Source: an uncultured bacterium
Lineage (GTDB): Bacteria > Patescibacteriota > Gracilibacteria > BD1-5 > UBA2023
Direction: 5' to 3'
NCBI GenBank assembly: GCA_903908595.1
Contig: CAIVSN010000116.1
Span: forward strand, 454 to 64,453
Length of the DNA stretch: 64,000 bases
Shown here: piece by piece, positions 1-64,000 of the stretch
How the letters are laid out: every line of letters starts with the position of its first letter
Position numbering within the stretch: position 1 is the stretch's first letter
Made by a program: the position numbers and the translations under genes
The notes under the pieces: model-generated
What the model was told of the DNA's origin: nothing
What the model saw: the letters and a program-made list of their open reading frames with translations, nothing else
Databases searched by the model: none

Positions 1-1416
1 GTCGGCGGAGTCATCCGATTCAACGGCGAAATCAGCAACGGGATCAAGCTGTTCAGCCAAAGCATGTTTTCCCATACGAACTTTTTTTGCATGTCGGAAA
101 ACCTGACCGTCGGAGCGGAAGACTACGCGTGAGTCATTTGCCTGGACTACGCGGAGAAAAACGACGACGAATTCTACTACGTCGCCAAGGAAATCGATTT
201 CGACTACCTCGCGCATATCCTCGAATTCGATTACATCGAAGAAATCTATCGGAATCTCAAAAAGAAAACCGGCACGGCCAAACGCGAAATCTCTTTTGTT
301 CAAAAATTCTGAGAATACGTAACGGTTCGGGAATCGAACCCCGAAGGGCCGGACGGGAAACGGCCCTCGTTCGAAAAGATACTGGAACTCACGGAAGAAA
401 AATCCGAAATCCCTGACGAAAATGCCGGAAACCCACCCCCGTCGGATCCGGAAATCGAAAACGAAATCAACGCCTTCATGTCCATGAAATCGAGGCATTT
501 CTACGGGAAGATACCGGACAAAAACGTTACGGTCGCAGGGCATATCACCGATAAGGAATTCAAGAAATATTTCGGCTACCTCAAAGAATTCATCCTGCTC
601 GGAATCCTCCGGAATTGCCAGGAGAAATACGGGAAACCCTACGACGTCATCGGCGCCGTATCCACCGGCATCGCCCCATGGGAAGAGCAAACCACCTGAG
701 GCGATATCTATTTTTGTTCCGAATTCGTCACGGAATCGCTCCTGTTTGCCGGATTTTATCCGTTCGACTTCCAGACGAAGACTCCCAAGGCGGTGACCCC
801 GGGGGATATCATGGACATGAGCATTATTTTCAAACGGACCATGGACGGAAACGGAAAGGAATCGGACGCGGTGCTGTACGCGCACCCGAAGCAGGGGGAG
901 TTCGTGCCGGAAAACCTCGCTGACGGCGTATCGGTCAAATCCCACATTATCAACAAAGAACGTGGAAACCCCGAATTCCAAAGGCAGAAAATGCTGATCA
1001 GCGCGTTCAAGGGGATATTGGGCTACAATTTTTCCGCGGACGGGTATACCAGCAAGCCCGTTGCCGAAGAAAAGGCTCCGGCAAATCCCGCACGGTATCC
1101 GGTAAAAAGCACGGCGATGGCCTGAGGGTTCGTCCTGCTTGGAATGCTTGGCGGGTTCATCCTTTCTGGAATGACCGTGCTGAAAGCGAGCGTCGGGGAA
1201 TCCGGCGAAACGTATCCGGGAGGCATCTCGAATCCGAACCTCGGGATGGCATGGGACTTCCTTGCCTGAACGATACTGATATCCCTCGAAATCATCTTCG
1301 CCATTTGCTTGGCTTGGGTACTTTTCACGGCCATCATCCCGAATGCGAAGGCACATTCGCATAGGTGGAAGAGTTGGATCGAATGATGGTATAACGGTAT
1401 TAAATCCCGATTTTAG
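1..1416 (+). CDS. Hypothetical membrane-anchored protein, 5'-truncated by the window edge. Possibly contains a permuted papain/NlpC-P60-like domain.
   Basis: Frame-1 track ORFs 478-699 and 793-1125 join the upstream and downstream frame-1 sequence across in-frame TGAs. The first TAA/TAG in frame is TAG 1414-1416. The C-terminus has two hydrophobic helices (GFVLLGMLGGFILSGMTVL, ILISLEIIFAICLAWVLFTAII). The 'YFCSEFVTESLLFAGF' segment resembles YiiX/C92-type Cys motifs (weak). Confidence 0.6.
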
Positions 1417-1621
1417 AAGCGGGTTTGAGGATTGTTTTTCGGAGGTTGCTTAGAGGCTAGCCGAGAATCGTCTTTGTATCGTCCCACTCAAATCCGACCA
1501 GATTGGGCCTTTTGGAAAGTCATAATCGAAATGCCTAGTTTTGGATAGGGGGCGTCAAGTCCAAACCCAGTTTTTTTATTCGGAAAATACGCTATACTGT
1601 ACACCCCCTAAACCGTCGAAC

Positions 1622-1873
1622 ATGAAATACGGAATCATTCTCCTCTTGGTCGTCCTCGACGGATTTATCATACGCCATTTTTTCCCGAACTTGCGATGGG
1701 GGGAAATCGGGAAGGTATTCAGCAACGACGTTACCGGATTCAACACGGTCCTAGCCATATTTTTCTTGCTCCTGCTCTTGTCGCCTTGGGGAAACAACCC
1801 CTGGGTACTGGGGTGTTCCATAGCGGCGGCGATATGGCTCGCGGTCATGTTGCTGGCGGTGAACAGCTGGTAG
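1622..1873 (+). CDS. Small integral membrane protein (83 aa)
   Basis: Taken from track ORF 1541-1873, starting at the internal ATG 1622 (MKYGIILLLVVLDGFII...). It has three hydrophobic segments and ends in TAG. Confidence 0.5.
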   Translation: MKYGIILLLVVLDGFIIRHFFPNLRWGEIGKVFSNDVTGFNTVLAIFFLLLLLSPWGNNPWVLGCSIAAAIWLAVMLLAVNSW

Positions 1874-1909
1874 AAAACCGGAAATATAAATAGGTTCCAA
1901 AAACCGCAC

Positions 1910-2419
1910 ATGGCCCGGCTTTCATTCTTCCCTATGTCCGACAACGTCTATTACCTCTCCCCGCGTTCCAGGCTCGACGATGTCGACCGGGATATGGTCG
2001 AGCTCGAAATCGCGTCCCTCGCGTCCCACCGCCAACTGGAATCTTCCCGAGAGCGGGTCGGAAAAATCATCGGGGCGGACTATATGTTCGCGCTGCTCGA
2101 ATACCTTTTTTCCGGAAAACCCGCGTTTCCGAAGGGATTCGACCCCACGGGCACGCCCTTCCCCTACCCGTACCGGCACCATCTCGACCTGATGGAGGGA
2201 CGGGAATTGGAAATTTTTTCCCGGACGATTTCCATGATTATGAAAAGGGCCTACGATCGTTCGGGCCGTTCGAGGAAGGAATTGTTCTTTTTGCGAACGG
2301 AAGTGATGCGGCGGCTCGCGATATTCCGGGGCGAGGATTCCGGAAATACCGAAAGGCCGGAATTCGTGGGAGAACCGGGGAAGGGAGGTCCATCGGGACT
2401 CCGTATCGTACATACCTAA
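1910..2419 (+). CDS. Hypothetical protein (169 aa)
   Basis: Track ORF with an ATG start, a TAA stop and non-repetitive composition. No family recognised. Confidence 0.5.
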   Translation: MARLSFFPMSDNVYYLSPRSRLDDVDRDMVELEIASLASHRQLESSRERVGKIIGADYMFALLEYLFSGKPAFPKGFDPTGTPFPYPYRHHLDLMEGRELEIFSRTISMIMKRAYDRSGRSRKELFFLRTEVMRRLAIFRGEDSGNTERPEFVGEPGKGGPSGLRIVHT

Positions 2420-2466
2420 CCAAAATTGGTTTTCGGTATTTCACAGGTACAGATTTGGAATAGATT

Positions 2467-2874
2467 TTATTTTTCTTCTTTCGGGAGCTTATCGGGAATA
2501 ATTGCAGGAAGGCTTTCATTGCTTTTTTCGATAATGATGTACGCGCTTCCGATGTTTCCCGCGGCGTCTTTGGCCGTGACGACGATCGGGGTGAACTGCC
2601 CCTCGAGGGCTCTCATTCCGGCTCATTCGACGACGATGAGTTCCGGGGAAGTTTTGTCGTCCGTGACCCGGACTTGGACGTCGATGGCATCTCCCGAAAC
2701 GACCTGATCGTTCCGGTAGTTCACGAATTCGATAGTCGGAGCCGTCACGTCGGGCTTCGGTTTGGCATATTTCCGGACGGACGTATACCGGTTGTCGGCG
2801 GAGATTTCGGACATTCACCAAAAGCAGAGCCCGGTCACCAACGCTATCGACACGAGTATGTTGAAATTTCTCAT
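2467..2874 (-). CDS. Small secreted/anchored protein (135 aa)
   Basis: Track ORF 2623-2814 extends across TGA 2815-2817 up to ATG 2872-2874 (MRNFNILVSIALVTGLCFW, signal-like). It also extends across TGA 2623-2625 down to TAA 2467-2469. The start lies 3 nt after the upstream gene's stop. The last ~11 codons lie inside a family-B repeat fragment. Confidence 0.55.
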
Positions 2875-2877
2875 ACG

Positions 2878-4269
2878 TTAGAATTTTTCGTGGTAAATAT
2901 GCTCGAATCCCCGGGATTTGAGCGCTTTGACGCTCGATTCCACCAATTGCGGATTCCCGCAGACATAGAACTCGCAACCCTCGGGGAAATCCAATTTCGT
3001 CACGTCGATCCTCCCCGTCTCAAAACCGGCGGCGGTTTCGCGGGAGAGGTACGTGACCGTTTTGAGGTTCGGAATTTTTGCGAGCCGGTCGGCATAGAAG
3101 CGGCTTTCGGAATCCCGCACGCCGAAGAGGAGGATCTTTTCGGTTTCCGGAATATGCGACATCATATTGACGATTGGCGCGAGCCCGGTGCCGGTAGCGA
3201 TGAACGCCTTCTTGGAATCGGTAGGCCGCAGGACGAAAGAACCGGAGACGTTTTCGATTCGCAGCGTATCCCCGACTTTCAATTTTTTCAGCGCGTTGCC
3301 TCCTCTCCCTTCGGAAATCCTAATGCAGAAGGTCAGCTTCGACCGATCGGAATCCACGACGGAATACGGGCGGACGAACGTGCCGTCCCGATCCGAGAGC
3401 ACCACCCGGGCGTATTGTCACGGGATGACCACGAACGGCGTGGCCGTTTCCACCACGAGTTCCATGGTCGTGGAATTCAGCATGGCAATCTGCCGCACCG
3501 GAGCGTCTACCGGCTCCCGGTCGTCGGCCGGCTCGGAAACGGGCACGAAATCCCTTTTGGATACCCCGCAGACCGGGCACGCCCAATCGTCCGGGATGTC
3601 CTCGAACTTCGTCCCCGGCGCGATGCCGCCGTCCGGATCCCCGAGTCGTTCGTCGTAGACGTACCCGCATGGCACGCAGAGGTATTTGGTAACGGGTTTT
3701 CCCAATGGGTTCGCTTGCCCCTTCCGGGAAGCGTCCTTGCGGAAAAATGCCACGGTCCGGAAAAATATCACGGCGCCGATAATCGCCATATACCATTCGT
3801 CGAACCTCGAAGCGAAGGCGATATGGAGCGCCGCCATGAGGAAGAGCGGGTACGCGAGGGTTTGGATTTTTTTCCAAAAACCTTTCAGCAACCGCACGGA
3901 AACATCGTTGGAAGTGACGCCGAGCAGGAAAATTATCACAAATGCCACCGTCCCCGAAGCAACGTCCAGTTCCAAGAAATGTTCCAGGACGAAGAAGGTT
4001 TTCTGGTATGCGTATTCCGCGTAGAAATATACCGCCATATGCCCGATCGCGAGCAAAAAGGCAAAAATCCCGAACGTTCTCCGATACGGCGCCCAACCGG
4101 GGCGTTCGGTCAGGGCGATGATCGGGGTGACCGACATCGCGAGGGCGAGATACAGGAAAGAAACCCTCCCAAAATCCCGAAGCAGCAGGTTCGCGGTTCA
4201 TGGGTTCATCGCGTAGAACGTGACAAAAAGGACGGCTCCGGGAACAAGGGAAAGCAGGTATCGGGTCAT
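2878..4269 (-). CDS. Fusion protein: ferric-reductase-like transmembrane domain + rubredoxin + FNR-type FAD/NAD(P)-binding oxidoreductase (NOX/FRE-like architecture)
   Basis: Same-frame track ORFs 3418-4137 and 2878-3405 are joined by TGA 3418-3420, and extend upstream across TGA 4198-4200 to ATG 4267-4269. TM part: [11 protein letters not shown]...LHIAF. Rubredoxin knuckles: CVPCGYVY...WACPVCG. FNR motifs: RPYSV, GTGLAP, CGNP. Ends in TAA. Confidence 0.8.
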
Positions 4270-4305
4270 GGAAAAAAATGAGGTCGGTTACCGTATTATG
4301 ATGCT

Positions 4306-4400
4306 GAGGTTTGCCTTGGGAAGTCAGTTTACTTTCGAGGCAGAGGTTTGCCTTCCTTGGAAGTCAACTCGCCTTCTAGTCTGAGGCTTGCTTGGAAACG
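4306..4400. repeat. Three imperfect direct repeats, GAGG(T/C)TTGC..TTGG(G)AA, in the intergenic region upstream of the ferric-reductase fusion gene
   Basis: gaggtttgccttgggaagtca (4306-4326), gaggtttgccttccttggaagtca (4343-4366) and gaggcttgcttggaaacg (4384-4400), spaced roughly 37-41 nt apart. Confidence 0.5.
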
Positions 4401-5384
4401 CTAGCTCGCCTTCGAAGTGGTATCGACTTTTGGAACGTACGGGGCTTGCACGGGAGTTTTCGCGGCAGCTTGGGCTTTTGCCTGGGCTACGGCGGCGGCT
4501 TGGGCCCGCGCCCGTTCTTGCTCTTGCCGGATCGCGGCCGAATTGTCGGCCGGCGCGGCGGCTTGGGCTGGCGCGGCGGCTTGGGCTGGCACGGCGGCTT
4601 GGGCTGGCACGGCGGCTTGGGCCGGCGCGGCGGTTTGGGCTGGTGCCGTCTTGGTGTCGTTCGCGGCGGGAGCCTTGGGGGATTTCGCCAGGGCCGGGAC
4701 GGATTTCCTCGGCTTCTTGACCATGACGGGAGGCTCGTACTTGTTATTTATGTCGATGTAGGCGACCAAGGATTCCTTGGTGGGGAAAAACGCGGTTGAG
4801 AGCGTGCCGTTCGGCCTGCGGTACATGTAGGAATCCCTGGTCCGATTGTCCACGATACCGTAGGCCTTCCCGTTCGGGGCGACATAGTCCCCCAATTCCC
4901 TGATATCCGGATTGTTTTCCCTCAGCATAAGCAACAGCGCTTCGTAGTCCTTGAATTTTTTCGAAGAAAACGTCCCGTCGGGCCTCTCAAAAATGTACGC
5001 GCCGCCGTACAGCCGGTGGATGACGTAGGTTTTCCCGTTCGGAACGACGAATTCCACGGGAACGTTAGCTTCCGGAGGCAGGGGCAAAACGACCGTTCCC
5101 GAAGCGGAAACCGGCGTCGTGCCCGCGGGATCGCTTGCCGGCGACGGAGCTGGCACGGGTACCTGCGTAAATTGATATTCGCCATAATCGTCATCCGCAT
5201 CCTCATGTTCGTCTTCATCCTCGTCGTCTTCATCGCTGTCCGCGTGGGCTACCATTACCAACGGCTTGACATTCCAAAAATTCCCGGCCACTTCCTTTTC
5301 TTTCAGGGAAACGATTCCGAAAAAAGAAACGCCCCAAAGCAGGAAAATACTCCCGATTACCACGATTCGCAAAGAAGTTTTCAT
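4401..5384 (-). CDS. Secreted/anchored protein with an acidic stretch and a C-terminal (PAQAAx)n Ala/Pro-rich tail
   Basis: Intact track ORF of 327 aa. It has an N-terminal hydrophobic anchor (MKTSLRIVVIGSIFLLWGVSFFGIV), a DSDEDDEDEDEHEDADDD run and five 18-nt tandem repeats. Ends in TAG. Confidence 0.7.
   Translation of the reverse strand: MKTSLRIVVIGSIFLLWGVSFFGIVSLKEKEVAGNFWNVKPLVMVAHADSDEDDEDEDEHEDADDDYGEYQFTQVPVPAPSPASDPAGTTPVSASGTVVLPLPPEANVPVEFVVPNGKTYVIHRLYGGAYIFERPDGTFSSKKFKDYEALLLMLRENNPDIRELGDYVAPNGKAYGIVDNRTRDSYMYRRPNGTLSTAFFPTKESLVAYIDINNKYEPPVMVKKPRKSVPALAKSPKAPAANDTKTAPAQTAAPAQAAVPAQAAVPAQAAAPAQAAAPADNSAAIRQEQERARAQAAAVAQAKAQAAAKTPVQAPYVPKVDTTSKAS
4552..4642. repeat. About five tandem 18-nt units inside the CDS, encoding PAQAA(A/V)
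   Basis: gcNcggcggcttgggcNg is repeated head-to-tail and can be read directly in the sequence. Confidence 0.85.
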
Positions 5385-5446
5385 AAAATGATTGAAATAA
5401 CGGGATGCAACGGATGAAATTATACGAATGGAATCCTAATAGAAAA

Positions 5447-6361
5447 TTAATACGCGACGGTTTCCGGAAAATCGAGATCGTATTTTTCCCAGAGTCACCG
5501 GGTGTAGAGCAATTCCCCGATAGAAGTGAAAATGAACCCCTCCATGCCGTTTTGCTCGATTATCCGCAGTCACTCCGATACCGGCGCGTTGAATACGCTC
5601 TTGGTGAAGCCGTCGCACTTGGCGCAATCCGGAGATATGAGCGTGACGCTGACGATCGAATTTTCATTTTCCGAAGTTTTCGGATTGACGATGTGGTGCC
5701 GCTTTTTCCGTCCGATTTCCCAGTTGCGCTTGTAGCTTCACGAGGTCGCGATCGCCGAATCCCGAAGCACCAGGGAGGTGAAGATTTCTTGGGTGAACGG
5801 ATTCTCGATGCCGATGACCCATCCCCTGTCCAGGCTCCCGTTCGTCCCGCTCGCGTAGATATCCCCGCCCGCATTCACAAAAAAATCGTCATAGCCGTAC
5901 ATCCGGAGCATGTCGCTGGCCCGGTCGACGGCCCAGCCCTTGGCGATGCCGCCAAAATCCAACGACTGCCCAGGTTCGAGCGTCACCGTATCCCCTTCGG
6001 TTTTCACGGCATGGAAATCGGTATTCACCGACCCGTTGACCGTGACGAAATTCCCTTCCTCGAAAGAATGGCCGTACCCGAGCTTGGCGACGGAAACGAG
6101 CGGATTGAAGAACCCGTCCGTCAGCCGGTACATGTTTTTGGAGACGCTCAGGAGTTCCAAAAACCGCTTGGAAACGGTCGCTTTCTTATGGGCGTTGAGC
6201 AGGCTCAGCGCGGAGTCCTCCCGGAACCGTGAAAATTCCGCCTCGACCGAAACGAAAAAATCGAAAACGGCGGCGATTCGCCCATCGGTAAGCGGATCTT
6301 CGGAAATGACGGCGATTTCTATTTCCGTCCCCAAGAGTTTTCTCGTTTCGGAATATCTCAT
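5447..6361 (-). CDS. apbE: FAD:protein FMN transferase (ApbE family)
   Basis: This is the C-terminal part of track ORF 5738-6724, starting at ATG 6359-6361 (MRYSETRKLLGTEIEIAV...). It reads through TGA 5738, 5570 and 5495 to TAA 5447-5449. ApbE-like blocks: FNPLV, DFGGIAKGWAVD, NAGGDIY, 'AIATS[TGA]SY' (canonical ATSG), 'HHIVNPKT'. No signal peptide is seen. Confidence 0.85.
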
Positions 6362-6424
6362 ATGACAAAAAATAATTCGGGGCGATTGTACGGAGACGAT
6401 ATTAAGGAAGCCTTCGGAAATGAA

Positions 6425-6450
6425 AAAGAAGCGCTCGTAAGCGCTTCTTT
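6425..6450 (-). terminator. Intrinsic terminator after the 6591-7508 gene
   Basis: Perfect 11-bp stem aaagaagcgct/agcgcttcttt with loop cgta, followed by a T-run on the minus strand. Confidence 0.6.
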
Positions 6451-6590
6451 CAAATGTCGAATGCCCTGGCGTTCCAGCGAACGAACCGGTTGAAAATATT
6501 TCCAAACGGATATTCGCGGATAACGGCCTCGTGCGATTCTTTGGTTCGTAGCGGGAAATGCCTGGGCATTCCCGGTTCCGACTTCGCTTC

Positions 6591-7508
6591 CTACACGACG
6601 AATCCGGTGACGGAACCACTCTCGCGGTCGTGCATCTCGATCCTCGACGCGCTGAATCTGAGCTGGCCATCGTGGAACCTCCAGATTGGCGCACAATGGA
6701 ACGTGCCTTCCAATCCGATGACATACTCGTCTCCCGCGCATTTCATCCAAAGGTCATCCTTCGTCTGAAACCGCTCCGGATGAGTCAGGAGGAAAACTCC
6801 CGTCTCATAGGCGCCCAATCCGAATTCGTGCCTTCCCATGACTGCCCGTGCCCGACGCACGGAACGGCCGCGGTGACGGAATCCGAGTTGGGCCGGGAAC
6901 ACCAGGATGTCAGAGTTTTGTTTTTGTCGCATGGCATGCATGGCACGCGCTTTCCGTTCCGTTTCCCGCATGTGACTTTCCCCCAACCGCCGTTCCCGGA
7001 AGTTGATGAAACGTTCTCCATGCGCGAACCGAATCATGTCGAATACGCGTTCCACTGCCTTTTCGTATGTCTCTCCCACCGAGGCCCAATGCGGGATGGC
7101 GTACCATCCGTTCCTGTCTGACCCGATGGGAAGCTCTTCTTCTTCCCGAATCCGCAAGAGCCGCTCCGGGTCGGAATTCCGGAATTTCGGAAACAGCTCA
7201 GTAAGCCGGTCGATTTGATCCGCCAATTCCCTCGTCCGATAGGACGGGGGATAGGTGGAATTCGTATCGACTTCTTCGTCGGCGTATTCGTCGGGGCAAA
7301 GATGGCGCGATATGGCCGATCCCATTGCCGGCGAGATATCCGATTGGAATTGTCCCCCGTTTTCCAATACCCGTTGCAGTTCCTCTTTCGAGGGGTTCAT
7401 CTTCTCAACCAGTTTGGCGACCGTTTTGCGTGCGGCCGATTCTGCCAATTGCGTGAGTTGGGCTACTTGCCCTGACGTGATCCCGTAGGTCATCATCGAC
7501 TCCTTCAT
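6591..7508 (-). CDS. Hypothetical protein (305 aa)
   Basis: Intact track ORF with a TAG stop and no in-frame TGA. No family recognised. Confidence 0.6.
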   Translation of the reverse strand: MKESMMTYGITSGQVAQLTQLAESAARKTVAKLVEKMNPSKEELQRVLENGGQFQSDISPAMGSAISRHLCPDEYADEEVDTNSTYPPSYRTRELADQIDRLTELFPKFRNSDPERLLRIREEEELPIGSDRNGWYAIPHWASVGETYEKAVERVFDMIRFAHGERFINFRERRLGESHMRETERKARAMHAMRQKQNSDILVFPAQLGFRHRGRSVRRARAVMGRHEFGLGAYETGVFLLTHPERFQTKDDLWMKCAGDEYVIGLEGTFHCAPIWRFHDGQLRFSASRIEMHDRESGSVTGFVV

Positions 7509-7574
7509 GGTACCGTTCGGAAATAATGCCCCCGAACCTATGGCGAATTGGATTATTGGTGATTTTAGAAAATA

Positions 7575-7595
7575 GTCAAGCGGAAATGCCTTGAC
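7575..7595 (-). terminator. Possible terminator hairpin after the pilin-like gene
   Basis: gtcaag-N9-cttgac stem, followed on the minus strand by tattttct. Confidence 0.35.
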
Positions 7596-7624
7596 CTATC
7601 GCGAATTCGATTGAATCACGAACC

Positions 7625-9211
7625 CTATTGATCCTGGCACCAGAGATAATCCGAACTGAGCAGATTGGCTCACCAACCGTTGGTCCGGGTTTTTGAATAA
7701 CAATTGCTCCATGCGTTATCGGTGTAAAAAGTCGTGCTTCCCGCGGTCAATCGCAATCTGCTTTCGCTCAAAGTCCAAGCCGATCACCAATCCGGACCTC
7801 ACATCGTCGTCCAGATGACCGTGGTTTCCGTACCGAATGCCGGCACGTCCAAGTTGTTGGCATACGTGTTCGTACAGGAATGGGTGAAATCCATGTTCCA
7901 ATTGGAGGATCCGTACGAAGAGCTGCTATAAAACGCCGCGCTCGACTGATTCGTCCTCGGTCACTTCGTTCATGGCTTGATGGAATTGCAGAGATTATCC
8001 CAATCCGAAATGGAATTGACGACCGTATTGGTTTGAATTTTGCAAAGATAATTCTGCTTATTGCCAACTGAACTTGGCGTGAATTTGTAACATGCGTTGC
8101 ATGCGTTTCAAACCAAATAGGATCATGGGCTGCATTTGTACTGGCAAGTATTGTTCGTCGGCGCCGTTGCCCCGCTTGCCGTCAAGCTGGTTCCGTTCGC
8201 TGCGCCGGTTAGGGAATAGCTTGTGGAAGAATTGTAAAACACGGCGTTCGCCGGAAGTCCCGTACATGCCCCGCTCACCAAATTGCTCGTGCCGCCTCCG
8301 TCTCATACGGCATTTGGCGCGCCACCCCCGAACTGGGCGCTGATCATGTTCGTTCCGAAAGCGACCAATCCTCCCGTGCTCGTATTGATGAGCGTGGAAA
8401 CATTCTGATGGTTCTGGATATCGCTCGATCCATAGAGGGCCTTGAGGGCGGAAACCATATCGGTTATCCCGGACGACGTATTCGGAAGACCGCTCGGATT
8501 CGTCACGGTCTTCGATCCGGAAAACACCACTTGGTTGGGATTGAATGAACTCGCGTTACGGAGGGTTTTCCCATTGAAAAGGAGGGTTCCGGAAAGCGCG
8601 TTCGTACCGCGTATTTCCACGGAGGCTCCTATGGATCCGGTGTTCGTAACGATGCTCGGCACCGCAATGACGTACACTCCGGTTCCTACCGTGACTTTTG
8701 CGGTAAGCCCGCCGAAATTTCCCCGGATATAGGCGATGGTCGGTTCCCCTGCCCCGGCATGCGCGTCTTTTACCAAAGATTCCGCGTTATTCGCGGTTTG
8801 ATTCAAATCCCCTTCATATTCCGCTTTGATTTGGTAGGCCTTACCTTCCGCGAGGGAAGAATAGCCGTACTCGGTATTTTTCAGCGGATCCAAAGGCCTC
8901 TCGTTGAGTCAGCCTCACGCGATCGTTCCCTTGAAATACTGCATGACGGTGCCGCCCACGGTTCCCTGATTCCAAACCGCGCCTCAGGAATAGGTCACGG
9001 CAAAGGAATTGTCCGGAATCGGATACGAACCGGAAGTCACGATGACGATATCCAAAGATTTGGAAACCTGCGCCACGTCACCGATCCGGGCGGAATCCCT
9101 GGCCCTGGAAGAGTATCCTCAGATGGAGAGGAAACCGATGGTACCCAGTATTGCTAGGATAGTAATGACTACGATAAGCTCCACCAAAGTAAAACCTTTG
9201 TATCTCCTCAT
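7625..9211 (-). CDS. Type IV pilin-like protein with a long Cys/Thr/Ser/Asn-rich C-terminal extension (528 aa)
   Basis: Same-frame track ORFs 9119-9340 and 8303-8893, plus further frame-matched sequence, are joined by 12 in-frame TGAs. The first real stop is TAG 7625-7627. The N-terminus is a prepilin signature, MRRYKGFTLVELIVVITILAILGTIGFLSI, followed by GGYSSRARDSARIGD. Confidence 0.8.
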
Positions 9212-9290
9212 ATTGGGCTGGGTAGGCGAAGTGAGTTTATTGTCATCCATAGAAATATGGTAAAAATATATGCGTGCTTCATTCCATTGC

Positions 9291-9318
9291 ATGATAGTAT
9301 ATATTTTTCCGAATGCAA
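9291..9318 (-). promoter_or_regulatory. Candidate sigma-70-type promoter for the pilin-like gene (TTGCAT-N16-TATCAT)
   Basis: Minus-strand -35 TTGCAT (9318-9313) and -10 TATCAT (9296-9291) with a 16-nt spacer, about 80 nt upstream of ATG 9211. Confidence 0.4.
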
Positions 9319-9490
9319 GGAAGATGGATTTCCCTGTCATTTTAAAAGTTAAAATGTCGTAAACTCATGAAATAGAAGTGTCACCTTTTTTCCAAAATAG
9401 AAATGCAATTATAGGATTGATCGTCTTCCGTAAACGCGGGCTGGGAAAATGAGTGGTAACGAATTCAAGGGAGGCAATTTTGAAAACTAC

Positions 9491-9521
9491 AAAAAAGGCG
9501 CGATTCAGAATCTCGCGCCTT
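9491..9521 (-). terminator. Intrinsic terminator after the DUF2202 gene
   Basis: Minus strand reads AAGGCGCGAGATTCTGAATCGCGCCTTTTTT. It lies 14 nt after TAA 9535-9537. Confidence 0.7.
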
Positions 9522-9534
9522 AGTGGAATGGGAG

Positions 9535-10476
9535 TTATTTCGCCGGATTTCCCTGCATCCGCATTCCGCAGCTTCCTTTTCCGGCATGCTTGCATGTGCC
9601 GCCGGACGATTTGCCGCATGCTCCGTTCGTCATGTTCCCGCACTTCCCTTGGTGCATTTGCCCTCCCGTTTTGCCGGATTGGCAGCTTCCGCTACCGGAC
9701 GAAGGCGAAGCCGGAACCGCTATCCCGTCTTTTGCCAAACGGTCGGCGAGCTTACCCTTGAGAGACCCCTTCGATGCGACTTCTGCGGCGGTCAGATAGG
9801 CGGAGTAGTCTATCGAAGTCGTGAATCCCTTCGCTCCGATTTGGCGGGCAAAACTCCGAAGGTGATTATACGAAGCTCCTCCGATATTGGAGAACACAAG
9901 CTTCAAATCGGCGTTATCGGTGGTTTTGATCGTGTCGGCGATGTCCTTGATATCGAGCATTTCGATCTTGAGCCCAACCTCGAGGGCTTCTTTTAACCCC
10001 TTCTGTCACTCGGCCTTGAGCGCGTCGAACGTGGTCTGGAGTTCCCCGTAACCGGTCGGTAACGGCAACGAATAGCGGTCGAGCAGGGTTTTTACCGAAT
10101 CCATATGCTGCTGTTCGGAATCGGCAATGGTTTTGAATTCCGGATCTTGGTAGAGCGTGTGGAAATACGCATACATGTCCCTCGCGACCATTTCTTCCCG
10201 ATATTGGAAGGCGAGGTCGGCTTTCTCCTGTTCGGAGAGCGCGGAAGGGGCGATGCTCATGAGCGCGCCGGAGTGGGTCGACGATGCGGGACCGCGGGTT
10301 TTGGCGGTCGCGGCAGGCTTTGCCGGGACGGCCGTCTGGATCTGTCGGTTCATTCCCTGTCCCGCTGCTCCCCGCAATGGGTTCTGCTGTCAGGAACCCG
10401 CGAATACGGCGAAGGAAGTGGCAATCAGCAATCATCCGATCGCGATTCAAGAAGCAATCATCGTGGTATTTTTCAT
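9535..10476 (-). CDS. DUF2202 (ferritin-like) domain protein with an N-terminal anchor and a Cys/Gly-rich C-terminal tail
   Basis: Same-frame track ORFs 10006-10377 and 9535-9960 are joined by TGA 10006-10008. The frame extends upstream across TGA 10390, 10432 and 10447 to ATG 10474-10476 (MKNTTMIASGIAIGGLLIATSFAVFAG). Blocks such as LSEQEKADLAFQYREEMVARDMY, SEQQHMDSV and GASYNHLRSF match my recollection of DUF2202. Ends in TAA. Confidence 0.7.
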
Positions 10477-10608
10477 AGGGAAAAAATTATGGATAGGCGT
10501 CTGGGGCGGCGAAGCGTCCTCACGGGGGTATACGGAAAGCCATGGAATATTTATTCAGAAAGTTGTAAAAATGCCTCTGGGAAATTCCGGAACCCCGGAA
10601 AAACGATG

Positions 10609-10774
10609 TATACCCAACGGGAATTGGTTTTCGGTATTTTACGGTCATAGATTCGGAACAGGTTTCATTTTTCTTCTTTCGGGAGCTTATCGGCAATAAG
10701 TGACCGAAGAAAAAAATGAAAGATGTCCGAATATGTGACTGGAAAAACCGGGAAACCAATTCCCGTTGGGTATA
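10609..10774. repeat. Family-B element, full-length copy. It is a 166-bp imperfect palindrome with 22-bp termini TATACCCAACGGGAATTGGTTT.
   Basis: The left arm and the reverse complement of the right arm align over the whole length. The centre is catttttcttctttcgg...ccgaagaaaaaaatg. Intergenic. Confidence 0.8.
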
Positions 10775-10871
10775 ATCCGAAGCCGAATTCAAGCACCGCG
10801 GTGAGACGTACTGGGGTACGGTGGACGAGGAACGGAGAAACGGACGAGGAATTCGCGTTTTCCCGGGATCC

Positions 10872-11570
10872 CTAGAATCCCCTGCCGGATCCCTGTCCGA
10901 ACCATGGCATAACCTTGTCCGCGTCGAAGGCATCCGAAGCGACCGCCGTTCCGGAAATCCGGACTTTCGCTCACGTTTCCGTCTTTGCCATTTTCCCGAT
11001 GTGGGCACCGGAAATATCGATTTTCCACAGGTTTCCGTCCAGATCCCGAAGGGAAATGCCCTCGGGACCGACGCCCTGGATCGTACCGGAGAGCCGCCCG
11101 TTCTCGGGCTCGTTCCACGAGGATTCCCGGTACACGATATCGGCCAGGAACGGGATATTTCCGGCGACGTAGGAATGGACCGCCGGTCCCAATCCCGTAC
11201 CCCGGAACGCCACCGCGGCCAGGAGCACCGCGATCCCCCAGACGATCGCGTTCCGGAAAACGTCGTACCGGTACCCGACCGCGGTTTTGCGGAATCCGAA
11301 CAACCCAATAGCCATGAGGCCCGCGAGGAATATCCCCCAGAAAACCGGCGGGAAAAACAGGAGCTGGCCGCCGTTGCCACCTCGCCCGAACCGGAAGAAA
11401 TCCAGGGAGTCGTCGATGAAAAACACCCCGAAAACCGTGGAAAACGCCAAAACGGAAACGATGCCCGCCCACAAAAACCATCGCTGATTGCGGAAATGCG
11501 ATTTCGGGACCGGCACGATGTGCTCGTCGCGGATTTTCGAGAGGATGCTGGTTTTGAGCGGGGTGTTCAT
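10872..11570 (-). CDS. Putative anti-sigma factor / membrane protein cotranscribed with the ECF sigma factor
   Basis: Begins at ATG 11568-11570 (MNTPLKTSILSKIRDEH...), 11 nt after the sigma gene's stop. Has three to four TM helices. Reads through TGA 10971-10973 to TAG 10872-10874. Confidence 0.6.
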
Positions 11571-11581
11571 ATTCGGGAAAG

Positions 11582-12166
11582 TTATTGGCCGCAGTGGAAT
11601 GTTTCGAGGAGCGTCCGGAGCTGTTTGCGCGCCCGGTTGACGAGGGTGCTCGCCGTGCCGATGGGAATCTTGAGAATGTCGGAAATGGCTTCGTACGAGT
11701 ATCCCTCGATGCACCGGAGGAGGATGATTTCGCGGTATTCGGCCGGCAGATGGGAAATCGCCTTTTGCACGCAAGACTTGAGCTCCTTGGACCGGAGTTC
11801 CTTGTGCGGGGTATTCCCGTCCGATACCGTATCGAGTATCGAATCGTATTCCTCGTCGTCGAGCGAGACGTTGCCCATTTCCTTTTTGCTTTTGCGGAAT
11901 CCGTCGATCGTGGCGTTGTGCGCGATCCGGAATATCCACCCCGAGAAATCCCACCGTTCGTCATATTCGTTGATATTCCGGTAGACCTTGATGAAAATAT
12001 CCTGGACGAGATTTTCCGCGTCCTCGTAGGAAACTCCGGAAATCCGCATGACGTAGCGAAGGAGGCGACCCTCGAACATCGTGACAATTTCCCCGAACGC
12101 GTCGGGGTCGGAGTTGATTTTGCGGATGAGCGGGAGGAAATCCATAGTAGCGGGGTTGGGATCCAT
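11582..12166 (-). CDS. ECF-type RNA polymerase sigma-70 family factor
   Basis: Intact 194-aa track ORF. Region 2 (DAENLVQDIFIKVY, FSGWIFRIAHNATIDGFRK) and region 4 (LPAEYREIILLRCIEGYSYEAISDILKIPIGTASTLVNRARKQL). Ends in TAA. Confidence 0.85.
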   Translation of the reverse strand: MDPNPATMDFLPLIRKINSDPDAFGEIVTMFEGRLLRYVMRISGVSYEDAENLVQDIFIKVYRNINEYDERWDFSGWIFRIAHNATIDGFRKSKKEMGNVSLDDEEYDSILDTVSDGNTPHKELRSKELKSCVQKAISHLPAEYREIILLRCIEGYSYEAISDILKIPIGTASTLVNRARKQLRTLLETFHCGQ

Positions 12167-12261
12167 TGTATGGGAATACGCGGATATGGGGAAAAATTAT
12201 TCGGGAAAATAAAAAAACTTGCTATACTCCTTTAAAAGTTCGGGACGTGAATTAAGGGAAG

Positions 12262-13302
12262 ATGACTGAATCATTTCTTACTGGCCAAAATATGGAACCG
12301 CAAAATAGTATCGTCATATACGAGGGGGATAACGGAGAACTGAGAATAGAGGTGCTCATGGACTGAGAGACGGTCTGGCTGAACATTGAGCAGATGTCTG
12401 AATTATTTGGGAAAAGCCGCTCTACCGTCAATGAACATATCCTGAATATTTATGAAGAAAGCGAATTGACCGAAGCGAATACTTTGAGAAAAATCGGAAT
12501 TTCCGATTTTTCTACAAAACCGACAAATTATTACAACCTCGACGTGATTATCTCCGTAGGCTACCGGGTCAAATCCGTACGCGGTACCCGCTTTCGCCAA
12601 TGGGCTACCACGCGGCTACGGGAATACATTATCAAAGGTTTTACCATGGATGACGAGCGACTCAAAAAAGCGTGAGGGGGGAATTTTTGGAAAGAACTTC
12701 TTGATCGTATCAGGGATATTCGCAGTAGCGAAAAAGTACTCTACCGACAAGTACTCGATCTCTACGCTACCAGTATGGACTATGACCCGAATTCGGAAGA
12801 ATCGATCCGTTTTTTCAAGACGGTTCAGAATAAGCTCCACTATGCAACGAACCAGCATACCGCTGCGGAAACTATCTATGAACGAGCCGATGCAGGGAAA
12901 GATTTTATGGGGCTTGCAAATTTCAGAGGTGCCTTGCCGGTAAAATCGGAAGTAGGAATAGCAAAGAATTACCTTACCGAAGATGAACTTTTCCGACTGA
13001 ACCGAATGGTCTCGGCATTTTTCGATCTCGCTGAAATCAAAGCGTCGGAGCACGTGGAGATGAAGATGTCCGATTGGGTAAGCGAACTCGACAAATTTTC
13101 GGAAAATTACGGAAAATGAGTTCTCGATGGTTCGGGGAGAATCAGCCACGAACAAGCTCTCGAAAAGGCAGAACGGGAATATAGAAAGTATCAGGAAAAA
13201 ACGCTTTCTCCCGTCGAGGCAGCCTATCTGGAGAATATAAAATCGCTCGCGAAGAAAGTAGAAAAATGAGCGAAAACAAAACCACCTCTCGGAGCTTCCT
13301 AG
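12262..13302 (+). CDS. RhuM family virulence-associated protein
   Basis: Frame-1 track ORFs 12394-12675 and 12775-13119 are joined, with the upstream ATG at 12262, across TGA 12364, 12673, 13117 and 13267. Ends in TAG 13300-13302. Typical RhuM blocks: IVIYEGDNGELRIEVLMD[G]ETVWLN, NLDVIISVGYRVKSVRGTRFRQWATTRLREY. Confidence 0.8.
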
Positions 13303-13308
13303 TTTTTT

Positions 13309-13329
13309 TGGAGCACCCAGTAGGGTTCG
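13309..13329. repeat. Degenerate direct copy (17 of 21 nt) of the tRNA-Arg 3' end
   Basis: tggagcacccagtagggttcg compared with tggtgcacccagctgggctcg (14472-14492). Same orientation, and preceded by a T-run like the other copies. Confidence 0.6.
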
Positions 13330-13378
13330 TCCTCCGGGTCGGCGTTGATTTTCGTTTTTCCTACTCCCGGCATCAATG

Positions 13379-14203
13379 CTATTGATCCCCTTCGAGTTCC
13401 TCCCAGGTCGGTCGGTGAAACTTCCCCTCGTACGGACAAAGGGTCACCCCCTCCGCGTCGATTTCGACTTCTTCCACGTTCTGCAGGGGAAACCACTCTC
13501 CGGAAATCGATAAGAAATCCTTGTCTCCTATCTTGAGAGGACTTGCGGACACCCATTCCTCCTCATAGGTCCAGCCGACTTGGACGAGAAATTTCGAAAT
13601 GTCCTGCGGGGTTTTCGAATCGCAGGACCGTTTCGGGAAATACTGGTTGTTTTCCGTCAATGGCAAGCGCAGCCGTATTTCGCCGACGCTCTCTTTTCCC
13701 GGATCTACCGCCGTTGCGACAATGGGAGTGCGACGGGAAACCTGCATGAACATCGGCGGAGTGAGAATTCCCTTTACGACACGCGCGGTCGATCCGCTTT
13801 GGAAAACGTAGGCGCTTCAATCTTCGAAAGACAGTTCCCCGTTTTCCCCGAATGACAGGAGTTGGTCGAAAACGAAAATCCGCTTGTTCACCGACAAATT
13901 TTTCATGGCATATTTCAGGACGATCTCGTCGGAAGTCCGTTCGGATACCGTCGCCTTCAGCTCGACTCGCCTTCCAGGGGGAGAGATGGTTTCCATAGTC
14001 GTTTTGGGATTATTGATAACTGCGGTGTTCTTGGGCTTCGGGGCCTGTCACGCATCCAAGGGCATTGAGCCCGAACCGATAGCCGGCGCTTCCGGCGCCT
14101 GTGCCTTTCCGCCGGTCGACATTTTGGAAAATACGAAAAATCCGATGACGGAAAACAGTATCGCCAAAGCTAGTATCGCCGTAATTGCCCTGGATTTGTA
14201 CAT
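13379..14203 (-). CDS. Hypothetical N-terminally anchored protein (274 aa)
   Basis: Track ORF 13379-13753 extends upstream across TGA 13817-13819 and 14048-14050 to ATG 14201-14203 (MYKSRAITAILALAILFSVIGFFVF). Ends in TAA. Confidence 0.55.
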
Positions 14204-14246
14204 AAAAACTGCCTTTTTAAAAAAACGAGTTGGCGAATAGCGATGT

Positions 14247-14471
14247 TTGGTGCACCCAGCTGGGCTCGCCCGTTGGGCCGCCCGGGGCCGGAGTCCAAAC
14301 CGTTGGACTCCTCGATGCTCCGCATCGCCCCGCGTTCTCGCCGGGGGTTTTGATTATTTTGGTGCACCCAGCTGGGCTCGCCCGTTGGGCCGCCCGGGGC
14401 CGGAGTCCAAACCGTTGGACTCCTCGATGCTCCGCATCGCCCCGCGTTCTCGCCGGGGGTTTTGATTATTT
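14247..14471. repeat. Two tandem 112/113-bp units immediately 3' of tRNA-Arg. Each ends with a 21-nt copy of the tRNA 3' end.
   Basis: ggtgcacccagctgggctcg starts at 14248, 14360 and 14473, and the third occurrence is the tRNA itself. Each unit also contains the hairpins cgatgc-gga-gcatcg and ggagtcc-N8-ggactcc. Confidence 0.9.
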
Positions 14472-14549
14472 TGGTGCACCCAGCTGGGCTCGAACCAGCG
14501 GCCTCAGCCTTCGGAGGGCTGCGCTCTAATCCAACTGAGCTATGGGTGC
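14472..14549 (-). tRNA. tRNA-Arg (anticodon CCG), CCA encoded
   Basis: Minus strand reads GCACCCATAGCTCAGTTGGATTAGAGCGCAGCCCTCCGAAGGCTGAGGCCGCTGGTTCGAGCCCAGCTGGGTGCACCA. The cloverleaf folds, and the anticodon loop is CTCCGAA. Confidence 0.9.
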
Positions 14550-14689
14550 ATGGCGGCATGATATCTAAAACGTCGGATTTTTCAAATTCGATATACGAGG
14601 TTTTTTTCGGATTCCGCGCGGTTACAATTCTTACAGTGCAACTGACAGTCATGGACATTGTTATTGCCACGGAAGCGCAATCGCCTACG

Positions 14690-14811
14690 GAGACTTCTGC
14701 AAAATGATGAAATCCGAAGTCAATTTCGAGCACTGCAGTGAGGCGTACTGGCAAGTACGTCGAACGAGGAGCGGAAAAATTGACAAGGAGTTCGCATTTT
14801 GCAGAAGTCTC
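14690..14811. repeat. Family-A palindromic element, copy 1
   Basis: Termini gagacttctgcaaaatg / cattttgcagaagtctc. Conserved core gatgaaatccgaag...gaggcgtacTGGCAAgtacg...caaggagttcgc. The right end abuts the ATP-grasp gene's stop codon. Confidence 0.85.
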
Positions 14812-15794
14812 TACGGATCGAATATCAGCTTCAGCATTTCCCGTCCGGTATTCACGCCCGTAAGTTCCCGGTCTCACCCGAGGCCCGGGGTGGCGTTCAC
14901 TTCGAGGATTATTCCCCCGGTTTCTTTCAGGGGCTTGGAAAAATCGGTAGACAGGATATCGATTCCGCAGATTCCCAGTCCGAATTTTTCCGCGATTTCG
15001 ATACACGTTTGCCGGGTTTCGGGATGCAGCAATGGGGTAATGTCCCGGGCGGTGCCCCCGGTTCACAGATTCGAGTTTCATCGCAGCCGGAGGCAGGCTC
15101 AATCGGGCAAAACGCTTTCGGGAGAATATCCCTGCTTGCCGATGAAATCCCGGAGTTCCCCGTCGATCGGGATCAGGGAAAGCGGCGCTTCGTATCCGTT
15201 TCCCCGGAGCGAATTGCTTTCGTTTTCGTACCGGATCAGCGCTTCGACGGTCGATTTCCCGTCGCCGGTCACCGCCGGGGGAATCCTTTGTAGCCCGAGC
15301 AATACCTTTCCGAGCACTACCAAAACCCGACATTCGTCTCAGGCGACCTGCTCCTGTACGATCATCCGGGGGTATTCCTCCAAAGACGCCGTCAGTTTTT
15401 CCGTCAATTCCCGAACGTCCCGCAAGCCCATTTTCACGCCATTGCCATGGGCTCCGTCGACCGGCTTGACGATTACGGGAAAAACGAAGTCGGCAAAGTC
15501 CTCAGGCCCGAAGCCTTCGGACAGCCGTTTGGCATCGACGTAGCAAGTGCGGGGAATGGGAAAACCATATTTGGAAAGCATAGCATACGACAATTCCTTA
15601 TCGTCCGCGATATTTTTTCACAAGGCGGAATTCGCTCAAAAATCGGTGCTTTTGAACGTCACGGATTTCCGGGGCGATCGCACGATGAAAAAATTTTTTT
15701 CGGGAATGACCACTTCGACGGTGAGTCCGAGATTTTCCGCTTCTTCTTGGAGAACCTGGGAGGAAATCGACCAATAGGTCATGAAGTCGGTCAT
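14811..15794 (-). CDS. ATP-grasp ligase resembling the cyanophycin-synthetase N-terminal domain / RimK family
   Basis: Same-frame track ORFs 15636-15848, 15339-15593 and 15099-15323 are joined by 7 in-frame TGAs. Ends in TAG 14811-14813. Blocks: PVIVKPVDGAHGNGV, RIPPAVTGDGKSTVEALI, NL[G]TGGTARDIT, GICGIDIL, GGIILEVNATPGL. Confidence 0.75.
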
Positions 15795-15860
15795 AATTGG
15801 AAAAATTAGGGAGTCCCATGCGAAATGATGAAATGAAATCTGTCTCAAACAGCGGGATCC

Positions 15861-16898
15861 CTATTGGGCATAACAGCTTGCCACCGAGTCGAGCCATTCC
15901 TTCGCGAAATACCGTTCTTCCGGTTCGCACAGATATCCGGTCATGATGTTGTTCTCCGTGAAATAGTATTTTCCGTCCTTTCCCACGAGGATGTCCAACC
16001 CTCCGTGAAACTCGGGAACGATTTGGCAATAGCGGAGGATTTTCAGCTGGACATCCTCGGGAATGACGCTCAGATCCAATCGTCTCAACGTGTTTCATTT
16101 CGCGATATTGTGGAGTACCTGTCATTCTTGCCGCTCTTTCCCGTGCACTTCGAGAAGTTTGGGACTTCATCCTGCCATTTTTGCCCAATATACCCGGTAT
16201 TCCGTATCGGAAACGTCGAGCAGCTCCATGATGACGTAATCCCCGCCGCAAGCCTGGGACACGAACGAACGGAGCCCGTCTTCGAAACCGGTTTCCGCGA
16301 CCCCGAATATCCGTATCCCCTCCCCGGAAGAAAATCCCGCGTTCTTCGCGATCGCCGATTCGCCGAACCGGCCGGATTCCCGTATGAATTTCACCAAGTA
16401 GGAGAAATCGCCTTCGTCGCAGACATACGGCACGACGCATCGGGGAAAATTCTCGCCATCCGCATAGGCAAGCGCGTGGCACTTCGAAGAAAGCGGGGTA
16501 TTCTCCGGATTTTCGAGATTCGTCACCACCCGGATGTCCCACCGCAATTTCGCGCTTTTCACCAAGAAAGCGAGGAACGATTTCGGCAGGCCTCCGGTCC
16601 TGTGGAGATATACGGTACTCCCCGGGGGGATTATGGAAAAATTCCCGTTTTCGTCGATCCCGAACAGGCCATCCTGCGATACGAAAATATTCCCCGAGAG
16701 GATGTGTCACATTTCGGATCGATCCCGGAGGAGTTGGGAAAATACGTATATGACGTCCACTCAACTGTCCCCGACGGAAAAATATGCCTTCGAGTTCTCC
16801 GCGAATCGGGAAACGTTTTCGAAGGAAAATCCCCCGTACGACTCCGAAACCCGTTTCAATTCGGAAACGGAAAACGAGGTAAAACAATATTTTTTCAT
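15861..16898 (-). CDS. Second ATP-grasp-like protein (345 aa)
   Basis: Same-frame track ORFs 16761-17093 (from the internal ATG 16896-16898), 16167-16565 and 15861-16088 are joined by in-frame TGAs at 16761, 16707, 16167, 16122 and 16095. The C-terminal FHGGLDILVGKDGKYYFTENN resembles an ATP-grasp C-domain. Ends in TAG. Confidence 0.55.
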
Positions 16899-16942
16899 AC
16901 TCCCTGGGGGTGAGGATACGGCATTGCGACGGCATTTTTCTC

Positions 16943-16962
16943 CCGATTTTTCGAAAAATCGG
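16943..16962. promoter_or_regulatory. Perfect 20-bp palindrome CCGATTTTTCGAAAAATCGG upstream of the ATP-grasp pair (candidate operator)
   Basis: The sequence is its own reverse complement. It lies about 45 nt upstream of ATG 16898. Confidence 0.4.
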
Positions 16963-17261
16963 AACTTTGGAGCGATTCGGATACGCACGTTATGATTTCC
17001 CATCGTATGGGATTTCTTGAAAAAGTCAAAGCCGGCCCCGATTCCGCGCGTAGCCGGCCGGATGCATTTTGCGAATCGCTGGAAATATCCCATGAGCCAG
17101 GCTCAAAAAGAGATACTTGGGAAATAATGGGGCACGAAAAACGTCATAGGGTCGTACTTACGGCCCAACCCTATCGTGGAAACCAAAAATTTCCGAGATT
17201 TTTCCGTGATTTTCGTAAGGGAATCGGTAGCGTGTTCCCCTATCCATTACCCCAATCCACC

Positions 17262-17669
17262 ATGAAACTCCTTACCAAACGCATCCTCGAACAATTCCGG
17301 AAAATATGAAACCAGTCGGAAAACCCCGATCCCCTCGTCATCTGCAAATTCTTCAACCCGGCCGGGGCGGGCACGTGGTACGCCTCGGAATTCGACGAGG
17401 AAAGCGGGATATTCTTCGGGTACGTCTCCATTTTCGGGGATTGGAACGACGAATGGGGGAATTTTGCCCTTTCGGACCTCGAATCGTTCCGCGGAAAGTT
17501 CGGGCTCGGAATCGAACGGGACATCCACTTCGAGCCGGAGCGGTTTTCGGAATTGGGAATCGACCGCCAAACCGAGGAGGCGGATGCGGAGCCGTATGCG
17601 ATTGGGCAAATCGCCTATCCATCGACCGGGGAAATCATTGCGACGGCCGTGCCTTCCACGGCGGCGTAA
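17262..17669 (+). CDS. DUF2958 family protein
   Basis: MKLLTKRILEQFRKI[TGA=G]NQSENPDPLVICKFFNPAGAGTWYASEFDEESGIFFGYV...LSDLESFRGKFGLGIERDIHF matches my recollection of DUF2958. Ends in TAA 17667-17669. Confidence 0.7.
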
Positions 17670-17677
17670 CCCAGAAA

Positions 17678-17712
17678 TATACCCAATAGGAATTGGTTTC
17701 CTATTGGGTATA
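17678..17712. repeat. Family-B minimal hairpin (15-bp perfect stem, loop ttggt)
   Basis: tatacccaataggaa-ttggt-ttcctattgggtata, located between convergent genes. Confidence 0.85.
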
Positions 17713-17738
17713 AGTCCCGGAAAAAAGCAAAATCCGCG

Positions 17739-18179
17739 CTATTTCGCCAAACCCTCCGAATGCCGCTTGAAATTCTCCAAGATGGCGCTCCAGCCCGCGA
17801 TCTGCATTTCGTGGGAATGGACGTCTTCCGCGTCGAAAATCTCCGTAACCCGTATCCCGTCGGGCGTTTCTTCGAAAACGACTTCCACTTCCCGGCCGGC
17901 CGGGAGGAAATATTCCTTCATCTCGCCCATCGTGTAGGAGACGCGTTTCATCGGCTCCACCAGGTCGTACCGGGCGGTGAAATCGAAGGAAGCGCTCCCG
18001 TCTTTCGCGGCGAACGTATTGCAAAACACGACGCCGACCCCGGGTTCGGGAGAGTCGGATTTCGGGCAGTGCCAATCGTCCGAGGCGAAGCACCAGCGGA
18101 CGATGTGTTCGCTCTTCCAGAAAGCGTCCCAAACGGTGGGAAGCGGAGCGTGCACCAGGGTAGATACGGTAAGTTTCAT
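17739..18179 (-). CDS. SRPBCC/AHSA1 (START-like) domain protein
   Basis: Intact 146-aa track ORF. MKLTVSTLVHAPLPTVWDAFW...GWSAILENFKRH is typical of Aha1/BPI-like SRPBCC proteins. Ends in TAG. Confidence 0.7.
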   Translation of the reverse strand: MKLTVSTLVHAPLPTVWDAFWKSEHIVRWCFASDDWHCPKSDSPEPGVGVVFCNTFAAKDGSASFDFTARYDLVEPMKRVSYTMGEMKEYFLPAGREVEVVFEETPDGIRVTEIFDAEDVHSHEMQIAGWSAILENFKRHSEGLAK

Positions 18180-18260
18180 AGGGAAAAAATAGGTGATGGA
18201 GCGTCGTTGTATTTTTTACGGAAGAAGCGAACCGGCGGATTGCCAATGGATTGGAGGCGA

Positions 18261-18605
18261 TTATTTTTTCTCTGCCGACGTTTCCCCGAAAATCATAGTA
18301 ACGATAGCGAGGACAATGGCAAATACGGCGGCTGACAAAAATCCGTCCAATACGAATCCCGGTACGATTTTTGCGACCAGCATCACCATGAGCACGTTGA
18401 TAACAAGGGAAACGAGCCCGAGCGTCAGGAGGTTCAGGGGAAGCGTCAGCAGCTTCAAAACAGGCGTGATGGTGGCGTTGACCACGGCGAGGACGACCGC
18501 GACGATAATCGCCGTCACGTACCCGTCCACGTGGGATCACGGGGTGAAATAGGAAGCGATGGCGATTGCCAGCGCGGAAATCAGAAGGTTCAAGATGATG
18601 GCCAT
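18261..18605 (-). CDS. Phage holin family IV / DUF360-type small membrane protein
   Basis: Track ORF 18261-18530 is joined across TGA 18537-18539 to ATG 18603-18605. MAIILNLLISALAIAIASYFTP[G]SHVDGYVTAIIVAVVLAVVNATITPVLKLLTLPLNLLTLGL matches the family, with the TGA falling on the conserved PG. Ends in TAA. Confidence 0.75.
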
Positions 18606-18778
18606 ATGGGGAAAATTAGGAATACGGCCTGACATTATACGCGTATGTGCGGGAATGGGTAAAGATAAGCCGGGGGGCGGGGGGATTTCATGATTTGATA
18701 TCATCAAATATAGCAAATACGGGAAAATTCCATACACTTCGCTTATGAATGGATTGTATTTTTTAAATTTTATAAGAT

Positions 18779-19324
18779 ATGTTCAACACGTTCTTTTCTT
18801 TTTTGATAAAGCCTACTGAAGTTACCAAGGAAATTTTATCTTTCGATAATAAAACGAAGGATATCGTTACGGTATCGATAGTCGTTCTTTACTTCATATC
18901 CTGACAGTTACTTGCCTATATGATGTTGCCGGAACTATATCTGCTCTGAATTTCTGCCTTGTCCGTTGTCACGGCATTTGCAATGTCATTTATCGGGTTT
19001 TACTCGTTCAATCTTGGAATGCAACTATTCGGGAAGGCAATTGGTGGGAAAGGTTCATTTAGGGATGTAAGCGTCGTGACGGCGTATTCGATGTTTATCT
19101 ACGTTATCTTGACCCCTCTGATTTCCATTGTCTCAAAGGTGCTTTGACTCGGGTTTATCGGAACTGCCAGTATGCTTATACCATTGGTCTGGTTCTTGAT
19201 AATATATTCGAAATCACTATCGCAAGCACAGCAATTTTCTGAAACCAAGGTATTGGTAAATGTGCTGGTTGTTGGTGGCATATTCTACTTTATCATTGCT
19301 GTTTTACCAAAATTAGGTCTTTAG
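18779..19324 (+). CDS. Yip1-like integral membrane protein, in an AT-rich segment
   Basis: ATG 18779. Frame-2 sequence including track ORF 18959-19147 is joined across TGA 18902, 18947 and 19145. Ends in TAG 19322-19324. Has five hydrophobic helices. Confidence 0.6.
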
Positions 19325-19458
19325 GGTAAACTTGTACTTGGGCTCTTTTCCCTCAGTGTCGATTCCGCTTTCCAAGCGGACTCTCGCTTCGGGAAACGCC
19401 TTGCGACAAGCTTGCCATTCCAGGCAAGCTTTCCCCGGCTCGCCGCTCCGCGCTCGCC

Positions 19459-19490
19459 GGTGTCGCTGCGGTTCGAGCCCCGCCAAACCC
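19459..19490 (+). pseudogene. Fragment copying the tRNA-Lys 3' portion (T-arm plus acceptor 3' strand), inverted relative to the gene
   Basis: ggtgtcgctgcggttcgagccccgccaaaccc compared with tRNA-Lys AGGTCGCGGGTTCGAGCCCCGCCAAACCC. One G is deleted from the T-stem. Confidence 0.7.
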
Positions 19491-19503
19491 GGCGTCCCGC
19501 GTG

Positions 19504-19530
19504 AAAAAACCCGCTTGCGCGGGTTTTTTT
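19504..19530. terminator. Bidirectional intrinsic terminator
   Basis: aaaaaacccgc-ttgc-gcgggttttttt, located between the Yip1-like gene (+) and the ankyrin gene (-). Confidence 0.75.
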
Positions 19531-19572
19531 GGAGTTCTGATGGTGGGTTACCCAACTCCGCTAAACATGTTT

Positions 19573-20793
19573 TTACCTCAATACCTGAAGCATCTTTTCT
19601 CTGAAAACATCGTTTTTAATTTGAGAAGCATAATCAATGGCCGATTGATCAAGCGAATCCATTAAATTTGGGTTTACTCAAAAATCTATTAATAACTTCG
19701 CCGTCCTGACTGCTTCTTCAGAAGCACTTGACTGTTCTTTTTTTGGTAAGGTATTAAAATTATGAACAAGATAATCATTAAGATAGAGACGTTCCTGAAT
19801 TTCTAAAATCAATGCAGTGCGTCCAAGATCATCTACTGTATTTGGATTTGCATCAATGCTTTTGAGGTAATCAAAATCATTTTTTGTTAATCCTCTTAGT
19901 CGATCAAACCATACGGGGGAATGGTATGATTCCTTATATGGATAACGGGCTGGTCCCCATATCGAAGCAAACAAAGTGATATTTACATCTTTAATGCCGA
20001 GGCATCTTCCTGATATCAGAAAGTACGACATATTCCCGCCATGCCTATCATTAAGAATGATTTGTTTGAGTTTTTGGCAACCGTGTGACCATTCTTGGGA
20101 ATTTGGAAACTGTCATATACATAGAGCATATTGGGAGTATGTTCCAGACAAACCACTATCGAGCGTATTGATTTTACCACACATATTGGAATCTTTATTT
20201 TTGATTGCTTCTTGTATTAATTGTAACCTTTTACACGAATCACTATAAACATACATGTTATCACAAGAAATCGGGTCATTTGAATAAATAGTTTTTGAGG
20301 TAATTTCTTCGAGTTTACACGAAGCATACATATGTGTATTGGGAGTATATATTGAGCAACTTGCATTTTGTTCTACAAAAGACTTATAATTTGCACCTTG
20401 CAAACAACCACTATACCAGCTGTTCCAAGTTGAGAGCATAGATTTTTCTTCTCCTTGAGATATTCATGCTAATGGTAGTTTGCAAAACATATCATTTCCT
20501 GTTACTTGTGCTAAGGAGCTTGAAAAGATTACCAAATTTTTCTGCCAAACAAATAAACTGCAGATTAGAATTGGAATTAGGAGTGCAAATTTTTTTATTG
20601 ATATTTTGGGCTCTAACTTTCGTGATTTTACAATTTTCTTAATCGATAGAAAAATACCAAAGATTACTATTGATATATGGGCATAGTAAACAAAACTGAC
20701 GAGCTTATACCAGATAAATAATTCAATCATATACATTCTGATTATCCGATAAGATTTATTTGCATTAAAACAAGTAAATACCATTCTCGGCAT
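19573..20793 (-). CDS. Membrane-anchored Cys-rich protein with C-terminal ankyrin repeats, in an AT-rich segment
   Basis: Same-frame track ORFs 20464-20793, 20113-20439 and 19678-20031 are joined by TGA 20464, 20113 and 19678. Ends in TAA 19573-19575. Ankyrin-like: DANPNTVDDLGRTALI and LLIDF[G]VNPNLMDSLDQSAIDYA. The start is uncertain; ATG 20736 is an alternative. Confidence 0.6.
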
Positions 20794-20887
20794 TTACTTG
20801 TTTTGTCTTTCGTTACTTTCTTTTATCAAAGCCAATCTTCTTCCCCTCACCGAGAGGAGGTAAAAAAGTTTGACGGTCTTGGTACAA

Positions 20888-20963
20888 TGGTGGGTTTGGC
20901 GGGGCTCGAACCCGCGACCTTGGCCTTAAAAGGGCCCTGCTCTACCTGCTGAGCTACAAACCC
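20888..20963 (-). tRNA. tRNA-Lys (anticodon UUU), CCA encoded
   Basis: Minus strand reads GGGTTTGTAGCTCAGCAGGTAGAGCAGGGCCCTTTTAAGGCCAAGGTCGCGGGTTCGAGCCCCGCCAAACCCACCA. The anticodon loop is CTTTTAA. Confidence 0.9.
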
Positions 20964-21066
20964 AAAAAAGTGGGTCTCCAATCCTTCTCATTTTCTACTT
21001 CGGGGGCATTGTAGACAAAGAACCCGGAAAGTCGAATTTATTTTGAAATTTTCGCCCCTTCCATTC

Positions 21067-21094
21067 CTTGCAAACCCCGGCATATATGATACTA
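21067..21094 (+). promoter_or_regulatory. Candidate promoter of the giant gene (TTGCAA-N16-TACTAT with an extended -10 TG)
   Basis: -35 TTGCAA 21067-21072 and -10 TACTAT 21089-21094, with TG at 21086-21087. It lies about 30 nt upstream of ATG 21125. Confidence 0.45.
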
Positions 21095-21124
21095 TGGCCC
21101 CTAGAAAGATATCCGATCCCTTCC

Positions 21125-24100
21125 ATGTCCGTATTTCCCAAACCAAGCAGGCTCAAAAAATGGGTTTCCTCACTCCTCATTTTTACCATGTTCGCGAGCC
21201 AGACGGTGCAATTCCCGTTGCTGGTTCCCAGGATCTTCGCGGAAGGCAGCGACGTTCCGAATTTGGTATCGATCATCGTCAGCGAGTCCGTCTTTACTGG
21301 CAACACGAAGGACAAAATTTCCCAATATTCCAAGGATATCCAGGCTTCGATGACCAATACCCGGGTCGTCATCGTGAACGTGCCCGACAACATCGCCCCG
21401 CACAGCATCGCGGCGCTCAATGAAAAACTCTACTACGAAGGCGACGGCGACGGGATTTCCCGGCTCGTGGGGACCGTCCTGATCGGGAAACTCCCGATTC
21501 CCGTGGTCCACAACGGAAGCAAGAGCTTTCTCAGCATCTATCCGTATACCGACTTCGACGAAAAGGTCTTCATGTTCGACGTGGAGAAGGGCTACTACGA
21601 GGCTGGAAGCGGACCCGTGGAGCATGACAGCCCAGAAATCTGGCACGGGGTCATCCAGCCGAATTCCGGGGATTCCGCCACCGACCGGGCCAAACTCGAA
21701 CAGTACCTCGACAAGACGCACGATTTCTATGCGAAGCAGGGGGTGTTCGCCAACATGAGCCAGACGCCCTACGTTTTCTATCTCGACATCACCCACGACC
21801 AGGAAGCCGCGAGCGCTTCCAATTGGAAGGCGTACAACCTCGGCCTCGAATACCTGGAAGATCTTACCTACAAGCGCTTCAACAAGCACCTGGCCAAAAC
21901 GCTGTACGACAAGTTCCAGGGCATGCAGGATTCCACGGCGGATCTGACTTCCGAGGAAAAAGCCGAGCTCGGGGCCGCTGGGGTGGACATTCCGCCGATG
22001 GCCGATTCCATGGATTTTTCCAGTTCCCCGGACATCCAGACCCGCACCGCCATCACCGAGGTAACGAAGCAGTTCTTCGAGATTTTCAACGAAAAATACC
22101 TCGGGGACATCCTCAAGTTCATCTACAACACGGGAAGATACGGCGACGGGAGGGATACCCGGGCCGATATCGCTCCGGTACTGGTATCCAAGCGCGACGA
22201 ATTCATGAAGCGGGTCATTAAGGACAGCAATACCGCGCTCGAAAACAGCATCGACCAGCTCGTGAAATCCGGCCTCGCGATCGATCTGGCCATTCCGACC
22301 GACGTCAAAATCACCAAAACCGGCTCGGGCGCTGACGCCAACAACCCCGTTCCGCCGATATACCGCAATTACTATTATGGGAAATTGGCGAGTTCCATTA
22401 CCAACGCGAAGGAGTGCTCCATCGTCCGGGGTTCTACGCTCCCGGTCGAAGCGAACCGGGGATACAATATCCTCAACGTCGAGCCGGATTTGCAGAAGCT
22501 TACCCAATATTCGACGCTGTGCTTCCCCGGAGGGCTTCCCGCGACGATGGACTGGTGGGGCGGCAACAGCCCGCTCAACGTGAAGACCGATTCGTTCACG
22601 GCGGCGGATTTGGCGATCTTGCAAAGCGCGACGGGCGGAACGGACCTCTCCGCCTACGAAGGCAAGCTCTCCACCAAGTTCGAGCTCAAGGGCAACGTCT
22701 ATAAGGATTACGTCATCCAGACCTTCGATCTCCTGGGGCAAAGCGAAATCTCGCGTACCGGAGCGCTCCGCGTCAATTCCCCGTCGGATTGTCTCGCCTC
22801 GAACTATATCGCGGATCCGTTCGTCGGAAAATCCGAGGATGGGATGTCATTTTCCCAATTCCAGCATCCGCAGACTACGGGGGGGACGCAGTTCGTCTGC
22901 GTGATGCGGGACAGCAAGGGGGTGCTCGGCCACAAGTTTTTCGTGCAATCCAGCACGACCCTTTTCGCGGACGCCATCGCCGACCGGATCAACCCGCCCC
23001 TCTGTACCGTCGTCAAAGTCAATCTGGTGGGAGGTTTTTCCAAGCAGTTCGGACGGCTGTGCGATGAAGAAGTACCGGTGGCGACCACGGGAAACGGAAC
23101 GGGAGAATCCTCCGGAACGGAAACGGTGACGACCGGGACGACCGAGGAGTACGACTTCAAAAAGATATCTTCCTGGATCGTCCACAAATCCCCCACGGAC
23201 GAAGAATACGGGGCCGCCGTCAAAGGCATGACCACTCCTTCCCTCGCGAGCGACGGGGACCGCTACATCGACTTCATGGGCCCTGCGGGAACCGTCCAAA
23301 AAATCGTCTATCCGAATTTTTTCCGGCTGAACAACCAGTCCTACGAGGCCGCGTTGGCAACGGCAGGAACCTGAGGCAGCACGTTTTTTGGCGATCTCGT
23401 GACCGTCGTGGACCACTCCCTCGCCTCGGCCGGCTGAGGCACCGTGGCCAACACTGGGGCCAGCCTGCTTTCCGGCAATATGCCCGACCTGACCATCGAT
23501 ATGGTCAAAGATTCCATCAAGGCGGTCCTCGATAAGAAAAGCGCCGAAATCAACGCCATTATCAACGCGCAGGATCCGGCGCTCCTCACCGGGGATCAGG
23601 CCGCGATCTACCAGCTCATGAATACCGGCGCCTATCCGGCCGCCAACGTCGATCTCTATACGATGGTCGCGAGCAGCGGGAACATGCTCACGACCCTGGC
23701 GGATACCATCCTCTGGTACAACCGCACCAACGCGACGAGCAAGTATTCGTTCATCCTCGAGAATTACCTCGACCGCGACGGGAACCGGGACTACCCGCTT
23801 TCCGGGCACCATTCCGATTATGAAATGGGATACATCGGCGGACCCGGCGACGCGCAGAACATGTACGTCAAGGTCGACCCAGAATCCAAAGGCACCCTGT
23901 CGAAAGACATTACCGACATCCAGGCCGACTACGGTTCCCTCGTAAACCTGCTGGACGCCGCGAACGTCGCCGAGTACAGTCCCGAAGATTCCCAATTCAA
24001 GTGCGGGCCGCCGGAGGGCGTGGTCATTTGGAAATGGCTTCCTGCCGTCTTCTGCTGGCTCGGGACGATTCTCCCGCCGACCATTTCGGCCGGATCCTGC

Positions 24101-27100
24101 GGACCGCAACTCGGCTCCGATACGGACAAGGGGCAAGACCGCGATTTTTTCACTTCGATTCCGGGCACGGACGGCAAGCTCGCCTGGCAGCAAGACCTCG
24201 ACCATAACGGAATCCTCGACGGATACGAGTGGGTCAAGGACGGGGAAATCAAGCTTGCCGCTTCTCTCAAGCGGATCGGATACCGCTCGGGCGCGGCGCT
24301 GACGGCCGATCTCACGAAGGACGGCCGGATTCTCGCCCACGATTCGTACAACCAGGTATTTTTCGACGTCAAGAAAATCACGCTGCTGAAGGGTCAGAAC
24401 GATCTCGAAGGCAATCCGGTGACTTCCGACAAGATCGTCTACGTCCGGGGAGGAACGGGAGCCGCCGGAAGCATCGAGACGCTCAAAAAATACGTTTTCT
24501 TCACGCCGATCGCGGTCCGGGCGGAGGCGGGAACGGCCACCTACGGCATCCAATCCATCGACCGGGACATCGATATCGATATCGTCGCCACCGTCGCTCC
24601 GAAAGACAAAAACGGAAACGTCGCCTTTTCCAAGGATTCCAATCTCATTACCCTCAAAGTCCGGGACGAAGCGCTCAAAATCGGTACGGAAATCCAGGAA
24701 ACCACCGGAACCGGATCCCGGGTCGATCCGACCTTCAAGGCGGGAGACGCGAGCAAAATCACCTTCAAGTTCACGGTATCCGGGAAAAATCCCGAAACGC
24801 CGACGGCCGCGAAATCGCCCATCAAGATCAAAATCCTCGACGACGTCGACGGAACGGAGCTTACGCCGAGGCCGGCGGATATCGGCAGCGACACGTTCAT
24901 TTATGCCGGAAACCTCCTGAAACAGGCCGGGAATTACCGGTTCGAATTCGTCGACGCGGAAGACCGGTACGGCACCGTCATGGTGAACGTCCTCCCGGGC
25001 GACCCATTCAAGATCGAAGCCGTAGCGGCCTCGAACATGTTCGTGAAAGGCCAGAAAAATATGGTCCTCGTAACCGTGAAGGACCGATTCGACAACTACG
25101 TCAAGGGGGACTTGCTCCAGGTCGCCGGCACCGTCGACGGGGGCGCGTATTTCACGGAAAACCACGATGCCGCCAATTCGAAAAGCACCGTCGAAGGCGT
25201 ATTGAGCTTCGAGATGAGCGCCGACGCCGGAAGCACGGGCAACAACACCCACAAATTGGATTTCAGCACCGTCGACAGCAAAGGCGCGACCATCAAGATG
25301 GCCACGCCGCTGACCGTCCAATCCATCGACTACGCCAAGATCCAGGTAAACGTCGCGAACCGCGGCAGCCTGGTGGCCGGAGGTTCCGGACAGACCGTCA
25401 CGCTCAAGATTACCGACAATCTCGGGCAGGTATTGACCGGGTTCAACGGGGTCGCCAGTCTGGATTTTCCGAAAAATTCCGGATTCTTCAGCACGCCGTT
25501 CGTCCAAATCACGAACGGGACCAATTCCGGCGCCCTGACCTTCACTCCGGGAACGGTCGCGATCCTCGATGCCAAAATCGACGTGCAGGTCCCCGGGATC
25601 GTCGACGTGGAAGGCGGAACGCTGAGCATTCTCCCGAACGTGCCGATGCGCGTGGGACTCCTCTCCGATACCGCCAAATTCGAAGCCAAGGTCGGGAATT
25701 CCGCCGGGATTACCGCGCAACTGTTCGACCGGTACGGCAACATCGCCTACAATCACCCGGCCGGAATGTCGGCGAATTTCACGATTCCGAGCGGTTACGG
25801 CAAGTACGGCAGCATCAGCGGGGGGAACGTGCCATTCGCGAACGGGGAAGCCAAGGTCCAAATCAATTCCAGCAGCAGTCCGGGCACCCTCTATTATATG
25901 GTGGAAGTCGCTCCCGGACTCGAAACGAATACCTTTACCATAGAAGGGGAAAATATCGACACGACCCCTCCGACGAAAACTTCCGTCACGATCAAGGGGT
26001 ATTCCAAAAACGTCGCCTACATCGAGAGCTACTACCTGTGGAACGCGGAAAAACTCGCGAAAACCAACTACAACGTCCTCTCCACCACCCTGCTCGGGGC
26101 CGACTACGGAAACGTCACCGTTCCGAACTATCTCGCGGGCGAACTGATTTTCAATTCCGGCAGCTCGTCGATGGCGGTCACGACGCTCCTGGGCAACGCC
26201 GAAAAGCGGGACGAAATCGTCCAGATGACCCCGGGAGGAAAAATCGTCCTCGACCGGGGCCAGACGGCCGAAGTCCAAATCGGTTCCAACAAGAACCGGA
26301 CGACGCTCGATATTTTCGACCCGTTCAAACGGGAAAATATCGGAAGGTTCTATCTCAATACCAGTCCGGCGACGCCGACGTTCGCATGCGCCACGGACGA
26401 AGCGGACGAAATCGACGCCTGCGACTTCCAGGGCAAGGAATCCTATATGGTCCTCAAGGGATTGGGCGAGGCCGAAGTGACGAAGATCGGCAACCGGCTC
26501 AGCCTCGGTTTCGACGGCATTCCCGTCTTCGAAATTTCTCCGGACGGAACGATCACCAAGTATCCGAACGTCACCGTGGAAGCGGACGGGGAAGAAAGCA
26601 GGAATCTCCTTTCGCTCTCCATCGTCAGCAGCGGCATCAAAATCGGACGGCTCGGCATCAAGTGGGACGCTCCGGAGATTATCGTCAGCTCCCCTTCGAC
26701 CCTCGACGCAGCGCTCGCGAGCCACCCCGGCACCATCGTCTACGAGGGCATTTCTCCCCGATACGGCATCAAACAGGACAACCTGGGGAATACTTCCGCG
26801 GGAGACAAGGGCCTCAAGATTTTCGCCCAGAGCGAAGACGTGGAGACGGACCGGGATCTCATAGGATCCTCCGGCAAGCTGGGATACGAGGAATACGCCA
26901 AAAACAAGGGGATCGGATTCGGCGACGGCAACAACACCCAACTCGAATTCGCGAGCCAATCCACCGTCGGGCAATCCGCCAAATCCTTCGCGACCTACTC
27001 CGAAATCGTCATCGGCGACCCGGTCGCGAGGCTTCCGGAAATCCTCTCTCCCCAGAACTTCGACCGAACCCTGGGAAAAAGGCTCATGAGCAGCGCCGGC

Positions 27101-30100
27101 GGAATCATCGAATCCTATTCGACGATCGACTACAACCGGGACAACATGCAGGACATCGTCGTCTTCTACCAGGACGGCAAGGTCGAGCTCCTGCAAAACT
27201 ACCGGTGAACCTACAAGAGCCTCGGCTATCTCCTCTACGTCTTCGACGCGGGCAAGGAACGCAAGGGCGCGGGGGATTTCAACGGCGACGGCTACGGGGA
27301 CTTGGTCATGGTGGACCAGGACGGCAAACTCATCGTCATCCAAAACCGAAAGGGCAAATTCGTCCGCGTACCCGCAAAAATCATCGACCAAGCCGGTGCC
27401 GAAGCCAAAATCGGCGGATCCGTCATGCAGCTGGAAATATTCGACATGGACAAGGACGGCAAAACCGACATCGTCATTTCCGACGATTCCGGAGAATTGA
27501 ACATCCTCTACGGCGGCGGCACTCCGGACGACGTCGTTTTCACCAAAAAATTGCTCGACGACGGCATCGGAATCAAGCTGGGAACCGGGGAATTCACGAA
27601 CGGCGGGGCGATCCGTTTCGACGGCATCAAGGAAATGACCCCGTTCACCCAGACCGGGTACGTCATGGAAACCGAGGCTTCCAGCGCGGACGCCGACGTC
27701 GAAACACTCAGCCTTCCGGACCAAATCCGGCTCTTGGACAGCAAAATCTACTACCAGCAAACCGTCTACGAGGAAGTTCAGAACCCGGCGGAGGCCCAGA
27801 ATATCCGGCTGCTCAGCGGAGTGGGCGACGATCCGGACAATCCCGGCGTCCCTAACCAGGCGCTCGCCGATGAGATCAGCCAGACGATTCTCGATTTGCA
27901 GAACCAGGCGGCGAGCGGCAGCATCGACACGAGCGAACTCACGAACGCGACGATCGAAAAGCAGCGCTCGTTCCTCCGATCCGAATTCGCGGACGGAAAA
28001 GACATAAAAATCGCAAAAAAATATACCGATAGCAACGGCGGGTTCCTTCAGGCGGGGGATCCGATCCTGGTAACGATCGACGTGACCAATGCCGGAAGCG
28101 CTCCCCTTTCCGGAGTCATCTATCTCGACAGTTACGAAAAATCCGTGTTCCAGCCGGGAGAAAACGATTCGTATGCCATTTACGGCGGGTCGGGCAGCAT
28201 GATGGGAACCGGGGCTTTCGCCGCCTTCACGGGAAGCACGTTCTTCGACGAACTGGCAACGGTCGTGGACCATTCATTGTCCGCGGCCTCGGGCGGCTGA
28301 TCGGCCGGAAGCGCCGCCGCCACGGGATCTGCCCAAGACGGGCTCATTGGCACCGGCAGCCTCGACCAGCTCACCGAAGGGGAATTCGACTTCCAATTCG
28401 GAACGCTGACCATCCCCGTGGGCCAGAAAATCACCATCAAATACCTCCTCAAGGCCAATGCTATCTCCGTCGGGAAATTCCACGTGGGCGTACTCGAAAC
28501 CGATGACATATACGGGGACGTCAGCATGAACGCGAACTCGGTCTGCTGAGACCAGGAATGGCTTTGGAAATCCATCGTACCGACTCCGAGAACGTATTCG
28601 GCAAGAACCCTCAGGGATATCCCGGAGAGCGGCGACGTAGCCGGTACCCAAAAGGGCAAGTTCACCGATTTCAACGGCAACGGATCCCCGGACTATATCG
28701 ACCTCCTTTCCGGAACGGGCGGTAACGATTCCATGGCGTCCTCGCTCTGGGATCCAACGCGACACGGGATCCTGGTTTTCCGCGAAACCTCGACCGATAC
28801 CGGGCTGGACGGAACGAATTTCGAAGTCGGACGGGTCGTCTCCAATTCCGAAACGGGGTACGTCCAACTCAACCCCGTATCCGTAAAGGAAGACGTTCCC
28901 GTTCTCGCGACGCCGGCGCTCGCCAACGGGACGATCAACGGAAACGAACTCGGCGCCGGAAGCGTCAGCAACGTCCTGACCGGAAGCGTTACCAATACGC
29001 TGATCACGACCGCCTGCGGACAACCGGGCACTTCCGTTTCGGATCTCCGGCTCACGGGATACCGGCAGATCTATCATCCGAGCGTCATGTCGGACATTAC
29101 GGGAAACCTCTCGCTCGTCGCCGTCGGAACGTCGAAAACCCTCGACGCTTCTGGAAGCGTCATCGGTACGGGCGACTGCATGATCGACATCAATTCGACG
29201 TCGAATCCGGCATGGGACGGTACCAAGGTCACCGGGCTCGGCTGGAAACTCCTCACCAAGGGAACCTTCCAGCACTTCAGCCTCGGGGGCACGCAATCCA
29301 ACCTCATCGCCGAGTCCGTCGGAATTCCCGACAGCCACGAACCGCTCGGAAGCGATTTGTTCACGTTCGAAAGCGATGGGTCGCTCATCGGGGGAACCGT
29401 CGACATCGGGGGCATGTCGGACGAAAACATCGACAAGGTCAACGGGGCCATCGATACCATCGTCCAGGGCCTCGGGTGCGGATTCGGAGGAGGTAGCTGC
29501 CTCTCCATGCCGATGAACTGGGCCCCTCTCGCCCCGGGTTCCGCTCCGGTCGTCATGGGATTCCCCATCGGGGGACTCAGTCCGTCGACGGGTTTCCCGG
29601 TATTCAGCAGCCTCACGGGCATCCAGACGATGTGCGGCAAATCGCCTTGCTGCATACCGAGCGTTTTTCCCATAAGCCCCCTCGCCTACGTACCCGGACC
29701 GGCTTGCGGATCCCCGAGCGCCGGAGGATACCTGGGCACCTGGGCGCCAACCAACACGTTCCGCTTCTATATCACCCCGACCATCACGGGAGCCGTGGGA
29801 ATCGCCGCGTGTTTCGGAGGTACGGCCATGGTTACCGGACGAATACCGCCACAGGCCGTATCGCCGCTCGTGCCGGGAGGCAACTGCGTCGTCGCGGCCA
29901 AGCCGCTCCTCGGCTGCAAGGACGACGGTTCCGACGGGACGTTCGAGGACTTGTGAAGCACCGATAACGGAACCCTCAATGCCGGATCCTGCAAGAACCA
30001 ATCCGACGAGGAAACCGTTTCCGCCGAAGACCAGGAAAAAATCCGAGCCTTCGTCCGCGGCGACAATACCTTCGTGAGCGATATCGTCAAAAATGCCGCG

Positions 30101-33100
30101 GGCCGCGGAAGCATGATTATTCCGAACGGTCCCCTGCTCTCCATCTGAGGCCGGGGCGGAAGCGGAGCCGGCAGCTTCGAGCTGGCCATCGATCTCAAGA
30201 GCATCAAGAACTTCGATATCGGCATCATCACCAAAATCAGCAACCAGCGGGTTTCCGCGTTCCCGGATTTCATCATGGACTGGGTCAACCGCCAATTGGA
30301 AGAAGTCGCCAACAAACTCACGAGCCTCCCGACGCTGTATATCATCAAGCCGGATTTCCGAGGCGTCATCGACGGCAACTGGAACGGGTTCACGGAGAAG
30401 CTCGGGAAAGCCTACGGTACCGGAAAGAAAAACGGCAGTCCGGTACTCGGCAACGAAAACGCCGGCCGGAGCATTTCCGGCGTCAAGTCAGCCTACGAAT
30501 TCATGTCCCGGCTCCCCCTTATCAAATTCGAGAAAACGACCCTGGACATCTCCTATCCGGACATCGGCCAGGAAGACCTCAACAAGGCCCTCAAGAATCT
30601 CAAGAATACCAAGGCCCAATGGGAGCGGGAGATTTCGAGCAAGAAAGCCCTGTACGCGGGCACGTTGACCGCTACCGGCATGGACGCGAGCATTATCGTC
30701 CGGTCGGAATGACTTATCAGCAGCATCAACCAGAACATCCGAACGATAGAGGAATACAAGAAATTCCCGGAAAAACTCGCGAAGTACCTTACCTGGAAGG
30801 AACGGTATGCGGCGCAATTGCTCTGCAATATCACGGCAATCCAAAACATGCTGGACAGTTTCATTACCAAGAATGCCATCCGCTTCAAGGCCTGGGTCGA
30901 GTTCTTCGAACTGCTCAAGAACATCCTCAAGGGCTGGCAGCTCATCCCGGACCTCTTCTACAAGAACGAGGCCGAATGCGGGGTGTGCCGCAACGAGCGC
31001 TACGACGCGAAGCATTTCATGTTCAAGCTCATCAAGGCCATCATACCGCCGCTTCCGATCATCAAGTTCCCGAAGTGGCCGGACATCATCTTGGACCTCC
31101 ACAACGTTCGGCTCGGCCTCCGCATCGCCATGCCGGAATTCGTGTTCCACCCGACCCCGATCGTCCTTCCGAGATTCCCGAATCTCGCGTTGCCGACGCT
31201 TCCGAAACTGGGCATCGGTTTGCCGAGCATTCCGACGCTTCCGAGCCTGCCGCCGTTACCGGAATTGCCGGATATTCCGTCGCTTCCGCTCATCACCCTT
31301 CCGGAACTCCCGCCGCCGCCGACCATCCCGAAGCTCTTCGGAGCCATCAAATTCACGTTGAACATCCTCAAGATCATCGCGAAGGTCCTCTGTATCATGC
31401 GTTCGAATCCGTTCGTGCCGGAATGGCGCGCCGGAGACCAGATTGCCCAGATTACGGAACGGCAGGGCAAAATGAAGCTCGACTTCCTCAATATCGAATT
31501 CCCGCAGTTCAACGCGAGCTTCGTCGATGCCATCAAGGTGACGACCTACGTGAATTTCGAGTTCCAGATCGACTTCCTCCTCGAAATGGCCAAAGCCACG
31601 TTCGAACCGATCAACGCGTTCACCTCGAACCTCTCGAACATCGTTCCGAACGCGACCAAGGACATCCTTCCGAACAAAGTGGACCTCCGCGGGCTCAATC
31701 CGGGCAACCAGAAAATCCAAATCGGTCCGACCGGAATGGAAGGCAAAAACCCGTTCGTCAAGCAATACGCCCAAACGTTGGCCCAAGCATTCGTTACGAC
31801 GATCAAGCAAGGACAATTCTACGCGAACGAATCGGCGGCCTACGAGGAAATACGGGAGAATCTCGCCGACGAGCTCGCCCATACCCACGCGACCCCGGGA
31901 ACCCCGGGATTCGCCATCCTCGAAGAAATGCGGGAAGGACTCCGGATTCGCGGCGATGCCGAAGCCGAAGCCCTCGCGACCGAACTCCGAAGGGACAACG
32001 ACGAAAAGTTCAACCTCGCGAACGGTTTCGTCAAATCGGAGATGCACGAAATCACGGAACTCCAGGCCCAACTCCACCTCGTGCAAACCGGCAAGAAGGA
32101 CCTCTCGGATATTTTCGGGACCCGGAAAAGCGGGGGAAATGCCGAATTGACGGATTCCGCGAACCCGTACAGCACCGAATCGGAACTTCCAGATTTCACC
32201 AAATTCAACGAACGGGCCTACGTCGCCTATTCCGAACTCCTCGCACCGAAGCCGGACGACGAACTCGTGACCATGGGAAAAAATCTCAAGGACAGCATGC
32301 AAGCCTATTCCGCGGAAGCCGAGAGGAAGTCCGCCGAATACTGAGCCGGAACTGACATTGCCGGCGGAGGCGAACTCGCGAATTACGAATACCGCGGCAT
32401 TTATACCAAGGACAACGGTCGGCAGATCCGGCTCTTCGATTACACCAACGACCTCATGGGAGACGAGAGAGCCGTCCAGGTCGACCGGCTCGGAAACGGG
32501 GCGATAGAATATATCTACCTGAGCGGGGACGGATTGTATCTCAAGACCAAACTGGGGAATTCCGGAACCTCGGCGACGAGCGGAAGCGCTTCCACGGGCG
32601 GAACCGGTTTCTTCGACGAACTCGGCACCGTCGTGGACAATTCCCTGTCCATGGCTACGGGAGGAACTCCGACTGCCAACACCGGAGGTGGGACTTCGGG
32701 CAGCGTCACGACCAGCATTCCCGTCTACCGGCTTTCCGGCATCATCGATCTTCCGAATTCCGAAACGTTGCGGCCGACCGCGCCGAACCGTTTCGTGGAA
32801 AGATTCGTGGCTTCCGGGGAAATCAACTTCTCGTTCCGGCCGGCCGACTTGGTCAACGACACGATTTTTCGAATGGAATTCTACGATTATATCGATCGCT
32901 TCGACCTGCGGATGAGTGGGAAAGACTGGAAGGATATCGCGCCGACCACCCGGGTTTCCTACGTGGATCTCGTCCCGGAATTCACGGGCGAAACCGTGAC
33001 GGACGCTTCCAATACCGGCATCATCCTCCAAAAACCCTATGCGAAATACTTACAGGGAACCGGGAACGGATTCATCAGCGGGGCGGACTACCGCACCCTC

Positions 33101-34630
33101 TGAGCCGGCTCGAAGATTCAGGTTGCCGCGAGCAAATCGATCTATGCTGACGGAGGCGGAGCGAAAATCGCGTACAAAATCGCCGACAGCGCGGCTTCCG
33201 TTACGGGCAGCACGGTGACCATACCGAATTCCGGAGAACTCAAATTCTTGGACAACATGGACATGGAAGTCCTGAACGGAAACGTCATCCTCATTAACGA
33301 GAGTTCGAGCCCCGTACGGCGGCCACAGGATTTTCAGAAACTGAACGGGCTTCCCGTCATCCTGGGTCAGAAAATAGAAATTCCCGCGACGACGGCCCGG
33401 CTCAATATCGAGTATTACAACGGCGCATCGCTCCGCATGGACGGGCCGAGCCTCTATGAAAGCCACGAGCTCGGAGCGAAATCCGACGAATATGACGTGT
33501 CGCTCCGCCAGGATAACGGCTGGTACTACGCCAGGCTCGAAAGCGTTTCGCCGAGCCCCCGGACCAGTACGCGGATCACGCTGCTTTCGCCACAAATGGA
33601 AGCCGACAAGGAAGCTCCGCTCATCGAGGTCGCGGGAGGATTCCGGGCGCCGGTCTATCTCGACCGTGCCATAGACTTACGCGAACAGATTACGGACGTT
33701 TCCGGCATCAGCGACGTGTTTATCGACACGGATCTCGCGGCCGATTCCGACCGGGATGGGCAAATGGACAACGACCGGGATTCCGACGCGGCCGGATCGA
33801 TATTCAGAAAGGGCAGCTCCAATCTCGAATGGATCGTCAAAGCCCAGGATCGACTGTTCGAGAAGAAAATCAAAATCTGGGCCGGGGACGAAAGCGGAAA
33901 TTTGGCAGGAACAGAGACGGATCTCCGCATCTATGCCCCGGTTCCGAATATTTCGACCCAATCGGGAACCACGATTTTCGGAAACCTCGACGAGTCGTTG
34001 GACGGCGAACCGACGGATATCGTCCGGTACCGCAACGGCAAGATTTCCCCTATCGGCAACGCGGCGCTTACCCAGAGCGGCGGGGAATTCCTCAATACCT
34101 TCGGCACGAATACCGGAATAGCCATCAGATGACCGTCGGGCGAATTGGCAAAAATCAACGAAAACACCGGAAAACTCACCCTGAGCGGCAGCGAGAACGA
34201 ATTCGTCGTCCTCCCGGCCAACGCCGACGTCCCGATGCGGATCGAAATCCAGAAGAAATCGGATCATTCCGTCCTCTACTCGCAATCCGTAGCACTGGGA
34301 AGCGCCGGGAAGATAGAACCCGTGTCCAGCCTCGCGGAAGCTCTCGCCAAAGCGAAATGAGGCCTCGGCGTACGTCTCGATGCCGGATGGAATTTCGTCC
34401 GGAACCCGGGCAATAGCCCGTCGCTTCCAGGAGGCATATTCGTCACGGACGCGGACATGAAACCGGTGTTCGGTATCGCCAAGGATGGCAACGTATACTT
34501 CCTGAAATCCTCTGGACTCAGCCTGAAATACGGAACCGAACAGGACTACTTCGTCATCGAAGTCCGCGACGCGGACCATCTCGTCGGAACCCTCTATTAC
34601 GTACTCGATGCCGAATATGTCATCAAATAG
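21125..34630 (+). CDS. Giant secreted surface protein (~4,500 aa) with FG-GAP/VCBS-like, Ig-like and DUF11/CARDB-like segments and a Pro-rich region
   Basis: Nine frame-2 track ORFs (21068-23374, 23444-27208, 27302-28300, 28733-29956, 30275-30712, 30818-32344, 32456-33103, 33215-34132, 34145-34360) are separated only by 12 in-frame TGAs. The first TAA/TAG in frame is TAG 34628-34630. Signal-like MSVFPKPSRLKKWVSSLLIFTMFASQ. FG-GAP-like GDFNGDGYGDLVMVDQDGKL and DMDKDGKTDIVISDDSGEL. Pro-rich LPSLPPLPELPDIPSLP. Confidence 0.85.
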
Positions 34631-35243
34631 CCTCCTTATCGCTTCGGTGACCGATCCGGGACACTGGTACCTTTTCGACGACCGGGACGTTTGTACGGCC
34701 CACGAAACCCATTCCATCGCCGGCAAGGAATTCGACCGCTTCCTCGATACTGCGGTCGGATTCCTGAAGGGCCGAAATCTCGGATTCGCGGATATTTCGA
34801 CCATTTACCTAGTCACCGGACCGGCTTCTTTCACGGGGGGTCGCATCATGACGCTCACGCTCGGTTCCCTCGCGCTCGCCTACCCGAATATCCGGCTCGT
34901 CGGAATTACCCTCTTCGAATACTGGGCGATGGCGGGAAACGCCTACCCGATGGCCATCGAGGCGAACCGCGAAGAATTGGCCATCCAGCGGGGGCCGGAA
35001 TCGGAAATCGAGCTCGTCTCCAAAGCGGAAGCCGAGATCATTCCCTTCCGCACCTGGTATTCCCGCATATGAAAGTTGCCGAAGTGGGAAAATATGATAC
35101 AATTCGACGAACGAATATCTTCTTTACCCAACGCCCTGAAACGGAAACCCCCTACTCGGACCCTGAATCCGCTGTATATCAAAAAGCCGAACATTACCAT
35201 CTCACCGACTTCCCATGATACCAGTAGACCTTCACATCAGTAA
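34608..35243 (+). CDS. tsaB: TsaB/YeaZ-like protein (tRNA t6A biosynthesis)
   Basis: Track ORF 34608-35072 reads through TGA 35070-35072 to TAA 35241-35243 (211 aa). The block IYLVTGPASFTGGRIMTLTLGSLA resembles the TsaB GPGSFTGLRIG motif. It overlaps the end of the giant gene. Confidence 0.6.
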
Positions 35244-35793
35244 CCTGCGACCGGGGGAACGGATCGAATACGTGCTTCACCGCCACTGGATTACCCTCTT
35301 CTATACGGGCGGATATATCTTCGTCCTCGTAATGGTCACCATACTGATGCTGGCGTTCCACGATTCGTTGTCCGCCTTCCTTCCTTGAACGTTCCTTTCG
35401 CTCCTGCTTCTCGCGTTCATGATGTTTTTCACCCTGTTCATCTACGTCTACTGGGTGGACAACGAACTGGACTTCTACATCATTACCAACGAGCGGATCA
35501 TCGCTATAGAACAGCTGTCCTTCCTCAACCGGACCGTCAGGGAATGCTCGCTGGAACAGGTTCAGGAAGTCAACGGGTTCGCCCGGGGACTGCTCGAAAA
35601 CATCCTCAACTTCGGGTGCGTCACGATTCGGACGGCTTCGGACATCTCCGAATTCAACATGGAACTCGCGCCGGAACCGCTCGAAAACGCCCGGATCATC
35701 CTCAATATCATCCAGGAATACAAGGGGACGCACCGCGAACGCATGCGGGATTTCGTCCGTGACGAAAAGCCGAAGGCGCCGGAAATACCTTAG
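35215..35793 (+). CDS. Membrane protein with a bacterial PH (bPH_2/YdbS-like) domain
   Basis: ATG 35215. Joins track ORF 35419-35793 across one TGA. Has two TM helices, followed by DFYIITNERIIAIEQLSFLNRTVRECSLEQVQEV. Ends in TAG. Confidence 0.65.
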
Positions 35794-35835
35794 GAGATCC
35801 TACGACAGAATCCTATTTTTTAACCCATATTCCCC

Positions 35836-36465
35836 ATGTACGGAACATTCGTCAAAGGACTTTCCAAAAAAAACGACAAATACGGGTTCGTAAACGAAAA
35901 CGAAGTGCGGATCGCCACCGGCGTGACCTTCGTTTTTGGGCTCTTTTCGCTCTTCCTCGTGCTGCTCAAATGAGAATTCACGATTCCGCTCGTCCTGCTT
36001 TCGCTCGTATGGCTCGACTTCGTCGTCAAGGTGTTCGTTTCCCCGGAATACTCGATTTTTGGAAGGTTCGTCCGGCTGTTCCTCAAAAAAGAACCCTACT
36101 GGATCGGATCCGTCCAGAAGCGGTTCGCCTGGTCGATCGGACTGGTGATATCCACGATTGCCGTGCTGTGCCTGATATTCCAATCCGGGCTGTTCGTCGA
36201 CGTGGCGCCATTTTTCCAAACCGCGTACGAATATATCCAAGCGCAGCTGAAGCAGGCGACGTTCATCAAGCACCCAAACCAGCTGATGTATACGCCGCTC
36301 AATCCCCCGATCCTACTCTGTATCCTCTGCCTCGTGTTCATGTGGTTCGAATCCGTCGTCGGCTTTTGCGTCGGGTGCGCCATCTATGCCTGGGGAGTGA
36401 GGAAAAAATTCTGGAAAGCATACGAAGGACAGAACTGCACGGGCGGGATGTGCCGACTGGACTAA
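35836..36465 (+). CDS. DUF4395 family membrane protein
   Basis: ATG 35836. Joins track ORF 36031-36465 across one TGA. NENEVRIATGVTFVFGLFSL...CVGCAIY is typical of DUF4395. Ends in TAA. Confidence 0.6.
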
Positions 36466-36471
36466 AGCTCG

Positions 36472-36506
36472 AAATGCCTTCCGAAATCGGAAGGCATTTT
36501 TTATTT
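36472..36506 (+). terminator. Intrinsic terminator
   Basis: aaatgccttccg-aaat-cggaaggcattt, followed by a T-run. Confidence 0.75.
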
Positions 36507-36552
36507 TCCCCTTGTAATATATTTTTTCGGCTATATATTGAAAATCGTCAAT

Positions 36553-37116
36553 ATGCCTATGATGGAAAGATACCTATCGGAGATGCCGAGCAGGAGCGAA
36601 GTCCGGCAGTCGGAACAATCCATTCTGGAAGCCCGAACGTTCGAACGCCTGCTGGAATCCATGCCTGAAAAAAAGAGCAAAGCCGTGACCCGGCTGGACC
36701 GTACCGATTTGTTCAAAAACGACATCGCGTACCTCCGTTTCGTCAAGGAAAAAAAAGAAAACGGCAAGACGATTCAACGGACGGACATCAAGGTTTCCCT
36801 CTTCGTTCGGGGGGTCCACGGACCCCTCCTCTTCTGTACGGCGAGCTTGGAAAACCCTTCGCGTGAGGGATCCCACAATACCGGAAACTGCATCATGCGG
36901 CTCCCCATTATCGGCAACCGCGACGGGATACTCCTGGGGCGGAGGGCGTTTGACAATCTCGCCAACGAAGTGGGATACGGCCTCACGGAAGAGGAGCAAG
37001 AGATGCTGTCGGAAAAATTCCTCGACGACATCCAATGGATACCCGACTACCACGAGCGGTACCGGAACCTTTGAAAAGCGGTCCGGGGATTCGTCAGCGA
37101 CATTTTCGCAAAATAA
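36553..37116 (+). CDS. Hypothetical protein (187 aa)
   Basis: Taken from track ORF 36538-37074, starting at ATG 36553. Reads through TGA 37072-37074 to TAA 37114-37116. Confidence 0.5.
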
Positions 37117-37204
37117 TTTGTACATCCCGGCGGGAATCTGATATCATTCCTTCGCCATGCCCAATTTCGGGCAAATCAACCAATTTTGGGAAAAGGAGAA
37201 ACAA

Positions 37205-37438
37205 ATGGCCACAATTACCATTGTGAAAAAAGGTTCCGGGATCCGCGTCCGTGCAATCACGACCGGTGGGTACGGCAGCCAAGAAGGTTACACCGACAGC
37301 AAAGGCATGGTACGATTCAACGACAGTGCCAATAGGACTCAGATTCAGGTCTGGAGTCCGGGCGGCTCGCGTTGGGTCAATACCGGCGACGTGCTTTCCT
37401 CATTACGGGGAGATCACGACTGCTACATGCCCTTCTGA
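37205..37438 (+). CDS. Small hypothetical protein (77 aa) with standard-code hallmarks. It ends in TGA.
   Basis: AGGAG 37194-37198 lies 6 nt before ATG 37205. The ORF closes with TGA 37436-37438, and an intrinsic terminator follows 8 nt later. Under code 25 the frame would stay open to TAA 37841-37843. Confidence 0.45.
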   Translation: MATITIVKKGSGIRVRAITTGGYGSQEGYTDSKGMVRFNDSANRTQIQVWSPGGSRWVNTGDVLSSLRGDHDCYMPF

Positions 37439-37445
37439 AGGATTA

Positions 37446-37474
37446 CGGCCCCCGTTATGCGGGGGCCGGTTTTT
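37446..37474 (+). terminator. Intrinsic terminator
   Basis: cggcccccg-ttatg-cgggggccg, followed by gttttt. Confidence 0.75.
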
Positions 37475-37480
37475 GTGTGG

Positions 37481-37598
37481 AACCCCGGCAAAACGCGAAC
37501 TCCTTGTCAAATTCTGCTTCCTCGCTCAACGTACCTATCGGTACGCCTCGCTACGGTACTCGAATTTGGCTTCGGATTTCATCGTTTTGACGGGGTTC
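37481..37598. repeat. Family-A palindromic element, copy 2 (inverted orientation)
   Basis: Termini gaaccccggcaaaacg / cgttttgacggggttc. The central hairpin is cgtacC-GATA-Ggtacg on the reverse strand. Confidence 0.85.
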
Positions 37599-37628
37599 TG
37601 GGGTTTTTGCAAAATATTTCTGTCAGAC

Positions 37629-37829
37629 ATGAACTTGTGCCTTCCGCTTCGGCAATACCTTGCCATATCCGGGAAACAGGCGGAATCTACGGCGGAACAA
37701 CCCACCGTGAGCCGAGACCAGTATCCGCTTGCGCAAGGGGTACGTGTCGAAGTGCCGGGCAATGCCCGGGTACGAATTGACGGCGGAAACGAACGACTGC
37801 TTTTGGCACCAAAAGATTTCGCTCGTTAA
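37629..37829 (+). CDS. Possible small protein (66 aa)
   Basis: ATG 37629, TAA 37827-37829. MNLCLPLRQYLAISGKQAESTAEQPTVSRDQYPLAQGVRVEVPGNARVRIDGGNERLLLAPKDFAR. It sits in a generally open GC-rich frame, so support is weak. Confidence 0.25.
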   Translation: MNLCLPLRQYLAISGKQAESTAEQPTVSRDQYPLAQGVRVEVPGNARVRIDGGNERLLLAPKDFAR

Positions 37830-37836
37830 TTCAAAA

Positions 37837-37972
37837 GTATTAAATGGGTTTTAACTTGACACTACCTCAATCAGGATAAATCGTTATTACATTCCTTAGT
37901 AGAGAGTAAAACTGAACCGATTTTTCGAGTACATTTCGTATAGTAGGCGTCAGGTTAAAACCCATTAAGTAT
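37837..37972. repeat. AT-rich segment bracketed by a 13-19-bp inverted repeat (AATGGGTTTTAAC / GTTAAAACCCATT)
   Basis: gtattaaatgggttttaac (37837-37855) pairs with gttaaaacccattaagtat (37954-37972). The ~100-nt interior is much more AT-rich than its surroundings. Confidence 0.6.
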
Positions 37973-38078
37973 TATTTCCGAAAGGGAAATTATCTTTTTC
38001 CATTGACCGGACCAGTTATTCCGTATGATACTCCCAAAAACGCCTATACTCTCTCAAATTCCGTAATCCCTTCCGAAC

Positions 38079-38507
38079 ATGAAAAAACGATTGCTTCCCA
38101 TTCTTTCGACACTTTGCCTCATGGGCCTACTCGTCGCCGAATCGACGACCTATGCGTTCCCCAAGTCAAATTTTTCGGGAAAAACCGAAATCACCCAGCG
38201 CTACGGCGAAATGACGAAAGCTTACGAGTCCAAATACTCCGCTTGGGAAATCAAAAAATCGAAGCGCGTCAAAACCATGGAAAACAAGATTTTTATCGCC
38301 TACAAGAATCTCGCCAAAGCGAAAACTTCAAAACTGAAAAAGCGGTATGAGACCCAAATCGTCCAATTCCAGAAGAATTTGGACGCGGAATTGCTTCGAT
38401 TGAGCAAGCTTCCCAAGCCTCCGGCAAACCTTTCTCCAAAAACGGATAGCCAAAACTCGGGGATGGACGCGATAGAATCGGCCATCAAGGAAAAACTGAA
38501 AAAATAG
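38079..38507 (+). CDS. Small secreted Lys-rich protein
   Basis: Intact track ORF. Signal peptide MKKRLLPILSTLCLMGLLVAESTTYA. Ends in TAG. Confidence 0.6.
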   Translation: MKKRLLPILSTLCLMGLLVAESTTYAFPKSNFSGKTEITQRYGEMTKAYESKYSAWEIKKSKRVKTMENKIFIAYKNLAKAKTSKLKKRYETQIVQFQKNLDAELLRLSKLPKPPANLSPKTDSQNSGMDAIESAIKEKLKK

Positions 38508-38607
38508 CCGAAACGCATCAGTACTCCCCTTTTCCACCAAAGAACCCCCCCCCCTTCAGAAACAAGCCGGACGGATTTCCAAAGCCAATCCTTCAATTTT
38601 CCAACCT

Positions 38608-39813
38608 ATGAAACATTCATATATCCCAAAAATCGCGTTCTCGATCGCGTTCGTCGCATTTTCCTTTTCCACTGCTTCCGCAGAAGGCCTCGTTTACGAT
38701 TTCGACCGCGTCGACGTGAAATTCGCTACGGAATTCCAGGTCATGCCCGCCATCGAGAGCAACGGGACCAGCTGGGCAACCGAATTGGCCGGCGGTACTG
38801 CCGACCCGCTCACCGTCACGTACGGAATCGTCGACCTCATCAAAAACGATCAGCCCGCCTGGTCCGAAGAATTCGTCAAGGTTACTGGCAAAAACGGATC
38901 GGAACGATTTTTGGTGAATTCCGGATCGCCGGAATTCTACGAATGAACCGACAAGCTGAGGCATAACCGGTCGTTCTTTTGGTCGGCAAAAAAACTCGTC
39001 GGAAACTCGGTCATGAAAGATTTCAGCGGAACCGTCAAGTCCATCGTGCTCGAAATGAAGCTTTCGGAAGACCAGAAAATCGATTCCGCGAGCCTTTCCT
39101 TTTCGGACAACGGCCAGCAGGCCAGCGAAGATTTCTGGTATCCGGAACGGAAGGGGAATTTTCAAAATTATTACGAATATTCGAAAGGTACCGTCGCCGG
39201 TACGACGGTACCGGCTTCGAATCCGTGCGAAGAAAGCATCGCGTACGACGGCAACGAATACCCGGTCAAGCTCATGCCGGACGGAAAATGCTGGACGACG
39301 ACTATGAAGCATCTTCCCGTCAAGCACATTCCTTGGAACGCCGAGGGAAGCCAAAGCGGTTCGTCCTACGTGGGCAATTCCTGGAACTACGGGGATACCG
39401 AAGCGAATCTCCCGACGAACGGCACCGGCGCGGTATCCGGAAGACTGTACAGCTGGTACGCGGCCATGGGACTGGACGAAGGATCGGCGGAGACGGAGGA
39501 ATCCTCGAACCGAACCGTCCGTAGCGTATGTTCGGCTTTGGGAAGCGGATGGAAACTCCCGACCGAGGAACAATGGAGGACTTTGGAAAAAGCCGGGGGC
39601 ACGAAAGAAATCATCACGCACTATCCCGGATATCAGGACTCCACGGGAACGTTCCGGGATTATGGCAAGGAGAAAAATTCTTGGGCCGCCTGGAGTTCGA
39701 CCTCCAAGGGAAGCGAAGCGTACTTTTACGCGAATTTTCAGGGGAATCACTATCTGGGATACGGCGACATCGGGAAGAAGCAGGGAGCTTCGGTGGTTTG
39801 CGTCAAGAATTAA
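38608..39813 (+). CDS. Secreted protein with a C-terminal Fibrobacter-succinogenes-major-paralogous (FISUMP) type domain
   Basis: Frame-1 track ORFs 38608-38946 and 39013-39813 are joined by TGA 38944-38946. Has a signal peptide. GRLYSWYAAM...CSALGSGWKLPTEEQWRTLEKAGG...AWSSTS matches my recollection of TIGR02145-type domains. Ends in TAA. Confidence 0.65.
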
Positions 39814-39848
39814 GTGGTTTCGGATGGGCTGAAAAGAGTCATATTCAC

Positions 39849-39881
39849 AAAAAAACGCTCGTTTGGTATGAGCGTTTTTTT
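39849..39881 (+). terminator. Intrinsic terminator
   Basis: aaaaacgctc-gtttggtat-gagcgttttt, followed by tt. Confidence 0.7.
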
Positions 39882-39903
39882 GAAGTTTCCATTTTATACC
39901 CAA

Positions 39904-40028
39904 CGGGAATCTCGTTAAAAACGCGAACTCCTTGTCAAATTCTCCGCTCCTCGTTCAACGTACTATCGTACGCCTCACTACGGTGCTCAAATTTGACTTC
40001 GGATTTCATCGTTTTAACGGGATTCCCG
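39904..40028. repeat. Family-A palindromic element, copy 3 (inverted orientation), abutting a family-B half-site (39895-39910)
   Basis: Termini cgggaatctcgttaaaaacg / cgttttaacgggattcccg. The central hairpin is cgtac-GATA-gtacg. It overlaps the stop codon of the methylase gene. Confidence 0.85.
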
Positions 40029-41291
40029 CTGCACGATCCGCACCACCTCCCTCCCAACGGTCTGCCCCGGCCTCCGATAGATCAACGATCCGTACTTCGT
40101 CAATTTTACTTCTTCCCGGTCTGCCAACAACGGGTCCGCCCGGAATCCGTGACGCCCAAGCAACTGGTAGAATTCCCCGAAATAAATGCTCGATTCCTTC
40201 GTCTCCCAACACGGGATGGTCATGACGATGACCCCGTCCCATTTCGCCTTCGCGAGCCCTTCGAACATCGGCCCGTAGATTTCGAGCAGGTGGATTTTTT
40301 CTTCCGCCACGAGTTCCGGTTTGATGGAGTGCTGCCCAAAAATCCGTCCCAGGTATCCTTCGGTCACGATATGGGTGACTTTGGCAATGGCCGGGAACGT
40401 CGAGATGAGTTTCCCGTCCAGAGTTTCTATTTTCAAAGGAGAAATCCTCAGTGCCGGGTCGTCCGTACCGGAAACCCGCGCGACGTAATCCGCCACCCCC
40501 TGTTTCGTCGCGGCCGTCATTTCCGGGCTGATGTCCGAAGCGTAAACGCGGGTAATCCCCATATGGAGAGCTTCGATCGGTACCGTCCCGAGCCCGCAGA
40601 ACGGGTCGTAGAGATGCACGTCGTCGCCGGGAGATTCCGTCCCGAGCGCGAGATTAATCATCGATTGCGCGAGCTTCGGGGGAAGCATTCCCACGACCAT
40701 ATCGCGGGATTTCCCGAGGTCCCGCTCGGAGTACGCGTCGATATCCTGGATATGGATGGTGTGCGCCATATAGAATTTCTTCCCGCTTTCGAGTAGGAAA
40801 AATTCCGTGGCCGTTGCCACGAGGCCTTCTTTTTTGACGACCGCGGACACGAGGTTCTGGTCGTCCTTGTTGACGGTCCGGAGGTTGAATCCCTTGTCCC
40901 TGAGGTCCTTTTTGAGCCGCAGTCATTGCGAAAAAATCGGCACGCTGACCCCGATAGCCCCGAGCCCGAAAGTAATTCGCGCTTCGTTCGGAATCCGCCC
41001 GATGCGCTTTCCGACCTCCGCCCCGAACGAACGAGGATCCCGAAGCGGCGCGTCCATTTGGAACGCGCGGATGATTCCCCCCATCCTCGACGCGATTTGG
41101 GCCACGTCCCGAGATGTCTGCACGACGCAAAGTTTTGGGGTGACGGAGACGATGTTTTCCGCTCCGAACAGCGTTTCGATTTCCGCGAGCGAGAGCTTCC
41201 ACTCCCGGCCGAGCTCGAACGCGTGCCAGGTTTCCGGATCGAACCGGTGGGAATTCCGGCTTTCCGGAATGGGCTTGGTAATAGGTTTCAC
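40014..41291 (-). CDS. Class I SAM-dependent RNA methyltransferase (UPF0020/Trm11-like)
   Basis: Same-frame track ORFs 40923-41291 and 40014-40850 are joined by TGA 40923-40925. Motif I is LYDPFCGLGTVPIEA. Ends in TAA. Confidence 0.7.
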
Positions 41292-41300
41292 AAAGCGGGA

Positions 41301-43466
41301 TTAAATGACGATAATAATTCTTTCGAGCCCCACCCTCCCCTTCTCCTTGTCCACGTTGATGATCTTGACGTTCACTTCCTCCCCGACGCTCACGTATTTG
41401 GAAATGTCTTCCACCCGTTCCTTGACCCCGAGTTTCGAGATGTGCATCATGCCGGACTTCCCTTTCGACCATTCGACGATGGCGCCGACCCCGTCGAGGA
41501 TCTTGACGACTTTGCCGTGCAGCACGTCGCCGACCTCGTCGTCTTTGAGAATGCCCTTGATGCGTTCCAAGGCGGCCTTTCCGCTCGCCTGGTCCTTCGC
41601 GGTAACGGAACATTGCCCGTTGTCTTCGAGATTGACTTCGACGCCGAATTCCTTCTCGATGCCCTGGATGGTTTCCCCGCCCTTCCCGATGACTTCCCGC
41701 ATTTTCTCTTCCGGTACGAACACGCTGAGGATGAACGGCGCGAACGGCGAAAGTTCCGACCGGGGAGCCGCGAGCGCCTGGGCCATGCTTGCCCGTATTT
41801 CTTTCAGGGCCGCGACGGATTGCGCGAACACTTGGTCGATTACGCCGAGTTCCAATCCGGAAATCTTGCAGTCCATCTGCAGCGCGGTGATGCCGTTTTC
41901 GGTAGAAGCGACCTTGAAGTCCAGATCCCCGAGGAAATCCTCCTGGGCCTGGATGTCCGAGAGCACCACGTATTCGCGGGTCTTCTCGTCGAAAATCATT
42001 CCCATGGCGACCCCGGCGACCGCCCGTTTGATCGGCACCCCCGCGTCCATCAGGGAAAGCGTGGATCCGCAAACGGAAGCCATGGAAGACGATCCGTTGC
42101 ACGTGAGCGTTTCGGAAACCACCCGGATGAAGTACGGGAATTCCTCAAGCGACGGGAGCACGGGTTCGAGCGCTTTTTCCGCGAGCCGGCCATGTCCGAC
42201 TTCCCGCCGTCCCACGCCTCGCAGCGGTTTGACTTCGCCGACGCTGTACGGGGGAAAATTATAATGGTGGATGTACCGCTTGGTATTTTCTTCGAACATG
42301 TCGTCGACGATCTGGATGTCGCCCGGACCGCCGAGGGTCGTCACCGAAAGCACCTGCGTCACCCCCCGCTCGAACAATCCGGAACCGTGGGTCCTCGGAA
42401 GGATGCCGACGGCAGACCGGAGCGGACGCACCTGGTCGGGTTTCCGTCCGTCGAGTCGGACTTTTTGCCCGAGGACCGAAGCCCGCATGTGGGTTTTGAC
42501 CATGGAATATACCGCTTCGGAAACGGCTCCGGCGTCGATGGCGTTTTCTTCGGCATCGGCCTTGTAGCCGAGATCCGAGAGCACGGATAATTCCAATTCC
42601 TTCAACCGGTCGTAAAATTCCGTTTTTCCGGTGCGGAACAACGGCTTGGTGCGTTCCGCGGTAACGAGGATCGCCACCCGGTCGTGGAGGATTTCGTCAT
42701 CCTCCTTGAGCGTGAGCTCGATGACCGGAAGCGCGTACGACTTCTGGTATTCCGTCAGGAAATCCAATTGCGCCTGACAGATTTCCCGGACGATTCCGTG
42801 CGCGAAGGCGAACGCCCGCGACATGGTCGCTTCGTCGACTTCCTGGGCCTGCGACTCCACCATGGTAATGGCGTCGAGCGTTCCGGCGATCGTGAGGTCG
42901 AGTTTCGCCGCCGCGATTTGCGCGAAGGTCGGATCAAAGACGAACTTCCCTTCCGCGTCCATCGCGATGCGGACGCCCGCTACCGGCCCTTCGAAATCGC
43001 CGACTCCCGCGAGCATGAGCGAGAGCGAGGCTCCCGTGATTCCCCAGAATCCGAAATCGGAAGTTCCGCCGGAACTCATGATGGTGGAAATGATCTGCAC
43101 GTCGTTCTGCACGCCCTTCGGGAACATCGGACGGATCGGCCGGTCGATGAGCCGGGAGGTGAGAACCGCCGTTTCGGAAGGCCGTCCTTCGCGCTTCATG
43201 AAGCGGTTGCCGCCGATTTTACCGGTCGCGTAGTACCGTTCGACGAATTCCACCGTGAGCGGGAAAAAACTCGCGGCCTTGGGTTCGGGATTGATGCCCG
43301 AGGTCGTGAGGAGATAGTTGCCGAGCGTATCTTGGATGACAATCGCGCCCTGGGCGAGCCGCGCCATACGGCCGGATTCGAAGGTTACCGGCTTGCCGGC
43401 GATATCAAAAGTCTTGGAAACGGGAAGTTTGCCCATCACGTTCTGATCGGAGAGTCCGGGAATCAT
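41301..43466 (-). CDS. pnp: Polyribonucleotide nucleotidyltransferase (PNPase)
   Basis: Intact 721-aa track ORF with two RNase PH domains, a KH domain (REVIGKGGETIQGI) and an S1 domain (GKVVKILDGVGAIVEW). No in-frame TGA. Ends in TAA. Confidence 0.95.
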   Translation of the reverse strand: MIPGLSDQNVMGKLPVSKTFDIAGKPVTFESGRMARLAQGAIVIQDTLGNYLLTTSGINPEPKAASFFPLTVEFVERYYATGKIGGNRFMKREGRPSETAVLTSRLIDRPIRPMFPKGVQNDVQIISTIMSSGGTSDFGFWGITGASLSLMLAGVGDFEGPVAGVRIAMDAEGKFVFDPTFAQIAAAKLDLTIAGTLDAITMVESQAQEVDEATMSRAFAFAHGIVREICQAQLDFLTEYQKSYALPVIELTLKEDDEILHDRVAILVTAERTKPLFRTGKTEFYDRLKELELSVLSDLGYKADAEENAIDAGAVSEAVYSMVKTHMRASVLGQKVRLDGRKPDQVRPLRSAVGILPRTHGSGLFERGVTQVLSVTTLGGPGDIQIVDDMFEENTKRYIHHYNFPPYSVGEVKPLRGVGRREVGHGRLAEKALEPVLPSLEEFPYFIRVVSETLTCNGSSSMASVCGSTLSLMDAGVPIKRAVAGVAMGMIFDEKTREYVVLSDIQAQEDFLGDLDFKVASTENGITALQMDCKISGLELGVIDQVFAQSVAALKEIRASMAQALAAPRSELSPFAPFILSVFVPEEKMREVIGKGGETIQGIEKEFGVEVNLEDNGQCSVTAKDQASGKAALERIKGILKDDEVGDVLHGKVVKILDGVGAIVEWSKGKSGMMHISKLGVKERVEDISKYVSVGEEVNVKIINVDKEKGRVGLERIIIVI

Positions 43467-43514
43467 AGGAAAAAAATAAAAAACATCTTTCCCATATCCG
43501 AACGAATGCCTCTT

Positions 43515-43633
43515 GAGACCCTGGAAAAATGATGAAATTCGAAGTCAATTTCGAGTACCGAAGGGAGGCGTACGAGAGTACGCCCGCAAGGAACGGAAAA
43601 ATTGACGAGAAGTTCGCATTTTTCCAGGGTCTC
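43515..43633. repeat. Family-A palindromic element, copy 4, in the pnp leader
   Basis: Perfect 17-nt termini gagaccctggaaaaatg / catttttccagggtctc. The central hairpin is cgtac-GAGA-gtacg. Confidence 0.85.
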
Positions 43634-43723
43634 TCTCGGCTTGCGACGACGGCACGAACCGCCGACGCAAGCAAAGAGGCTACGCTGGGTTTGGGAGATA
43701 GCCAGAGTATACGGGAAAAACCG

Positions 43724-46654
43724 CTATTGTAAAAGCGTAGGCGAATTTCGTACCGAATCGTCGGCGAATTTCGGCCTTTTGGCGTTCCGGAGGTACTCCG
43801 TGATTTTCCGCCCCTTCTGCTCGTATTGGCTCGCCAGAATCGGATGTTCGCACACGTTCTCAAAAATCTCCGTGACGAATTCGTAGAGTTTCGGCATTTT
43901 CTTATCGCCCATATGCATATACTCGAAGTACCCGATTTCGAAAATCAAAGCGATGATGAACGGGTCGACGATCTGGTCGAGCATCCCGATTTCCTTCCCG
44001 TTATCGTCGCGTTCCATCATGGAATAGATCGATTCGTCGGTTTCTTCCGAAAAATCCACGTTCGCGAATTGCTTCAAAAATGCCGTGAACACGTCGTTTC
44101 TCAGGCTTTTTCTCCGATCTTCGGAAGTTTCCTTCGGTTTCTTGTTCTTGCCGAGCGAATCGTCGATCTGGAAATCCTCCATATATTTGAGGAGATCGTT
44201 GAAATAATCGAGCGTAAATTCGATATCGTCGCCATGGACCCTCGCGAGCGTCCGGGAATAGAAGAGGTGCTTGGCAATATCGGCCCATTCCACCCGCTGG
44301 AGCGATTCGATGCGGTCGATTTCGTCGAACATCCGGATGTCGTACTGGTCCAAGAGCTCGTCGGACAGCGTTTCAAGCCGCAATGGATCCGAGAACAGGA
44401 GCGTCCGGCAGGCGCGGTGGAAAATCTCGGGATCGCCGTTCGCGGAGAGTTCGAGATACGTGCCGAGATAGTCCGGATGGTCTTCTGGCAAATCCTCGAT
44501 GAGTTTCAAAAGTTTCGAAGCGTCGTATACGCTCTGGTCCGGGCGTTTTTTCGCTTCTTTTTCCATAATCAGCCGGTTGGCCCGGGCGATGTCCGAGAGA
44601 AACCTCGGATCCTGGGTCTCCTGGTGGATTTCCTCGAAAAGCCGGAGGGCCATCTTGGGCTTCGGGGCCGAATACAGGTAGTATTCCGCAATCCTCGTCC
44701 TGGCCCGGAGATTGCCGGCGGCGGCGGCATCGCGGAGGATGGAGAGGCCGCTCCGGATTTCGCCGTACGCAATGGCGGTTTCCCCGAACATCGCGAGGAT
44801 TTCCGCGGGATAGCTCCCGTCGGGAAGGATATTTTCCTTGAGGATATCGGCAACGATAACTTTGAGGTCGATCGGGTTCTCGGGATCGAAATCCGGTCGG
44901 GTCGTCAGCGCCACGACCAAATCCTCCGGCGCGTGATTGCCGGAAAAAGCGAGGTTGAGCATCGAGGAGACCACCTCGGGATCATGGAGATCGGCTTGGG
45001 CGAACGCCGACAGCGCGTACCGTTCGTACCCGCAGTTCTGGAGCAGCCGCCCGAACTGCTTGGCGGCCGCGGGAGGCATGAAATCGAGATTGATCTTCTC
45101 GATCATCGCTTCCGTATAATCCACGTCGGCTCCGTAGAGGATCGCGGCCATCGTGAACGCGACCAGGCTTCCGTAGTCCTCAAGCGTGGGGGTATTCAGC
45201 TGGAACTTGCCTTCGAGCACGGCGATCTTGACCGCGTAATAGTTCTCTTCGGCCTTGAGCACGGACATCGCGGACTTCTGCATCAGGATGTAGAAATCGG
45301 CAAAATCGTCTCCGAGCAGCTTGAATATCGACTCGATCCGGGCGTGTACCAGCGTCAGGTCGTGCATCAGGGGCTTCAATGTCGCGAGGTCGTGTTCCTC
45401 GGCAAATTCCTTGAGCGTCCGGATCATGTCCGCTCGGTCGGGAGTGATCGCGAACCGCGCCGCGAGATAGAGGTGCGCGGAAAGCGTCGGTTCGAAATCG
45501 TCGGTGACTTCCGTATCCTCGGAATCGGCTTCTTCGTCGGATTCGTCCCCGGCTTCTTCCTTCAAAAATGCCCGGGCCCTCGGCAACGGATTTTTTTCGA
45601 GGAAATCCTTGAGCAGCGCCCGTTTTTCCCATCCGCCTTCGTACAGTCCCATGACGAAGGTCACGAACTGCTGCGAAGCCGGATAATTGCGGAATTCTAT
45701 CGCCGCGAGCCGCAGTCCCCGGAGCTGGTACAGTATGGCTTCGGGCGTGCCTTCCTTCTGTTCTTCCAATCCGCTCGCGACCGCTTCGAACAGGTCCTTC
45801 CGGAATCCTGATCCGAGAAAGTGATCCGCGCCATTTTCTCCCAGTTTTTCGATCGCGTCGAAGTCCCTCGGGAACCGGTAGTCCCGCAGGTGGGTTCACA
45901 AATCGCCGTCGAGCGGCTCCCCGAGATCCCGCAGGTATTGGAACAGCGGAATGGCCTCTTTGGAATTTTTCGTGATGAAGTGGACTTGCGCCAAGGCTCG
46001 TAGGGACTCGACGTCCCGGTACTGCTCCCATCCCATGGAGAGGATCCGTTTCGCGAGCTCGATTTTTTTCTTTTCGAGGAGGATTTGCGCGTACGGCACG
46101 ATGGCCGCGGCATCGCCGTCGAGCTGGAACGCGGTCCGGAAGGATTTCGCCGCCGGCATGGTTTTCTTGGCGACGTACCTGAGGTACATCGCGTAGGCCC
46201 GGTCGAACTTGGGATCCCACTCGCCCCGGGCCTCGATTTTCTCAAGGAATTCTAGGAAAAACGCCTCGAACCGCTGGGAAAACAGTTCCCGTTTCCGGCC
46301 GAATTTTTCGTCGGCATCCGAATCCTGCGACCAGTAATCATGCCCCATGATCGCGATGACGTTCTCGCACAAGGCGCCCGGCACCTCGTTCATGATCCGG
46401 TTCAGCCAGCTGAAAATCCGGACCAGCCAGCCTTTTTCCAAGAGCTGGAGCGAAATCTTGACGATGGTTTCCCGGGGCATCCCTTCGAGGGAAGGAATCG
46501 CGTCGAGGCACGCGCCCGCCTGGGACTTGGACGCGGCGAGGAGCCGGTAGGCCCGCTGTCCGTCCTCCTCGGCGGAAAGGCGCAACATCGCCTCCTTGTC
46601 GAAATACGGGATAAATGCGGGATTATCGTTTTTACCTGGGGCGGGAAGGTTCAT
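43724..46654 (-). CDS. Large hypothetical all-alpha protein (976 aa)
   Basis: Same-frame track ORFs 45896-46654 and 43724-45769 are joined by TGA 45896-45898. Ends in TAG. No family recognised. Confidence 0.6.
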
Positions 46655-46778
46655 ATGGCGGGATTGGATTTGGTATTTTATAATTGAATAATTTGCAAAG
46701 TCAAAAGATAGCGCCGAGGGATTTTTTGTTTTGACATTCTTTCCGAAGAACTGGATGGGTGTAAAGATAATCCGGGAG

Positions 46779-46823
46779 TATACCTAACCGAATCTATGGC
46801 CATAAAATACCGAAAACCAAATT
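46779..46823. repeat. Family-B arm fragment (inverted)
   Basis: The reverse complement, aatttggttttcggtattttatggccatagattcggttaggtata, aligns to the left arm of the 10609-10774 copy. Confidence 0.65.
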
Positions 46824-46825
46824 CG

Positions 46826-46991
46826 CTTAGTCTCTAAGCAAAAATAAGTTGCAACTTTGCCGCGTATGCATGAGGTATCAGGCAAGGCGACTCTTACGCA
46901 GTGGAGCGGGCTCCACAAGTATGAGGCAACGATGGCTGATATCTTATGCATACGATGGGAAAGTGTAAGTTATTTTTGCTTAGAGACTTAG
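46826..46991. ncRNA. Rod-like structured element of ~165 nt. It is either a candidate ncRNA or a palindromic mobile element.
   Basis: A 22-bp closing stem (cttagtctctaagcaaaaataa / ttatttttgcttagagacttag), a 19-bp inner stem with two G-U pairs (cgtatgcatgaggtatcag / ctgatatcttatgcatacg), and an apical hairpin gtggag-cgg-ctccac. Confidence 0.4.
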
Positions 46992-47134
46992 GTATATTTT
47001 TGGAATTTGGGGAAAGTGACAATGCAACCATGGGAATGACACGCTCAAAATCGAATTTGACAATCGCGATACGGTCCATATATTGCGGACGGCTCAACCA
47101 AAATCAGTTGGAGGCCGCAAAATAGGAGTATACC

Positions 47135-47485
47135 GTGGAAATACAAATATACCTGATTGGCTTCGATCTCTGGCTTCTCGTCCTCACGACCCTGCTCGGA
47201 ATGACGGTAAGCACGATCGGATATGTGAAACGTTTGCCGAACGGGAAACGGTTCGATATCGTCAAAGCATGGAAAACGTCAATCATTGCCACAATGTTGC
47301 TATTGTGGGGATTGATCATCGCGCTCATGGTCTGGTTTTCTTACGAACCGGAATCGTTCGGCAAGTTTTTCTACTATCCCATCCAACTCTTCTCTGCCGG
47401 AATCGTCGGCGAAACGTTGGCGCTCGGGTTGTCCTGGATTCTCAAAGGGCATCGCAATTCCCTTCTGAATCTCGGGAAAACCTGA
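47135..47485 (+). CDS. Small membrane protein (116 aa) with standard-code hallmarks. It ends in TGA.
   Basis: AGGAG 47124-47128 lies 6 nt before GTG 47135. It has about four hydrophobic helices. The ORF closes with TGA 47483-47485, and an intrinsic terminator follows at 47520. Under code 25 the frame stays open to TAA 48992-48994. Confidence 0.5.
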   Translation: MEIQIYLIGFDLWLLVLTTLLGMTVSTIGYVKRLPNGKRFDIVKAWKTSIIATMLLLWGLIIALMVWFSYEPESFGKFFYYPIQLFSAGIVGETLALGLSWILKGHRNSLLNLGKT

Positions 47486-47519
47486 AATCTTCCCCGGGAA
47501 ACCCCCGTGGAAACCCCCA

Positions 47520-47551
47520 ATCCCGGAACGGCGACGTTCCGGGATTTTTCT
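47520..47551 (+). terminator. Intrinsic terminator
   Basis: aatcccggaacg-gcga-cgttccgggatt, followed by ttt. Confidence 0.75.
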
Positions 47552-47624
47552 GAATCGGGAATCCCGGGATTCCATTTTTTGAAAATCCCCGTACAATGCC
47601 TGCCAATCCTAATCATAACCCATT

Positions 47625-48437
47625 ATGAACACGCCACCATTTTCCCTCGCGCTCGGCGGATGAGCCGCCCGGGGACTCGCCCATGTCGGAATCATACGGT
47701 ATCTCGAAGAACACGGGCTCCGCGCGGAAGAAGTCTCCGGAACGAGCATGGGATCCATCATCGCGGCGCTCTACGCCTATTGAAAGACGTCCGAAGAAAT
47801 GCGGAATATCTGTGCCGATATCAAGTTCGTCAAGCTGATCGATCTCGATCTCAAGAAATGACTCCTCAAGGGGAACAAGATCGAAAAGCTTCTCGAATCC
47901 ATATTCTGAAACGCGAAGATCGAGGATTTGAAAATGCCCTTGAAAATCGTTTCCGCCAATATCGACACCGGAGAAAAACGCGTTTTCGAAACAGGTCCGG
48001 TCGTCGACGCCATCCGTTCTTCCATCAGCATTCCCGGAATCATCATGCCGAACGAACTCGGCCTCGAACGGCTGGTTGACGGGGGCATCGTCAACAATCT
48101 CCCCGTGGAAATCCTCAGGGGCAAAAACGTCATCGCCGTTTCGGTCTTACGGGACGTCTCCCGTCCAATCGACATGAAACTCAAAGTCCTCGGGTTCGAG
48201 ATGAACCAATCCATTTTCTGAATCGGGTATCAGATCTTGCAGAAAACCATCGACATCATGGTAAACCAGAACGAAAAAAGGTCGTTGGAATCGGAAAAGC
48301 ATATCGTCCTGCTCGAACCGAAATTCCCGGGAATCGATTATTACGAATTCCAGAAGTACGACGAAATCATCGGCATCGGATACGCTACGGCCATGAACGC
48401 CGGGCTGATTGGCCGATTATCCGAAAAATTCGAATAA
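47625..48437 (+). CDS. Patatin-like phospholipase
   Basis: ATG 47625. Frame-0 track ORFs 47928-48221 and 48237-48437 are joined with upstream sequence across 5 TGAs. Motifs: LALGG[TGA]AARG (GGGxRG), GTSMGS (GxSxG), DGGIVNNLP (DGG). Ends in TAA. Confidence 0.85.
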
Positions 48438-48449
48438 TCCAAATCGAAC

Positions 48450-49007
48450 ATGCCACTGGAAACCATCGTCGCGTTCGATCGATACTGCATCCTTTCGGTA
48501 TCCGCGTTCCAAAGCCCCTGGCTCGACCCCGGCATGATTGCCCTTACCAAAGTCGGGGATATGGGAGCGGTATGGCTGATCGGTACCGCCACCCTGCTCC
48601 TCTGGCAGAAATACCGGTACGAAGGAGCCGTTATTTTTTCCGGACTGGCATTGAATACGGTCCTCGGGGAATGAATATTGAAGCACGTTTTTCAAAGGGA
48701 TCGCCCATTTCTCGATCTGCACGAAGTCGCGCTCAAGATTCCGGCTCCGATTACTTCGTCGTTTCCGTCGGGACACACGAGTGCTTCGTGGTGTTTTGCC
48801 CTGCTGTTCACGGTATTTTTTTGGAAACGTTCGAGATCCGCCGTCATCCTCGTCTGGACGTTGGCAATCGGCATCGCGTTTTCCAGGTTTTACCTCCAGG
48901 TACACTATCCGAGCGATATTCTGTGAGGAATGGCTATCGGTACGGCCAGTTCGATTGCGGTAATCTACATTTTTGGAAAAATCGACGCCAGTAAAAAACT
49001 CCCCTAA
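48450..49007 (+). CDS. PAP2 superfamily phosphatase (BcrC/undecaprenyl-diphosphatase-like)
   Basis: Frame-0 track ORFs 48450-48674 and 48678-48926 are joined by TGA 48672 and 48924. Motifs: KHVFQRDRP, PSGHT, SRFYLQVHYPSDIL[TGA]G. Ends in TAA 49005-49007. Confidence 0.8.
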
Positions 49008-49021
49008 CCGGGGAGTTTTTT
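48994..49021. terminator. Bidirectional terminator between convergent genes
   Basis: aaaaactcccc-taacc-ggggagttttt. The PAP2 stop codon lies in the loop. Confidence 0.6.
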
Positions 49022-49039
49022 ACTGGCTGGCAATTCCAA

Positions 49040-49918
49040 TTATTTCTTAGCCGGAGCGGGAACCACTGCTGGCGCTGGAACCACTGCCGGAGCGGGAACC
49101 ACTGCCGGAGCGGGAACCATGCCCGGAACGGTCATTCCTTCGGGAATACGTCCGGTCTGCTTGCTGTCTACGGCGTCCAAGAACGACCGGAGAATGTCGA
49201 ATCCGATTTTCTTCCTTTCGATTTCCGATTTCGAATCGAGCTTCACGTTGATGTCGGAAGTCGCCTTATGGAGGTTTTCCCCGACTTGCTTCATTACGTT
49301 GACCCCTTCGACACACATGTTGAGCTGCTCAGCGACGTTATTCGTGAGAATCTGGCTCAGGGTCCGATCCACGCCTTCCACGAGCGCCCCCTTCAATTGG
49401 TCAAGCTGATCCTGGGTAAGGACGGCGCCGTTGGTAAGCTTCAGATTGGTGAGTTGGATACCCATTTCGGTATTGAGAACCCCTTCGAACTCCTTTCGGG
49501 AAATCTCCACCGCTTTCACGTTGAGTTCCTTGTATTGTGCCAACAGCTTTTCCTGCATGACGGGAAGGTACGCCTCGAATTGCTTCTTGAGTTCCTCGAA
49601 GAGGACCGGTCCGCTTTTTTCTGCCGTCTTACCGAGTTCTTCCGTAATCCGTGGCATTACCTGGACTACGCTGTATTTCGCGTTTTCCAAAAAGGCCGGG
49701 CTGGTGAAATACCGGTACATACTCACGAAAATGAAAGTATTGTAGAGGATAACCACCAGGATCGCGATCCATACGTACTTCTTGGTCTTGTCACCTTTCG
49801 CGCGCTCCTCCTTCTCCGCGAGGAGCATCTTGAGTGCTTGCTGAATGTCTAACATTTTCGCGGAATCCGCAGAATTGGAATCTTCCGGTGAGGCGTTGGT
49901 ATTTTTGTCTCGAGCCAT
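49040..49918 (-). CDS. Membrane-anchored coiled-coil protein with a C-terminal (PAPAVV)n tail
   Basis: Intact 292-aa track ORF with one TM helix (YVWIAILVVILYNTFIFVSMY). 18-nt tandem repeats at 49050-49124. Ends in TAA. Confidence 0.65.
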   Translation of the reverse strand: MARDKNTNASPEDSNSADSAKMLDIQQALKMLLAEKEERAKGDKTKKYVWIAILVVILYNTFIFVSMYRYFTSPAFLENAKYSVVQVMPRITEELGKTAEKSGPVLFEELKKQFEAYLPVMQEKLLAQYKELNVKAVEISRKEFEGVLNTEMGIQLTNLKLTNGAVLTQDQLDQLKGALVEGVDRTLSQILTNNVAEQLNMCVEGVNVMKQVGENLHKATSDINVKLDSKSEIERKKIGFDILRSFLDAVDSKQTGRIPEGMTVPGMVPAPAVVPAPAVVPAPAVVPAPAKK

Positions 49919-50132
49919 AAAAAAAAGTTAAAGGTAAAAAAGTATTAAAAAAAGATATTTCTTTTTTTGTACCGCGGTAGTATATATACATTTTTTGAAT
50001 ATTCCAAAAGATTATGCATAAGGGGGAATTAAGCGTCAAGGGAAAATCGGTTTCCTTAAGAAAAAATATTGTTTTTCCGGTAAAATAAAACGTTGGGAAC
50101 CGTCGTGAAAAAATGGTTTCGAATGGGAAATG

Positions 50133-52439
50133 TTAGGAAGCGGAATCCGAGGAAGGATCGTATTCTCCGCACCAAATAGAGTTTCTTCCATGTTCTTTCG
50201 CCTGGTACATGGCATCGTCGGCCTGCTTCAATATATCGTCGGCATGCGTCTCGTCCCCATCGAATACCGCTATTCCGATGCTTCCCGTACACCGGTGATT
50301 GACGTGGATTTTTTCCCGTTTTTCGTTCGTTATGGAGAGCGAATATTCCTCGCCGAGCGAACTGAGAATTTTTTCGGCGACGTTTTTTGCCAATACGGAA
50401 GAATCTCCTGGATCAAGATTCAATTCGTTCAACAGGATGGCGAATTCGTCTCCTCCGAAACGCGCGACCGTATCGGTTTCCCGAACGCAATCCTTCATGC
50501 GGTTCGCGGCCTCTATCAGGAGGAGATCCCCGAATTTATGGCCGAATTGGTCGTTCAGCGGCTTGAAATTGTCGAGGTCGATGAACAGGACCGCGCCAAA
50601 CGACCGGCTCCGTTTATGGCTGATCATGGACAGTTGCAGGCGCTCGAAGAACAGCCTCCGGTTCGGCAGATTCGTCAGCCCGTCGTGGAACGCCATCCGG
50701 AGCACCTTGTCCTGAAGCTCCTTCCGGTCGGTGATATCGGTAATGAAGCCGTGCCAGATGGTCGAACCATCCGCTTCCCTCTCCGGAGCTGCATCGCCAA
50801 AAAGCCACCTTACGGTCCCATCGTCGAATTTTATTCGATACTCGTGTTTCCAGAGCGACAGGTTTACGGCAGAAGCATTGATGGAAGCGACAACCCCGCT
50901 ATAGTCCTCGGGGTGCAAATTGGTGAATACCTTGGAAGCATCGTTCTTTACCTCGTCGGGAGAAACCCGGTAAATCGCGAAGATGGCCTCGCTCGCGAAC
51001 GGAAAACACGACGTGCCATCCGGCCGAAGCCGGAACTGGTATACGAGACCGGGAACGCGGCTCGCGATTTTGAGCAACAGATCGAGCGTGTTTTTCCGGT
51101 CGGAAATATCGGTATGGGTACCGAACATCATGAGGGGTTTCCCGTCGGGAGTCCTCGTGATAACCTTTCCGTGATCGCGCACCCAGATCCAGCGTCAATC
51201 CCGATGCTTCATCCGGCAATCGAAATCGTAATACGGGAGCTCACCGGAAAAATGCCGTTCGAGCAACGCTCACGATTCTTTCAAATCGTCAGGATGGGCC
51301 AATTCTCACCAGGTCTTGATGCTGATGGGCTGGAGTTCGTCGAGCGTATATCCGACGATTCGAGCCCACGTTTCATTGAAGATCGTCTCGCCGGTCTGAA
51401 CGTTCCATTCCCAAGTGGCCGCGTCTGTGCCTTCGATGATATTCTCGAACCTCCAAGAGATATTCCGAAGCTTTTCCTGGATGATTTTCTGTTCGGTGAT
51501 ATCCTGTCATTCCGGCAACAGATACATGACCAGCCCATTTTCGTCGAAAACCGGGGAGAGGCTGAAGTCGATGAAGTGCCGGGTTCATTCGATATCCAGG
51601 TGAATGACTTCTTTCCTGACGAATTTCCCGTTTTTCGCTTCCCGAATTGCCTCGATCAGCGTTTTTTGGGCATCGGGAGAATATGACCACCATACACCTT
51701 CCCAGAAGGGCTTCCCCACGATTGCTCCGATGTCGGTCCCGATGAAATCCAACGAGGTCCTATTGGCTTCTATGACGATGCCGTCCGGATCCAGCAGTCC
51801 GATGAACTCGCGGGAAAGGTTGAAAATGGCTCGGTACCTTTTCTCGCTTTCCACCAGGTTCCTTTCCAAGAGTTTTCGCTCCGTGATATCGTGGATGACC
51901 GAGAAGAGGATTTTGCTCCGGTTGAATTCGATGGGGGAAGAATGGACTTCGACCAATCGTTCTTCCCCGCTTGCCAACTTGTGGGGAAAATGGAAATAAT
52001 TCCGATGATCGCTGACGGCGTTGACCAGTTCAGTTCTGATTTGTCCATCGGATAGCATGTTGAGTTCCCGGATGTTTTTTGCCCGGAGATCGTTTTTTGA
52101 ATATCCATAGAATTCCGCGGCGGCATCGTTGGCATCGAGTATGGCACCGGTAGGGGGATCGACCAATAGCATGATGGCGCTGTGTCGACCGAACAGGTTA
52201 CGAAAATCCCCCCTTACTTCCAACGGCAGTTCCGGTATCTCGGCCTTCTCGACCGGTTTTCCCCTACCGCCATCGGGAGTCCCGACGATCGCTTCGGCGC
52301 TCAGAGAAATGGCCTCCTGCAAGGCTTGGACTCCGTATTCCCGGATCATCCGGGCCAATTCCAACCCGTCGGCCGTCGAAAAGGATTTCGGAGGGGTCTG
52401 CGAAATCGTCGAAGAATGCACCAATGGAAGAACGCTCAT
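50133..52439 (-). CDS. Multi-PAS sensor diguanylate cyclase (GGDEF)
   Basis: Same-frame track ORFs 51585-52439 and 50133-51182 are joined across 5 in-frame TGAs. PAS blocks are followed by [14 protein letters not shown]...[11 protein letters not shown]...[14 protein letters not shown]. Ends in TAA. Confidence 0.85.
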
Positions 52440-52543
52440 TTTATCTGGAGGGTATTATCGAGTTACGATCGCGATGAACGTTCATAATGAACATTTCAAT
52501 AAAAAAGTCAACTAATATTGGCCTCATGCGTTCGTTGCGATTT

Positions 52544-52578
52544 TATACCCAACGGGAATTGGTTTCCTGTTGGGTATA
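52544..52578. repeat. Family-B minimal hairpin
   Basis: tatacccaacgggaa-ttggt-ttcctgttgggtata. Contains one G-T pair and covaries with the 17678 copy. Confidence 0.85.
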
Positions 52579-52638
52579 TTTGAAAAAGCGTCGGAACGCA
52601 TCGGCAAAATGCCCGGTCGGGATTTTTCCGATATCCCC

Positions 52639-54387
52639 CTACCGGAATTTCACGGAAAAATCCTTCGGATCGCGATCGTATGGAAGTTCGGTACACTTCG
52701 TCGACGAAGAAGAGATTTCGCACGAGACGCCCAACCCCGGAAGCGTCTCCGGGAAGGGCTGGTCGAAGATGAAGTTGCCGAGCGAATAGTAAATCGGGAC
52801 CCCCCGGTAGATTTCCGAATCGGCCATGACGTGCGGATGGTGTCCGATGATGAGCCGGGCTCCCGCGTCGACGAACCGGTACGCGAGTTTTTGCTGCGCT
52901 TCCGTATGGGACGCGGAATACTCTACCCCCCAGTGCAGCGAAACGATGGGCACGTACCCCGAAAACGACAACGTTTGGACAGCTTCGACCTTTTTGTCCC
53001 AATCGTTCGTGATGTCGATGGCGTTCAGTCCGACGAACGCGTACTTCGTCCCGCGGATTTCGGTCTTGAAAATTTCGGATTCGGTCTTCCTGCCGTCGCC
53101 GAAGTACGCGAGGCCCGCTTTCGCGAGGTCGTCTTTAGCGGCAATATAGGACGCGGTTCCGCAATCGTACGCGTGGTTGTTCGCGAGATCGACCGTGTCG
53201 ATGCCGATCGATCGGAGGATGGAGAGGTTCGCCGGCGGCATGATGATGCGGACGGATTTCTTGGACGGCAGGCACCCCTCCTTCGTGGAAACCGCGGTTT
53301 CGAGATTGGCAATGACCCGGTCGAACCCGGAAAGCGGGCGGTGATACCCCGTGTCGAGCGGGATTCCGATGTCCCCCTTTTCATAGAAGGAGGCCAGCGA
53401 GCGGGCGATGGCGCCGGAAGACGCGGCCTCGCGCATTTGGAATCCGCGCCCCAGGTGCGTATCCCCGAAAAACGCGAAAAACGCGGGGGATTCCCGACGG
53501 ACCGCCGGGTCGGCAGGCGCGAAAAATCCGTAAACGTGGCTCGTGTTCCCCGTGAAACTCCGGGTCTGGAATACCGTATCGACGCTGGTCCTCGCCACAA
53601 TGGAAAAATCGGTCAGCCCCGCCTTCGTCGCGACGCTTTTGGCCACGGCGAGGCAGTTCCGGCAATCGACCTCGGCCTTCGCGAATTCGTCCGTGCTCCC
53701 GTTCCGGAGGATTTCCACGGAAAGCGAATCGTGGAGCTTGGCGAAAGGTTCGTCGGTATTGTGGGAAAAATCCACCGAGGCCAGGACGAGCACGTTCCCG
53801 GGAAGTCGGGCAATCGCCGAAGCGAAGCGCTCGCTTTCTTCTCCCGGTTTCAGTTCGCGGCGGAGGACGACCGGCATGATTTTCGCGTCGGGAAAATGCT
53901 TGGAAACGAAATCGAAATGCTCCCCGAGCCCGTGCTCTCGGGTTTCCCCGTTCTCCGTAAACAGCGGGAACGTCGATGGGATATCCACGAATCCCGGGAA
54001 GGGCACGGCCGAGACGTGGCGGTCCTTGAAAAATATATCCCGTTCCGATCCGACGGATTCGAGCGGCTGTTTGCCAGCCCCGAAATGGTTCGGCGAAACG
54101 ATGACGACCGTCGAGGGGATTCCGTATTTTACCGCCAGGAGCTCATAGAACCCATCCACCCGGGCCCGGTCGACCATATGGTGCGGCAACACGGCGACAT
54201 GGATGCCCGGAACGGGAACGGAATCGGTCGGCAATCCCGCCATGGAACCCGGATGGGCCGGCAGGATTTCCCAAGGGGCCATCAAAATCCGGTACGACCA
54301 AATCCCCCCGTAGAGCAATACGAAGACGAGAAAGGCGCCGAACACCGAATACGGACGCAGCCGGAACGAAATATTGGGGAGCTTCAT
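52639..54387 (-). CDS. Fusion of a Memo/AmmeMemoRadiSam-B-like domain with a CapA-family metallophosphatase; N-terminal TM anchor
   Basis: Track ORF 52639-54432, starting at ATG 54385-54387 (MKLPNISFRL...), which overlaps the upstream stop as TAATG. The CapA part has LANNHAYDCG, HWGVEY and IIGHHPHV. The N-terminal part has VLPHHMV...VIVSPNHFG. No in-frame TGA. Ends in TAG. Confidence 0.7.
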   Translation of the reverse strand: MKLPNISFRLRPYSVFGAFLVFVLLYGGIWSYRILMAPWEILPAHPGSMAGLPTDSVPVPGIHVAVLPHHMVDRARVDGFYELLAVKYGIPSTVVIVSPNHFGAGKQPLESVGSERDIFFKDRHVSAVPFPGFVDIPSTFPLFTENGETREHGLGEHFDFVSKHFPDAKIMPVVLRRELKPGEESERFASAIARLPGNVLVLASVDFSHNTDEPFAKLHDSLSVEILRNGSTDEFAKAEVDCRNCLAVAKSVATKAGLTDFSIVARTSVDTVFQTRSFTGNTSHVYGFFAPADPAVRRESPAFFAFFGDTHLGRGFQMREAASSGAIARSLASFYEKGDIGIPLDTGYHRPLSGFDRVIANLETAVSTKEGCLPSKKSVRIIMPPANLSILRSIGIDTVDLANNHAYDCGTASYIAAKDDLAKAGLAYFGDGRKTESEIFKTEIRGTKYAFVGLNAIDITNDWDKKVEAVQTLSFSGYVPIVSLHWGVEYSASHTEAQQKLAYRFVDAGARLIIGHHPHVMADSEIYRGVPIYYSLGNFIFDQPFPETLPGLGVSCEISSSSTKCTELPYDRDPKDFSVKFR

Positions 54388-56315
54388 TATCTGATAACGG
54401 TATTTTCCTTGTCGGAGAGCGGTCCTCCCCATTCGAAGACGTCATATCCCCCGCTCCGGTCGAACCGCCGGAGGATCTTGCTATCGAACGCGTTCCCTAC
54501 GCTCGGCCACGAGAACTTCGGATTGACGGAAGGGATTTCGTAGGATTCCAGCAACACCCGGAAGACGGAGTCGGGAGCCGGGGAAAAATTCAAAGCCGCA
54601 TAGGGGGACAGCCGATCGTCGAATTTGAAGGAAACGAAGTAGGCGCGGTCAGCATGGAATTCCGGAATCCAAAATTCCATGAAATCCCGTTTTTCCACTT
54701 CGTTGAATCCCATGGTTACGAGCTTGTTTTCGAAGAACGCTTCCATATCCCGGCCGTTCACCATCCACCCTTCGGTATTGAAGCGGTAGTTCGGCACCTT
54801 CGCGGAATAGTACAGGTACGGATACCCGGATCCGAGCACCGAGACGGACCCGCCGGCGTCGGCACGGAAATCCCACGATTGTTTTCCGGTGAAATCCGGG
54901 ATGAGCTTGGTGAAGGCTCCTCCTGGGGCGAGAGTCACCGTGAGGGACTTGTTCCCATTCGGATTTTTCGAGTCATAGGCGTACACCGCCGGCTTGCAGA
55001 GTTCCGCGAACGTGGTGAATTGGTATTTTTTGGCGGTATATATCAGGTAGTTCCCCTTGCCGTCGAACGGGACGGTCAGGAAATACGGGAGCCCGGCTTC
55101 CGTCATGGTTTCGGGAGTCACGGTTTCGTTCATGGAGCCGGTCAGGATGAGGACGCGGTTGCTATCGTTCGATAGCGAGCCCGAAAGGATTTTTTGGGAA
55201 AGTTCGAGGTTCTGGAGGTTCCCGCCCTTCAGGTTTTCGGAGAGCCAAGAAGCGTCGGTGCCGAGATACGCGATCCGTTCGGAAGGCTGCATTTTTTTGT
55301 CCGCCATTTCGTACCGGAATCGCGTTCCGGGATATTCCGTGAACGAAACGATATACGATTTGGAGAGGAATTTGGACGATGCGGCCAACTGGGAAAGTAC
55401 GGCTCCGACGTCGTCGCCAACGGAAAGCGCCCCGGTGAATTCGATATTGTCCCGGATCGATCCGAAATAGTAGAGGTCCGTGGAAATCATGGAAGACGTC
55501 GGGCGAAACTCGAAATTCCCGATTTTTAAGCTCTTCGGATACGGTTTTCCCAAACTGGAAAATTCGACCGCCTGGTCCTTCGCCCCGAAAATTTCCTGCT
55601 TCCAGCTTCCGCCCCCGCAGCCCACGACTTCGGATCTCTTTACGAGAAAATCGCCGTTGTCGGAGACGGACTCGGATTCTTCCGTCATCATGGCGTTGTA
55701 CGTCTTGCTCGCCGTTTTCTTTTGGACGTTCACGACCGTGGCGGTTTTTTCCTGGCAGCCGTGATTTTCCGATTCGAAAAAATCCCCGTCGACGTAGAAC
55801 GATCCCTCGATGGATTTTTCTTGATTGCTAGCGTAGCAATCGCCCAGCTTGTATTGATGGATTCCGTCGGCTTCCTTGATGGTCTTCTGTCCCAAGTCCA
55901 CGCAGATATCCAAAACGCACGAAGGGGTTTTCATTTTGGTTCCCAGTACGGGCTTGGGAAGTTTGTCCATCGTCGAGGCCACTACGGCCGGTTTTTCTTC
56001 CGGGACGGGGGTCTCGGTTTTTTCCTCGATGGGAGCGATGGCTCCAGTCAGGGAAAGGAGGGTTCCGGTTCACTCCGAAACGGCGCCGGTGGCAACGCGT
56101 TCTGGCAATGCGGACAGCGAGCCGGTCAGCTCGGGCAGGGATCCGGTCAGCTCGGCTGGGACGATTGGGACCGGCACGGCGGTTTCCCGGACGGCCGGAG
56201 CCGTGACGGCTTGCGGGACGGCGGGAGGATTCGGAGCCGGCGTTACCTTTTGCCCACACGAAGACAGGGCAAAGACGAACGCAGCCGCAACGGCATAGTG
56301 GAAAATTTTTCTCAT
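54387..56315 (-). CDS. Lipoprotein, function unknown (642 aa)
   Basis: Track ORF 54387-55982 is joined in frame, across TGA 56070-56072, to ATG 56313-56315. Lipobox: MRKIFHYAVAAAFVFALSSC. Ends in TAA 54387-54389. Confidence 0.65.
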
Positions 56316-56401
56316 GGAAACGGCTTGGATTACTTGGCAGTAAGTATATGCCTGATAACGGGATATGCCAAATGAATTCTCCCGCTTGTGCCAAACGGGA
56401 G

Positions 56402-56441
56402 AAAAAACGAAACATTCCCCGGCATTGTCCGGGGAATGTTC
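56402..56441 (-). terminator. Intrinsic terminator after the 56467-57468 gene
   Basis: 12-bp stem aacattccccgg / ccggggaatgtt, followed on the minus strand by tcgtttttt. Confidence 0.65.
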
Positions 56442-56466
56442 ATAGAAAATCCGAAGCGGGTACCTA

Positions 56467-57468
56467 TTATGTTTTCTTGACTGCGGCAACCCCGGTAGCT
56501 GCAGTGGCAACGGCGGGAGCGGGGGCAGGAGCTGCGGCGGGGGCGGCGGCAACGGCGGGAGCGGGGGCGGCGGCAACCGCGGGAGCGGGGGCTGCGGCGG
56601 GGGCTGCAGTAGCAACGGCGGGTTTAGCGGCGGGTTTGGCGATGGGCGCGGTCGCGGTTGCTGTGGCGGGCGCCGTGGCAGGCGCTTCTGGTTTGACCTT
56701 GGGATCGGCGGCTGCGCTGGCGCTGGCCACCGCCACGGCTTCGGCCTTCTGTTCCGGTTTCGCGAAATATTTCGCCACAAGCGTCTGGGTATCGGGCTTC
56801 TTGTCGGCCTTCGTGCATTCGAGCGGAACGCTCAACGCTTCGGCGAAGGCTTTGTCGACCACGATTTCCGTTTTGGGCGGTTCATTCCCCCTTTTGTAAG
56901 TCGCCTGGATCTGATCGCCGACCATCGCGTATTCCGTATCGGCCGGGTAAATCTTTTTCAGTTCCGATACCGCGCTTTCCGAAAGGGTTTTCTTTTCCTT
57001 GGCCTGCGCATCCGCATCGGTCGCGCCCGCGGGGATTTCCTTCTTGAGGAACGTGAGGAACGGAGCGCTTTCCTGATTGGATGAAAGCAATTTTCCCCCC
57101 TTGAGCGCATCCTTGATGTTCTCGAATTTCATGAGGGCGTCCTTGGGCATATCCCCGGAAAAGAGCGCCTTGAGGATGGAGAAAAGCTTGCCGAGAATGG
57201 GAACGTCCTTGAACGTCTGGCCCATACGGTCAAGCAGCTTGTTGAAATCCTCGACGTTTTTCGGCGGATTCTTGCCGGCGATTTCGCTCACGACCGAAGC
57301 CGCGGCCTTGGGCGAATCGGGATTGTTTTGCGCGGCTTCCGCGACGGTGGCCGGGACTGCGTCAACCGTGGCAGGAACCTGGTCTTCTTTCGCTTTCTTT
57401 TCTTCAGCCCGCTTGGCTGCCTCAGCTTCCGGAGTCTTGGTCCGATCCGATATTTGTTCTACTGGCAT
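56467..57468 (-). CDS. Hypothetical protein with a long Ala/Pro-rich C-terminal tail
   Basis: Intact 333-aa track ORF. The tail is ...APATAPATATATAPIAKPAAKPAVATAAPAAAPAPAVAAAPAPAVAAAPAAAPAPAPAVATAATGVAAVKKT. Ends in TAA. Confidence 0.6.
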   Translation of the reverse strand: MPVEQISDRTKTPEAEAAKRAEEKKAKEDQVPATVDAVPATVAEAAQNNPDSPKAAASVVSEIAGKNPPKNVEDFNKLLDRMGQTFKDVPILGKLFSILKALFSGDMPKDALMKFENIKDALKGGKLLSSNQESAPFLTFLKKEIPAGATDADAQAKEKKTLSESAVSELKKIYPADTEYAMVGDQIQATYKRGNEPPKTEIVVDKAFAEALSVPLECTKADKKPDTQTLVAKYFAKPEQKAEAVAVASASAAADPKVKPEAPATAPATATATAPIAKPAAKPAVATAAPAAAPAPAVAAAPAPAVAAAPAAAPAPAPAVATAATGVAAVKKT

Positions 57469-57473
57469 ATGCG

Positions 57474-57803
57474 TTAAAATGAGATGATTGACTCCCCTTG
57501 GGCTTTTGACTCCGCTTCGGTCGCTTTCATTTCTTCCTCCCTTTCGGAATTTTCCTTGTCCTTGAGGTTTCGCATGGAGCGTACGCCTTCCAGCATTTTT
57601 GCCCTGGCTGCCTCGTGTTTGGCCGAATCGGCCGCTTCGACGAGCATTTCGAGGGCCTTGTCAATGGACTCCGGGGTCGCGTGTGGGCTGCCGATCAACA
57701 GGTGCAAACCTTCGGCGAGATCCCAGTATCCGAACAGGCGTTCCAGAGCTTGCAGCACGATGGCGCGCTTCCGGATATAGTCCTGCTTTTCTTCGGGAGT
57801 CAT
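57474..57803 (-). CDS. Hypothetical helical protein (109 aa)
   Basis: Intact track ORF with a TAA stop. It lies 5 nt upstream of the next gene's start. Confidence 0.5.
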   Translation of the reverse strand: MTPEEKQDYIRKRAIVLQALERLFGYWDLAEGLHLLIGSPHATPESIDKALEMLVEAADSAKHEAARAKMLEGVRSMRNLKDKENSEREEEMKATEAESKAQGESIISF

Positions 57804-57904
57804 GGAAAAATTCTTTTAAGAAGATGCTTCCCGGCAACTCTACCATATACGAAAGGATATTGCAAAATTTGCCATCGACGAATTTTTGCCCTGGTTTCCG
57901 GAAT

Positions 57905-59803
57905 ATGGTATATTCGCAGGAACGGCCGGAAATCTTCGGTCACTTCATCATGCGCAACGATATCTATCAACGTACTCCTGAAACCGGGAGCCCTCACAGC
58001 AAGGGCTTGGCGGATCCGGAAAAAACCGGACGGGATTCCCTCGATTCGGCGGCTACCCGGTTTTCGCTCACGCTCGGGAGAGAATTCGAAAGGAAATTTC
58101 CGGAAAACGAAGTTTCGTTCGATATCCGCGGTTTCAAGTCGCGACTGGTTTCCGCCGTGGAAAAGGTATTTCTCGACCCGTCCATCCCGGAAATCGCGAA
58201 GAAAAAATTCGAATCGGACCTCCTCGCGAAAATCGAACTCCTGGCCAAAGTGGAATTCGCCGATATCGAAAACCTCAGGAACCGCCGGGCCGTGGAATCC
58301 CTCGGCATCGAGCCGGTGGAACTCGAAAGGAAATTCGGCAAGGACGAAGCGAAAAAACGCGGATACTACCTGGGAAAAATCCTCGGCGAAACGATTGGCA
58401 ACTACGTGGAGCCCGCGGCGCTCGGATTGGTTTCTGCATTTTCCGATGAAAAACGAAAGGTCGGAACGACCGAGTACCACGCGAATACGCTCGACGCGTT
58501 CCGTGGGAAGATCGGGACGCTCGACGCGAAATACGGCGTAGACATCGGTTCGGAAATCGAAGGGATAGCCAGGGATTTCAAAAAAAATGCCTCCGGGGAC
58601 ATTTCCCGGGAAGACCTTTACCGGGAGGCGGGGACCCGGCTCGTGCGCCAACTCGATGCGCGGCAACGGATTCCCCAAGCGAACCGCATCCTGGAACTCA
58701 TCCGGAACGGAACCCTCACCGAGCGGGCGAAATTCGGAAAACAAACCGAAGCCGGTACCCCGAACGGGCCGAAAGACGCCGTGGATATCGTCCTGGAATA
58801 CCGGACCGCCATCCTGACGTTCCAAAAAACGGAGACGGAAATCCGCACGGCGAAAGACGTGGCCGTCGCCACCGGACCGGTGGCGACGGCCAAACAATGG
58901 CTCGGGATGGATCGGATCAAAAACGAATTCGACTCCCTCCGGCCGGAAAGCATCGACATGAAAATCCGGAATGCCTCGTTGTCCGACATGGTCATCATGG
59001 CGGTGCAGCTCTCCCAGCTTTCCCCGATAGTCGGCGACATCGGCGGGGGATTGGAAGGCATCGCGAACGCCTATTCGGGAACGAACGTCAACGGGGCGAT
59101 GCTCACGGGAGCGGAGCGGTCGGTGAACGCCGCTCTCGGGGTCCTCGGAATCGCCGTCGTAGGCGGATTCGCCAAACGGGCCCACGATGCGGGGAGGTTG
59201 CCAGAAATCCTGAAATCTTTCCGCGCCTTACAAAAATACCTCCCCGAAAAGCTCGCGGAATTCGCCAAATCGGGTGAAAATCTCCCAAAATCCGCGATAT
59301 CCCGGCTCGAAAGCCTTTTTCCTTCCACAAAACCCGTATATTTCATACCGGAAGCCCAAATCTCGGAAAAGGCCACGGGAAAATTGCAAACTTCCGCGTG
59401 GTTCGAGCAGATGAAGGCGAAAAAACAATGACTCGCTTCCCTGGAAGCCGCGGAAAAAAACCTGGCGGAATCGAAAACCGGCTGGAACCGGCTGGACGCG
59501 ATGATGCGATTGGATATCGCCATGGACCGGGCGCATCCCGGAAGCGTGCCACCGATGCGATTGCAAATGGCCACCGAGGCCATCGTACGATGAGATGTCG
59601 CCATGAAACTCCCGAAGGGGCAACGGGAAACGGCATTGGCGGACATACGGATGAGATTCATTACCGCCTATACCCAAGAACTCCTCATAAGCCAAAAGGC
59701 AGAAGGCCAAGCGAAAACGGCCATTCAAAAAGCGAAACTCTCCGCGAATGTCTCGAACAAATTCATAGAAGACGTCATCGGGAATACGGAGGGTACCGAC
59801 TAG
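57905..59803 (+). CDS. Large hypothetical protein with a possible pre-toxin TG (PT-TG) domain
   Basis: This is the frame-2 part of track ORF 57599-59431, starting at ATG 57905. It is joined across TGA 59429 and 59591 to track ORF 59603-59803 and ends in TAG. SPIVGDIGGGLEGIANAYSGTNVNGAMLTGAERSVNAALGVLG resembles the PT-TG signature. Confidence 0.55.
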
Positions 59804-59838
59804 CGAAAAATTCGAACCGCGGAAGAAAAATCGGAAAC

Positions 59839-60873
59839 CTAGTAGCTCTCGGGGGTCAGCCGTGCCAATGCCATGTATCTCCGGAGCTTTTTCAACCCCG
59901 TCTTCTCGATTTGCCGGATACGCGAAGAAGTCAGATCCATGACTTTGGCAATTTCTTCCAAAGTGTATTCCTGCGGGATTCAGAAAAGCCCGAACCTCAT
60001 GGAAATGACGGCCTTTTCCCGTCTCGTCAGCCCGGCGATCACGCCGTCCTTCGCCGTGTCGAAAATCGACAGCACCTTTTCGGAAACGTTTTTGCGGAGC
60101 AGGCGCTCGTACGGTTCGCAATCGCTGGACGCGGGAATGAGATCGTGGAGATCCGTGTCTTCGTTATCCGTTCATACGGGGCGGTCGAACGACGAGAGGT
60201 GCCGCATCTGGGTGAGTTCCCTCAGCATCCATACGCGGTCGCGGTCGATATCGAATTCGTCGCTGATTTCCCGTTCCGTGGGCATTTTCCCGTTTTGCCG
60301 TTCATATGCGGCAACGTAGGCGCCGTATTTTCACAGCTCGGACATGATTTGTACGGGATACCGGATTTCCGTGCCCATTTCCCAGATGGCGCGTACGATC
60401 GTCTGGCGTATCCACCAAGTGGCATACGTCGAAAACCGGAATCCGAGTTCCGGATCGAATTTTTCGACGGCCCGCATGAGTCAAATATTCCCCTCCTGGA
60501 TCAGGTCGGACATTTCCAACCCCCGGTTGGGATATTTTCTGGCAATGGAAAATACCAGCCGTACGTTCGAGGCTACCATCCGATCGCGAGCGGCGATATC
60601 CCCAGCCCTGGCAGCACGGGAAAGCGTGACTTCTTCCGCGGCGGTGAGGAGGTCGTTTTTTCGGGAATCCCGCATCAGGAAGGCTACGGAGTCCTGCGTT
60701 GAAAACACTTCCTTTTCGACGCAGGTCGTGCCGGTATCGGAATTTGCGAAGTCCGGGACGGAGAATGCCGCCTTGGCGACGGTTGCAAGAAAATCGGAAA
60801 CTTCGGCCCTTTCGGGAGCGAGGATTTCCATCGCCTCGGATACTTCGGCCGAGTCCGGATCCTTGATGTTCAT
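59839..60873 (-). CDS. rpoD: RNA polymerase sigma-70 family factor, RpoD-like (regions 2-4)
   Basis: Track ORF 60481-60873 continues across TGA 60481, 60331, 60172 and 59980 to TAG 59839-59841. Blocks: SDLIQEGNI[TGA][32 protein letters not shown], then [16 protein letters not shown][TGA][33 protein letters not shown]. Confidence 0.9.
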
Positions 60874-60907
60874 ATCGGGAGATTGAGGTAGTGGAGATGA
60901 AAAATAG

Positions 60908-60935
60908 AAAATACCTATAAATATATAAAAGTCAA
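60908..60935 (-). promoter_or_regulatory. Candidate promoter of the sigma factor gene (TTGACT-N16-TATTTT)
   Basis: Minus-strand -35 at 60935-60930 and -10 at 60913-60908, about 35 nt upstream of ATG 60873. Confidence 0.35.
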
Positions 60936-61053
60936 TAACCGGTGGTACCGACGGTCGTCTCCATTTTGGCTTGACAAACTGGAAATGCGATTTTTAATGC
61001 GTTTCCCAATGGGAAAATGAGATACGACGGCCGATGGAACGGACGGGAAACCC

Positions 61054-61082
61054 AAAAAAAACCTCCCCGGTTTCCGGAGAGG
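61054..61082 (-). terminator. Intrinsic terminator after efp
   Basis: Minus strand reads cctctccgg-aaa-ccggggagg, followed by tttttttt. Confidence 0.7.
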
Positions 61083-61103
61083 AGTTCGCGAGATGCCCCG
61101 TGG

Positions 61104-61667
61104 CTATTTCGCCCGTTCCTGGTATTCTCCGGTTTCCGTGTTGATAATGAGGTATTCCCCGTTGTTCACGAATCCTGGAACCCGCATTTCGAGTCCGGTT
61201 TCGAGCTTGACCAGCTTGTCGACCTTGCCGTCGGCCGTATTCCCCGCAACCGCGGGATCCGCCTCGATGACCTTGAGCTTGACCCGTTGCGGGAGCATGG
61301 CCCCGATGAACCGGCCCTCGTAGCTCTGGATGTCCACGATGAGGCCTTCCGTCATGTAATTGACGGCGTCCCCGATGTCGTCGACCGTGAGTTCGATCTG
61401 TTCGAAAGTATCCTGGTTCATGAACGCGTACGATCCCGCCGACTCGTAGAGGAATTCGAATTTTACGCGTTCCAGCGTGATGTCTTCCATCTTTTCTTCG
61501 CTGTCGAACATCTTGTCCACGGAGTTCCCCTGGAGCAGGTTCTTGAGACGGAGCTTGATATTGGTAGCCCCGCGCCCGCCCCGGTGGAGTTCGAACTTGA
61601 GGACCAGGAGGATGTCTCCCCCGATTTTGACGACCGTACCAACACGGCATTGCATTGCGAATTTCAT
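61104..61667 (-). CDS. efp: Translation elongation factor P
   Basis: Intact 187-aa track ORF with EF-P-wide similarity (VGTVVKIGGDILLVLKFELHRGGRGATNIKLRLKNLLQG...VEADPAVAGNTA). Ends in TAG. Confidence 0.9.
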   Translation of the reverse strand: MKFAMQCRVGTVVKIGGDILLVLKFELHRGGRGATNIKLRLKNLLQGNSVDKMFDSEEKMEDITLERVKFEFLYESAGSYAFMNQDTFEQIELTVDDIGDAVNYMTEGLIVDIQSYEGRFIGAMLPQRVKLKVIEADPAVAGNTADGKVDKLVKLETGLEMRVPGFVNNGEYLIINTETGEYQERAK

Positions 61668-61704
61668 AAAAAAAAGTTAGTTCTTGCTGTTTTTGGAAAT
61701 GATT

Positions 61705-61790
61705 TGGTGCCCAGAATGAGACTCGAACTCACAAGGGATTGCTCCCACAGGCTTCTGAGACCTGCGTGTCTACCATTCCACCACCTGGGC
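61705..61790 (-). tRNA. tRNA-Leu (anticodon CAG), class II with a long variable arm, CCA encoded
   Basis: Minus strand reads GCCCAGGTGGTGGAATGGTAGACACGCAGGTCTCAGAAGCCTGTGGGAGCAATCCCTTGTGAGTTCGAGTCTCATTCTGGGCACCA. The anticodon loop is CTCAGAA. Confidence 0.9.
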
Positions 61791-61923
61791 CAATGCTACG
61801 AATAGCGGCAATCTTTCCAAAAAACGTGCAGATAGTAAGCAAAAGCTAAAAAGAAGCAAGTTTTGACATTTTTAATTCTTTATGTATCGTTTGAAAGTGC
61901 AACTATCCGTAACCTTTTCGCGC

Positions 61924-62268
61924 ATGAAAACCGATATCGCATCCGGGCATTTCGCTCCGGAAACCCCGGAAAATTCCGATCCCCTTCTGCTCGCGGCTCC
62001 CCTCAAAACCACGGAATACGCCGGCACGGTCGCGGCGACCGTCGGAGCGCTCCTCCTGTCCGGATGCGTCGTAATAGCGGAACGGCCGAGTTACGACCAT
62101 TACCCGTCCCGGCACTACGAACCGGTACGAGAACGGCATTACAAAGAACGCCGCCGGATCATCGTCGTGGAACGCCCGGTCATCGTGGAACGAAAAATCA
62201 TCGTCGTGGCCCCGAAACATAAGAAGGACAACGACCGCCACCACCGAGATCACGACCGGAAAAACTAA
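61924..62268 (+). CDS. Small basic putative lipoprotein
   Basis: Taken from track ORF 61882-62268, starting at the internal ATG 61924. Has ...VGALLLSGC, followed by an Arg/His/Lys-rich tail. Ends in TAA. Confidence 0.45.
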   Translation: MKTDIASGHFAPETPENSDPLLLAAPLKTTEYAGTVAATVGALLLSGCVVIAERPSYDHYPSRHYEPVRERHYKERRRIIVVERPVIVERKIIVVAPKHKKDNDRHHRDHDRKN

Positions 62269-62351
62269 GTCTTTCGGTATTTTTTTCCAAAACCCGAAAA
62301 AATCCCCAAGATTCCCCTTTTGAGGAATGTTCATTTTGACTATAATCCTCC

Positions 62352-62471
62352 AAAATCCTGCAAAACGATGAAATCCGAAGCCTATTTCGAGCACCGTAGC
62401 GAGGCGTACTGGCAAGTACGCCGAACGAGGAGCGCAGAAATTGGCAAGGAGTTCGCGTTTTACAGAAATTT
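62352..62471. repeat. Family-A palindromic element, copy 5
   Basis: Termini aaaatcctgcaaaacg / cgttttacagaaattt. The central hairpin is cgtacT-GGCA-Agtacg. It lies just upstream of proS. Confidence 0.85.
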
Positions 62472-62498
62472 CCACAGCGTAATTTAAACCCCTATCCC

Positions 62499-63971
62499 AT
62501 GGCTATCACATCCCGCGCGACCGACTATTCCCAATGGTACCTCGACGTCGCCAAATCCGGCGACCTGTTCGAATATTCCCCGACCCCCGGCTGCATCACC
62601 TTCCTCCCCAAATCCGTGACCATGTGGACCCGCATCCAGAAGGCCATGCAGGAGAAGCTCGACCGGCTCGGCGTCCAGAACGTCTATCTCCCGATGCTCG
62701 TCCCGATGAGCTTTTTCGAGCGGGAAAAGGACCACGTGGAAGGATTCGCGCCGGAACTCGCCGTCGTCACCATCGGCGGAGGCAAAACGCTTGAGGAGCC
62801 CCTCGCCATCCGGCCGACTTCCGAGCTCCTGTTCTGCGATTTTTTCAAGGACAAGCTCCAGTCCTATCGCGACCTCCCGATGCTCTATAACCAGTGGGTA
62901 TCCGTGCTCCGATGGGAAAAACGCACCCGACCGTTCCTCCGCACCGCGGAATTCTACTGGCAGGAAGGCCACACCCTCCACGAAAACCGGCCCCAGGCGG
63001 ACGCCTTCGCGCTCGACATCCTCTGGAAGGTCTACATCGAGACGATCGAGGACGTCATGGCCATCGGCGGAATCGCCGGCCGCAAGTCTTCGAGCGAAAA
63101 ATTCGCCGGAGCCGACACCACCTATACGTTCGAGCCGATGATGAGCAACGGCTGGGCGCTCCAAATCTGCACGTCCCACCTCCTCGGACAGGGATTCATG
63201 GAAGGGTTCGGCGTGAACTACCAGGACCGGGACGGGGCACTGACCCATCCGTGGTACACTTCCTGGGGACTCTCGACCCGGTCCATCGGGGGGATCATTT
63301 CGAGCCATTCCGACGATCGCGGGCTTATAATTCCTCCGAAAATGAGCGAATTCCAAGCGGTCATCCTCCCGCTTTTCACCAAGGAAAACACCGAAGCCAT
63401 CGGGGAATACGCCCGGCAAATCGCCCGGCTCATCGTCGGGGAAACCGCGAGCGAAGTCCCGGTCCACGGAGAATATTTCCGGGCGCTCGTCGGAGCCGGC
63501 GGCAAGGTCGAGCTCGACCTCCGGGACGCGAGGCTGGGAGAGAAAATCACCGACTGGGAAATCTCCGGATACCCCATCCGCATCGAGTGCGGCGAACGCG
63601 ACCGACAAGCCGGGAAATGTGTGATCGCATCGCGGATCACCGGGGAAAAATCGATCGTCACGCTCGACGAAGTCGTGGCGACCGTGTCGAGAATGAACGA
63701 GGAAGGCCAGGCCAAACTCCTCGCGGACAGCCGTCGGAGACTGGAAGAAAACACCGTGGCCTGCTTCGGCATGGAAGACATCGGCAACGCCATCGAAGCC
63801 GGGAAGTTCGCCATCTGCGAATGGGACCAGGACCCCGAATTCGAGAAGGAAATCAAGGAAAAATTCAAGGCGACGACGCGGTGCATCCCGTTCGAGGGAC
63901 AATTCACGGATGAATTGCTGCCTTTGACCAAGGAAGGAACGGTTCGGGTCGTGGTGGCGCGGAGTTTTTAG
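62499..63971 (+). CDS. proS: Proline--tRNA ligase (archaeal/eukaryote-like type)
   Basis: Intact 490-aa track ORF. Similarity includes YLDVAKSGDLFEYSPTPGCITFLPKSV, FAPELAVVT and RPTSE...FLRTAEFYWQEGHT. No in-frame TGA. Ends in TAG. Confidence 0.9.
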   Translation: MAITSRATDYSQWYLDVAKSGDLFEYSPTPGCITFLPKSVTMWTRIQKAMQEKLDRLGVQNVYLPMLVPMSFFEREKDHVEGFAPELAVVTIGGGKTLEEPLAIRPTSELLFCDFFKDKLQSYRDLPMLYNQWVSVLRWEKRTRPFLRTAEFYWQEGHTLHENRPQADAFALDILWKVYIETIEDVMAIGGIAGRKSSSEKFAGADTTYTFEPMMSNGWALQICTSHLLGQGFMEGFGVNYQDRDGALTHPWYTSWGLSTRSIGGIISSHSDDRGLIIPPKMSEFQAVILPLFTKENTEAIGEYARQIARLIVGETASEVPVHGEYFRALVGAGGKVELDLRDARLGEKITDWEISGYPIRIECGERDRQAGKCVIASRITGEKSIVTLDEVVATVSRMNEEGQAKLLADSRRRLEENTVACFGMEDIGNAIEAGKFAICEWDQDPEFEKEIKEKFKATTRCIPFEGQFTDELLPLTKEGTVRVVVARSF

Positions 63972-64000
63972 GGCATCCTGGGCGTTTTCGGAACGAATCG

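Follow-up and report, generated by a model that had tools for sequence, protein, structure and literature searches.

The 64,000-nucleotide stretch of DNA analyzed here (the window) very probably (at a probability of about 0.97) belongs to a genome that uses NCBI translation table 25, in which UGA stands for glycine. This table is already known in the clade and nothing in the code itself differs. The reading is carried by the match of TGA codons to glycine columns, the identity elements of a tRNA with the anticodon UCA, the absence of RF2, the behavior of TGA as a sense codon and the placement of the genome. In the mechanism that we propose, UGA would be decoded as glycine by this dedicated tRNA-Gly; RF2, the reader of UGA as stop, would have been lost, with RF1 terminating at UAA and UAG; and TGA would be a minor glycine codon, arising mostly by change between GGA and TGA. 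We infer that GlyRS charges the tRNA and that glycine is inserted in the protein.

TGA codons and glycine columns

An earlier note on this DNA had placed six TGA codons on conserved glycines, one each in the sigma-70, patatin, ApbE, PAP2, holin and RhuM genes. All six were correctly located, lie in frame and, with TGA masked as X, fall on a glycine column (Table 1). At the first-listed TGA of the respective genes, EGNxLM of the sigma factor pairs with EGNLGL of RpoS/RpoD structures, GGxAARG of the patatin with SGGAARG, and ATSxSY of ApbE with ATSGDY. In RhuM, which shares at most 80% identity with homologues of other phyla, glycine at the first TGA is a mere plurality (51 G, 44 N and 19 D among 120 homologues). 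The further claim that ORFs fused across TGA yield full-length homologues was borne out by Pfam domains that span the TGAs, namely those of ApbE and patatin (Table 1), RhuM (18-248/252), PAS-GGDEF, sigma-70 r2-r4 and PAP2. About two thirds of the CDS were said to need read-through, and by crude gene calls we count 26 among the 41 CDS of the window and 1112 among the 1645 of the whole genome. The statement that all fused CDS have TAA or TAG at their ends follows from the use of code 25 itself, and does not stand as independent evidence. The longest reading frame tabulated, a giant ORF that is open only with TGA as a sense codon, had no match in Pfam or NCBIfam.

Table 1. Features of the window with their in-frame TGA codons (X, masked TGA) and the residues found at these sites in homologues
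Feature	Coordinates	Strand	Basis	In-frame TGAs	Residues in homologues
Sigma-70 family factor, RpoD/RpoS-like, 344 aa	59839..60873	-	Pfam Sigma70 r1.2, r2, r3, r4	4: 60481-83, 60331-33, 60172-74, 59980-82	RpoS structures, same order: G, N, G, G
Patatin-like phospholipase, 270 aa	47625..48437	+	Pfam Patatin 1-190/191	5: 47661-63, 47781-83, 47859-61, 47907-09, 48219-21	PlpD (5fqu): G, G, G, D; one site unaligned
ApbE / FAD:protein FMN transferase, 295 aa	5447..6334	-	Pfam ApbE 1-264/266	3: 5738-40, 5570-72, 5495-97	Solved ApbE structures: X199 = G, X255 = G
PAP2 phosphatase, 185 aa	48450..49007	+	Pfam PAP2	48672-74, 48924-26	G in 79/120, 89/120
Holin superfamily IV membrane protein (PF04020)	18261..18599	-	Pfam Phage_holin_4_2 3-105/105	18537-39	G in 132/150 representatives
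RhuM family protein, 346 aa	12262..13302	+	Pfam Virulence_RhuM, E = 2.5e-102	4: 12364-66, 12673-75, 13117-19, 13267-69	First, see text; others G 105/120, G 114/120, K 87/120
RimK / cyanophycin-synthetase-like ATP-grasp protein, 327 aa	14811..15794	-	Pfam RimK, ATP-grasp_3	7	Distant standard-code homologues: X152 G in 44/59, X232 G in 45/59; other five sites variable
PAS-PAS-PAS-GGDEF diguanylate cyclase, 743 aa	50133..52364	-	Pfam PAS, GGDEF	5	PAS structures: G, G, R, L, G
Ferric-reductase-TM / rubredoxin / FNR-like fusion, 463 aa	2878..4269	-	Pfam domains flank second TGA	2: 4198-4200, 3418-20	
Giant ORF, about 4480 aa	21188..34630	+	ORF lists, coding score 1117.7	12	
Exception 1, 77-codon ORF	37205..37474	+	Sequence, 12-member family	Conserved part ends at 37436-38	
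Exception 2, 116-codon membrane-protein-like ORF	47135..47551	+	Sequence	Ends at 47483-85	

Across eight genes of the window, in alignments kept unbiased by the masking of TGA, the homologues carry glycine at 19 of the 29 alignable TGA sites and tryptophan at none (binomial P = 1.5e-15 against a glycine background of 7.1%). That 10 sites have other residues in distant homologues is to be expected: even the GGN glycines of this genome coincide with glycine at only 59% of aligned sites. The genome-wide picture is the same: when 54 TGA sites were aligned with ORFs from 63 loci of the standard code, glycine was the majority residue at 29 (53.7%) and tryptophan at 0, compared with 59.1% glycine at the genome's own GGN codons and the 7.1% background (P = 1.4e-19), and glycine leads the other models by 47 ln units. 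The 61 sense codons are otherwise standard, CGA and CGG as arginine included. When codons were compared with those of 17 recoded relatives, the genome's TGA paired with GGN at 46 of 75 sites (31 of them GGA), with TGA at 6 and with TGG at 0; conversely, the relatives' TGA paired with this genome's GGN at 508 of 684 sites. Genome-wide there are about 3957 in-frame TGAs in 68% of genes, amounting to about 8% of glycine codons and 6.4 per 1000 codons, on gene calls from a crude codon-usage caller rather than a trained gene finder; core genes, among them rpoC, pnp and proS, avoid TGA.

These columns bear directly on a reading of UGA as tryptophan (table 4; known from Mycoplasmatales and several endosymbionts), with which RF2 loss and in-frame TGA would fit as well as with table 25, and which could also call on the "W" seen at TGA columns in some database homologues. 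However, tryptophan is the majority residue at no window or genome-wide site, TGA never pairs with TGG in the relatives, and TGA falls on glycine columns, not on tryptophan columns or gaps, so that the tabulation already refutes this alternative and upholds the exclusion of code 4 in the earlier note. The "W" occurs only in close relatives and the same columns show G in others: at all seven TGA sites of the ATP-grasp protein, for instance, close relatives have either G or "W", which we read as probable table-4 translation of TGA in public protein sets. Together with the tRNA evidence below, this makes tryptophan highly improbable.

Decoding tRNA and release factors

The 2.41-Mb genome encodes a single tRNA with the anticodon UCA (G000:C142:29555-29633, 79 nt), situated 14 nt from a tRNA-Gly(GCC). 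Its acceptor stem has 7 bp (GCGGGGG/CCCCCGC) followed by U73 and CCA, and the elements G1:C72, C2:G71, G3:C70, U73 and CCA are common to it and to tRNA-Gly(GCC) and tRNA-Gly(UCC). It thereby conforms to the Gly-identity rule of Shulgina and Eddy (PMC8629427). Each of 41 genomes from the genus, family and order (41 of 41) carries a single-copy equivalent with 84-100% identity, and the anticodon loop did not differ among the 12 copies inspected. Against table 4, the U73 and G1-C2-G3 acceptor of this tRNA give it glycine and not tryptophan identity, and the anticodon of tRNA-Trp is CCA.

A standard-code genome in which the in-frame TGAs are selenocysteine codons, sites of programmed read-through, pseudogene lesions or assembly errors could appeal to ARAGORN, which labels the UCA tRNA "tRNA-SeC". 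Yet this tRNA has 79 nt, a 7-bp acceptor stem and a short variable arm, unlike tRNA-Sec with its long variable arm and 8/5 acceptor/T stems, and in Rfam it matches tRNA and not tRNA-Sec. The TGAs, about 3957 in 68% of genes, are not sparse and lie on glycine rather than Cys/Sec columns, RF2 is absent and all relatives show the same pattern. Hence the TGA count, the glycine columns, the tRNA architecture and the relatives already refute this group of explanations, to which we give hardly any credence.

The fate of the release factors accords with table 25. The genome has one RF-1-domain gene, a prfA equivalog (460 bits; cut-off 400 bits), and a tblastn search with its protein returned only itself, with no second RF gene in the genome. 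The sole match to the prfB model is a cross-match of RF1 (268.7 bits, below the cut-off of 370); applied to 40 other genomes of the phylum, the same model recovers a true prfB in 38. The absence of prfB concerns a 186-contig MAG, and rests on its estimated completeness of 98.65% and on the same absence in relatives: an RF-1-domain gene was found in 39 of 40 relatives of the order, single in 37 and accompanied by a second weak partial match in two. Many of these genes themselves contain in-frame TGA. No RF2, ArfB or PrfH-like gene was found in the genome. A tmRNA is encoded at C148:3295-3736 (69 bits).

TGA as a sense codon and small ORFs that end on it

TAA and TAG still act as stops and TGA is not an interchangeable stop, with one family of small ORFs as an unexplained exception. 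Coding potential persists past TGA as it does past AGA, TCA or GGN, and a terminator follows 0 of 2097 TGAs in well-scoring ORFs, as against 1.4-1.8% of TAA and TAG. Where the ends of orthologous genes were compared (39 + 39), TAA or TAG is matched by one of these two stops or by a sense codon, and by TGA in 0/39 and 0/39 cases. The claim of glycine throughout the window stands in every gene with a testable TGA; it does not extend as it was worded to two small ORFs, in which TGA coincides with the apparent end of coding.

The first (37205-37438) is preceded by an AGGAG ribosome-binding site, and a GC hairpin with a T-run starts 8 nt after its TGA. All 12 family members found, which span 3 genera and identities as low as about 40%, end on TGA, with TAA, TAG or GGN at the conserved end in 0 of 12. 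A hairpin and T-run lie within about 25 nt in 9 of the 11 members folded, and the hairpin sequence differs between genomes. Differences at the third codon position dominate (30-38 substitutions, versus 9-21 at positions 1 and 2), and this is therefore a real coding gene. The second ORF (47135-47485) has the same layout, and its TGA is followed by a hairpin and T-run at a distance of about 35 nt; under code 25 its frame continues across the patatin gene (listed as 47135..48994). Its coding score is 14.1, and neither a homologue in 40 relatives nor a Pfam match was found.

Since two small ORFs end at TGA, one of them with 12/12 conservation, UGA is maybe not an ordinary glycine codon everywhere. 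It is conceivable, if unlikely, that UGA is generally glycine but has a second, context-dependent role in marking the functional end of a few small ORFs. Candidate routes would be tmRNA rescue from a non-stop mRNA whose end lies at the adjacent terminator, an interplay between a decoding pause and the terminator, or release independent of RF2. The ribosome-binding site and substitution pattern of the first ORF, the invariant TGA and recurrent hairpins of its family, the similar layout of the second ORF and the presence of tmRNA all speak for such a role. Against it, no excess of TGA over control sense codons is seen ahead of 218 strict terminators, and the null counts at terminators and orthologous gene ends, as well as the lack of an RF2, ArfB or PrfH-like gene, point the same way. 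Furthermore, the cell may simply tolerate a tail of unconserved residues added by read-through, and the second ORF may be no gene, given that it is without homologues. That an RF2-less lineage with UGA as glycine has kept or gained a second, selected use of UGA as the end of certain small genes is a somewhat more doubtful proposition still; if true, it would imply tmRNA-coupled non-stop translation, control of the terminator by a pause in decoding, or RF2-free release.

Placement and comparison with known codes

In a maximum-likelihood tree of rpoB, the genome nests within a 100/100 clade of 18 TGA-sense genomes, with a MAG of 94% identical RpoB as its sister. It is a Gracilibacteria-type (BD1-5/Absconditabacteria clade) member of the Patescibacteria, as the earlier note had suspected from the code: its nearest relatives, which carry the labels Gracilibacteria, Peribacteria or Patescibacteria, are MAGs recoded at TGA.

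Table 4 is the code of Mycoplasmatales, Hodgkinia, Zinderia, Nasuia, Stammera and some Eggerthellaceae. What it shares with the present case is a stop-to-sense reassignment of UGA with RF2 loss; unlike table 4, the amino acid here is glycine and the decoding tRNA has glycine identity. Table 25 is the code of SR1/Absconditabacteria as well as Gracilibacteria (Campbell et al. 2013, Rinke et al. 2013; PMC13695967, PMC8629427), and the GTDB class JAEDAM01, which uses it, comprises the orders Absconditabacterales and BD1-5 (PMC13695967, PMC8629427). The genome resembles it in UGA as glycine, in a tRNA-Gly(UCA) with G1:C72, C2:G71, G3:C70 and U73, in the loss of RF2 with retention of RF1 and UAA/UAG stops, and in its position inside the TGA-recoded MAGs. 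An extended code of Absconditabacteria combines UGA to glycine with CGA/CGG to tryptophan (Shulgina and Eddy 2021, PMC8629427). With this code the genome has the reassignment of UGA to glycine and the corresponding machinery in common, but CGA and CGG are arginine: the majority column is arginine at 77 of 171 CGA and 267 of 626 CGG sites and CGG is common (20.8 per 1000 codons). The extension was rejected, with both codons on arginine columns and CGG not rare.

In practical terms, table 25 has to be used to translate the window and the genome: table 11 fragments about two thirds of the genes, and table 4 places tryptophan where glycine belongs, an error visible as "W" in public homologues. The reassignment is textbook for the clade and adds no new principle. 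Codon-capture arguments tie UGA reassignment to low GC content, to which a clean GC-rich example is mildly relevant: with 51.5% GC, the genome stands at the GC-rich end of the range reported for table 25 (21-53%; PMC8629427). Side observations, namely the family of small genes ending on TGA and the doubled genome size with its GC3 shift, could matter more. The genome has about double the size of every relative listed, and its third-position GC content (GC3) shows a 30-point shift.

In-frame TGA codons and the residues opposite them

The six TGA codons singled out in the earlier note are all in frame and correctly placed, the one in ApbE lying on the minus strand, and the Pfam matches run full length across the TGAs when these are taken as sense codons (table). 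That they fall on conserved glycines is borne out by alignments to homologues in which each TGA had been replaced by X beforehand as a guard against bias: among the window genes, Gly occupies 19 of the 29 alignable TGA sites and Trp none (P = 1.5e-15, given a Gly background of 7.1%). A "W" does appear at the TGA columns of two window genes, RhuM and the RimK-like ATP-grasp gene (14811-15794), in close relatives only, the other relatives having G; these most likely reflect the table-4 translation, with UGA as Trp, of code-25 genomes in public protein sets.

Horizontal transfer is suggested for the RhuM gene by identities of up to 80% with homologues in unrelated phyla (e.g., Pacebacteria and Caenarcaniphilales MAGs); with TGA at three Gly columns, the gene would thus have been rewritten in the code of its host. 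Its fourth TGA (13267-69) sits in the variable C-terminal tail, at a column where Lys is the majority residue. Two plus-strand frames were rejected as genes, the real genes being on the minus strand: one spans ApbE, and the other, a long arginine-rich open frame picked by the gene caller opposite the holin region, is probably an antisense shadow ORF. At 51-54% GC, TAA and TAG are infrequent, which makes such shadows common here.

Features of the window and the source genome. Coordinates are those of the window unless a contig (C) of the source genome is named; L, loci taken from other genomes
Feature	Coordinates	Strand	Pfam match	Residues opposite TGA, or remark
Sigma-70			regions 1.2 to 4	G, N, G, G (RpoS/RpoD structures); G at the EGNxLM site
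Patatin			1-190 of 191	G, G, G, D (PlpD)
ApbE	5447-6334	minus	1-264 of 266	G, G (solved ApbE structures)
PAP2			spans TGAs	Gly in 79 of 120 homologues at one site, in 89 at the other
RhuM	12262-13302		18-248 of 252	G 51 (N 44, D 19); G 105; G 114; K 87 (120 homologues)
Holin PF04020	18261-18599	minus	3-105 of 105	Gly in 132 of 150 representatives
RimK-like ATP-grasp			spans TGAs	two of seven sites strongly Gly (44 and 45 of 59 distant homologues), five variable
Three PAS + GGDEF			spans TGAs	G, G, R, L, G (PAS structures)
ORF spanning ApbE	5405-6523	plus	none	rejected
ORF opposite holin	17760-18662	plus		rejected; no family match
pnp	41301-43466			no TGA
proS	62499-63971			no TGA
Further gene	52639-54345			no TGA
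rpoC	C161			no TGA
rpoB	C161:13932-17486			one TGA, near N-terminus
77-codon ORF	37205-37438	plus	none	ends on TGA
Family of 77-codon ORF	37205-37474; C116:66032-66265 (paralogue, outside the window); L098-L101, L108-L115			
116-codon ORF	47135-47485 (region 47135-47551)	plus	none	ends on TGA
tmRNA	C148:3295-3736			Rfam model, 69 bits

The picture extends to the whole assembly (2.41 Mb, 2,408,911 bp; 186 contigs; 51.5% GC), of which the window is C116:454-64453 and in which a crude codon-usage gene caller found 1645 genes, 1112 of them (68%) with at least one TGA, in line with the proposal that about two thirds of the CDS need read-through. TGA occurs 6.4 times per 1000 codons and makes up about 8% of glycine codons. 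As rpoB and rpoC were too poor in TGA sites, we aligned the X-masked proteins to the ORFs of 63 standard-code loci, each retrieved as a region around rpoB. Gly holds the majority at 29 of 54 TGA sites (53.7%; binomial P = 1.4e-19) and Trp at 0%, to be compared with 59.1% Gly at the genome's own GGN glycines and a background of 7.1%; among 20 models Gly comes top by 47 ln units. All other codons keep their standard meaning in the same tabulation, including CGA and CGG as Arg, and hence the additional reassignment of these two codons in Absconditabacteria is absent from this genome. Against 17 recoded relatives, 75 TGA sites face GGN 46 times (GGA 31), TGA six times and TGG never; conversely, the relatives' TGA codons face GGN in this genome at 508 of 684 sites. 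The preference for Gly over Trp in the earlier note thus holds, with no Trp among the 29 window and 54 genome sites.

Several core or long housekeeping genes are devoid of TGA (PNPase, 0 of 721 codons; ProRS, 0 of 490; RpoC, 0 of 1359), and accessory genes carry several. Presumably TGA is avoided where the accuracy or rate of translation matters.

Decoding tRNA, release factors and lineage

The earlier note had pointed to two genomic correlates, a UCA-anticodon tRNA with glycine identity and the lack of prfB, and we recovered both. The sole UCA-anticodon tRNA found by ARAGORN is 79 nt long, with the acceptor stem GCGGGGG/CCCCCGC, discriminator U73 and an encoded CCA. It shares the acceptor elements G1:C72, C2:G71, G3:C70, U73 and CCA with tRNA-Gly(GCC) and tRNA-Gly(UCC), the former located just 14 nt away, and conforms to the Gly-identity rule of Shulgina and Eddy (PMC8629427). 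ARAGORN labels it "SeC", a label we rejected as the Rfam models score it as an ordinary tRNA and not as tRNA-Sec. One copy, with 84-100% identity, occurs in each of the 41 genomes sampled across the genus, family and order, with an invariant anticodon loop in the 12 copies inspected; the tRNA-Trp anticodon is CCA. ARAGORN reports only 33 tRNAs in all, none for Ala, Asp or Val; either these loci are absent from the assembly or there are atypical tRNAs among them.

A single RF-1-domain gene is present, a prfA equivalog (460 bits; cut-off 400) with the P-x-T motif, and a tblastn search with the RF1 protein found no paralogue in the genome. The prfB model gave only the RF1 cross-match (268.7 bits; cut-off 370). 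The same search served as a positive control: prfB passed the cut-off in 38 of the 40 further genomes of the phylum, two of them in the same class. In the order, 39 of 40 relatives have an RF-1-domain gene, 37 of them only one and two with a second, weak partial match; these genes often contain in-frame TGAs themselves, up to six.

MAGs labelled Candidatus Gracilibacteria, Peribacteria or Patescibacteria group supply the closest RpoB sequences, and at each of these 17 loci long ORFs appear only once TGA is taken as a sense codon. Maximum-likelihood analysis of RpoB places the genome deep within a clade, supported at 100/100, that consists of exactly these 17 and itself (18 TGA-sense genomes), as sister to a MAG whose RpoB is 94% identical, in agreement with the Gracilibacteria/Absconditabacteria placement put forward before. 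Table 25 applies to Absconditabacterales and BD1-5, GTDB class JAEDAM01 (PMC13695967), and the GC content of the recoded group ranges from 21 to 53% (PMC8629427).

The TGA observation is thus confirmed and its interpretation as code 25 supported. The mechanism combines tRNA-Gly(UCA) with the loss of RF2, and we infer that GlyRS charges tRNA(UCA) and that Gly is inserted at UGA. UGA as Gly by this mechanism is already known biology; the practical value lies in correct annotation, with table 25 in place of table 11 (UGA as stop) or 4.

Tests of TGA as a stop codon, and two small ORFs

Three genome-wide tests say that TGA does not behave as a stop. Coding potential over the 40 codons past TGA has a median of +7.0 (AGA, 7.1; TCA, 6.3; GGN, 7.4-8.5). 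In well-scoring frames a hairpin with a T-run follows none of 2097 TGAs, as against 1.4-1.8% of TAA and TAG codons; sense codons show 0.3-1.8 per 1000 where there are any, and TCA none. These stricter scans replaced a looser one most of whose "terminators" lay inside genes; at the 218 terminators of a stricter scan TGA is not enriched over control codons. Opposite the TAA or TAG of 39 + 39 orthologous gene ends stands TAA, TAG or some sense codon, and in no case TGA.

The reading of UGA as Gly, which the earlier note extended throughout the window, is qualified by two small ORFs, set aside in that note, that apparently end on TGA. The first, of 77 codons, has AGGAG ahead of its ATG and ends in MPF-TGA; 8 nt on, a GC hairpin and T-run begin, and no in-frame TAA or TAG lies ahead of the T-run. 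Its orthologues occur in three same-genus genomes (74-77% identity), with remoter members in two other genera. The differences are mostly at third codon positions, and hence this family of 12 members (about 75-77 codons; three genera of the order) represents a real gene; no homologues were found beyond the order in JGI metagenome contigs or IMG/VR. The conserved part closes precisely at a TGA in 12 of 12 members, TAA, TAG and GGN being used by none, and protein similarity ceases there; a terminator-like GC hairpin and T-run follows in nine of the 11 members folded, its sequence varying between genomes.

Since the genome-wide stop tests are negative, we regard this end as a family-specific oddity and not a property of the code. 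The TGA may be read through into a tolerated tail; it may yield a non-stop message, in which regard a tmRNA is found by the Rfam model, none being reported by ARAGORN, and no RF2, ArfB or PrfH-like gene is present in the genome; or it may have a regulatory role. The second ORF, of 116 codons, has the same layout: it resembles a membrane protein, its ribosome-binding site is AGGAG and its coding score 14.1, and a hairpin and T-run follow its TGA about 35 nt further. Under code 25 its frame would stay open through the patatin gene, adding about 500 codons; a search of 40 relatives found no homologue.

Genome size and base composition

With 2.41 Mb, the genome has about double the size of any relative listed, these measuring 0.8-1.6 Mb (40 relatives) and, in the genus itself, 0.9-1.3 Mb; apart from it, a sample of 40 genomes of the phylum reaches at most 2.0 Mb. 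That the MAG is a mixture of two genomes is not supported: inter-contig matches cover only 6% of bases, paralogues at or above 70% identity exist for just 54 of the 1645 proteins, the distribution of GC has a single mode, and there is one copy each of rpoB, rplB, prfA, tmRNA and, CAU (tRNA-Met, two genes) apart, of every tRNA anticodon. Either the genome of a CPR lineage has truly expanded, or binning produced an artefact to which these checks are blind. The GC3 of rpoB is 0.68 versus 0.39 in the sister MAG (locus L004), the proteins being 94% identical, and small loci of same-genus genomes have 41-47% GC versus 51.5% here, a shift in base composition that is both large and recent.

Follow-up and report, generated by a model that had tools for sequence, protein, structure and literature searches.

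Palindromic, hairpin-forming repeats recur through the 64,000-nucleotide stretch of DNA analysed here (the window), which comes from an uncultured bacterium of the Gracilibacteria, as one long copy, as 35-nt hairpins and as fragments lying against genes or other repeats. What kind of element links these forms, and are the hairpins units of a system in their own right or the remains of something larger? A preliminary description had placed them in one family, here family B, and had likened them to excision footprints or to a modular REP-type system interacting with a second repeat family, family A. Our genome-wide analysis indicates that family B is in all likelihood a non-autonomous 166-bp MITE of the IS630/Tc1-mariner type, of which the short hairpins would be internally deleted remnants. 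The kind of element is already known: family B is an ordinary non-autonomous transposon.

Results

Family B in the window

The forms that had been described in the window (Table 1) were all recovered. The full copy is indeed an imperfect palindrome with perfect 22-nt termini (TATACCCAACGGGAATTGGTTT); as RNA it is predicted to form a rod, at −91.9 kcal/mol (z = −12.9). The two minimal forms are 35-nt hairpins with a 15-bp stem and the loop TTGGT; they differ at stem positions 10-11 (CAATAGG/CCTATTG vs CAACGGG/CCTGTTG), and their predicted DNA folds reach −13.4 and −12.8 kcal/mol (17678-17712 and 52544-52578, respectively; z ~−7.4). The left-half fragment at 2412 is 82% identical to the left half of the full copy (10610-10709) and, under code 25, does supply the last 11 codons and the stop (…IPDKLPKEEK*) of CDS 2467-2874 on the minus strand. 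The half-site at a family A copy is an exact 16-nt terminus whose final 7 nt double as the outer arm of the adjoining family A copy. The inverted arm seen beside the rod-like element lies at 46787-46830 and belongs to an older, internally deleted copy spanning 46781-46997, into which the rod-like element has inserted; junctions related to this one occur elsewhere too. Four family B matches were found in the window, compared with a chance expectation of 0 in the shuffled window.

Table 1. Family B copies and adjoining features in the window, with classes as predicted from the sequence
Position	Strand	Feature	Context
2412..2511	+	Left-half fragment, older subfamily, terminus ATACCTAACCAAAATTGG	Profile positions 2-99
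10581..10873	+	Family A copy split by the MITE, ends approximate	Context only, not family B
10609..10774	+	Full MITE copy, TA + element + TA, 166 bp, CGG/CGG terminus type	Inside family A copy
17678..17712	+	Putative derivative of 35 nt with internal deletion; TAG…CTA type; 15-bp stem fully paired	9 nt past stop of ORF 15825-17669 (DUF2958 protein)
39895..39910	+	16-nt terminus fragment TATACCCAACGGGAAT, exact match	Abuts family A copy
46781..46830	-	Older-subfamily copy, internally deleted: terminus TATACCTAAC, then inverted left arm	Arm at profile positions 6-49
46831..46987	.	Rod-like palindromic element, third repeat family	Context only; CTTAG on both sides
46988..46997	-	Opposite terminus CTTAGGTATA of the old copy begun at 46781	
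50133-52439	minus	GGDEF gene	Neighbour of 35-nt form 52544-52578
52544..52578	+	Putative derivative of 35 nt with internal deletion; CGG…CTG type; a single G-T pair in the stem	Between PGA_cap and GGDEF genes
52639-54432	minus	PGA_cap gene	Neighbour of 35-nt form 52544-52578

Census of the genome

A shared origin of the full, minimal and fragment forms had been proposed from the window, and the abundance of further copies bears this out: the family B terminus is matched 330 times across the genome (2.41 Mb, 186 contigs). Convergent terminus pairs 130-220 bp apart number 87, of which 67 are exactly 166 bp. A profile search resolved 240 non-overlapping pieces, namely 110 full copies of ~166 bp, 41 that are truncated where a contig ends and 89 partial ones internal to contigs, together 29.2 kb or ~1.2% of the assembly. 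The element is non-coding: even when it is read with code 25, stops interrupt four of its six frames, and the two that stay open reach 55 codons at most. Its small size leaves no room for a transposase gene. Its TIR of 22 nt is perfect and its body forms an almost complete 166-bp palindrome. Identity between full copies reaches at most 99.4% (nearest-neighbour median 96%); because no two full copies are identical, recent activity of the MITE is unproven. A short-read assembly would, however, be expected to break at identical copies, and the 41 truncated copies do sit at contig ends.

The probable parent element and its transposase

The same genome contains a candidate parent, an IS of 1359 bp (contig C168:11223-12581) with an intact ORF for a 342-aa IS630-family transposase. 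This is the one complete copy, accompanied by end fragments on six contig ends, and family B far outnumbers it (the assembly shows about one complete IS, with a few others collapsed). The IS ends are identical to one MITE arm over 31-34 nt: the left end reads TATACCCAACGGGAATTGGTTTCCCGGTTTTCG…, and the right ends of the collapsed copies match the CCCGG arm of the MITE over 34 nt. The transposase scores 179.4 bits against NF033545 (IS630 family transposase; cut-off 100, E = 1e-52) and 109.9 bits against PF13358 (DDE_3; cut-off 28.6, E = 1e-31). At its N-terminus lie two helix-turn-helix domains, and the spacing in its DDE_3 catalytic domain, as read from the sequence, is DD34E. Since the ORF has no in-frame TGA, direct expression in E. 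coli should be possible.

A REP-associated tyrosine transposase (RAYT) or another cognate enzyme had been suggested as something to look for. No match to Y1_Tnp (PF01797) was found in the whole genome, which is 98.7% complete, while 6 of 14 control genomes gave matches; what was found instead was the IS630-family transposase. A REP/REPIN-like system moved by a RAYT would account for the many copies, most of which lie between genes, and for palindromic units of ~35 nt that coexist with larger composite forms. Against it stand not only the missing PF01797 protein but also termini identical to those of a DDE element of the IS630 type, insertions that duplicate TA, and a 166-bp unit whose interior is conserved, unique and not specific to the palindrome, rather than a REP doublet. 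We give such a system practically no chance of being correct. The short palindrome was likewise rejected as the basic unit, the short forms being explained by microhomology deletions of the 166-bp form.

TA duplication and nesting in family A

TA is present at both ends of 95 of the 110 full copies. Seven MITE copies, that of the window included, are nested in family A. When their flanks are rejoined across one TA, the result aligns gaplessly with family A copies that carry no insertion, these empty sites being paralogous, not allelic. Insertion appears to duplicate TA, as in IS630/Tc1-mariner elements. Three of the seven are independent insertions into the same consensus TA in the apical region of family A (TGGCAAG-TA-CG); many uninterrupted family A copies have this apical sequence or one much like it, and the exact form TGGCAAGTA by itself occurs 19 times. 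Four of the seven sites read AA, TG, TT or GA in the consensus of family A instead of TA, and the target copies there must have had TA variants, such as exist among family A copies (for example, 2 of 149 at site 1). The interaction with family A that had been proposed holds in so far as the two families are physically entangled; its nature, by contrast, is nested insertion into TA sites, and nested insertions are also what we read in the contact with the rod-like element.

For the related ISY100, TA duplication, a minimal TIR of ~24 bp and the donor junction TATATA have been reported (PMC2170065). In the cycle that we propose for family B, recognition by the transposase of the terminal repeats that IS and MITE have in common (TATACCCA … GGTTTCCCGGTTTT) would lead to excision of the element and to its insertion at a TA, with duplication of that dinucleotide. 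The MITE has the ends of the IS but a body that is non-coding and palindromic over almost its whole length, and would hence depend on the IS transposase for its mobilisation.

Origin of the short forms

Five size classes of short forms occur genome-wide: 23 copies of 35 nt, nine of 24 nt, five of 28 nt, three of 17 nt and two of 42 nt. The variants seen at their termini (CGG, CAG, TAG) are those that full copies show as well, and one 17-nt remnant occupies the same hot-spot TA of family A as full copies do. In the 35-, 28- and 24-nt classes, in two of three 17-nt copies and in one of two 42-nt copies the junction is a direct repeat found in both arms (TTCCCG, CCAAT, TTTGGTT, CGGGAA or GGG). 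This microhomology speaks for slippage promoted by the hairpin, or for gap repair that was aborted, and against transposase footprints. The latter were rejected: footprints would be expected to resemble TATATA (PMC2170065), the observed forms keep 8-27 nt per end, and the hot spot in family A showed no junction of the TATATA type. Because the element is a long hairpin, its copies would decay in place through deletions between short direct repeats at symmetrical positions of the arms. What remains would be a nested set of 42, 35, 28, 24 and 17 nt with both tips kept, and the cause would be either slipped-strand replication across the hairpin or interrupted repair of the gap after excision. The earlier idea of excision footprints survives in the loose sense that abortive repair after excision may be involved; replication slippage fits equally well, and the 35-nt forms are probably internal deletions with junction microhomology, no longer mobile.

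Could hairpins of 35 nt, 24 nt and the other short sizes instead propagate themselves, as ultra-small MITEs still mobilised by the IS630 transposase or copied in some other way? Twenty-three copies share one identical architecture at unrelated loci. Identical 35-nt sequences are nevertheless expected from independent events because they are made of conserved TIR positions. The combination TAG…CCG occurs in six 35-nt forms but in only 3 of 110 full copies; relative to the parents that offer the 6-nt TTCCCG the excess is not significant (9:6 in short forms, 22:3 in parents, Fisher p ~0.06). The arms of the 35-nt forms show 25 mismatches vs 46 in shuffled arm pairs, with none of 5000 shuffles as low, and one 35-nt form sits at the apical TA of another palindromic repeat whose paralogue holds a longer family B copy there. 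Six 35-nt forms carry TATG…CATA at both ends, that is six of the seven bearing TATG, compared with 3 of 22 full copies. This last excess is not predicted by simple deletion in place. To account for it, the short forms would have to stem from an older subfamily with TATG…CATA at both ends, to have had one arm corrected by the other within the short hairpin, or to have been copied as such. On the other side, a 35-nt form retains just 15 nt of TIR at one end and lacks the conserved inner box GTTTCCCGG, while ISY100 requires ~24 bp per end (PMC2170065); a 35-bp duplex would probably be too short to bring its own ends into one synaptic complex; and microhomology junctions occur in nearly every size class, as deletions predict. 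Self-propagation of the short forms is in our view unlikely, and we continue to regard them as deletion remnants.

Matching of the arms and possible hairpin function

One property stays outside the model of a decaying MITE and is unexplained by it. From copy to copy TIR positions 10-12 are hypervariable, yet within a copy the arms match there (74 of 109, 25 expected), and two singleton variants at these positions have changed identically at both ends. Positions 10-12 might be rewritten in concert, which could reflect a so far unrecognised step that copies one end from the other, or a synaptic complex that needs its two ends to be identical; in the same vein, the 35- and 24-nt hairpins could represent the smallest self-propagating derivatives of a DDE transposon. 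We consider this quite improbable.

The matched arms could also be taken as covariation under structural selection, with the elements retained as functional RNA or DNA hairpins (terminators, mRNA stabilisers or structured small RNAs). The very stable predicted folds would agree with this, as would the better folding of the plus-strand RNA of the window copy, by 16.5 kcal/mol over the minus strand, and the fragment that gives a gene its C-terminus and stop codon. Rare arm variants, however, are one-sided in 73 cases and matched in 2, which argues against any general selection or correction for pairing. Orientation relative to co-directional flanking genes is unbiased (8 same, 12 opposite, p = 0.5, with crude gene calls), and the consensus has 5 vs 2 G-U pairs on the two strands, no meaningful asymmetry. 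The 35-nt hairpins at 17678-17712 and 52544-52578 are followed by the tails AGTCCCGG and TTTGAAAA, and neither was reported as an intrinsic terminator in a terminator scan; an Rfam scan of the window at the gathering score gave no match except three tRNAs. Retention for such a function seems very unlikely to us.

Discussion

As an internally decaying MITE, family B resembles the derivatives of IS630-family elements (IS630, ISY100/ISTcSa) in bacteria and the Stowaway-type MITEs of Tc1/mariner. The shared features are a DDE transposase with an N-terminal HTH (NF033545, PF13358), an IS of ~1.3 kb with terminal inverted repeats of 25-30 bp, insertion into TA with TA duplication, and short non-coding derivatives that have only the IS ends in common with the IS and far outnumber it. 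It differs from them in its almost completely palindromic body and in its host, a UGA-recoding genome of Gracilibacteria type (CPR), a lineage for which our literature searches found no report of a MITE. Another peculiarity is that the middle of the TIR (positions 9-18) varies between related IS, and positions 10-12 among the MITE copies.

Correia elements (CREE/NEMIS) of Neisseria and the enterobacterial ERIC/IRU MITEs are 100-170 bp long with TA-flanked termini starting TATA…, and occur in high copy number; they can form long hairpins in transcripts, fall into size classes, some full and some internally deleted, and may provide the ends of genes. Family B is like them in all these respects, but has no sequence relationship to them and has an identifiable cognate transposase gene in the same genome. 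With REP/REPIN-RAYT systems it shares short, abundant palindromic hairpins and larger composite forms; it differs by its DDE-element ends and TA duplication, by the lack of a RAYT and by short forms that would derive from the long one. Retained termini, a lost interior, junctions at direct repeats of 3-7 nt and recurrent discrete sizes are as in deletions made by abortive gap repair or by slipped-strand replication of palindromes, two mechanisms that are inseparable by sequence alone; the series of family B, from 166 to 17 nt, is unusually deep.

The distribution of the MITE is narrow. Among five genomes of the same genus one has four copies (86-91% identity) and no transposase, and 35 other relatives searched lack the MITE. 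A transposase fragment with 82% protein identity was found in a Candidatus Gracilibacteria MAG, and the element there has the same terminal and inner TIR boxes with a different middle.

For the genome itself, one MITE family accounts for more than 200 pieces, and much of the fragmentation of the assembly is due to the 41 copies at contig ends. The assembly is unusually large (2.4 Mb vs ~0.8-1.6 Mb listed for relatives), and repeats of at least five copies make up at least 5% of it. The apparent modular REP system is thereby removed, and a UGA-recoding bacterium of CPR type is documented with an IS630 element and several nested MITE-like families. Hairpins beside genes here would be transposon debris rather than regulatory RNAs, which is a warning for annotation. 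The graded series of 166, 42, 35, 28, 24 and 17 nt may serve as a clean natural record of the erosion of a palindromic transposon.

Family B in the genome

The sequence evidence gives good support to the view that family B, an element of about 166 bp, is a MITE family mobilised by an IS630-type element and accompanied by extensive decay products. The genome-wide search proposed in the preliminary description brought to light many further copies in the assembly of the window's own genome (2,408,911 bp in 186 contigs, the window being C116:454-64453), with 330 matches to the terminus at up to 4 mismatches and 87 convergent terminus pairs lying 130-220 bp apart, 67 of them spaced by exactly 166 bp. 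A profile built from 166-bp copies yielded 240 non-overlapping pieces, comprising 110 full-length copies, 41 truncated at contig ends and 89 internal partial ones; together these pieces cover 29.2 kb (1.2% of all assembled sequence). Full copies have a median pairwise identity of 90% (nearest-neighbour median 96%, maximum 99.4%) and most interior positions are at least 90% conserved. Copies that are young and closely similar are probably under-represented in the assembly, given that 41 copies lie at contig ends. The element has two open frames, which spurious ORFs of the code-25 model traverse, and this gene model, too noisy for genic or intergenic calls, served only as the basis of a coarse orientation test.

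Within the window the coordinates of all family B pieces given previously were borne out on re-examination (table below). The inverted ends of the full copy form the perfect 22-mer TATACCCAACGGGAATTGGTTT, expected 0 times in shuffles of the window and observed 4 times. As RNA, the 166-bp element folds into a rod of −91.9 kcal/mol (z = −12.9). As described earlier, the two minimal forms are paired termini, the first 15 nt of both ends around a TTGGT loop, which differ from each other at stem positions 10-11 on both sides, including one G-T pair. Their single-stranded DNA folds have energies of −13.4 and −12.8 kcal/mol (z about −7.4), and a terminator scan found neither of them terminator-like. 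The left-half fragment, of an older subfamily with the terminus …CCTAACCAAA… that is also carried by a same-genus sister genome, indeed forms the end (final 11 codons plus stop) of CDS 2467-2874, a plausible gene for a secreted protein. No paralogue of this protein was found in its own genome.

Family B pieces and other features of the window
Feature	Position	Remarks
Full copy	10609-10774	imperfect palindrome, 166 bp; nested in a family A copy at about 10581-10873
35-nt form	17678-17712	hairpin
35-nt form	52544-52578	hairpin
Left-half fragment	2412-2511	82% identity to left half of full copy
Terminus remnant	39895-39910	exact 16-nt terminus; overlapped by the outer arm of the abutting family A copy
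Inverted left arm	46787-46830	part of older copy 46781-46997
Old family B copy	46781-46997	internally deleted; arm split by inserted rod-like element, CTTAG on each side
Rod-like element	46831-46987	third palindromic repeat (TCTCTAAGCAAAAATAAGTTGC…), in old family B arm
Family A copies	14683-14812, 43508-43634, 62344-62475, 37490-37606, 39918-40025
CDS	2467-2874 (minus strand)	predicted small secreted protein, 135 aa
Tandem duplication	14246-14469	112-nt unit, 100% identity; adjoins tRNA gene 14475-14549 (minus strand)
ORF under code 25	21068-34630	4520 aa, 13.5 kb; 12 in-frame TGA codons; internal repeats of about 65 nt
PAS-GGDEF protein	50133-52439 (minus strand)	continuous over 5 TGA codons if UGA is sense

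The parent IS630 element

Some family B termini run on into sequence other than the MITE interior. An element of 1359 bp on another contig of the same genome (C168:11223-12581) has the same inverted termini at its boundaries and a single intact ORF of 342 aa, which matches the 'IS630 family transposase' model NF033545 with 179 bits (cut-off 100, E = 1e-52) as well as PF13358 DDE_3 (E = 1e-31) and three HTH families. Its catalytic residues, read by inspection, have DD34E spacing. The left end of this IS is TATACCCAACGGGAATTGGTTTCCCGGTTTTCG…; it recurs on three contig ends, and the right end, with a 34-nt match to the 'CCCGG' arm of the MITE, on three others, so that the IS itself is multicopy and collapsed by the assembly. 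The MITE interior has no evident similarity to the IS, and the MITE consists of both ends of the IS joined to a non-coding, almost wholly palindromic body.

The transposase ORF (C168:11259-12284; locus L001 1057-2085, minus strand) contains zero in-frame TGA codons, though the host reads TGA as sense; distant IS630 homologues of related genomes have 3-8. A homologue with 53% identity is present in a Runella MAG, and the IS may have arrived recently from a donor using the standard code.

Target-site duplication and nesting

TA is found at both ends of 95 of the 110 full copies. At least seven family B copies are inserted in copies of family A, a palindromic repeat of about 130 nt with about 250 pieces in the genome, whose core is conserved while its outer arms vary between copies and are complementary within each. 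When the flanks of any of the seven are joined through a single TA, the result matches uninterrupted copies of family A without a gap, so that an insertion contributes the element and exactly 2 bp more. One and the same TA at the family A apex (TGGCAAG-TA-CG) was hit independently by three of the seven, which differ in terminus variant. Uninterrupted family A copies with this or a closely similar apex are numerous, the exact form TGGCAAGTA occurring 19 times. For the remaining four sites family A has a consensus other than TA, though low-frequency TA variants of such sites are known (2 of 149 at site 1). Judged by these empty sites, which are paralogous and not allelic, family B duplicates TA in the manner of IS630/Tc1-mariner elements; ISY100 likewise inserts almost exclusively at TA, which is duplicated (PMC2170065). 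In the sister genome the genes flanking insertions align at only 68-79% and the DNA between genes has diverged too far for the insertion point to be located; two of its copies are at places without a copy in the window's genome.

The supposed interaction of family B with family A is thus better described as nesting of mobile elements, with reuse of the apical TA sites of palindromic repeats. Another palindromic repeat, the fourth and about 170 bp long (contigs C103:12386-12554, C179:1-152 and C62:7946-8023), has the centre …GTGGTTC-TA-AATGAATTT…; the TA in the middle is occupied by a longer family B copy at C122:3075 in one paralogue and by a 35-nt form at C62:7911 in another. Sites related to that of the rod-like element (C18:4300-4335 and C51:16399-16464) carry an element-free GCTTAG-AGA-CTTAGG, which looks like either a footprint of this element or a deletion between GCTTAG repeats.

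The reading as a REP-type system had to be abandoned. PF01797 (Y1_Tnp), the domain expected of the RAYT enzyme whose presence had been considered, has no match anywhere in this genome, which is 98.65% complete, with 6 of 14 control genomes positive; together with the ends of DDE type and the TA duplication, this led to rejection of a REP/RAYT system. Selection at the RNA level was also rejected, since a strand asymmetry in folding energy had no support from G-U counts or from orientation bias; in the coarse test on the noisy gene model, copies had no bias relative to flanking genes.

Origin of the short forms

The 23 genuine 35-nt forms are of uniform architecture, and most of the shorter and longer forms have junctions of the same kind, at direct repeats that exist because each terminal inverted repeat (TIR) holds small internal palindromes.

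Short forms and their main junctions (full element written CCCGG arm first; junction repeat bracketed in the arms)
Length	Copies	Junction repeat	Left arm	Right arm
42 nt	2	CGGGAA in one of two
35 nt	23	TTCCCG	…TTGGT[TTCCCG]GTTT…	…CCAA[TTCCCG]TTGGGTATA
28 nt	5 (older subfamily)	TTTGGTT
24 nt	9	CCAAT / CCAA	TATAC[CCAAT]AGG…	…AA[CCAAT]TCC…
17 nt	3	GGG in two of three

When replication slips across a palindrome, sequence between short direct repeats at symmetrical places in the hairpin is deleted, and interrupted gap repair after excision has the same outcome. The short forms of family B may have arisen by either route, by slippage across the hairpin or by abortive gap repair following excision. 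Their terminus variants (CGG, CAG and TAG, named after the triplet at TIR positions 10-12) parallel those of the full copies, and the hot-spot TA of family A, where other loci have full copies, is occupied by a 17-nt remnant at C136:583-599. The transposase of ISY100 makes 5′ cuts 2 nt within the element and the donor is rejoined as TATATA (PMC2170065). The suggestion of excision footprints has only loose support: no junction of the TATATA type expected of an IS630-type transposase was found at the family A hot spot, though repair after excision could give deletions such as these.

Since one end of the 35-nt form keeps just 15 nt of the TIR and lacks the inner box, its continued mobility appears unlikely; about 24 bp per end suffices for ISY100 (PMC2170065). 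TATG…CATA at both ends is over-represented in the 35-nt forms (six of the seven that bear TATG, versus 3 of 22 full copies). This could possibly reflect an older subfamily, two-sided and by now largely decayed, correction of quasi-palindromes within short hairpins, or copying of the short forms.

The matched hypervariable triplet

TIR positions 10 and 11 vary more than any others in the element (50% and 40% non-consensus), and both ends share one dinucleotide in 74 of 109 copies as against 25 expected. The matched triplet classes are TAG/TAG (27), CGG/CGG (22), CAG/CAG (6) and AAG/AAG (4). General gene conversion from arm to arm was rejected for full copies on the evidence of the rare arm variants, 73 of which are one-sided and only 2 two-sided, both of the latter at positions 11 and 12. 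Deep subfamilies were likewise rejected as the source because interiors hardly differ between classes (divergence of 7.6% within and 8.0% between, p = 0.001, a tiny difference). Interior divergence would be compatible with a star-like burst from few masters, which leaves the masters' own matched ends unaccounted for. A related IS in a Candidatus Gracilibacteria MAG (82% protein identity over residues 260-341) retains TATACCCA and GTTTCCCGGTTT and is unrelated in sequence at TIR positions 9-18, so that a free spacer seems to occupy the middle of the TIR. A perfect tandem AATTGGAATTGG results from the TTG variant, and a local CCAAT/ATTGG inverted repeat is extended by T at position 10; some triplet variants could thus be templated by adjacent sequence and be able to recur in both arms. 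The IS copy on C168 has unmatched ends (CGG and CAC), which speaks against a strict requirement that the ends be identical.

Host genome and distribution

A tRNA with the anticodon UCA is encoded besides tRNA-Trp(CCA). Almost all tRNA species are single-copy, which argues that the 2.4-Mb assembly is a single genome. Relatives compared at the level of genus, family and order have about 0.8-1.6 Mb. With repeats of five or more copies making up at least 5% of the assembly, this genome is unusually large and repeat-rich for its UGA-recoding lineage. The 112-nt tandem duplication may be genuine or may have arisen in assembly.

Of five same-genus genomes only one, the sister genome, has the MITE, with 4 copies of 86-91% identity; no transposase was found there, and none of the 35 other genomes searched in the family and order had the MITE. 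With a threshold of E ≤ 1e-20, transposases of IS630 type were found in 7 of 201 genomes from the order, among them that of the window. A scan of a genome-contig collection for the exact terminus gave nothing; the collection apparently does not contain this genome, and the termini of the sister genome are other variants. Family B is a further case of a known element type, in a lineage, Gracilibacteria or CPR at large, for which our literature searches on MITEs returned nothing relevant, and the matched hypervariable triplet is the sole feature that might conceal something new.

Follow-up and report, generated by a model that had tools for sequence, protein, structure and literature searches.

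Four co-directional genes in the DNA of a Gracilibacteria-type CPR bacterium probably encode a transmembrane electron-export module, which would be this lineage's own variant of the 'MsrQ-like' systems associated with ApbE; from comparisons of sequence and gene neighbourhood, we put the probability of this reading at about 0.6. The genes lie on the minus strand of the 64,000-nucleotide stretch analysed here (the window; Table 1), in the order apbE, a gene for a 327-residue protein, a gene fusing a membrane domain to a rubredoxin and an FNR-type dehydrogenase, and a gene for a 135-residue protein. Electron export had been suggested for this run in a first-pass annotation, and it is still the best reading, supported by the domains, ligands and synteny. 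The apbE link places the locus among the flavinylation-associated 'MsrQ-like' systems (Méheust et al. 2021). No earlier description was found in the literature consulted of the apbE-fusion linkage, the signal-less ApbE, the C-terminal heptad or the FMN_bind domains of the orthologues described below.

Genetic code and layout of the locus

The four-gene run was borne out, but only in a code 25 reading. Under table 11 the fusion gene breaks into two open reading frames (2878-3405 and 3418-4137), and it contains two in-frame TGA codons, at codon 24 (4198-4200) and codon 284 (3418-3420), the latter encoding the Gly in 'PGQ', an FNR motif. Likewise, codon 208 of ApbE is a TGA and corresponds to the Gly in 'ATSG', which is conserved. 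Many database homologues have Trp at conserved Gly positions; their translations were evidently made with code 4. TGA in the window is therefore assigned to Gly (code 25).

The 135-residue protein starts 3 nt past the fusion stop codon, as had been noted, and its gene also follows the fusion directly in L001, L002, L082, L087, L088, L091 and L092. It has no Pfam or NCBIfam match; a conserved juxtamembrane 'S.DN.YTSVRKY' segment is followed by a C-terminal domain, also conserved, that resembles an Ig fold on visual inspection. The three direct repeats earlier placed before the fusion gene (4306-4400) dissolved into about 2.5 degenerate copies that share 73-89% identity over 18-33 nt. Relatives lack them in the corresponding spacers, and the spacer of the window matches no Rfam family and folds no better than shuffled sequence (z = 0.79). 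The repeats appear insignificant, and the spacer is probably a promoter region only.

Table 1. Features of the locus (window coordinates)
Feature	Position	Strand	Basis
135-aa protein, N-terminal TM anchor, two in-frame TGA (Gly)	2467..2874	-	synteny
463-aa fusion, MsrQ-type ferric-reductase + rubredoxin + FNR	2878..4269	-	Pfam, homologue alignments, structure model
FNR-type dehydrogenase, FAD_binding_6 (267-345) + NAD_binding_1 (356-446)	2881..3471	-	Pfam
Rubredoxin domain, residues 195-241	3547..3687	-	PF00301, 77.6 bits
Six-TM ferric-reductase domain, residues 1-180	3730..4269	-	MAFFT alignment with E. coli MsrQ; conservation
131-nt spacer, about 2.5 degenerate repeats at 37-40 nt, one sigma-70-like hexamer pair (4322-4295)	4270..4400	-	
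327-aa membrane-anchored protein	4401..5384	-	same ORF under codes 11 and 25
Last seven codons, D-T-T-S-K-A-S then stop, candidate flavinylation tag	4404..4424	-	motif search
18-nt tandem repeat, 5.3 copies, encoding hexapeptide linker repeat	4548..4643	-	TRF
apbE, FAD:protein FMN transferase, 304 aa, three in-frame TGA (Gly)	5447..6361	-	PF02424

The fusion protein and its membrane domain

Four Pfam families match the code 25 translation of the fusion, each above its gathering score: Ferric_reduct (residues 34-146, 42.8 bits), Rubredoxin, FAD_binding_6 (23.4 bits) and NAD_binding_1 (36.6 bits). The three-part architecture read earlier from short motifs is thereby borne out, and each of those motifs (CVPCG, CPVCG, RPYS, GTGLAP and CGNP) is found in the translation. 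The dehydrogenase part carries R300-x-Y-S303, GTGLAP, CGNP and a C-terminal F463; its nearest families are the ferredoxin-fused reductases BenC, MmoC and AntC, which carry a 2Fe-2S ferredoxin in the place of the rubredoxin. The predicted Fe(Cys)4 ligands of the rubredoxin are C198, C201, C231 and C234, of which C201 is kept in at least 90% of the 32-40 homologues and the other three are invariant in both alignments.

The first-pass annotation had assigned the protein to the NOX/FRE layout, which describes the whole but not the membrane domain. The top Foldseek match of the structure model (mean pLDDT 88.6; inter-domain geometry uncertain at pTM 0.57 and a rubredoxin pLDDT of about 70) is the full-length S. 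pneumoniae NOX (8qt6, E = 8e-20). Like the fusion, NOX enzymes (SpNOX 8qt6/8qq7, NOX5, NOX2) have a six-TM ferric-reductase domain followed by a FAD/NAD(P)H dehydrogenase; they lack rubredoxin, however, and have four heme-ligating His residues and two hemes. In the fusion, only one of the expected His pairs is conserved, H77 and H149, and the inner-heme positions hold Arg63/Arg64, equivalent to the FMN-site pair of MsrQ, and Gln136. A two-heme, NOX/FRE-type membrane domain is ruled out by this combination.

The membrane domain is instead assigned by sequence to the MsrQ/YedZ/STEAP type, for which the published rule is replacement of the first TM3 His by Arg and a Gln in TM5 (PMC3591440). A MAFFT alignment with E. 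coli MsrQ pairs R63 with R77, R64 with R78, H77 with H91, Q136 with H151 and H149 with H164. In MsrQ, the FMN held by R77 and R78 is reduced by an FNR-family reductase (PMC12525009). The fusion resembles E. coli MsrQ and Fre, a two-component NOX-like system, in its predicted single heme b, the ligand positions and the FMN-binding Arg pair; the NAD(P)H reductase that feeds MsrQ is here fused through the rubredoxin. Unlike MsrQ, the fusion has no MsrP partner in the loci compared, and although MsrQ is its top NCBIfam match, the score of 57.6 bits is far below the equivalog cutoff of 130.

The architecture had been noted as not a standard one; it has already been described for Absconditabacteria, Vampirococcus among them (Moreira et al. 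2021, PMC8080830). In the relevant passages of that paper, Vamp_33_45 of Vampirococcus lugosii combines a flavocytochrome-like membrane domain, a rubredoxin and an NAD-binding ferredoxin-reductase-like domain; it is conserved across Absconditabacteria/SR1, is called atypical and uncharacterised, and is proposed either to build up a ferredoxin-driven PMF or to detoxify ROS. The same redox passages do not mention ApbE, flavinylation, a single-heme MsrQ signature or partner proteins. Vamp_33_45 is given eight TM helices, whereas the window protein represents a six-TM Gracilibacteria form; homologues of 531-559 residues (P0020, P0029) share the longer N-terminus of Vamp_33_45, and their loci carry apbE and tagged proteins.

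ApbE and the C-terminal heptad

The claim of a signal-less ApbE held up: the protein (PF02424, 186.5 bits) starts nine residues ahead of its domain and contains no signal peptide, lipobox or hydrophobic stretch (maximum 19-residue Kyte-Doolittle value 0.85). Its start position is the same in ten orthologues, and a signal peptide is absent from all of them. Aligned to structures 1vrm and 6nxi, it keeps 'ATSG' and the catalytic-His motif 'HHIVNP'; its catalytic residues are retained.

Of the 13 loci in which the flanks are readable, 11 keep the suggested linkage of apbE to the fusion, the two genes lying within a few genes of each other in the window and in L001, L002, L083, L087, L088, L089, L091, L092, L093 and L095. 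Together with apbE, a heptad-tagged protein and a small anchored protein accompany the fusion across 36-73% identity and several gene orders. In a more distant fusion clade (33-36% identity; L085, L086) apbE is not nearby, and the fusion lies near genes for AhpC, glutaredoxin and rhodanese. None of the 13 loci yielded an MsrP or molybdoenzyme gene.

The 327-residue protein had been taken for a secreted acidic, Ala/Pro-rich protein. The acidic run and the Ala/Pro/Gln-rich linkers are there, but an N-terminal hydrophobic anchor (TM helix at about 4-28) makes it membrane-anchored. The helix is followed by the acidic run, a disordered linker, a tandem 'PNGKxY...F.RPDG' domain (residues 110-220; AlphaFold2 pLDDT about 95), and a disordered tail in which an Ala/Pro/Gln linker leads to the C-terminal heptad. 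The protein has no Pfam or NCBIfam match. The copy number of its hexapeptide repeat is polymorphic, with one copy fewer in an independent assembly that is 99.66% identical (L097).

A search of the neighbouring proteins for the flavinylation motif [ST]GA[ST], proposed earlier, found no canonical instance among those of the window but did find the variant heptad DTTSKAS, whose C-terminal Ser327 we propose as the candidate flavin acceptor. The heptad is conserved in the family and specific to fusion loci. Exported proteins ending in [DN]-x-x-[ST]-x-A-S-stop occur in 10 of the 11 apbE-linked fusion loci; of 5582 ORFs from 91 loci, 12 end in [DN]xx[ST]xA[ST]-stop, all 12 adjoining the fusion gene, and a looser form occurs in three of 4602 ORFs from unrelated loci. 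A related heptad ends all 22 C-terminally complete family members, 15 of which also contain canonical FMN_bind motifs such as DTVTGAT; the two sites match closely within the same proteins (VDTTTKAS and VDTVTGAT). FMN_bind (PF04205) is carried by the orthologues in L001, where it clears the Pfam threshold, L092 and L095; it is absent from the window's 327-residue protein, which has lost it, and from the rest of the window. An extracellular location is predicted for the tagged proteins from their N-in anchors, their Pro/Thr linkers and, in two of them, lipoboxes.

For ApbE, the 7-mer D-x-x-[ST]-G-A-[ST] is the smallest working motif; engineered as a 'Flavin-tag' it is sufficient and works best at a terminus, with D→A or G→A tolerated (PMC12052999). 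Unstructured C-terminal extensions are also flavinylated in Firmicutes FMN_red proteins (PMC11334425). Both kinds of motif keep the central Gly, whereas the heptad has K, R, Q, A or S there; G→A, the sole replacement tested at that position, gave about 50% flavinylation (PMC12052999). In addition, FMN_red motifs adjoin a flavin-binding pocket, whereas the heptad follows long disordered linkers and ends exactly at the C-terminus.

Proposed electron path and competing readings

'MsrQ-like' systems combine apbE with a PF01794 protein bearing a C-terminal PF00175 domain, as here, and with an FMN_bind protein, as in the window's orthologues; NAD(P)H is the proposed electron source and an extracytosolic flavin the acceptor (Méheust et al. 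2021, PMC8238504; Huang et al. 2024, PMC11334425). The described examples are mainly actinobacterial and have two heme sites, and they were collected through signal-peptide-bearing ApbE or FMN_bind; CPR were strikingly under-represented, and rubredoxin is unmentioned (PMC8238504). The window locus differs in its one heme pair, rubredoxin insert and signal-less ApbE, and in a heptad that replaces FMN_bind or, in orthologues, adds to it.

The most likely path would run from NAD(P)H through FAD, rubredoxin, possibly FMN, and heme b to tethered flavins outside. The FNR-type FAD domain would oxidise cytoplasmic NAD(P)H and pass single electrons to the fused Fe(Cys)4 centre, from which they would enter the MsrQ/STEAP-type six-helix domain, probably via a flavin at Arg63/Arg64 as in E. 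coli MsrQ, and reach a single outer heme b with His77 and His149 as its ligands. Outside, the acceptors would be FMN groups that the co-encoded ApbE links covalently to anchored proteins and lipoproteins, at the terminal serine of D-T-T-S-K-A-S in the window, with the canonical FMN_bind domain as a second site in orthologues. These flavins may then pass their electrons to something outside, for instance Fe(III), O2 or a component of the host or the cell surface, thereby regenerating NAD(P)+ in an organism lacking a respiratory chain. Rubredoxin potentials are usually above those of covalently bound FMN, so the step towards covalent FMN may be uphill; a single value for a multi-FMN protein is -184 mV. 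Listeria FmnB, an ApbE-type enzyme, likewise flavinylates a surface lipoprotein, PplA, that serves external acceptors, but the electrons there come from Ndh2 and quinones, and FmnB is itself an exported lipoprotein that depends on an ECF transporter to export FAD (PMC9973259).

Some observations sit uneasily with an export module. ApbE has no signal peptide, yet the tagged proteins are predicted to be extracellular: FMN would have to be attached before export, or ApbE would have to get outside by some route, and no precedent for either was found in the literature consulted. The heptad lacks the canonical Gly, the window's substrate protein lacks FMN_bind, and the distant fusion clade lacks a nearby apbE. 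ApbE might act only in the cytoplasm, for instance loading or covalently fixing flavin at Arg63/Arg64 of the fusion or modifying another cytosolic protein, with the heptad an unrelated sorting, processing or anchoring signal. The lack of an export signal in all orthologues, the flavin that MsrQ requires on its cytoplasmic face and the cytosolic ApbEs with cytosolic targets reported in K. pneumoniae all speak for this. Yet the cytoplasmic parts of the fusion contain no flavinylation-like motif, and the invariant Ser/Thr residues of the whole protein are accounted for by the 'TS' that is standard in FRDs, by the rubredoxin Thr and by the FNR motifs; the heptad mirrors the canonical FMN_bind site of the same proteins, and the FMN_bind domains of those exported proteins need ApbE too. 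We consider this reading unlikely, if the least improbable of the alternatives. Somewhat more doubtful is a fusion working alone, for membrane potential or PMF or for disposal of reducing equivalents onto O2/ROS, with apbE and the neighbours as passengers. It would suit the apbE-less clade near AhpC, glutaredoxin and rhodanese genes, the direct metal or O2 reduction by STEAP and NOX relatives, and the two roles outlined for Vamp_33_45; it is difficult to reconcile with the persistence of the three companion genes, and a usable PMF is disfavoured by outward flow from NAD(P)H, which, as in NOX, makes the interior positive.

The tethered-flavin reading is also to be preferred to a repair system of the MsrPQ kind, in which a gene elsewhere in the genome supplies the extracytoplasmic methionine sulfoxide reductase, or some other reductase, that the fusion feeds. 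Although the top NCBIfam match and the conserved FMN-site arginines recall MsrQ, the low score and the lack of MsrP or molybdoenzyme genes in all 13 loci make this very improbable. Electrons might finally run inwards, from extracellular or host donors through tethered flavins, heme and rubredoxin to NAD(P)+, so that a predator or epibiont harvests reducing power. FNR modules are reversible, relatives of the organism are host-dependent or predatory, and the polarity would be right for a membrane potential; we nevertheless hold this improbable, since donors near or below -320 mV would be required and electrons move outwards in all characterised relatives (NOX, STEAP, and MsrQ with Fre), as they are proposed to do in 'MsrQ-like' systems.

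Genetic code and domain make-up of the fusion

Read with the standard bacterial code, the coding sequence of the fusion, a 463-aa protein joining a ferric reductase-type membrane domain, a rubredoxin and an FNR-type dehydrogenase, breaks into two open reading frames; the full frame contains two TGA codons and terminates in TAA. The second of these TGA codons encodes residue x of 'VVIP-x-QYARV', where all FNR-type proteins have Gly. Three more TGA codons lie in frame in apbE, and one of them supplies the Gly of 'ATSG', a motif that is conserved universally. In many homologues from the databases, Trp stands at conserved Gly sites ('PCWYIYD', 'WTWLAPI'), which is the mark of TGA-containing genes translated with code 4 (TGA as Trp). 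These observations show that TGA is read as Gly and hence that the genome is on code 25, like Gracilibacteria and Absconditabacteria. The closest relatives bear the annotation Candidatus Gracilibacteria or Patescibacteria MAG, and the related loci were translated with code 25 before comparison. Elsewhere in the window, the same code opens a single 4520-aa frame with 12 in-frame TGA codons, presumably a giant surface protein of the type typical in CPR bacteria.

Coordinates of the features discussed (positions in the window unless another locus is named)
Feature	Locus	Position	Strand
Small anchored protein gene (135 aa)	window	2467-2874	-
Fusion CDS (463 aa)	window	2878-4269	-
Standard-code fragments of the fusion	window	2878-3405, 3418-4137	-
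In-frame TGA codons of the fusion	window	4198-4200, 3418-3420	-
His97 codon of the fusion	window	3979-3981	-
327-aa protein gene	window	4401-5384	-
18-nt tandem repeat encoding a (P)AQAA(V/A) linker	window	4548-4643	
Acidic Asp/Glu run, residues ~48-70 of the 327-aa protein	window	5180-5260	
apbE	window	5447-6361	-
305-aa protein gene, directly upstream of apbE	window	6591-7508	-
4520-aa ORF	window	21068-34630	+
Response regulator and histidine kinase genes between apbE and fusion	L083	9733-13196	
Response regulator and histidine kinase genes between apbE and fusion	L095	1306-6984	
Flavodoxin_2/FMN_red protein, two genes downstream of the module	L087	5587-6138	

With code 25, all four Pfam models exceed their gathering scores: the ferric reductase domain superfamily (PF01794, 42.8 bits against a cutoff of 28), rubredoxin (PF00301, 77.6 against 23), FAD_binding_6 (23.4 against 21.1) and NAD_binding_1 (36.6 against 22), the last two marking an FNR-like oxidoreductase. 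The three-part composition proposed by the first-pass annotation is thus borne out. The structure was read from the AlphaFold2 model of a 60% identical database homologue, P0002, rather than of the window protein itself (mean pLDDT 88.6); it shows, in order, six long transmembrane helices, a low-confidence linker, the rubredoxin and the FNR domain. A sequence search found about 83 clusters with this architecture, which NCBI names merely 'rubredoxin'. Among the matches listed in a genome-contig search with the single fusion protein there was one close relative (L001), and a metagenome-contig search with the fusion alignment returned mostly ordinary rubredoxins, locus L002 being the sole full-length match.

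The fusion had also been assigned the NOX/FRE layout, which stands for the overall arrangement only. The best whole-chain structural match of the P0002 model is Streptococcus pneumoniae NOX (SpNOX), so the overall layout is NOX-like. Two-heme NOX/FRE proteins, however, have four heme-ligating His residues, a TM3 pair (H101 and H115 in NOX2) and a TM5 pair (H209 and H222), and the fusion has a single conserved pair, H77 (=H115) and H149 (=H222); the inner-heme positions are taken by Arg63 (at H101) and Gln136 (at H209, with His in some homologues). Two alignments, one of 32 homologues and one of 40, show no variation at R63 and H77; H149 is present in at least 90% of the sequences, R64 is Arg or Lys and Q136 is Gln or His. 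Alignment with Escherichia coli MsrQ (from NC_000913) equates R63 with R77, R64 with R78, H77 with H91, Q136 with H151 and H149 with H164. The YedZ/STEAP group has been defined by a conserved Arg in place of the first TM3 heme His, a Gln in TM5 and the surface-proximal heme alone (Zhang et al. 2013, PMC3591440), and the membrane domain agrees with the YedZ/MsrQ/STEAP subgroup when Gln or His is allowed at the inner TM5 position. This pattern of Arg, Gln and a single His pair identifies it as an MsrQ/STEAP-type rather than a two-heme NOX/FRE-type domain. The R77 and R78 of E. coli MsrQ bind FMN, through which the heme receives electrons from a cytosolic NAD(P)H reductase (PMC12525009). The fusion is not itself an MsrQ orthologue, since it scores 57.6 bits against the cutoff of 130 for the NCBIfam equivalog NF003831 and no MsrP gene is found in the window locus or in 12 related loci. 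A second heme bound through His97 was rejected, and this residue is no inner-heme ligand: it belongs to the outer loop that joins TM3 to TM4 and is conserved in the 11 closest homologues only. It could mark a ligand or substrate site, peculiar to that clade, on the outer side of the membrane.

Both CxxC(G) pairs of the rubredoxin, the predicted Fe ligands, have kept their place among the homologues, C198, C231 and C234 being invariant and C201 occurring in at least 90% of the sequences in both alignments. The FNR part retains R300-x-Y302-S303, GTG-AP, C437 and the C-terminal F463; structurally it matches FNR, SpNOX DH and NqrF domains (RMSD ~2-3 Å), and in sequence it is nearest to BenC, MmoC and AntC-type reductases. 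These last enzymes carry a 2Fe-2S ferredoxin directly N-terminal to the FAD domain, whereas the fusion has its rubredoxin in that place, which by analogy suggests that it acts as the ferredoxin does, relaying single electrons after FAD. Such a relay would plausibly fit a membrane domain lacking the inner heme, whether or not the Arg pair holds a flavin.

Conserved neighbourhood and signal-less ApbE

Gene order and spacing in the co-directional run are as first described, and the same order, apbE, an anchored acidic/linker protein, the fusion and a small anchored protein, recurs in related loci. Flanks are readable in 13 loci, the window included, and 11 of these have apbE near the fusion, so the linkage of the two genes is conserved. 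In the window, the 327-aa and 135-aa proteins match nothing in Pfam or NCBIfam. The 305-aa gene is not kept beside the module in relatives, and a Pfam scan gave no match for its product.

Related loci, gene arrangement and C-terminal heptads
Locus	Identity to window fusion	Arrangement	Heptad	Extra small tagged protein
Window		full module	DTTSKAS	
L001	73%	full module	DTTSKAS	
L092	59%	full module	DTTTAAS	
L091	47%	full module	NTTTRAS	64 aa, lipobox LTSC
L088	45%	full module	DTNTRAS	56 aa, ends NTWTKAS
L087	44%	full module	NTTTRAS	
L093	40%	full module	NTRTSAS	
L002	44%	apbE, fusion, small protein		
L089	40%	apbE divergent from fusion	NTRTRAS	67 aa, lipobox LSGC
L083	43%	two-component system between apbE and fusion	DRVSQAS	
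L095	36%	two-component system between apbE and fusion	DTTTKAS	
L085, L086	33-36%	apbE absent nearby; redoxin and rhodanese neighbours		
L082	48%	locus begins at fusion gene, apbE side not covered		

The ApbE of the window (PF02424, 186.5 bits) keeps 'ATSGSY' and 'HHIVNP' when aligned with 1vrm and 6nxi, its catalytic motifs thus being intact. [quoted passage not shown] Every ApbE of the related loci likewise has few residues before the conserved 'LGT' and a non-hydrophobic N-terminus, with no export signal in any of the 10 loci; database matches of at least 38% identity are 295-304 aa long when full-length, and those whose N-termini were inspected have no signal peptide. The early remark that this ApbE is signal-less therefore applies well beyond the window. 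An alternative upstream start that would add a signal peptide was rejected, because the orthologues share a common start position and show in-frame stops or non-hydrophobic sequence upstream of it. The nearest relatives outside the CPR, from Bacillus pseudomycoides (P0183) and Tumebacillus (P0184), are 308 aa long and also without a signal peptide, which hints at a wider clade of probably cytoplasmic ApbE.

Three direct repeats had been reported in the spacer upstream of the fusion. About 2.5 degenerate copies are indeed there, but they are missing from the spacers of relatives, fold no better than shuffled sequence and match no Rfam family, so an RNA element or riboswitch was discarded. One sigma-70-like site lies inside the repeats, which we have treated as insignificant.

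C-terminal heptad of the anchored proteins

The ending [DN]-x-x-[ST]-x-A-S-stop is present in 10 of the 11 loci linked to apbE, each time on one or more proteins that begin with an anchor or a lipobox. Ends of this strict form occur in 12 of 5582 ORFs (at least 50 aa, 91 loci), all 12 adjoining a fusion gene, and a looser pattern is found in 3 of 4602 ORFs from unrelated loci. An exhaustive HMMER search of 1.84 billion representatives with the central domain of the 327-aa protein yielded a family of only 31 clusters (a word-indexed search with the 327-aa protein, in which low-complexity words dominated, gave one match). A related heptad ends all 22 members with complete C-termini, most commonly as K-V-[DN]-T-T-T-x-A-S, and 15 of the 22 also contain canonical FMN_bind motifs such as DTVTGAT. 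The L001 orthologue of the 327-aa protein passes the Pfam threshold for FMN_bind, and anchored FMN_bind proteins are encoded at the orthologous loci L001, L092 and L095. In the window, neither Pfam nor tblastn with code 25 detected FMN_bind, and the 327-aa protein, unlike its closest orthologues, lacks this domain; an independent assembly, L097, 99.66% identical over 6.1 kb, confirms the FMN_bind-less form.

The heptad has exactly the length of the minimal ApbE motif, D-x-x-[ST]-G-A-[ST], whose acceptor Ser or Thr bears the FMN, and it mirrors the canonical FMN_bind site of the same proteins (VDTTTKAS against VDTVTGAT). The first-pass annotation had proposed looking for ApbE motifs among the neighbouring proteins, and what the window offers is a variant: DTTSKAS fits 6 of the 7 positions and differs at the central Gly, which is Lys here, so that it is a candidate for modification only. 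The ApbE motif works best at a protein terminus, tolerating D→A and in part G→A (review, PMC12052999), and unstructured C-terminal extensions of Firmicutes FMN_red proteins are flavinylated (PMC11334425). Conserved and locus-specific as it is, the heptad looks like a natural flavin tag.

Several other features of these proteins deserve mention. In all the anchored partner proteins, orthologues included, the stretch after the membrane anchor is strongly acidic, rich in Asp and Glu; its role might be cation or metal binding, or docking to the outer face of the fusion. The repeat encoding its linker differs in copy number between two independent assemblies of one organism, a single 18-nt gap relative to L097 giving products of 327 and 321 aa. 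In the database protein P0133, the first ~115 residues of ApbE are joined in frame to the acidic, FMN_bind-containing and tagged protein; this is an artefact (of a deletion or of gene calling) or else an enzyme fused naturally to its substrate. Foldseek found no significant fold homologue for the 327-aa model, the best matches being polo-box domains (E ~0.01, TM ~0.1).

Proposed electron path and its place among known systems

The comparisons establish which domains are present and which ligands are conserved, the MsrQ-type signature, the synteny, an ApbE devoid of a signal peptide, and a heptad that is both conserved and specific. From these data we infer the cofactor content, the direction of electron flow, the flavinylation of the heptad and where it occurs, and the nature of the acceptor. 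By the most likely mechanism, electrons would pass from NAD(P)H to FAD, to the rubredoxin and, possibly by way of an FMN at R63/R64, to heme b at H77/H149, then to FMN bound covalently to the tails of lipoproteins and other anchored proteins (in orthologues, to FMN_bind domains too) and finally to an external acceptor. Rubredoxin potentials usually lie above those of covalent FMN, which is an energetic caveat on this path. The main puzzle is one of topology, as the ApbE is cytoplasmic and its proposed substrates are exported. The simplest reconciliation would be for ApbE to act on the pre-protein while this is still unfolded, ahead of export or in its course. ApbE takes short unstructured tags, and a C-terminal tag would be the last part to leave the cytoplasm. 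SecYEG tolerates small side-chain adducts, and passage of a flavinylated tail through it is speculative. A bolder and tentative reading, with a probability of about 0.35, is that Gracilibacteria and Absconditabacteria possess a natural C-terminal flavin tag, [DN]-T-x-[TS]-x-A-S-COOH, loaded by a cytoplasmic ApbE before or during Sec export, so that no FAD export would be needed. Flavins on long disordered tethers of anchored proteins and small lipoproteins would be reduced by the fusion and carry electrons off the cell, possibly to the host; in CPR lineages without a respiratory chain, this would be the chief redox device of the membrane.

Other explanations appear less probable. A purely cytoplasmic role for ApbE finds no candidate site on the fusion and leaves the FMN_bind domains of the orthologues without a transferase, so we consider it unlikely. 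Slightly more doubtful is a fusion that acts alone in generating proton motive force (PMF) or detoxifying reactive oxygen species (ROS), the roles proposed in the passages of Moreira et al. (2021, PMC8080830) on its Vampirococcus lugosii counterpart: such a role is at odds with the conserved partner genes, and outward electron flow has the wrong polarity for PMF. Running the chain inwards to harvest electrons would demand donors of very low potential and seems improbable, and a repair function like that of MsrPQ, given that none of the 13 loci holds an MsrP gene, is more improbable still. The observation of the first-pass annotation is confirmed and its interpretation holds in part: electron export remains the favoured reading, but the membrane domain is not NOX/FRE-type, nor is the architecture new.

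The architecture is in fact already known. As the relevant passages of Moreira et al. (2021, PMC8080830) describe it, Vamp_33_45 of V. lugosii is an 'atypical tripartite' protein, conserved across Absconditabacteria/SR1, whose membrane region resembles a flavocytochrome and is joined by one domain similar to rubredoxin and another similar to NAD-binding ferredoxin reductases; according to the same paper, these CPR lineages have no recognisable electron transport chain, and their redox balance and membrane energisation are in question. The module also belongs broadly to the 'MsrQ-like' flavinylation systems, since its gene set fits the operational definition of Méheust et al. (2021, PMC8238504): PF01794 and ApbE occur together, apbE lying two genes upstream on the same strand, although the window has no FMN_bind gene and its ApbE carries no signal. 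Those systems are mostly actinobacterial and are described as having two heme sites, rubredoxin not being mentioned, whereas the window module has one His pair, a rubredoxin insert, a signal-less ApbE and a code-25 CPR host. What is new, judged from gene and protein comparisons, is the single-heme MsrQ/STEAP signature with a rubredoxin relay, the consistently signal-less ApbE, the locus-specific C-terminal heptad and a code-25 CPR host without a respiratory chain.

The locus gives the one 'atypical' membrane redox protein noted in these lineages a defined set of partners, namely ApbE, a small subunit with a membrane anchor and surface proteins carrying the tag, and so turns speculation on CPR redox metabolism into specific, directly testable predictions. 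The survey of Méheust et al. (PMC8238504), in which an ApbE or FMN_bind protein was retained only if it had a signal peptide, found CPR bacteria strikingly under-represented. Surveys with this requirement would overlook systems such as the present one, as would, we infer, standard-code gene calling, and this blind spot may account for part of the CPR under-representation in extracytosolic flavinylation. Flavinylation of the heptad, if it takes place, would give the engineered Flavin-tag a counterpart in nature, one whose motif is relaxed in that it does without the central Gly, and would raise a new question of cell biology, that of a cytoplasmic flavin transferase serving exported substrates.

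Some lineages carry additional genes at the locus. Locus L087 encodes a Flavodoxin_2/FMN_red protein that is not among the strict-heptad ORFs, L095 a guanylate-cyclase-like protein and L083 a PepSY_like protein that has an acidic run as well. The two-component genes inside the module of L083 and L095 suggest that it is environmentally regulated in some lineages.

Follow-up and report, generated by a model that had tools for sequence, protein, structure and literature searches.

The 3' end of a tRNA-Arg(CCG) gene recurs several times, in the same orientation, downstream of the gene itself in the window (the whole stretch of 64,000 nucleotides analysed here), and the question raised by this locus is what produced these repeats. 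An earlier note had read them as the signature of site-specific integration into the 3' end of a tRNA gene, apparently repeated or decayed. Integrative elements that target tRNA and tmRNA genes include prophages, ICEs and genomic islands, as well as integrase-less, cis-mobilisable derivatives (CIMEs), and one sublocation of their integration within tRNA genes is reportedly the T-loop.

Results

The tRNA-Arg(CCG) gene lies on the minus strand at 14472–14549 (ARAGORN; 67.7 bits with the Rfam tRNA model). Its last 21 nt, from C56 to A76 (14472–14492, minus strand), are called X hereafter. The 21-mer TGGTGCACCCAGCTGGGCTCG is present exactly at 14248, 14360 and 14472, with none expected from shuffled sequences, and Tandem Repeats Finder reports a repeat at 14246–14492 with a period of 112, 2.2 copies and 100% matches, so that both the recurring tRNA tail and the perfect tandem units of the earlier note are confirmed. 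The proximal unit (14360–14471) and the distal unit (14248–14359), both on the minus strand, have the same sequence. The array starts 12 nt downstream of the tRNA, on the same strand. Read in the tRNA sense, the proximal unit consists of the spacer AAATAATCAAAA, a degenerate arm (CCCCGGC and GAGAAC), helix P2, hairpin A (14425–14439), hairpin B (14402–14423), hairpin C and a copy of X (14360–14380); in the distal unit, hairpin A is at 14313–14327, hairpin B at 14290–14311 and X at 14248–14268. Hairpin A is CGATGC-TCC-GCATCG and hairpin B is GGAGTCCAA-ACCG-TTGGACTCC; these are the two clean hairpins per unit that had been noticed, and they occupy 14290–14327 and 14402–14439. The X copies of the units match the tRNA-Arg(CCG) at 21/21 positions, starting from C56 in the T-loop.

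A further, imperfect copy of X had been reported right after the stop codon of the RhuM gene. It is indeed present on the minus strand, with 17/21 matches at 13309–13329, or 19/23 at 13307–13329 with the preceding TT(T) counted in. Matches of this grade are expected 0.023 times per window (7/300 shuffles), and only two further matches to X with four or fewer mismatches exist in the 2.4-Mb genome besides the copies in the window. The covariance model R2 (see below) gives a non-significant match of 10.3 bits at 13307–13421 that ends exactly at this relic, which is probably the tail of an older, nearly erased unit. The 1.16-kb bracket enclosing a single gene, as proposed earlier, is thus plausible and rests on the 17/21 match and the 10-bit model match. 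A sigma-70-like promoter (TTGAAA-16-TATCAT, 14558–14585, minus strand; consensus scan) is located just upstream of the tRNA, and a scan of 13200–14900 found no terminator-like site; transcription of the tRNA could therefore traverse both units into the next gene.

The Gracilibacteria family to which the window belongs reads TGA as a sense codon. The RhuM-family gene (12262–13302, plus strand; Pfam PF13310, E = 2.5e-102) converges on the locus and is real only if its four in-frame TGA codons are read through; we regard it as context only. The earlier note had placed a DUF2958 gene on the opposite flank; this domain is near 17.3 kb, about 2.8 kb away, and the gene adjoining the tRNA, upstream of it, is a RimK-like ATP-grasp gene (14811–15848, minus strand; PF08443, E = 5.6e-16). 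The interval that separates the relic X from the last X contains an ORF of 274 amino acids (13379–14203, minus strand; from translation) with two TGA codons read as Gly and a hydrophobic segment at its N-terminus. It had been taken as an anchored gene, a status that requires the two read-throughs. It has no Pfam match, is absent from five same-genus genomes, and a search of an index of 5.8 billion proteins found no homologue. It is possibly a cassette-like cargo gene, or no real gene at all. As previously noted, no integrase was seen: a Pfam scan of the flanking ORFs tested, from about 7.6 to 20.8 kb, gave no integrase match, and a search of the whole genome located its two tyrosine recombinases on other contigs (C39 and C142).

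The two units are not peculiar to this locus: they belong to a family of structured cassettes, about 110–170 nt long and devoid of genes, located behind tRNA genes of Gracilibacteria. The family was defined by two covariance models, R1 and R2, which were used to search 89 genomes of this Gracilibacteria family; matches were obtained in 39 of them, belonging to 13 of 24 genera, at 1–17 copies each. R1 gives the window units 113 bits (proximal) and 106 bits, R2 gives them 96 and 90 bits, and the genome of the window has 12 matches at eight loci. BLAST of the 91-nt unit body against the same genome returns this locus only, because the remaining family copies are too diverged. Beyond the Gracilibacteria family the cassette is rare (three of the further genomes sampled across the class). 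The body recurs behind tRNA-Arg genes in two related genomes, G001 (two loci) and G020, and in the core tree the window units fall with these in an Arg clade with 99% support; G099 has a weaker match to the core behind tRNA-Arg(TCG). In G001 and G020, the genes surrounding the copies include no integrase. The window and G020 both have hypothetical proteins on the distal side of the cassette, and these are unrelated to one another; the genes upstream of the tRNA-Arg(CCG) on contig C3 of G001 are not syntenic with the window.

The family is linked to tRNA genes. At 19 of the 23 loci fetched, the same strand carries a tRNA 7–76 nt upstream, and the tRNA types include Ser, Lys, Ala, Arg, Gln, Met, His, Val, Gly, Glu, Pro, Leu and Thr, and the same linkage is seen in G099 and in the genome of the window; checked cassettes are nearly always 0–76 nt downstream of a tRNA. 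Loci unrelated to any tRNA are thus not where the repeat body is generally found: at almost all loci checked, a tRNA gene precedes it. Rfam release 15 (E <= 1) returned tRNAs only for the window locus and for three relatives' loci. Searches with strict DNA patterns found, in genome contigs, only the known Gracilibacteria loci and three chance matches inside genes; in metagenome contigs, AMFJ01 only, twice; and, with two patterns, no match in viral contigs. Literature searches turned up no description of such a tRNA-linked cassette.

In the tRNA sense, an intact cassette follows the order tRNA, usually a terminator hairpin, 5' arm, core and X. The 5' arm is the reverse complement of positions ~53–72 of the neighbouring tRNA and ends with GAAC; the match to the local tRNA is 20/20 for a tRNA-Gly, 16/17 for a tRNA-Leu, 14/14 for a tRNA-Lys and 17/17 for a tRNA-Leu(GAG). 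X repeats the same tRNA in direct orientation, from position 56/57 in the T-loop up to CCA, and in some cassettes extends across the trailer and terminator; the duplicated segment ranges from ~20 to ~68 nt among cassettes. The arm and X are predicted to pair into a helix, P1, that would close the core and mimic the T-stem/acceptor segment of the tRNA. The core is a three-way structure in which helix P2 carries the conserved GAGGC...GGCCGAG, hairpins A and C are variable, and hairpin B is conserved and has the tip CCAACGRTTTGG. Pairing is found in 88% of cells, compared with 65.7% in shuffles and 34–54% with slid partners; these figures come from a model-fitted alignment, and such fitting raises the apparent pairing. 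In the same alignment, double changes are present at all 32 pairs. G·U pairs number 41, versus 846 Watson–Crick pairs. As an indicator of the folded strand, the count of 41 G·U against 23 A·C is a weak lean, biased by the orientation of the model, and the strand is better told by the loops of hairpins A and C, 79% purine on the tRNA-sense strand. The 91-nt body is thus a conserved, covarying three-hairpin core and not an integrase leftover, which fits the earlier suggestion that the units could be functional in themselves.

The window units depart from this anatomy in their 5' arm. Only CCCCGGC and GAGAAC are left of it, so that the arm no longer complements positions ~53–72 and P1 retains 4/7 pairs; compared with G001, the unit lacks the terminator and the acceptor-complement part of the arm. 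We read the missing arm as the mark of a decayed member of the family and not of a non-member. The degenerate arm is common to both units, which are 100% identical, and this shared defect is better explained by the duplication of a decayed copy than by serial integration: the degenerate arm and the absence of a terminator suggest that the doubling most likely occurred by unequal recombination between tRNA-tail repeats.

Several comparative observations suggest that cassettes behave as tiny mobile inserts. The tRNA-Arg(GCG) gene on contig C142 of the genome of the window is an empty site, whose counterpart on contig C103 of the related G001 is filled, and there the orthologous native trailer comes after the distal X. 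Comparison with relatives, which had been proposed as a check, reveals a polymorphic locus and no uniform repeat structure. The closed genome G024 carries 3.4 units of 165 nt, with 99% identity, behind tRNA-Ser(GCT), and adjacent cassette pairs are numerous in genomes of the family. Some clades of the core tree unite cassettes located behind different tRNAs (Leu and Arg in G099, support 98; Arg and Ser in G018, 97; Gly and Ser in G000, 95), which points to retargeting. As a side remark, alike cores at unlike tRNAs could partly reflect gene conversion and not transposition. In G024, and on contigs C175 and C20 of the genome of the window, the duplication begins at position 57 and reaches as far as the end of the terminator, and so equals the 3' portion with which the primary transcript of the tRNA would end.

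Five enzyme families were screened as candidate partners over the 89 genomes, and none of them explains the cassettes. Reverse transcriptases (35/89 genomes, 18 of the 39 with cassettes; odds ratio ~1.7) and Y1/HUH transposases (27/89; 12/39 with cassettes vs 15/50 without) are uncorrelated with the cassettes. TnpB (5/89) and IS110 transposases (1/89) are present in no cassette genome, and Xer-like tyrosine recombinases, found in 83/89 genomes, number about one per genome whatever the cassette copy number. Possible origins of the arms by snap-back copying, hairpin-capped ends or a self-primed terminator were also considered, and the sequences that they predict are not in the flanks.

Discussion

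Taken as a whole, these results make it likely that the locus is a decayed and doubled member of a tRNA-linked cassette family, inserted at the T-loop/3' end of the tRNA-Arg(CCG) gene. Cassettes would be non-autonomous insertions, made at this position by a trans-acting or host activity, and the interrupted tRNA would remain intact because the cassette supplies a copy of the tail. The empty tRNA-Arg(CCG) site would then have had the tRNA joined directly to ...CATCGCTATTCG. Loss of the terminator and of most of the 5' arm would have come first, followed by duplication of the decayed copy through replication slippage or unequal recombination involving the 24-nt X repeats. On the far side of the orphan ORF, the relic X (13307–13329) would mark an older event.

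How the point of insertion is chosen is a more speculative matter. A gene-free mobile element with nucleic-acid-coded specificity is a conceivable, rather unlikely, solution: its 5' arm would be a rewritable guide able to pair with any tRNA gene, or with its transcript, along the segment from T-loop to acceptor, this pairing would set the insertion point directly after the universal GTTC, and the three-way core might itself be catalytic or might recruit a ubiquitous host enzyme. The duplications that extend from position 57 to the terminator end in G024 and on C175 and C20 would fit an RNA intermediate for such an element.

One alternative to a cassette is that a tyrosine-integrase island or prophage entered the tRNA-Arg 3' end repeatedly and then decayed, the unit body being residual DNA flanking attP. 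The direct repeats do begin in the T-loop, like T-loop-type att sites, a relic copy is present beyond the orphan gene with RhuM close by, and G092 has, in this order, an integrase gene, a 3' fragment of a tRNA and a cassette, which indicates that classical islands use the same sites. However, the body has a conserved, covarying fold, occurs after more than 13 kinds of tRNA and has no genes next to it, the tRNA-matched inverted arm is foreign to attL and attR, the number of integrases does not follow the copy number (G099 has 17 cassettes and one integrase), and the flanking ORFs tested gave no integrase match. For the 112-bp units the att-scar reading is largely refuted, and we give it very little credence for the locus; what survives of the integration signature is that the repeats start at position 56 and that the native trailer follows the distal copy in a relative, and what does not is an integrase-borne island of genes. 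Equally improbable is an artefact, in which the real number of units would be one or variable and the assembler would have written two. The genome is a short-read MAG of 186 contigs on which the exact count of two rests, and arrays do break assemblies, at the ends of C175 and C20 (tRNA-Ser(GCT)) and of C61 in the genome of the window, in G020 (C181/C2) and at the end of C3 in G001. Yet the usual fate of tandem repeats in assembly is to be collapsed, not expanded, the unit-to-unit junction requires at least two units, the closed G024 genome has an array of the same family, and the family assignment holds even with one unit.

A resident functional RNA that spreads only by local duplication of tRNA tails deserves somewhat more weight, and still seems unlikely. 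Such a tRNA-minihelix-like small RNA would be co-transcribed with the tRNA or produced just after it, and would be matured by tRNA enzymes through its acceptor/T-stem mimic and CCA. The strong structural covariation, the conserved loop and junction sequences and the CCA that often ends X agree with this proposal, as do, for the tRNA-sense strand only, the purine-rich GNA/GNRA-like loops and the conserved G–A positions, which might form tandem G·A pairs, and the window has no terminator between the tRNA and the units. On the other hand, a terminator usually separates the tRNA from the cassette, with no room for a promoter, G·U pairs are few, the distribution is patchy, with many genera having none, decayed or truncated copies exist (those of the window included), a site is empty in a same-genus genome, and arrays of near-identical units are found. 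The two explanations are not mutually exclusive: an inserted cassette of the family may also be a functional RNA.

Cassettes resemble tRNA- and tmRNA-targeting integrative elements by their insertion in the 3' part of a tRNA gene, a repeat that starts from the T-loop, a supplied tail that keeps the tRNA intact, and tandem stacking at one tRNA; they differ from them by their size (110–170 nt), by the absence of genes and of any tracking with integrases, and by a repeat of ~20 to ~68 nt, an inverted arm matching their own tRNA and a three-way fold. The attP(+) of CTX-phi is a hairpin in which two inverted half-sites about 90 nt apart pair in single-stranded DNA. Similarly to this site and to integron attC, the inverted arms of the cassettes, about 85 nt apart, can pair into a duplex that mimics a double-stranded target, structure outlasts sequence, and stems are almost wholly Watson–Crick, a resemblance that is structural only; in contrast with both, the cassette arms copy the target tRNA and differ for each tRNA, the loop is a three-hairpin core, and neither an IntI gene nor a phage genome is attached.

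Comparison with other short or structured sequences leads to the same mixture of likeness and difference. Like MITEs, REPINs and other small intergenic repeats, cassettes are short, gene-less, multi-copy, hairpin-forming, patchy and sometimes tandem. Unlike them, they have inverted arms that derive from each target and are not element-specific, so that they do not qualify as MITEs, no short fixed target-site duplication and no parent insertion sequence were found, Y1/RAYT-type transposases are uncorrelated with them, and their target is strictly the tRNA 3' end. The reRNA (omega RNA) of IS200/IS605 TnpB and the bridge RNA of IS110 also combine a structured scaffold with short target-matching flanks, and the direct copy of the cassette starts directly after the universal T-loop GTTC, which is reminiscent of a target-adjacent motif; however, cassette genomes have no cognate gene, there is no Rfam match, and the two target-matched segments of the cassette are complementary to one another. 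Finally, as in tRNA-like structures (the tmRNA domain, YrlA and viral examples), the closing helix mimics acceptor and T stems, often with an NCCA end, but cassettes copy the adjacent tRNA and have no fixed identity, are multi-copy and patchy, match no Rfam family, and have an 85-nt core in place of the T-loop.

In practice, cassettes break MAG assemblies at tRNA genes and make tandem repeats, and they may be mistaken for the att scars of islands since lost, which was the first reading of this locus. If the comparative picture is true, the tRNA genes of these uncultivated bacteria with tiny genomes host minimal, gene-less insertions of 110–170 nt that repair the tRNA they interrupt, match their own tRNA at both ends and keep a conserved fold, and identifying what inserts them might uncover a novel form of DNA or RNA targeting, based on ~20 nt of complementarity beside a universal motif.

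Tail copies and tandem units in the window

The last 21 nt of tRNA-Arg(CCG) (14472–14549, minus strand) read TGGTGCACCCAGCTGGGCTCG on the plus strand, and this exact 21-mer occurs three times, at 14248, 14360 and 14472, where none is expected by chance. The earlier note had described the copies at 14248 and 14360 as same-orientation repeats heading perfect tandem units with two hairpins each, all of which was confirmed: Tandem Repeats Finder gives a 112-nt unit in 2.2 copies at 100% identity over 14246–14492. Its imperfect copy after RhuM (13309–13329, 17/21 across the tRNA part) was also recovered, and extends to 13307–13329 with a 19/23 match. Matches as good occur 0.023 times per window in shuffles, and in the full 2.4 Mb of the genome just two others have at most four mismatches to the tRNA tail, so this relic X is probably a genuine tRNA-tail copy. 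On the plus strand, opposite to the tRNA, the units end (14328–14359 and 14440–14471) in CCCCGCGTTCTCGCCGGGGG then TTTTGATTATTTT, which resembles a terminator of antisense transcription; the consensus scan made no such call. A perfect 17-bp inverted repeat, GAGACTTCTGCAAAATG/CATTTTGCAGAAGTCTC, at 14690–14706 and 14795–14811, with 88 nt between its arms, lies in the interval from the ATP-grasp gene to the promoter of tRNA-Arg.

The RhuM gene (12262–13302) gives an end-to-end Pfam match only with four in-frame TGAs read through, a 4,520-aa ORF (within 21068–34630) contains 12, and a 79-nt tRNA with anticodon UCA adjoins tRNA-Gly(GCC) on contig C142 (29555–29633). TGA is thus a sense codon in this genome, consistent with Gracilibacteria code 25.

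A folded cassette behind tRNA genes

The 91-nt non-tRNA part of the unit (the body) recurs in a few relatives, every time just downstream of tRNA-Arg: after tRNA-Arg(GCG) (C103) and tRNA-Arg(CCG) (C3, truncated near the contig end) in genome G001, and on C181 of G020, which terminates within tRNA-Arg. The core is matched more weakly in G099 (the same sequence as AMFJ01000097), behind tRNA-Arg(TCG), and a second AMFJ01 copy lies behind a tRNA-Leu identified from its tail sequence. Read side by side in the tRNA sense, the copies show a gene-less cassette with the order tRNA, terminator hairpin, arm, helix P2 enclosing hairpins A and B, hairpin C, and X. The arm is the reverse complement of the tRNA T-loop, T-stem and acceptor 3' strand, with GAAC at its end; X is a direct copy of the tRNA from T-loop to CCA, and the two pair as closing helix P1. 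The cassette has no Rfam match.

A covariance model from five Arg-type copies (R1) was run on 401 genomes of the class, of which 12 contain diverged copies, several in each. R2, a second model based on 35 copies, detected 1–17 copies in each of 39 of the 89 genomes of the taxonomic family (13/24 genera), and only three more genomes elsewhere in the class; nearly all genomes compared are fragmented MAGs, with few exceptions. In the search for further copies of the body in the same genome, proposed earlier, BLAST found this locus only, and R2 gave 12 matches at 8 loci. Of the loci in other genomes, 23 were fetched, and at 19 of these a same-strand tRNA gene lies 7–76 nt upstream; the types represented are Ser, Lys, Ala, Arg, Gln, Met, His, Val, Gly, Glu, Pro, Leu and Thr. 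One of the other four is preceded by a tRNA-Arg 3' fragment, and 15 copies in G099 are likewise tRNA-linked. In the window's own genome, arm and X match the local tRNA and its tail at 20/20 and 17/19 positions for tRNA-Gly(GCC), and at 16/17 and 20/21 for the first unit of tRNA-Leu(CAA). The arm matches at 14/14 for tRNA-Lys(CTT), where X was not found, and at 17/17 for tRNA-Leu(GAG), where X is cut by the contig end; at tRNA-Ser(GCT) X matches at 20/20 and no arm was found (7-nt chance match only). At the loci of this genome X always starts at tRNA position 56 or 57 and the arm always extends to G53.

In a 35-sequence alignment, fitted to the model so that the figures lean towards structure, standard pairs fill 88% of cells, against 65.7% in column shuffles and 34–54% with slid partners. 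In each of the 32 pairs both sides vary (232 compensatory cells), almost all pairs are Watson-Crick (846; G·U 41, A·C 23), and hairpin A is retained in different copies although its own sequence is wholly different from one to another. On the tRNA-sense strand, purines make up 79% of the loops of hairpins A and C (GAA, GGA, AAA, GAAA, AGA), and only there could G and A positions of the conserved junction GAGGC...GGCCGAG pair as tandem G·A, so the folded form, RNA or single-stranded DNA, is most likely the tRNA-sense strand. The earlier suggestion that the units might have a function of their own agrees with these results: the body is a conserved element with a covarying fold, not local to the window.

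Probable insertion and retargeting

A tRNA(UCA)-tRNA-Gly...tRNA-Arg(GCG) neighbourhood is common to the window's genome and G001. In the former (C142) the trailer TTAAGCCAAAACC...CCCCGAGAGGG directly follows the CCA of tRNA-Arg(GCG); in G001 about 150 nt, made up of terminator, arm, core and X, separate the CCA from the orthologous trailer, which comes after the distal X. Judged from sequence, the two loci make a clean pair of empty and filled site, with a duplication of 20 nt. At other loci the duplicated segment is longer.

In the core tree, sequences from one genus group together (15 label changes, 26 when shuffled; 0/500 as low), and so do those at one tRNA type (23 against 29; 1/500). Several well-supported clades nevertheless unite cassettes at different tRNAs within one genome or genus, namely Leu and Arg in G099 (support 98), Arg and Ser of G018 with Ser of G099 (97), and Gly and Ser in the window's genome (95), so that cores of close kinship stand behind different tRNAs while their arms share nothing and each fits its own tRNA. 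These clades point to retargeting; gene conversion of cores, which could also place like cores at different tRNAs, is less likely. From these comparisons we infer that the cassettes are mobile. At locus L023 (G099 C5, 1239–1680), tRNA-Arg(TCG) is followed by its own 5'-truncated, diverged duplicate. Nested direct repeats also follow (X with a 39-nt spacer; a 16-nt tail), and the arrangement D1-M-D2-N-D1-D2 is the one that recombination with a circular copy would be expected to give.

History of the copy in the window

Both window units group with G001 and G020 in a distinct Arg clade of the core tree (99% support). Where the copies of these relatives have the terminator and the acceptor complement of the arm, both units have AAATAATCAAAAC, and their T-stem complement is CCCCGGC, not GCTGGGC, so that P1 keeps 4/7 pairs; by this comparison they are defective. 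Exactly the same 5' defect is present in both units, which are 100% identical. The simplest history would be a single insertion at tRNA-Arg(CCG), decay of the 5' part of the inserted cassette, and a recent doubling, in which the 24-nt X+AAA repeats recombined unequally or slipped; two separate insertions of one identical broken unit are less likely than such a doubling.

An orphan ORF (13379–14203), with no homologue among five same-genus genomes or in a large protein index, is bracketed by the last X and relic X. R2 gives a non-significant 10.3-bit match in the relic region that ends exactly at relic X, and ORF and relic X are possibly an old cassette with a captured gene. A consensus scan places a promoter-like site upstream of tRNA-Arg(CCG) and no terminator-like site within 13200–14900, so that transcription might run on from the tRNA into the units and the orphan ORF. 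At tRNA-Leu(CAA) on C168 (9429–10550) there are three cassettes, two of them adjoining, with different terminators, and the third about 550 nt further on; the intervening DNA may contain a small ORF, and the layout resembles that of X, orphan gene and relic X in the window.

Candidate enzymes and known systems

Five enzyme families were compared with cassette presence in the 89 family genomes. TnpB (5/89, none with cassettes) and the IS110 transposase (1/89, without cassettes) do not occur together with cassettes, and the presence of the Y1/HUH transposase (27/89; 12/39 with cassettes against 15/50 without) and of reverse transcriptase (35/89; 18/39 against 17/50) does not follow cassettes family-wide. 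Ten cassettes are present in the closed genome G024, which lacks TnpB, IS110 and Y1 genes, and DNA pattern scans found no core in viral contigs. The tyrosine recombinase is present in 83/89 genomes at about one per genome whatever the cassette number (G099 has one for 17 cassettes), which speaks against an integrase-borne island as the origin of the att-like repeats. CTX-phi attP and the integron attC are analogues for recombination of a folded single strand, and possibly the universal Xer-like recombinase places the cassettes by acting on such a strand. Tyrosine recombinase and cassette do share locus L082 (G092 C15, 1560–2060, minus strand), where a 346-aa tyrosine-recombinase gene, a 45-nt tRNA 3' fragment, a terminator and a cassette are followed by two more tRNA-tail copies, so that one locus combines the att site of a classical island with a cassette. 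Contig C20 (6.7 kb) carries a reverse-transcriptase ORF (2481–3161, minus; 406 aa, without TGA) 3.4 kb from the cassette array at its end. The 1.6-Mb genome G114 (same family, genus g14) has 26 Y1 (IS200/IS605-type) transposase copies, many identical, a sign that insertion sequences multiplied there recently.

Among known systems the cassettes come closest to four: integrative elements that target tRNA genes (with their integrase-less derivatives), MITEs, guide-RNA-programmed insertion sequences and folded single-strand recombination sites. They have some features of each, but fail at least one defining test of the first three; to the folded sites the likeness is structural. Full-text literature searches found no description of the cassette.

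Arrays and assembly breaks

Adjacent pairs or triplets of R2 matches are common in the 89 family genomes. In closed G024 an array of 165-nt units, 3.4 of them at 99% identity, stands behind tRNA-Ser(GCT), the repeated part running from position 57 through the terminator; the tRNA-Ser(GCT) locus of the window's genome is arranged likewise and broke the assembly there, leaving the ends of C175 and C20. That genome (2.41 Mb, 186 contigs, completeness 98.7%, contamination 5%; same-genus genomes 0.9–1.3 Mb) may be unusually large or a mixed bin. Its contigs C175 (27298), C20 (6747) and C61 (13392) end within cassette arrays or the adjoining tRNA, and breaks of the same kind occur at G020 C181/C2 and the end of G001 C3. 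Cassettes systematically break short-read assemblies at tRNA genes.
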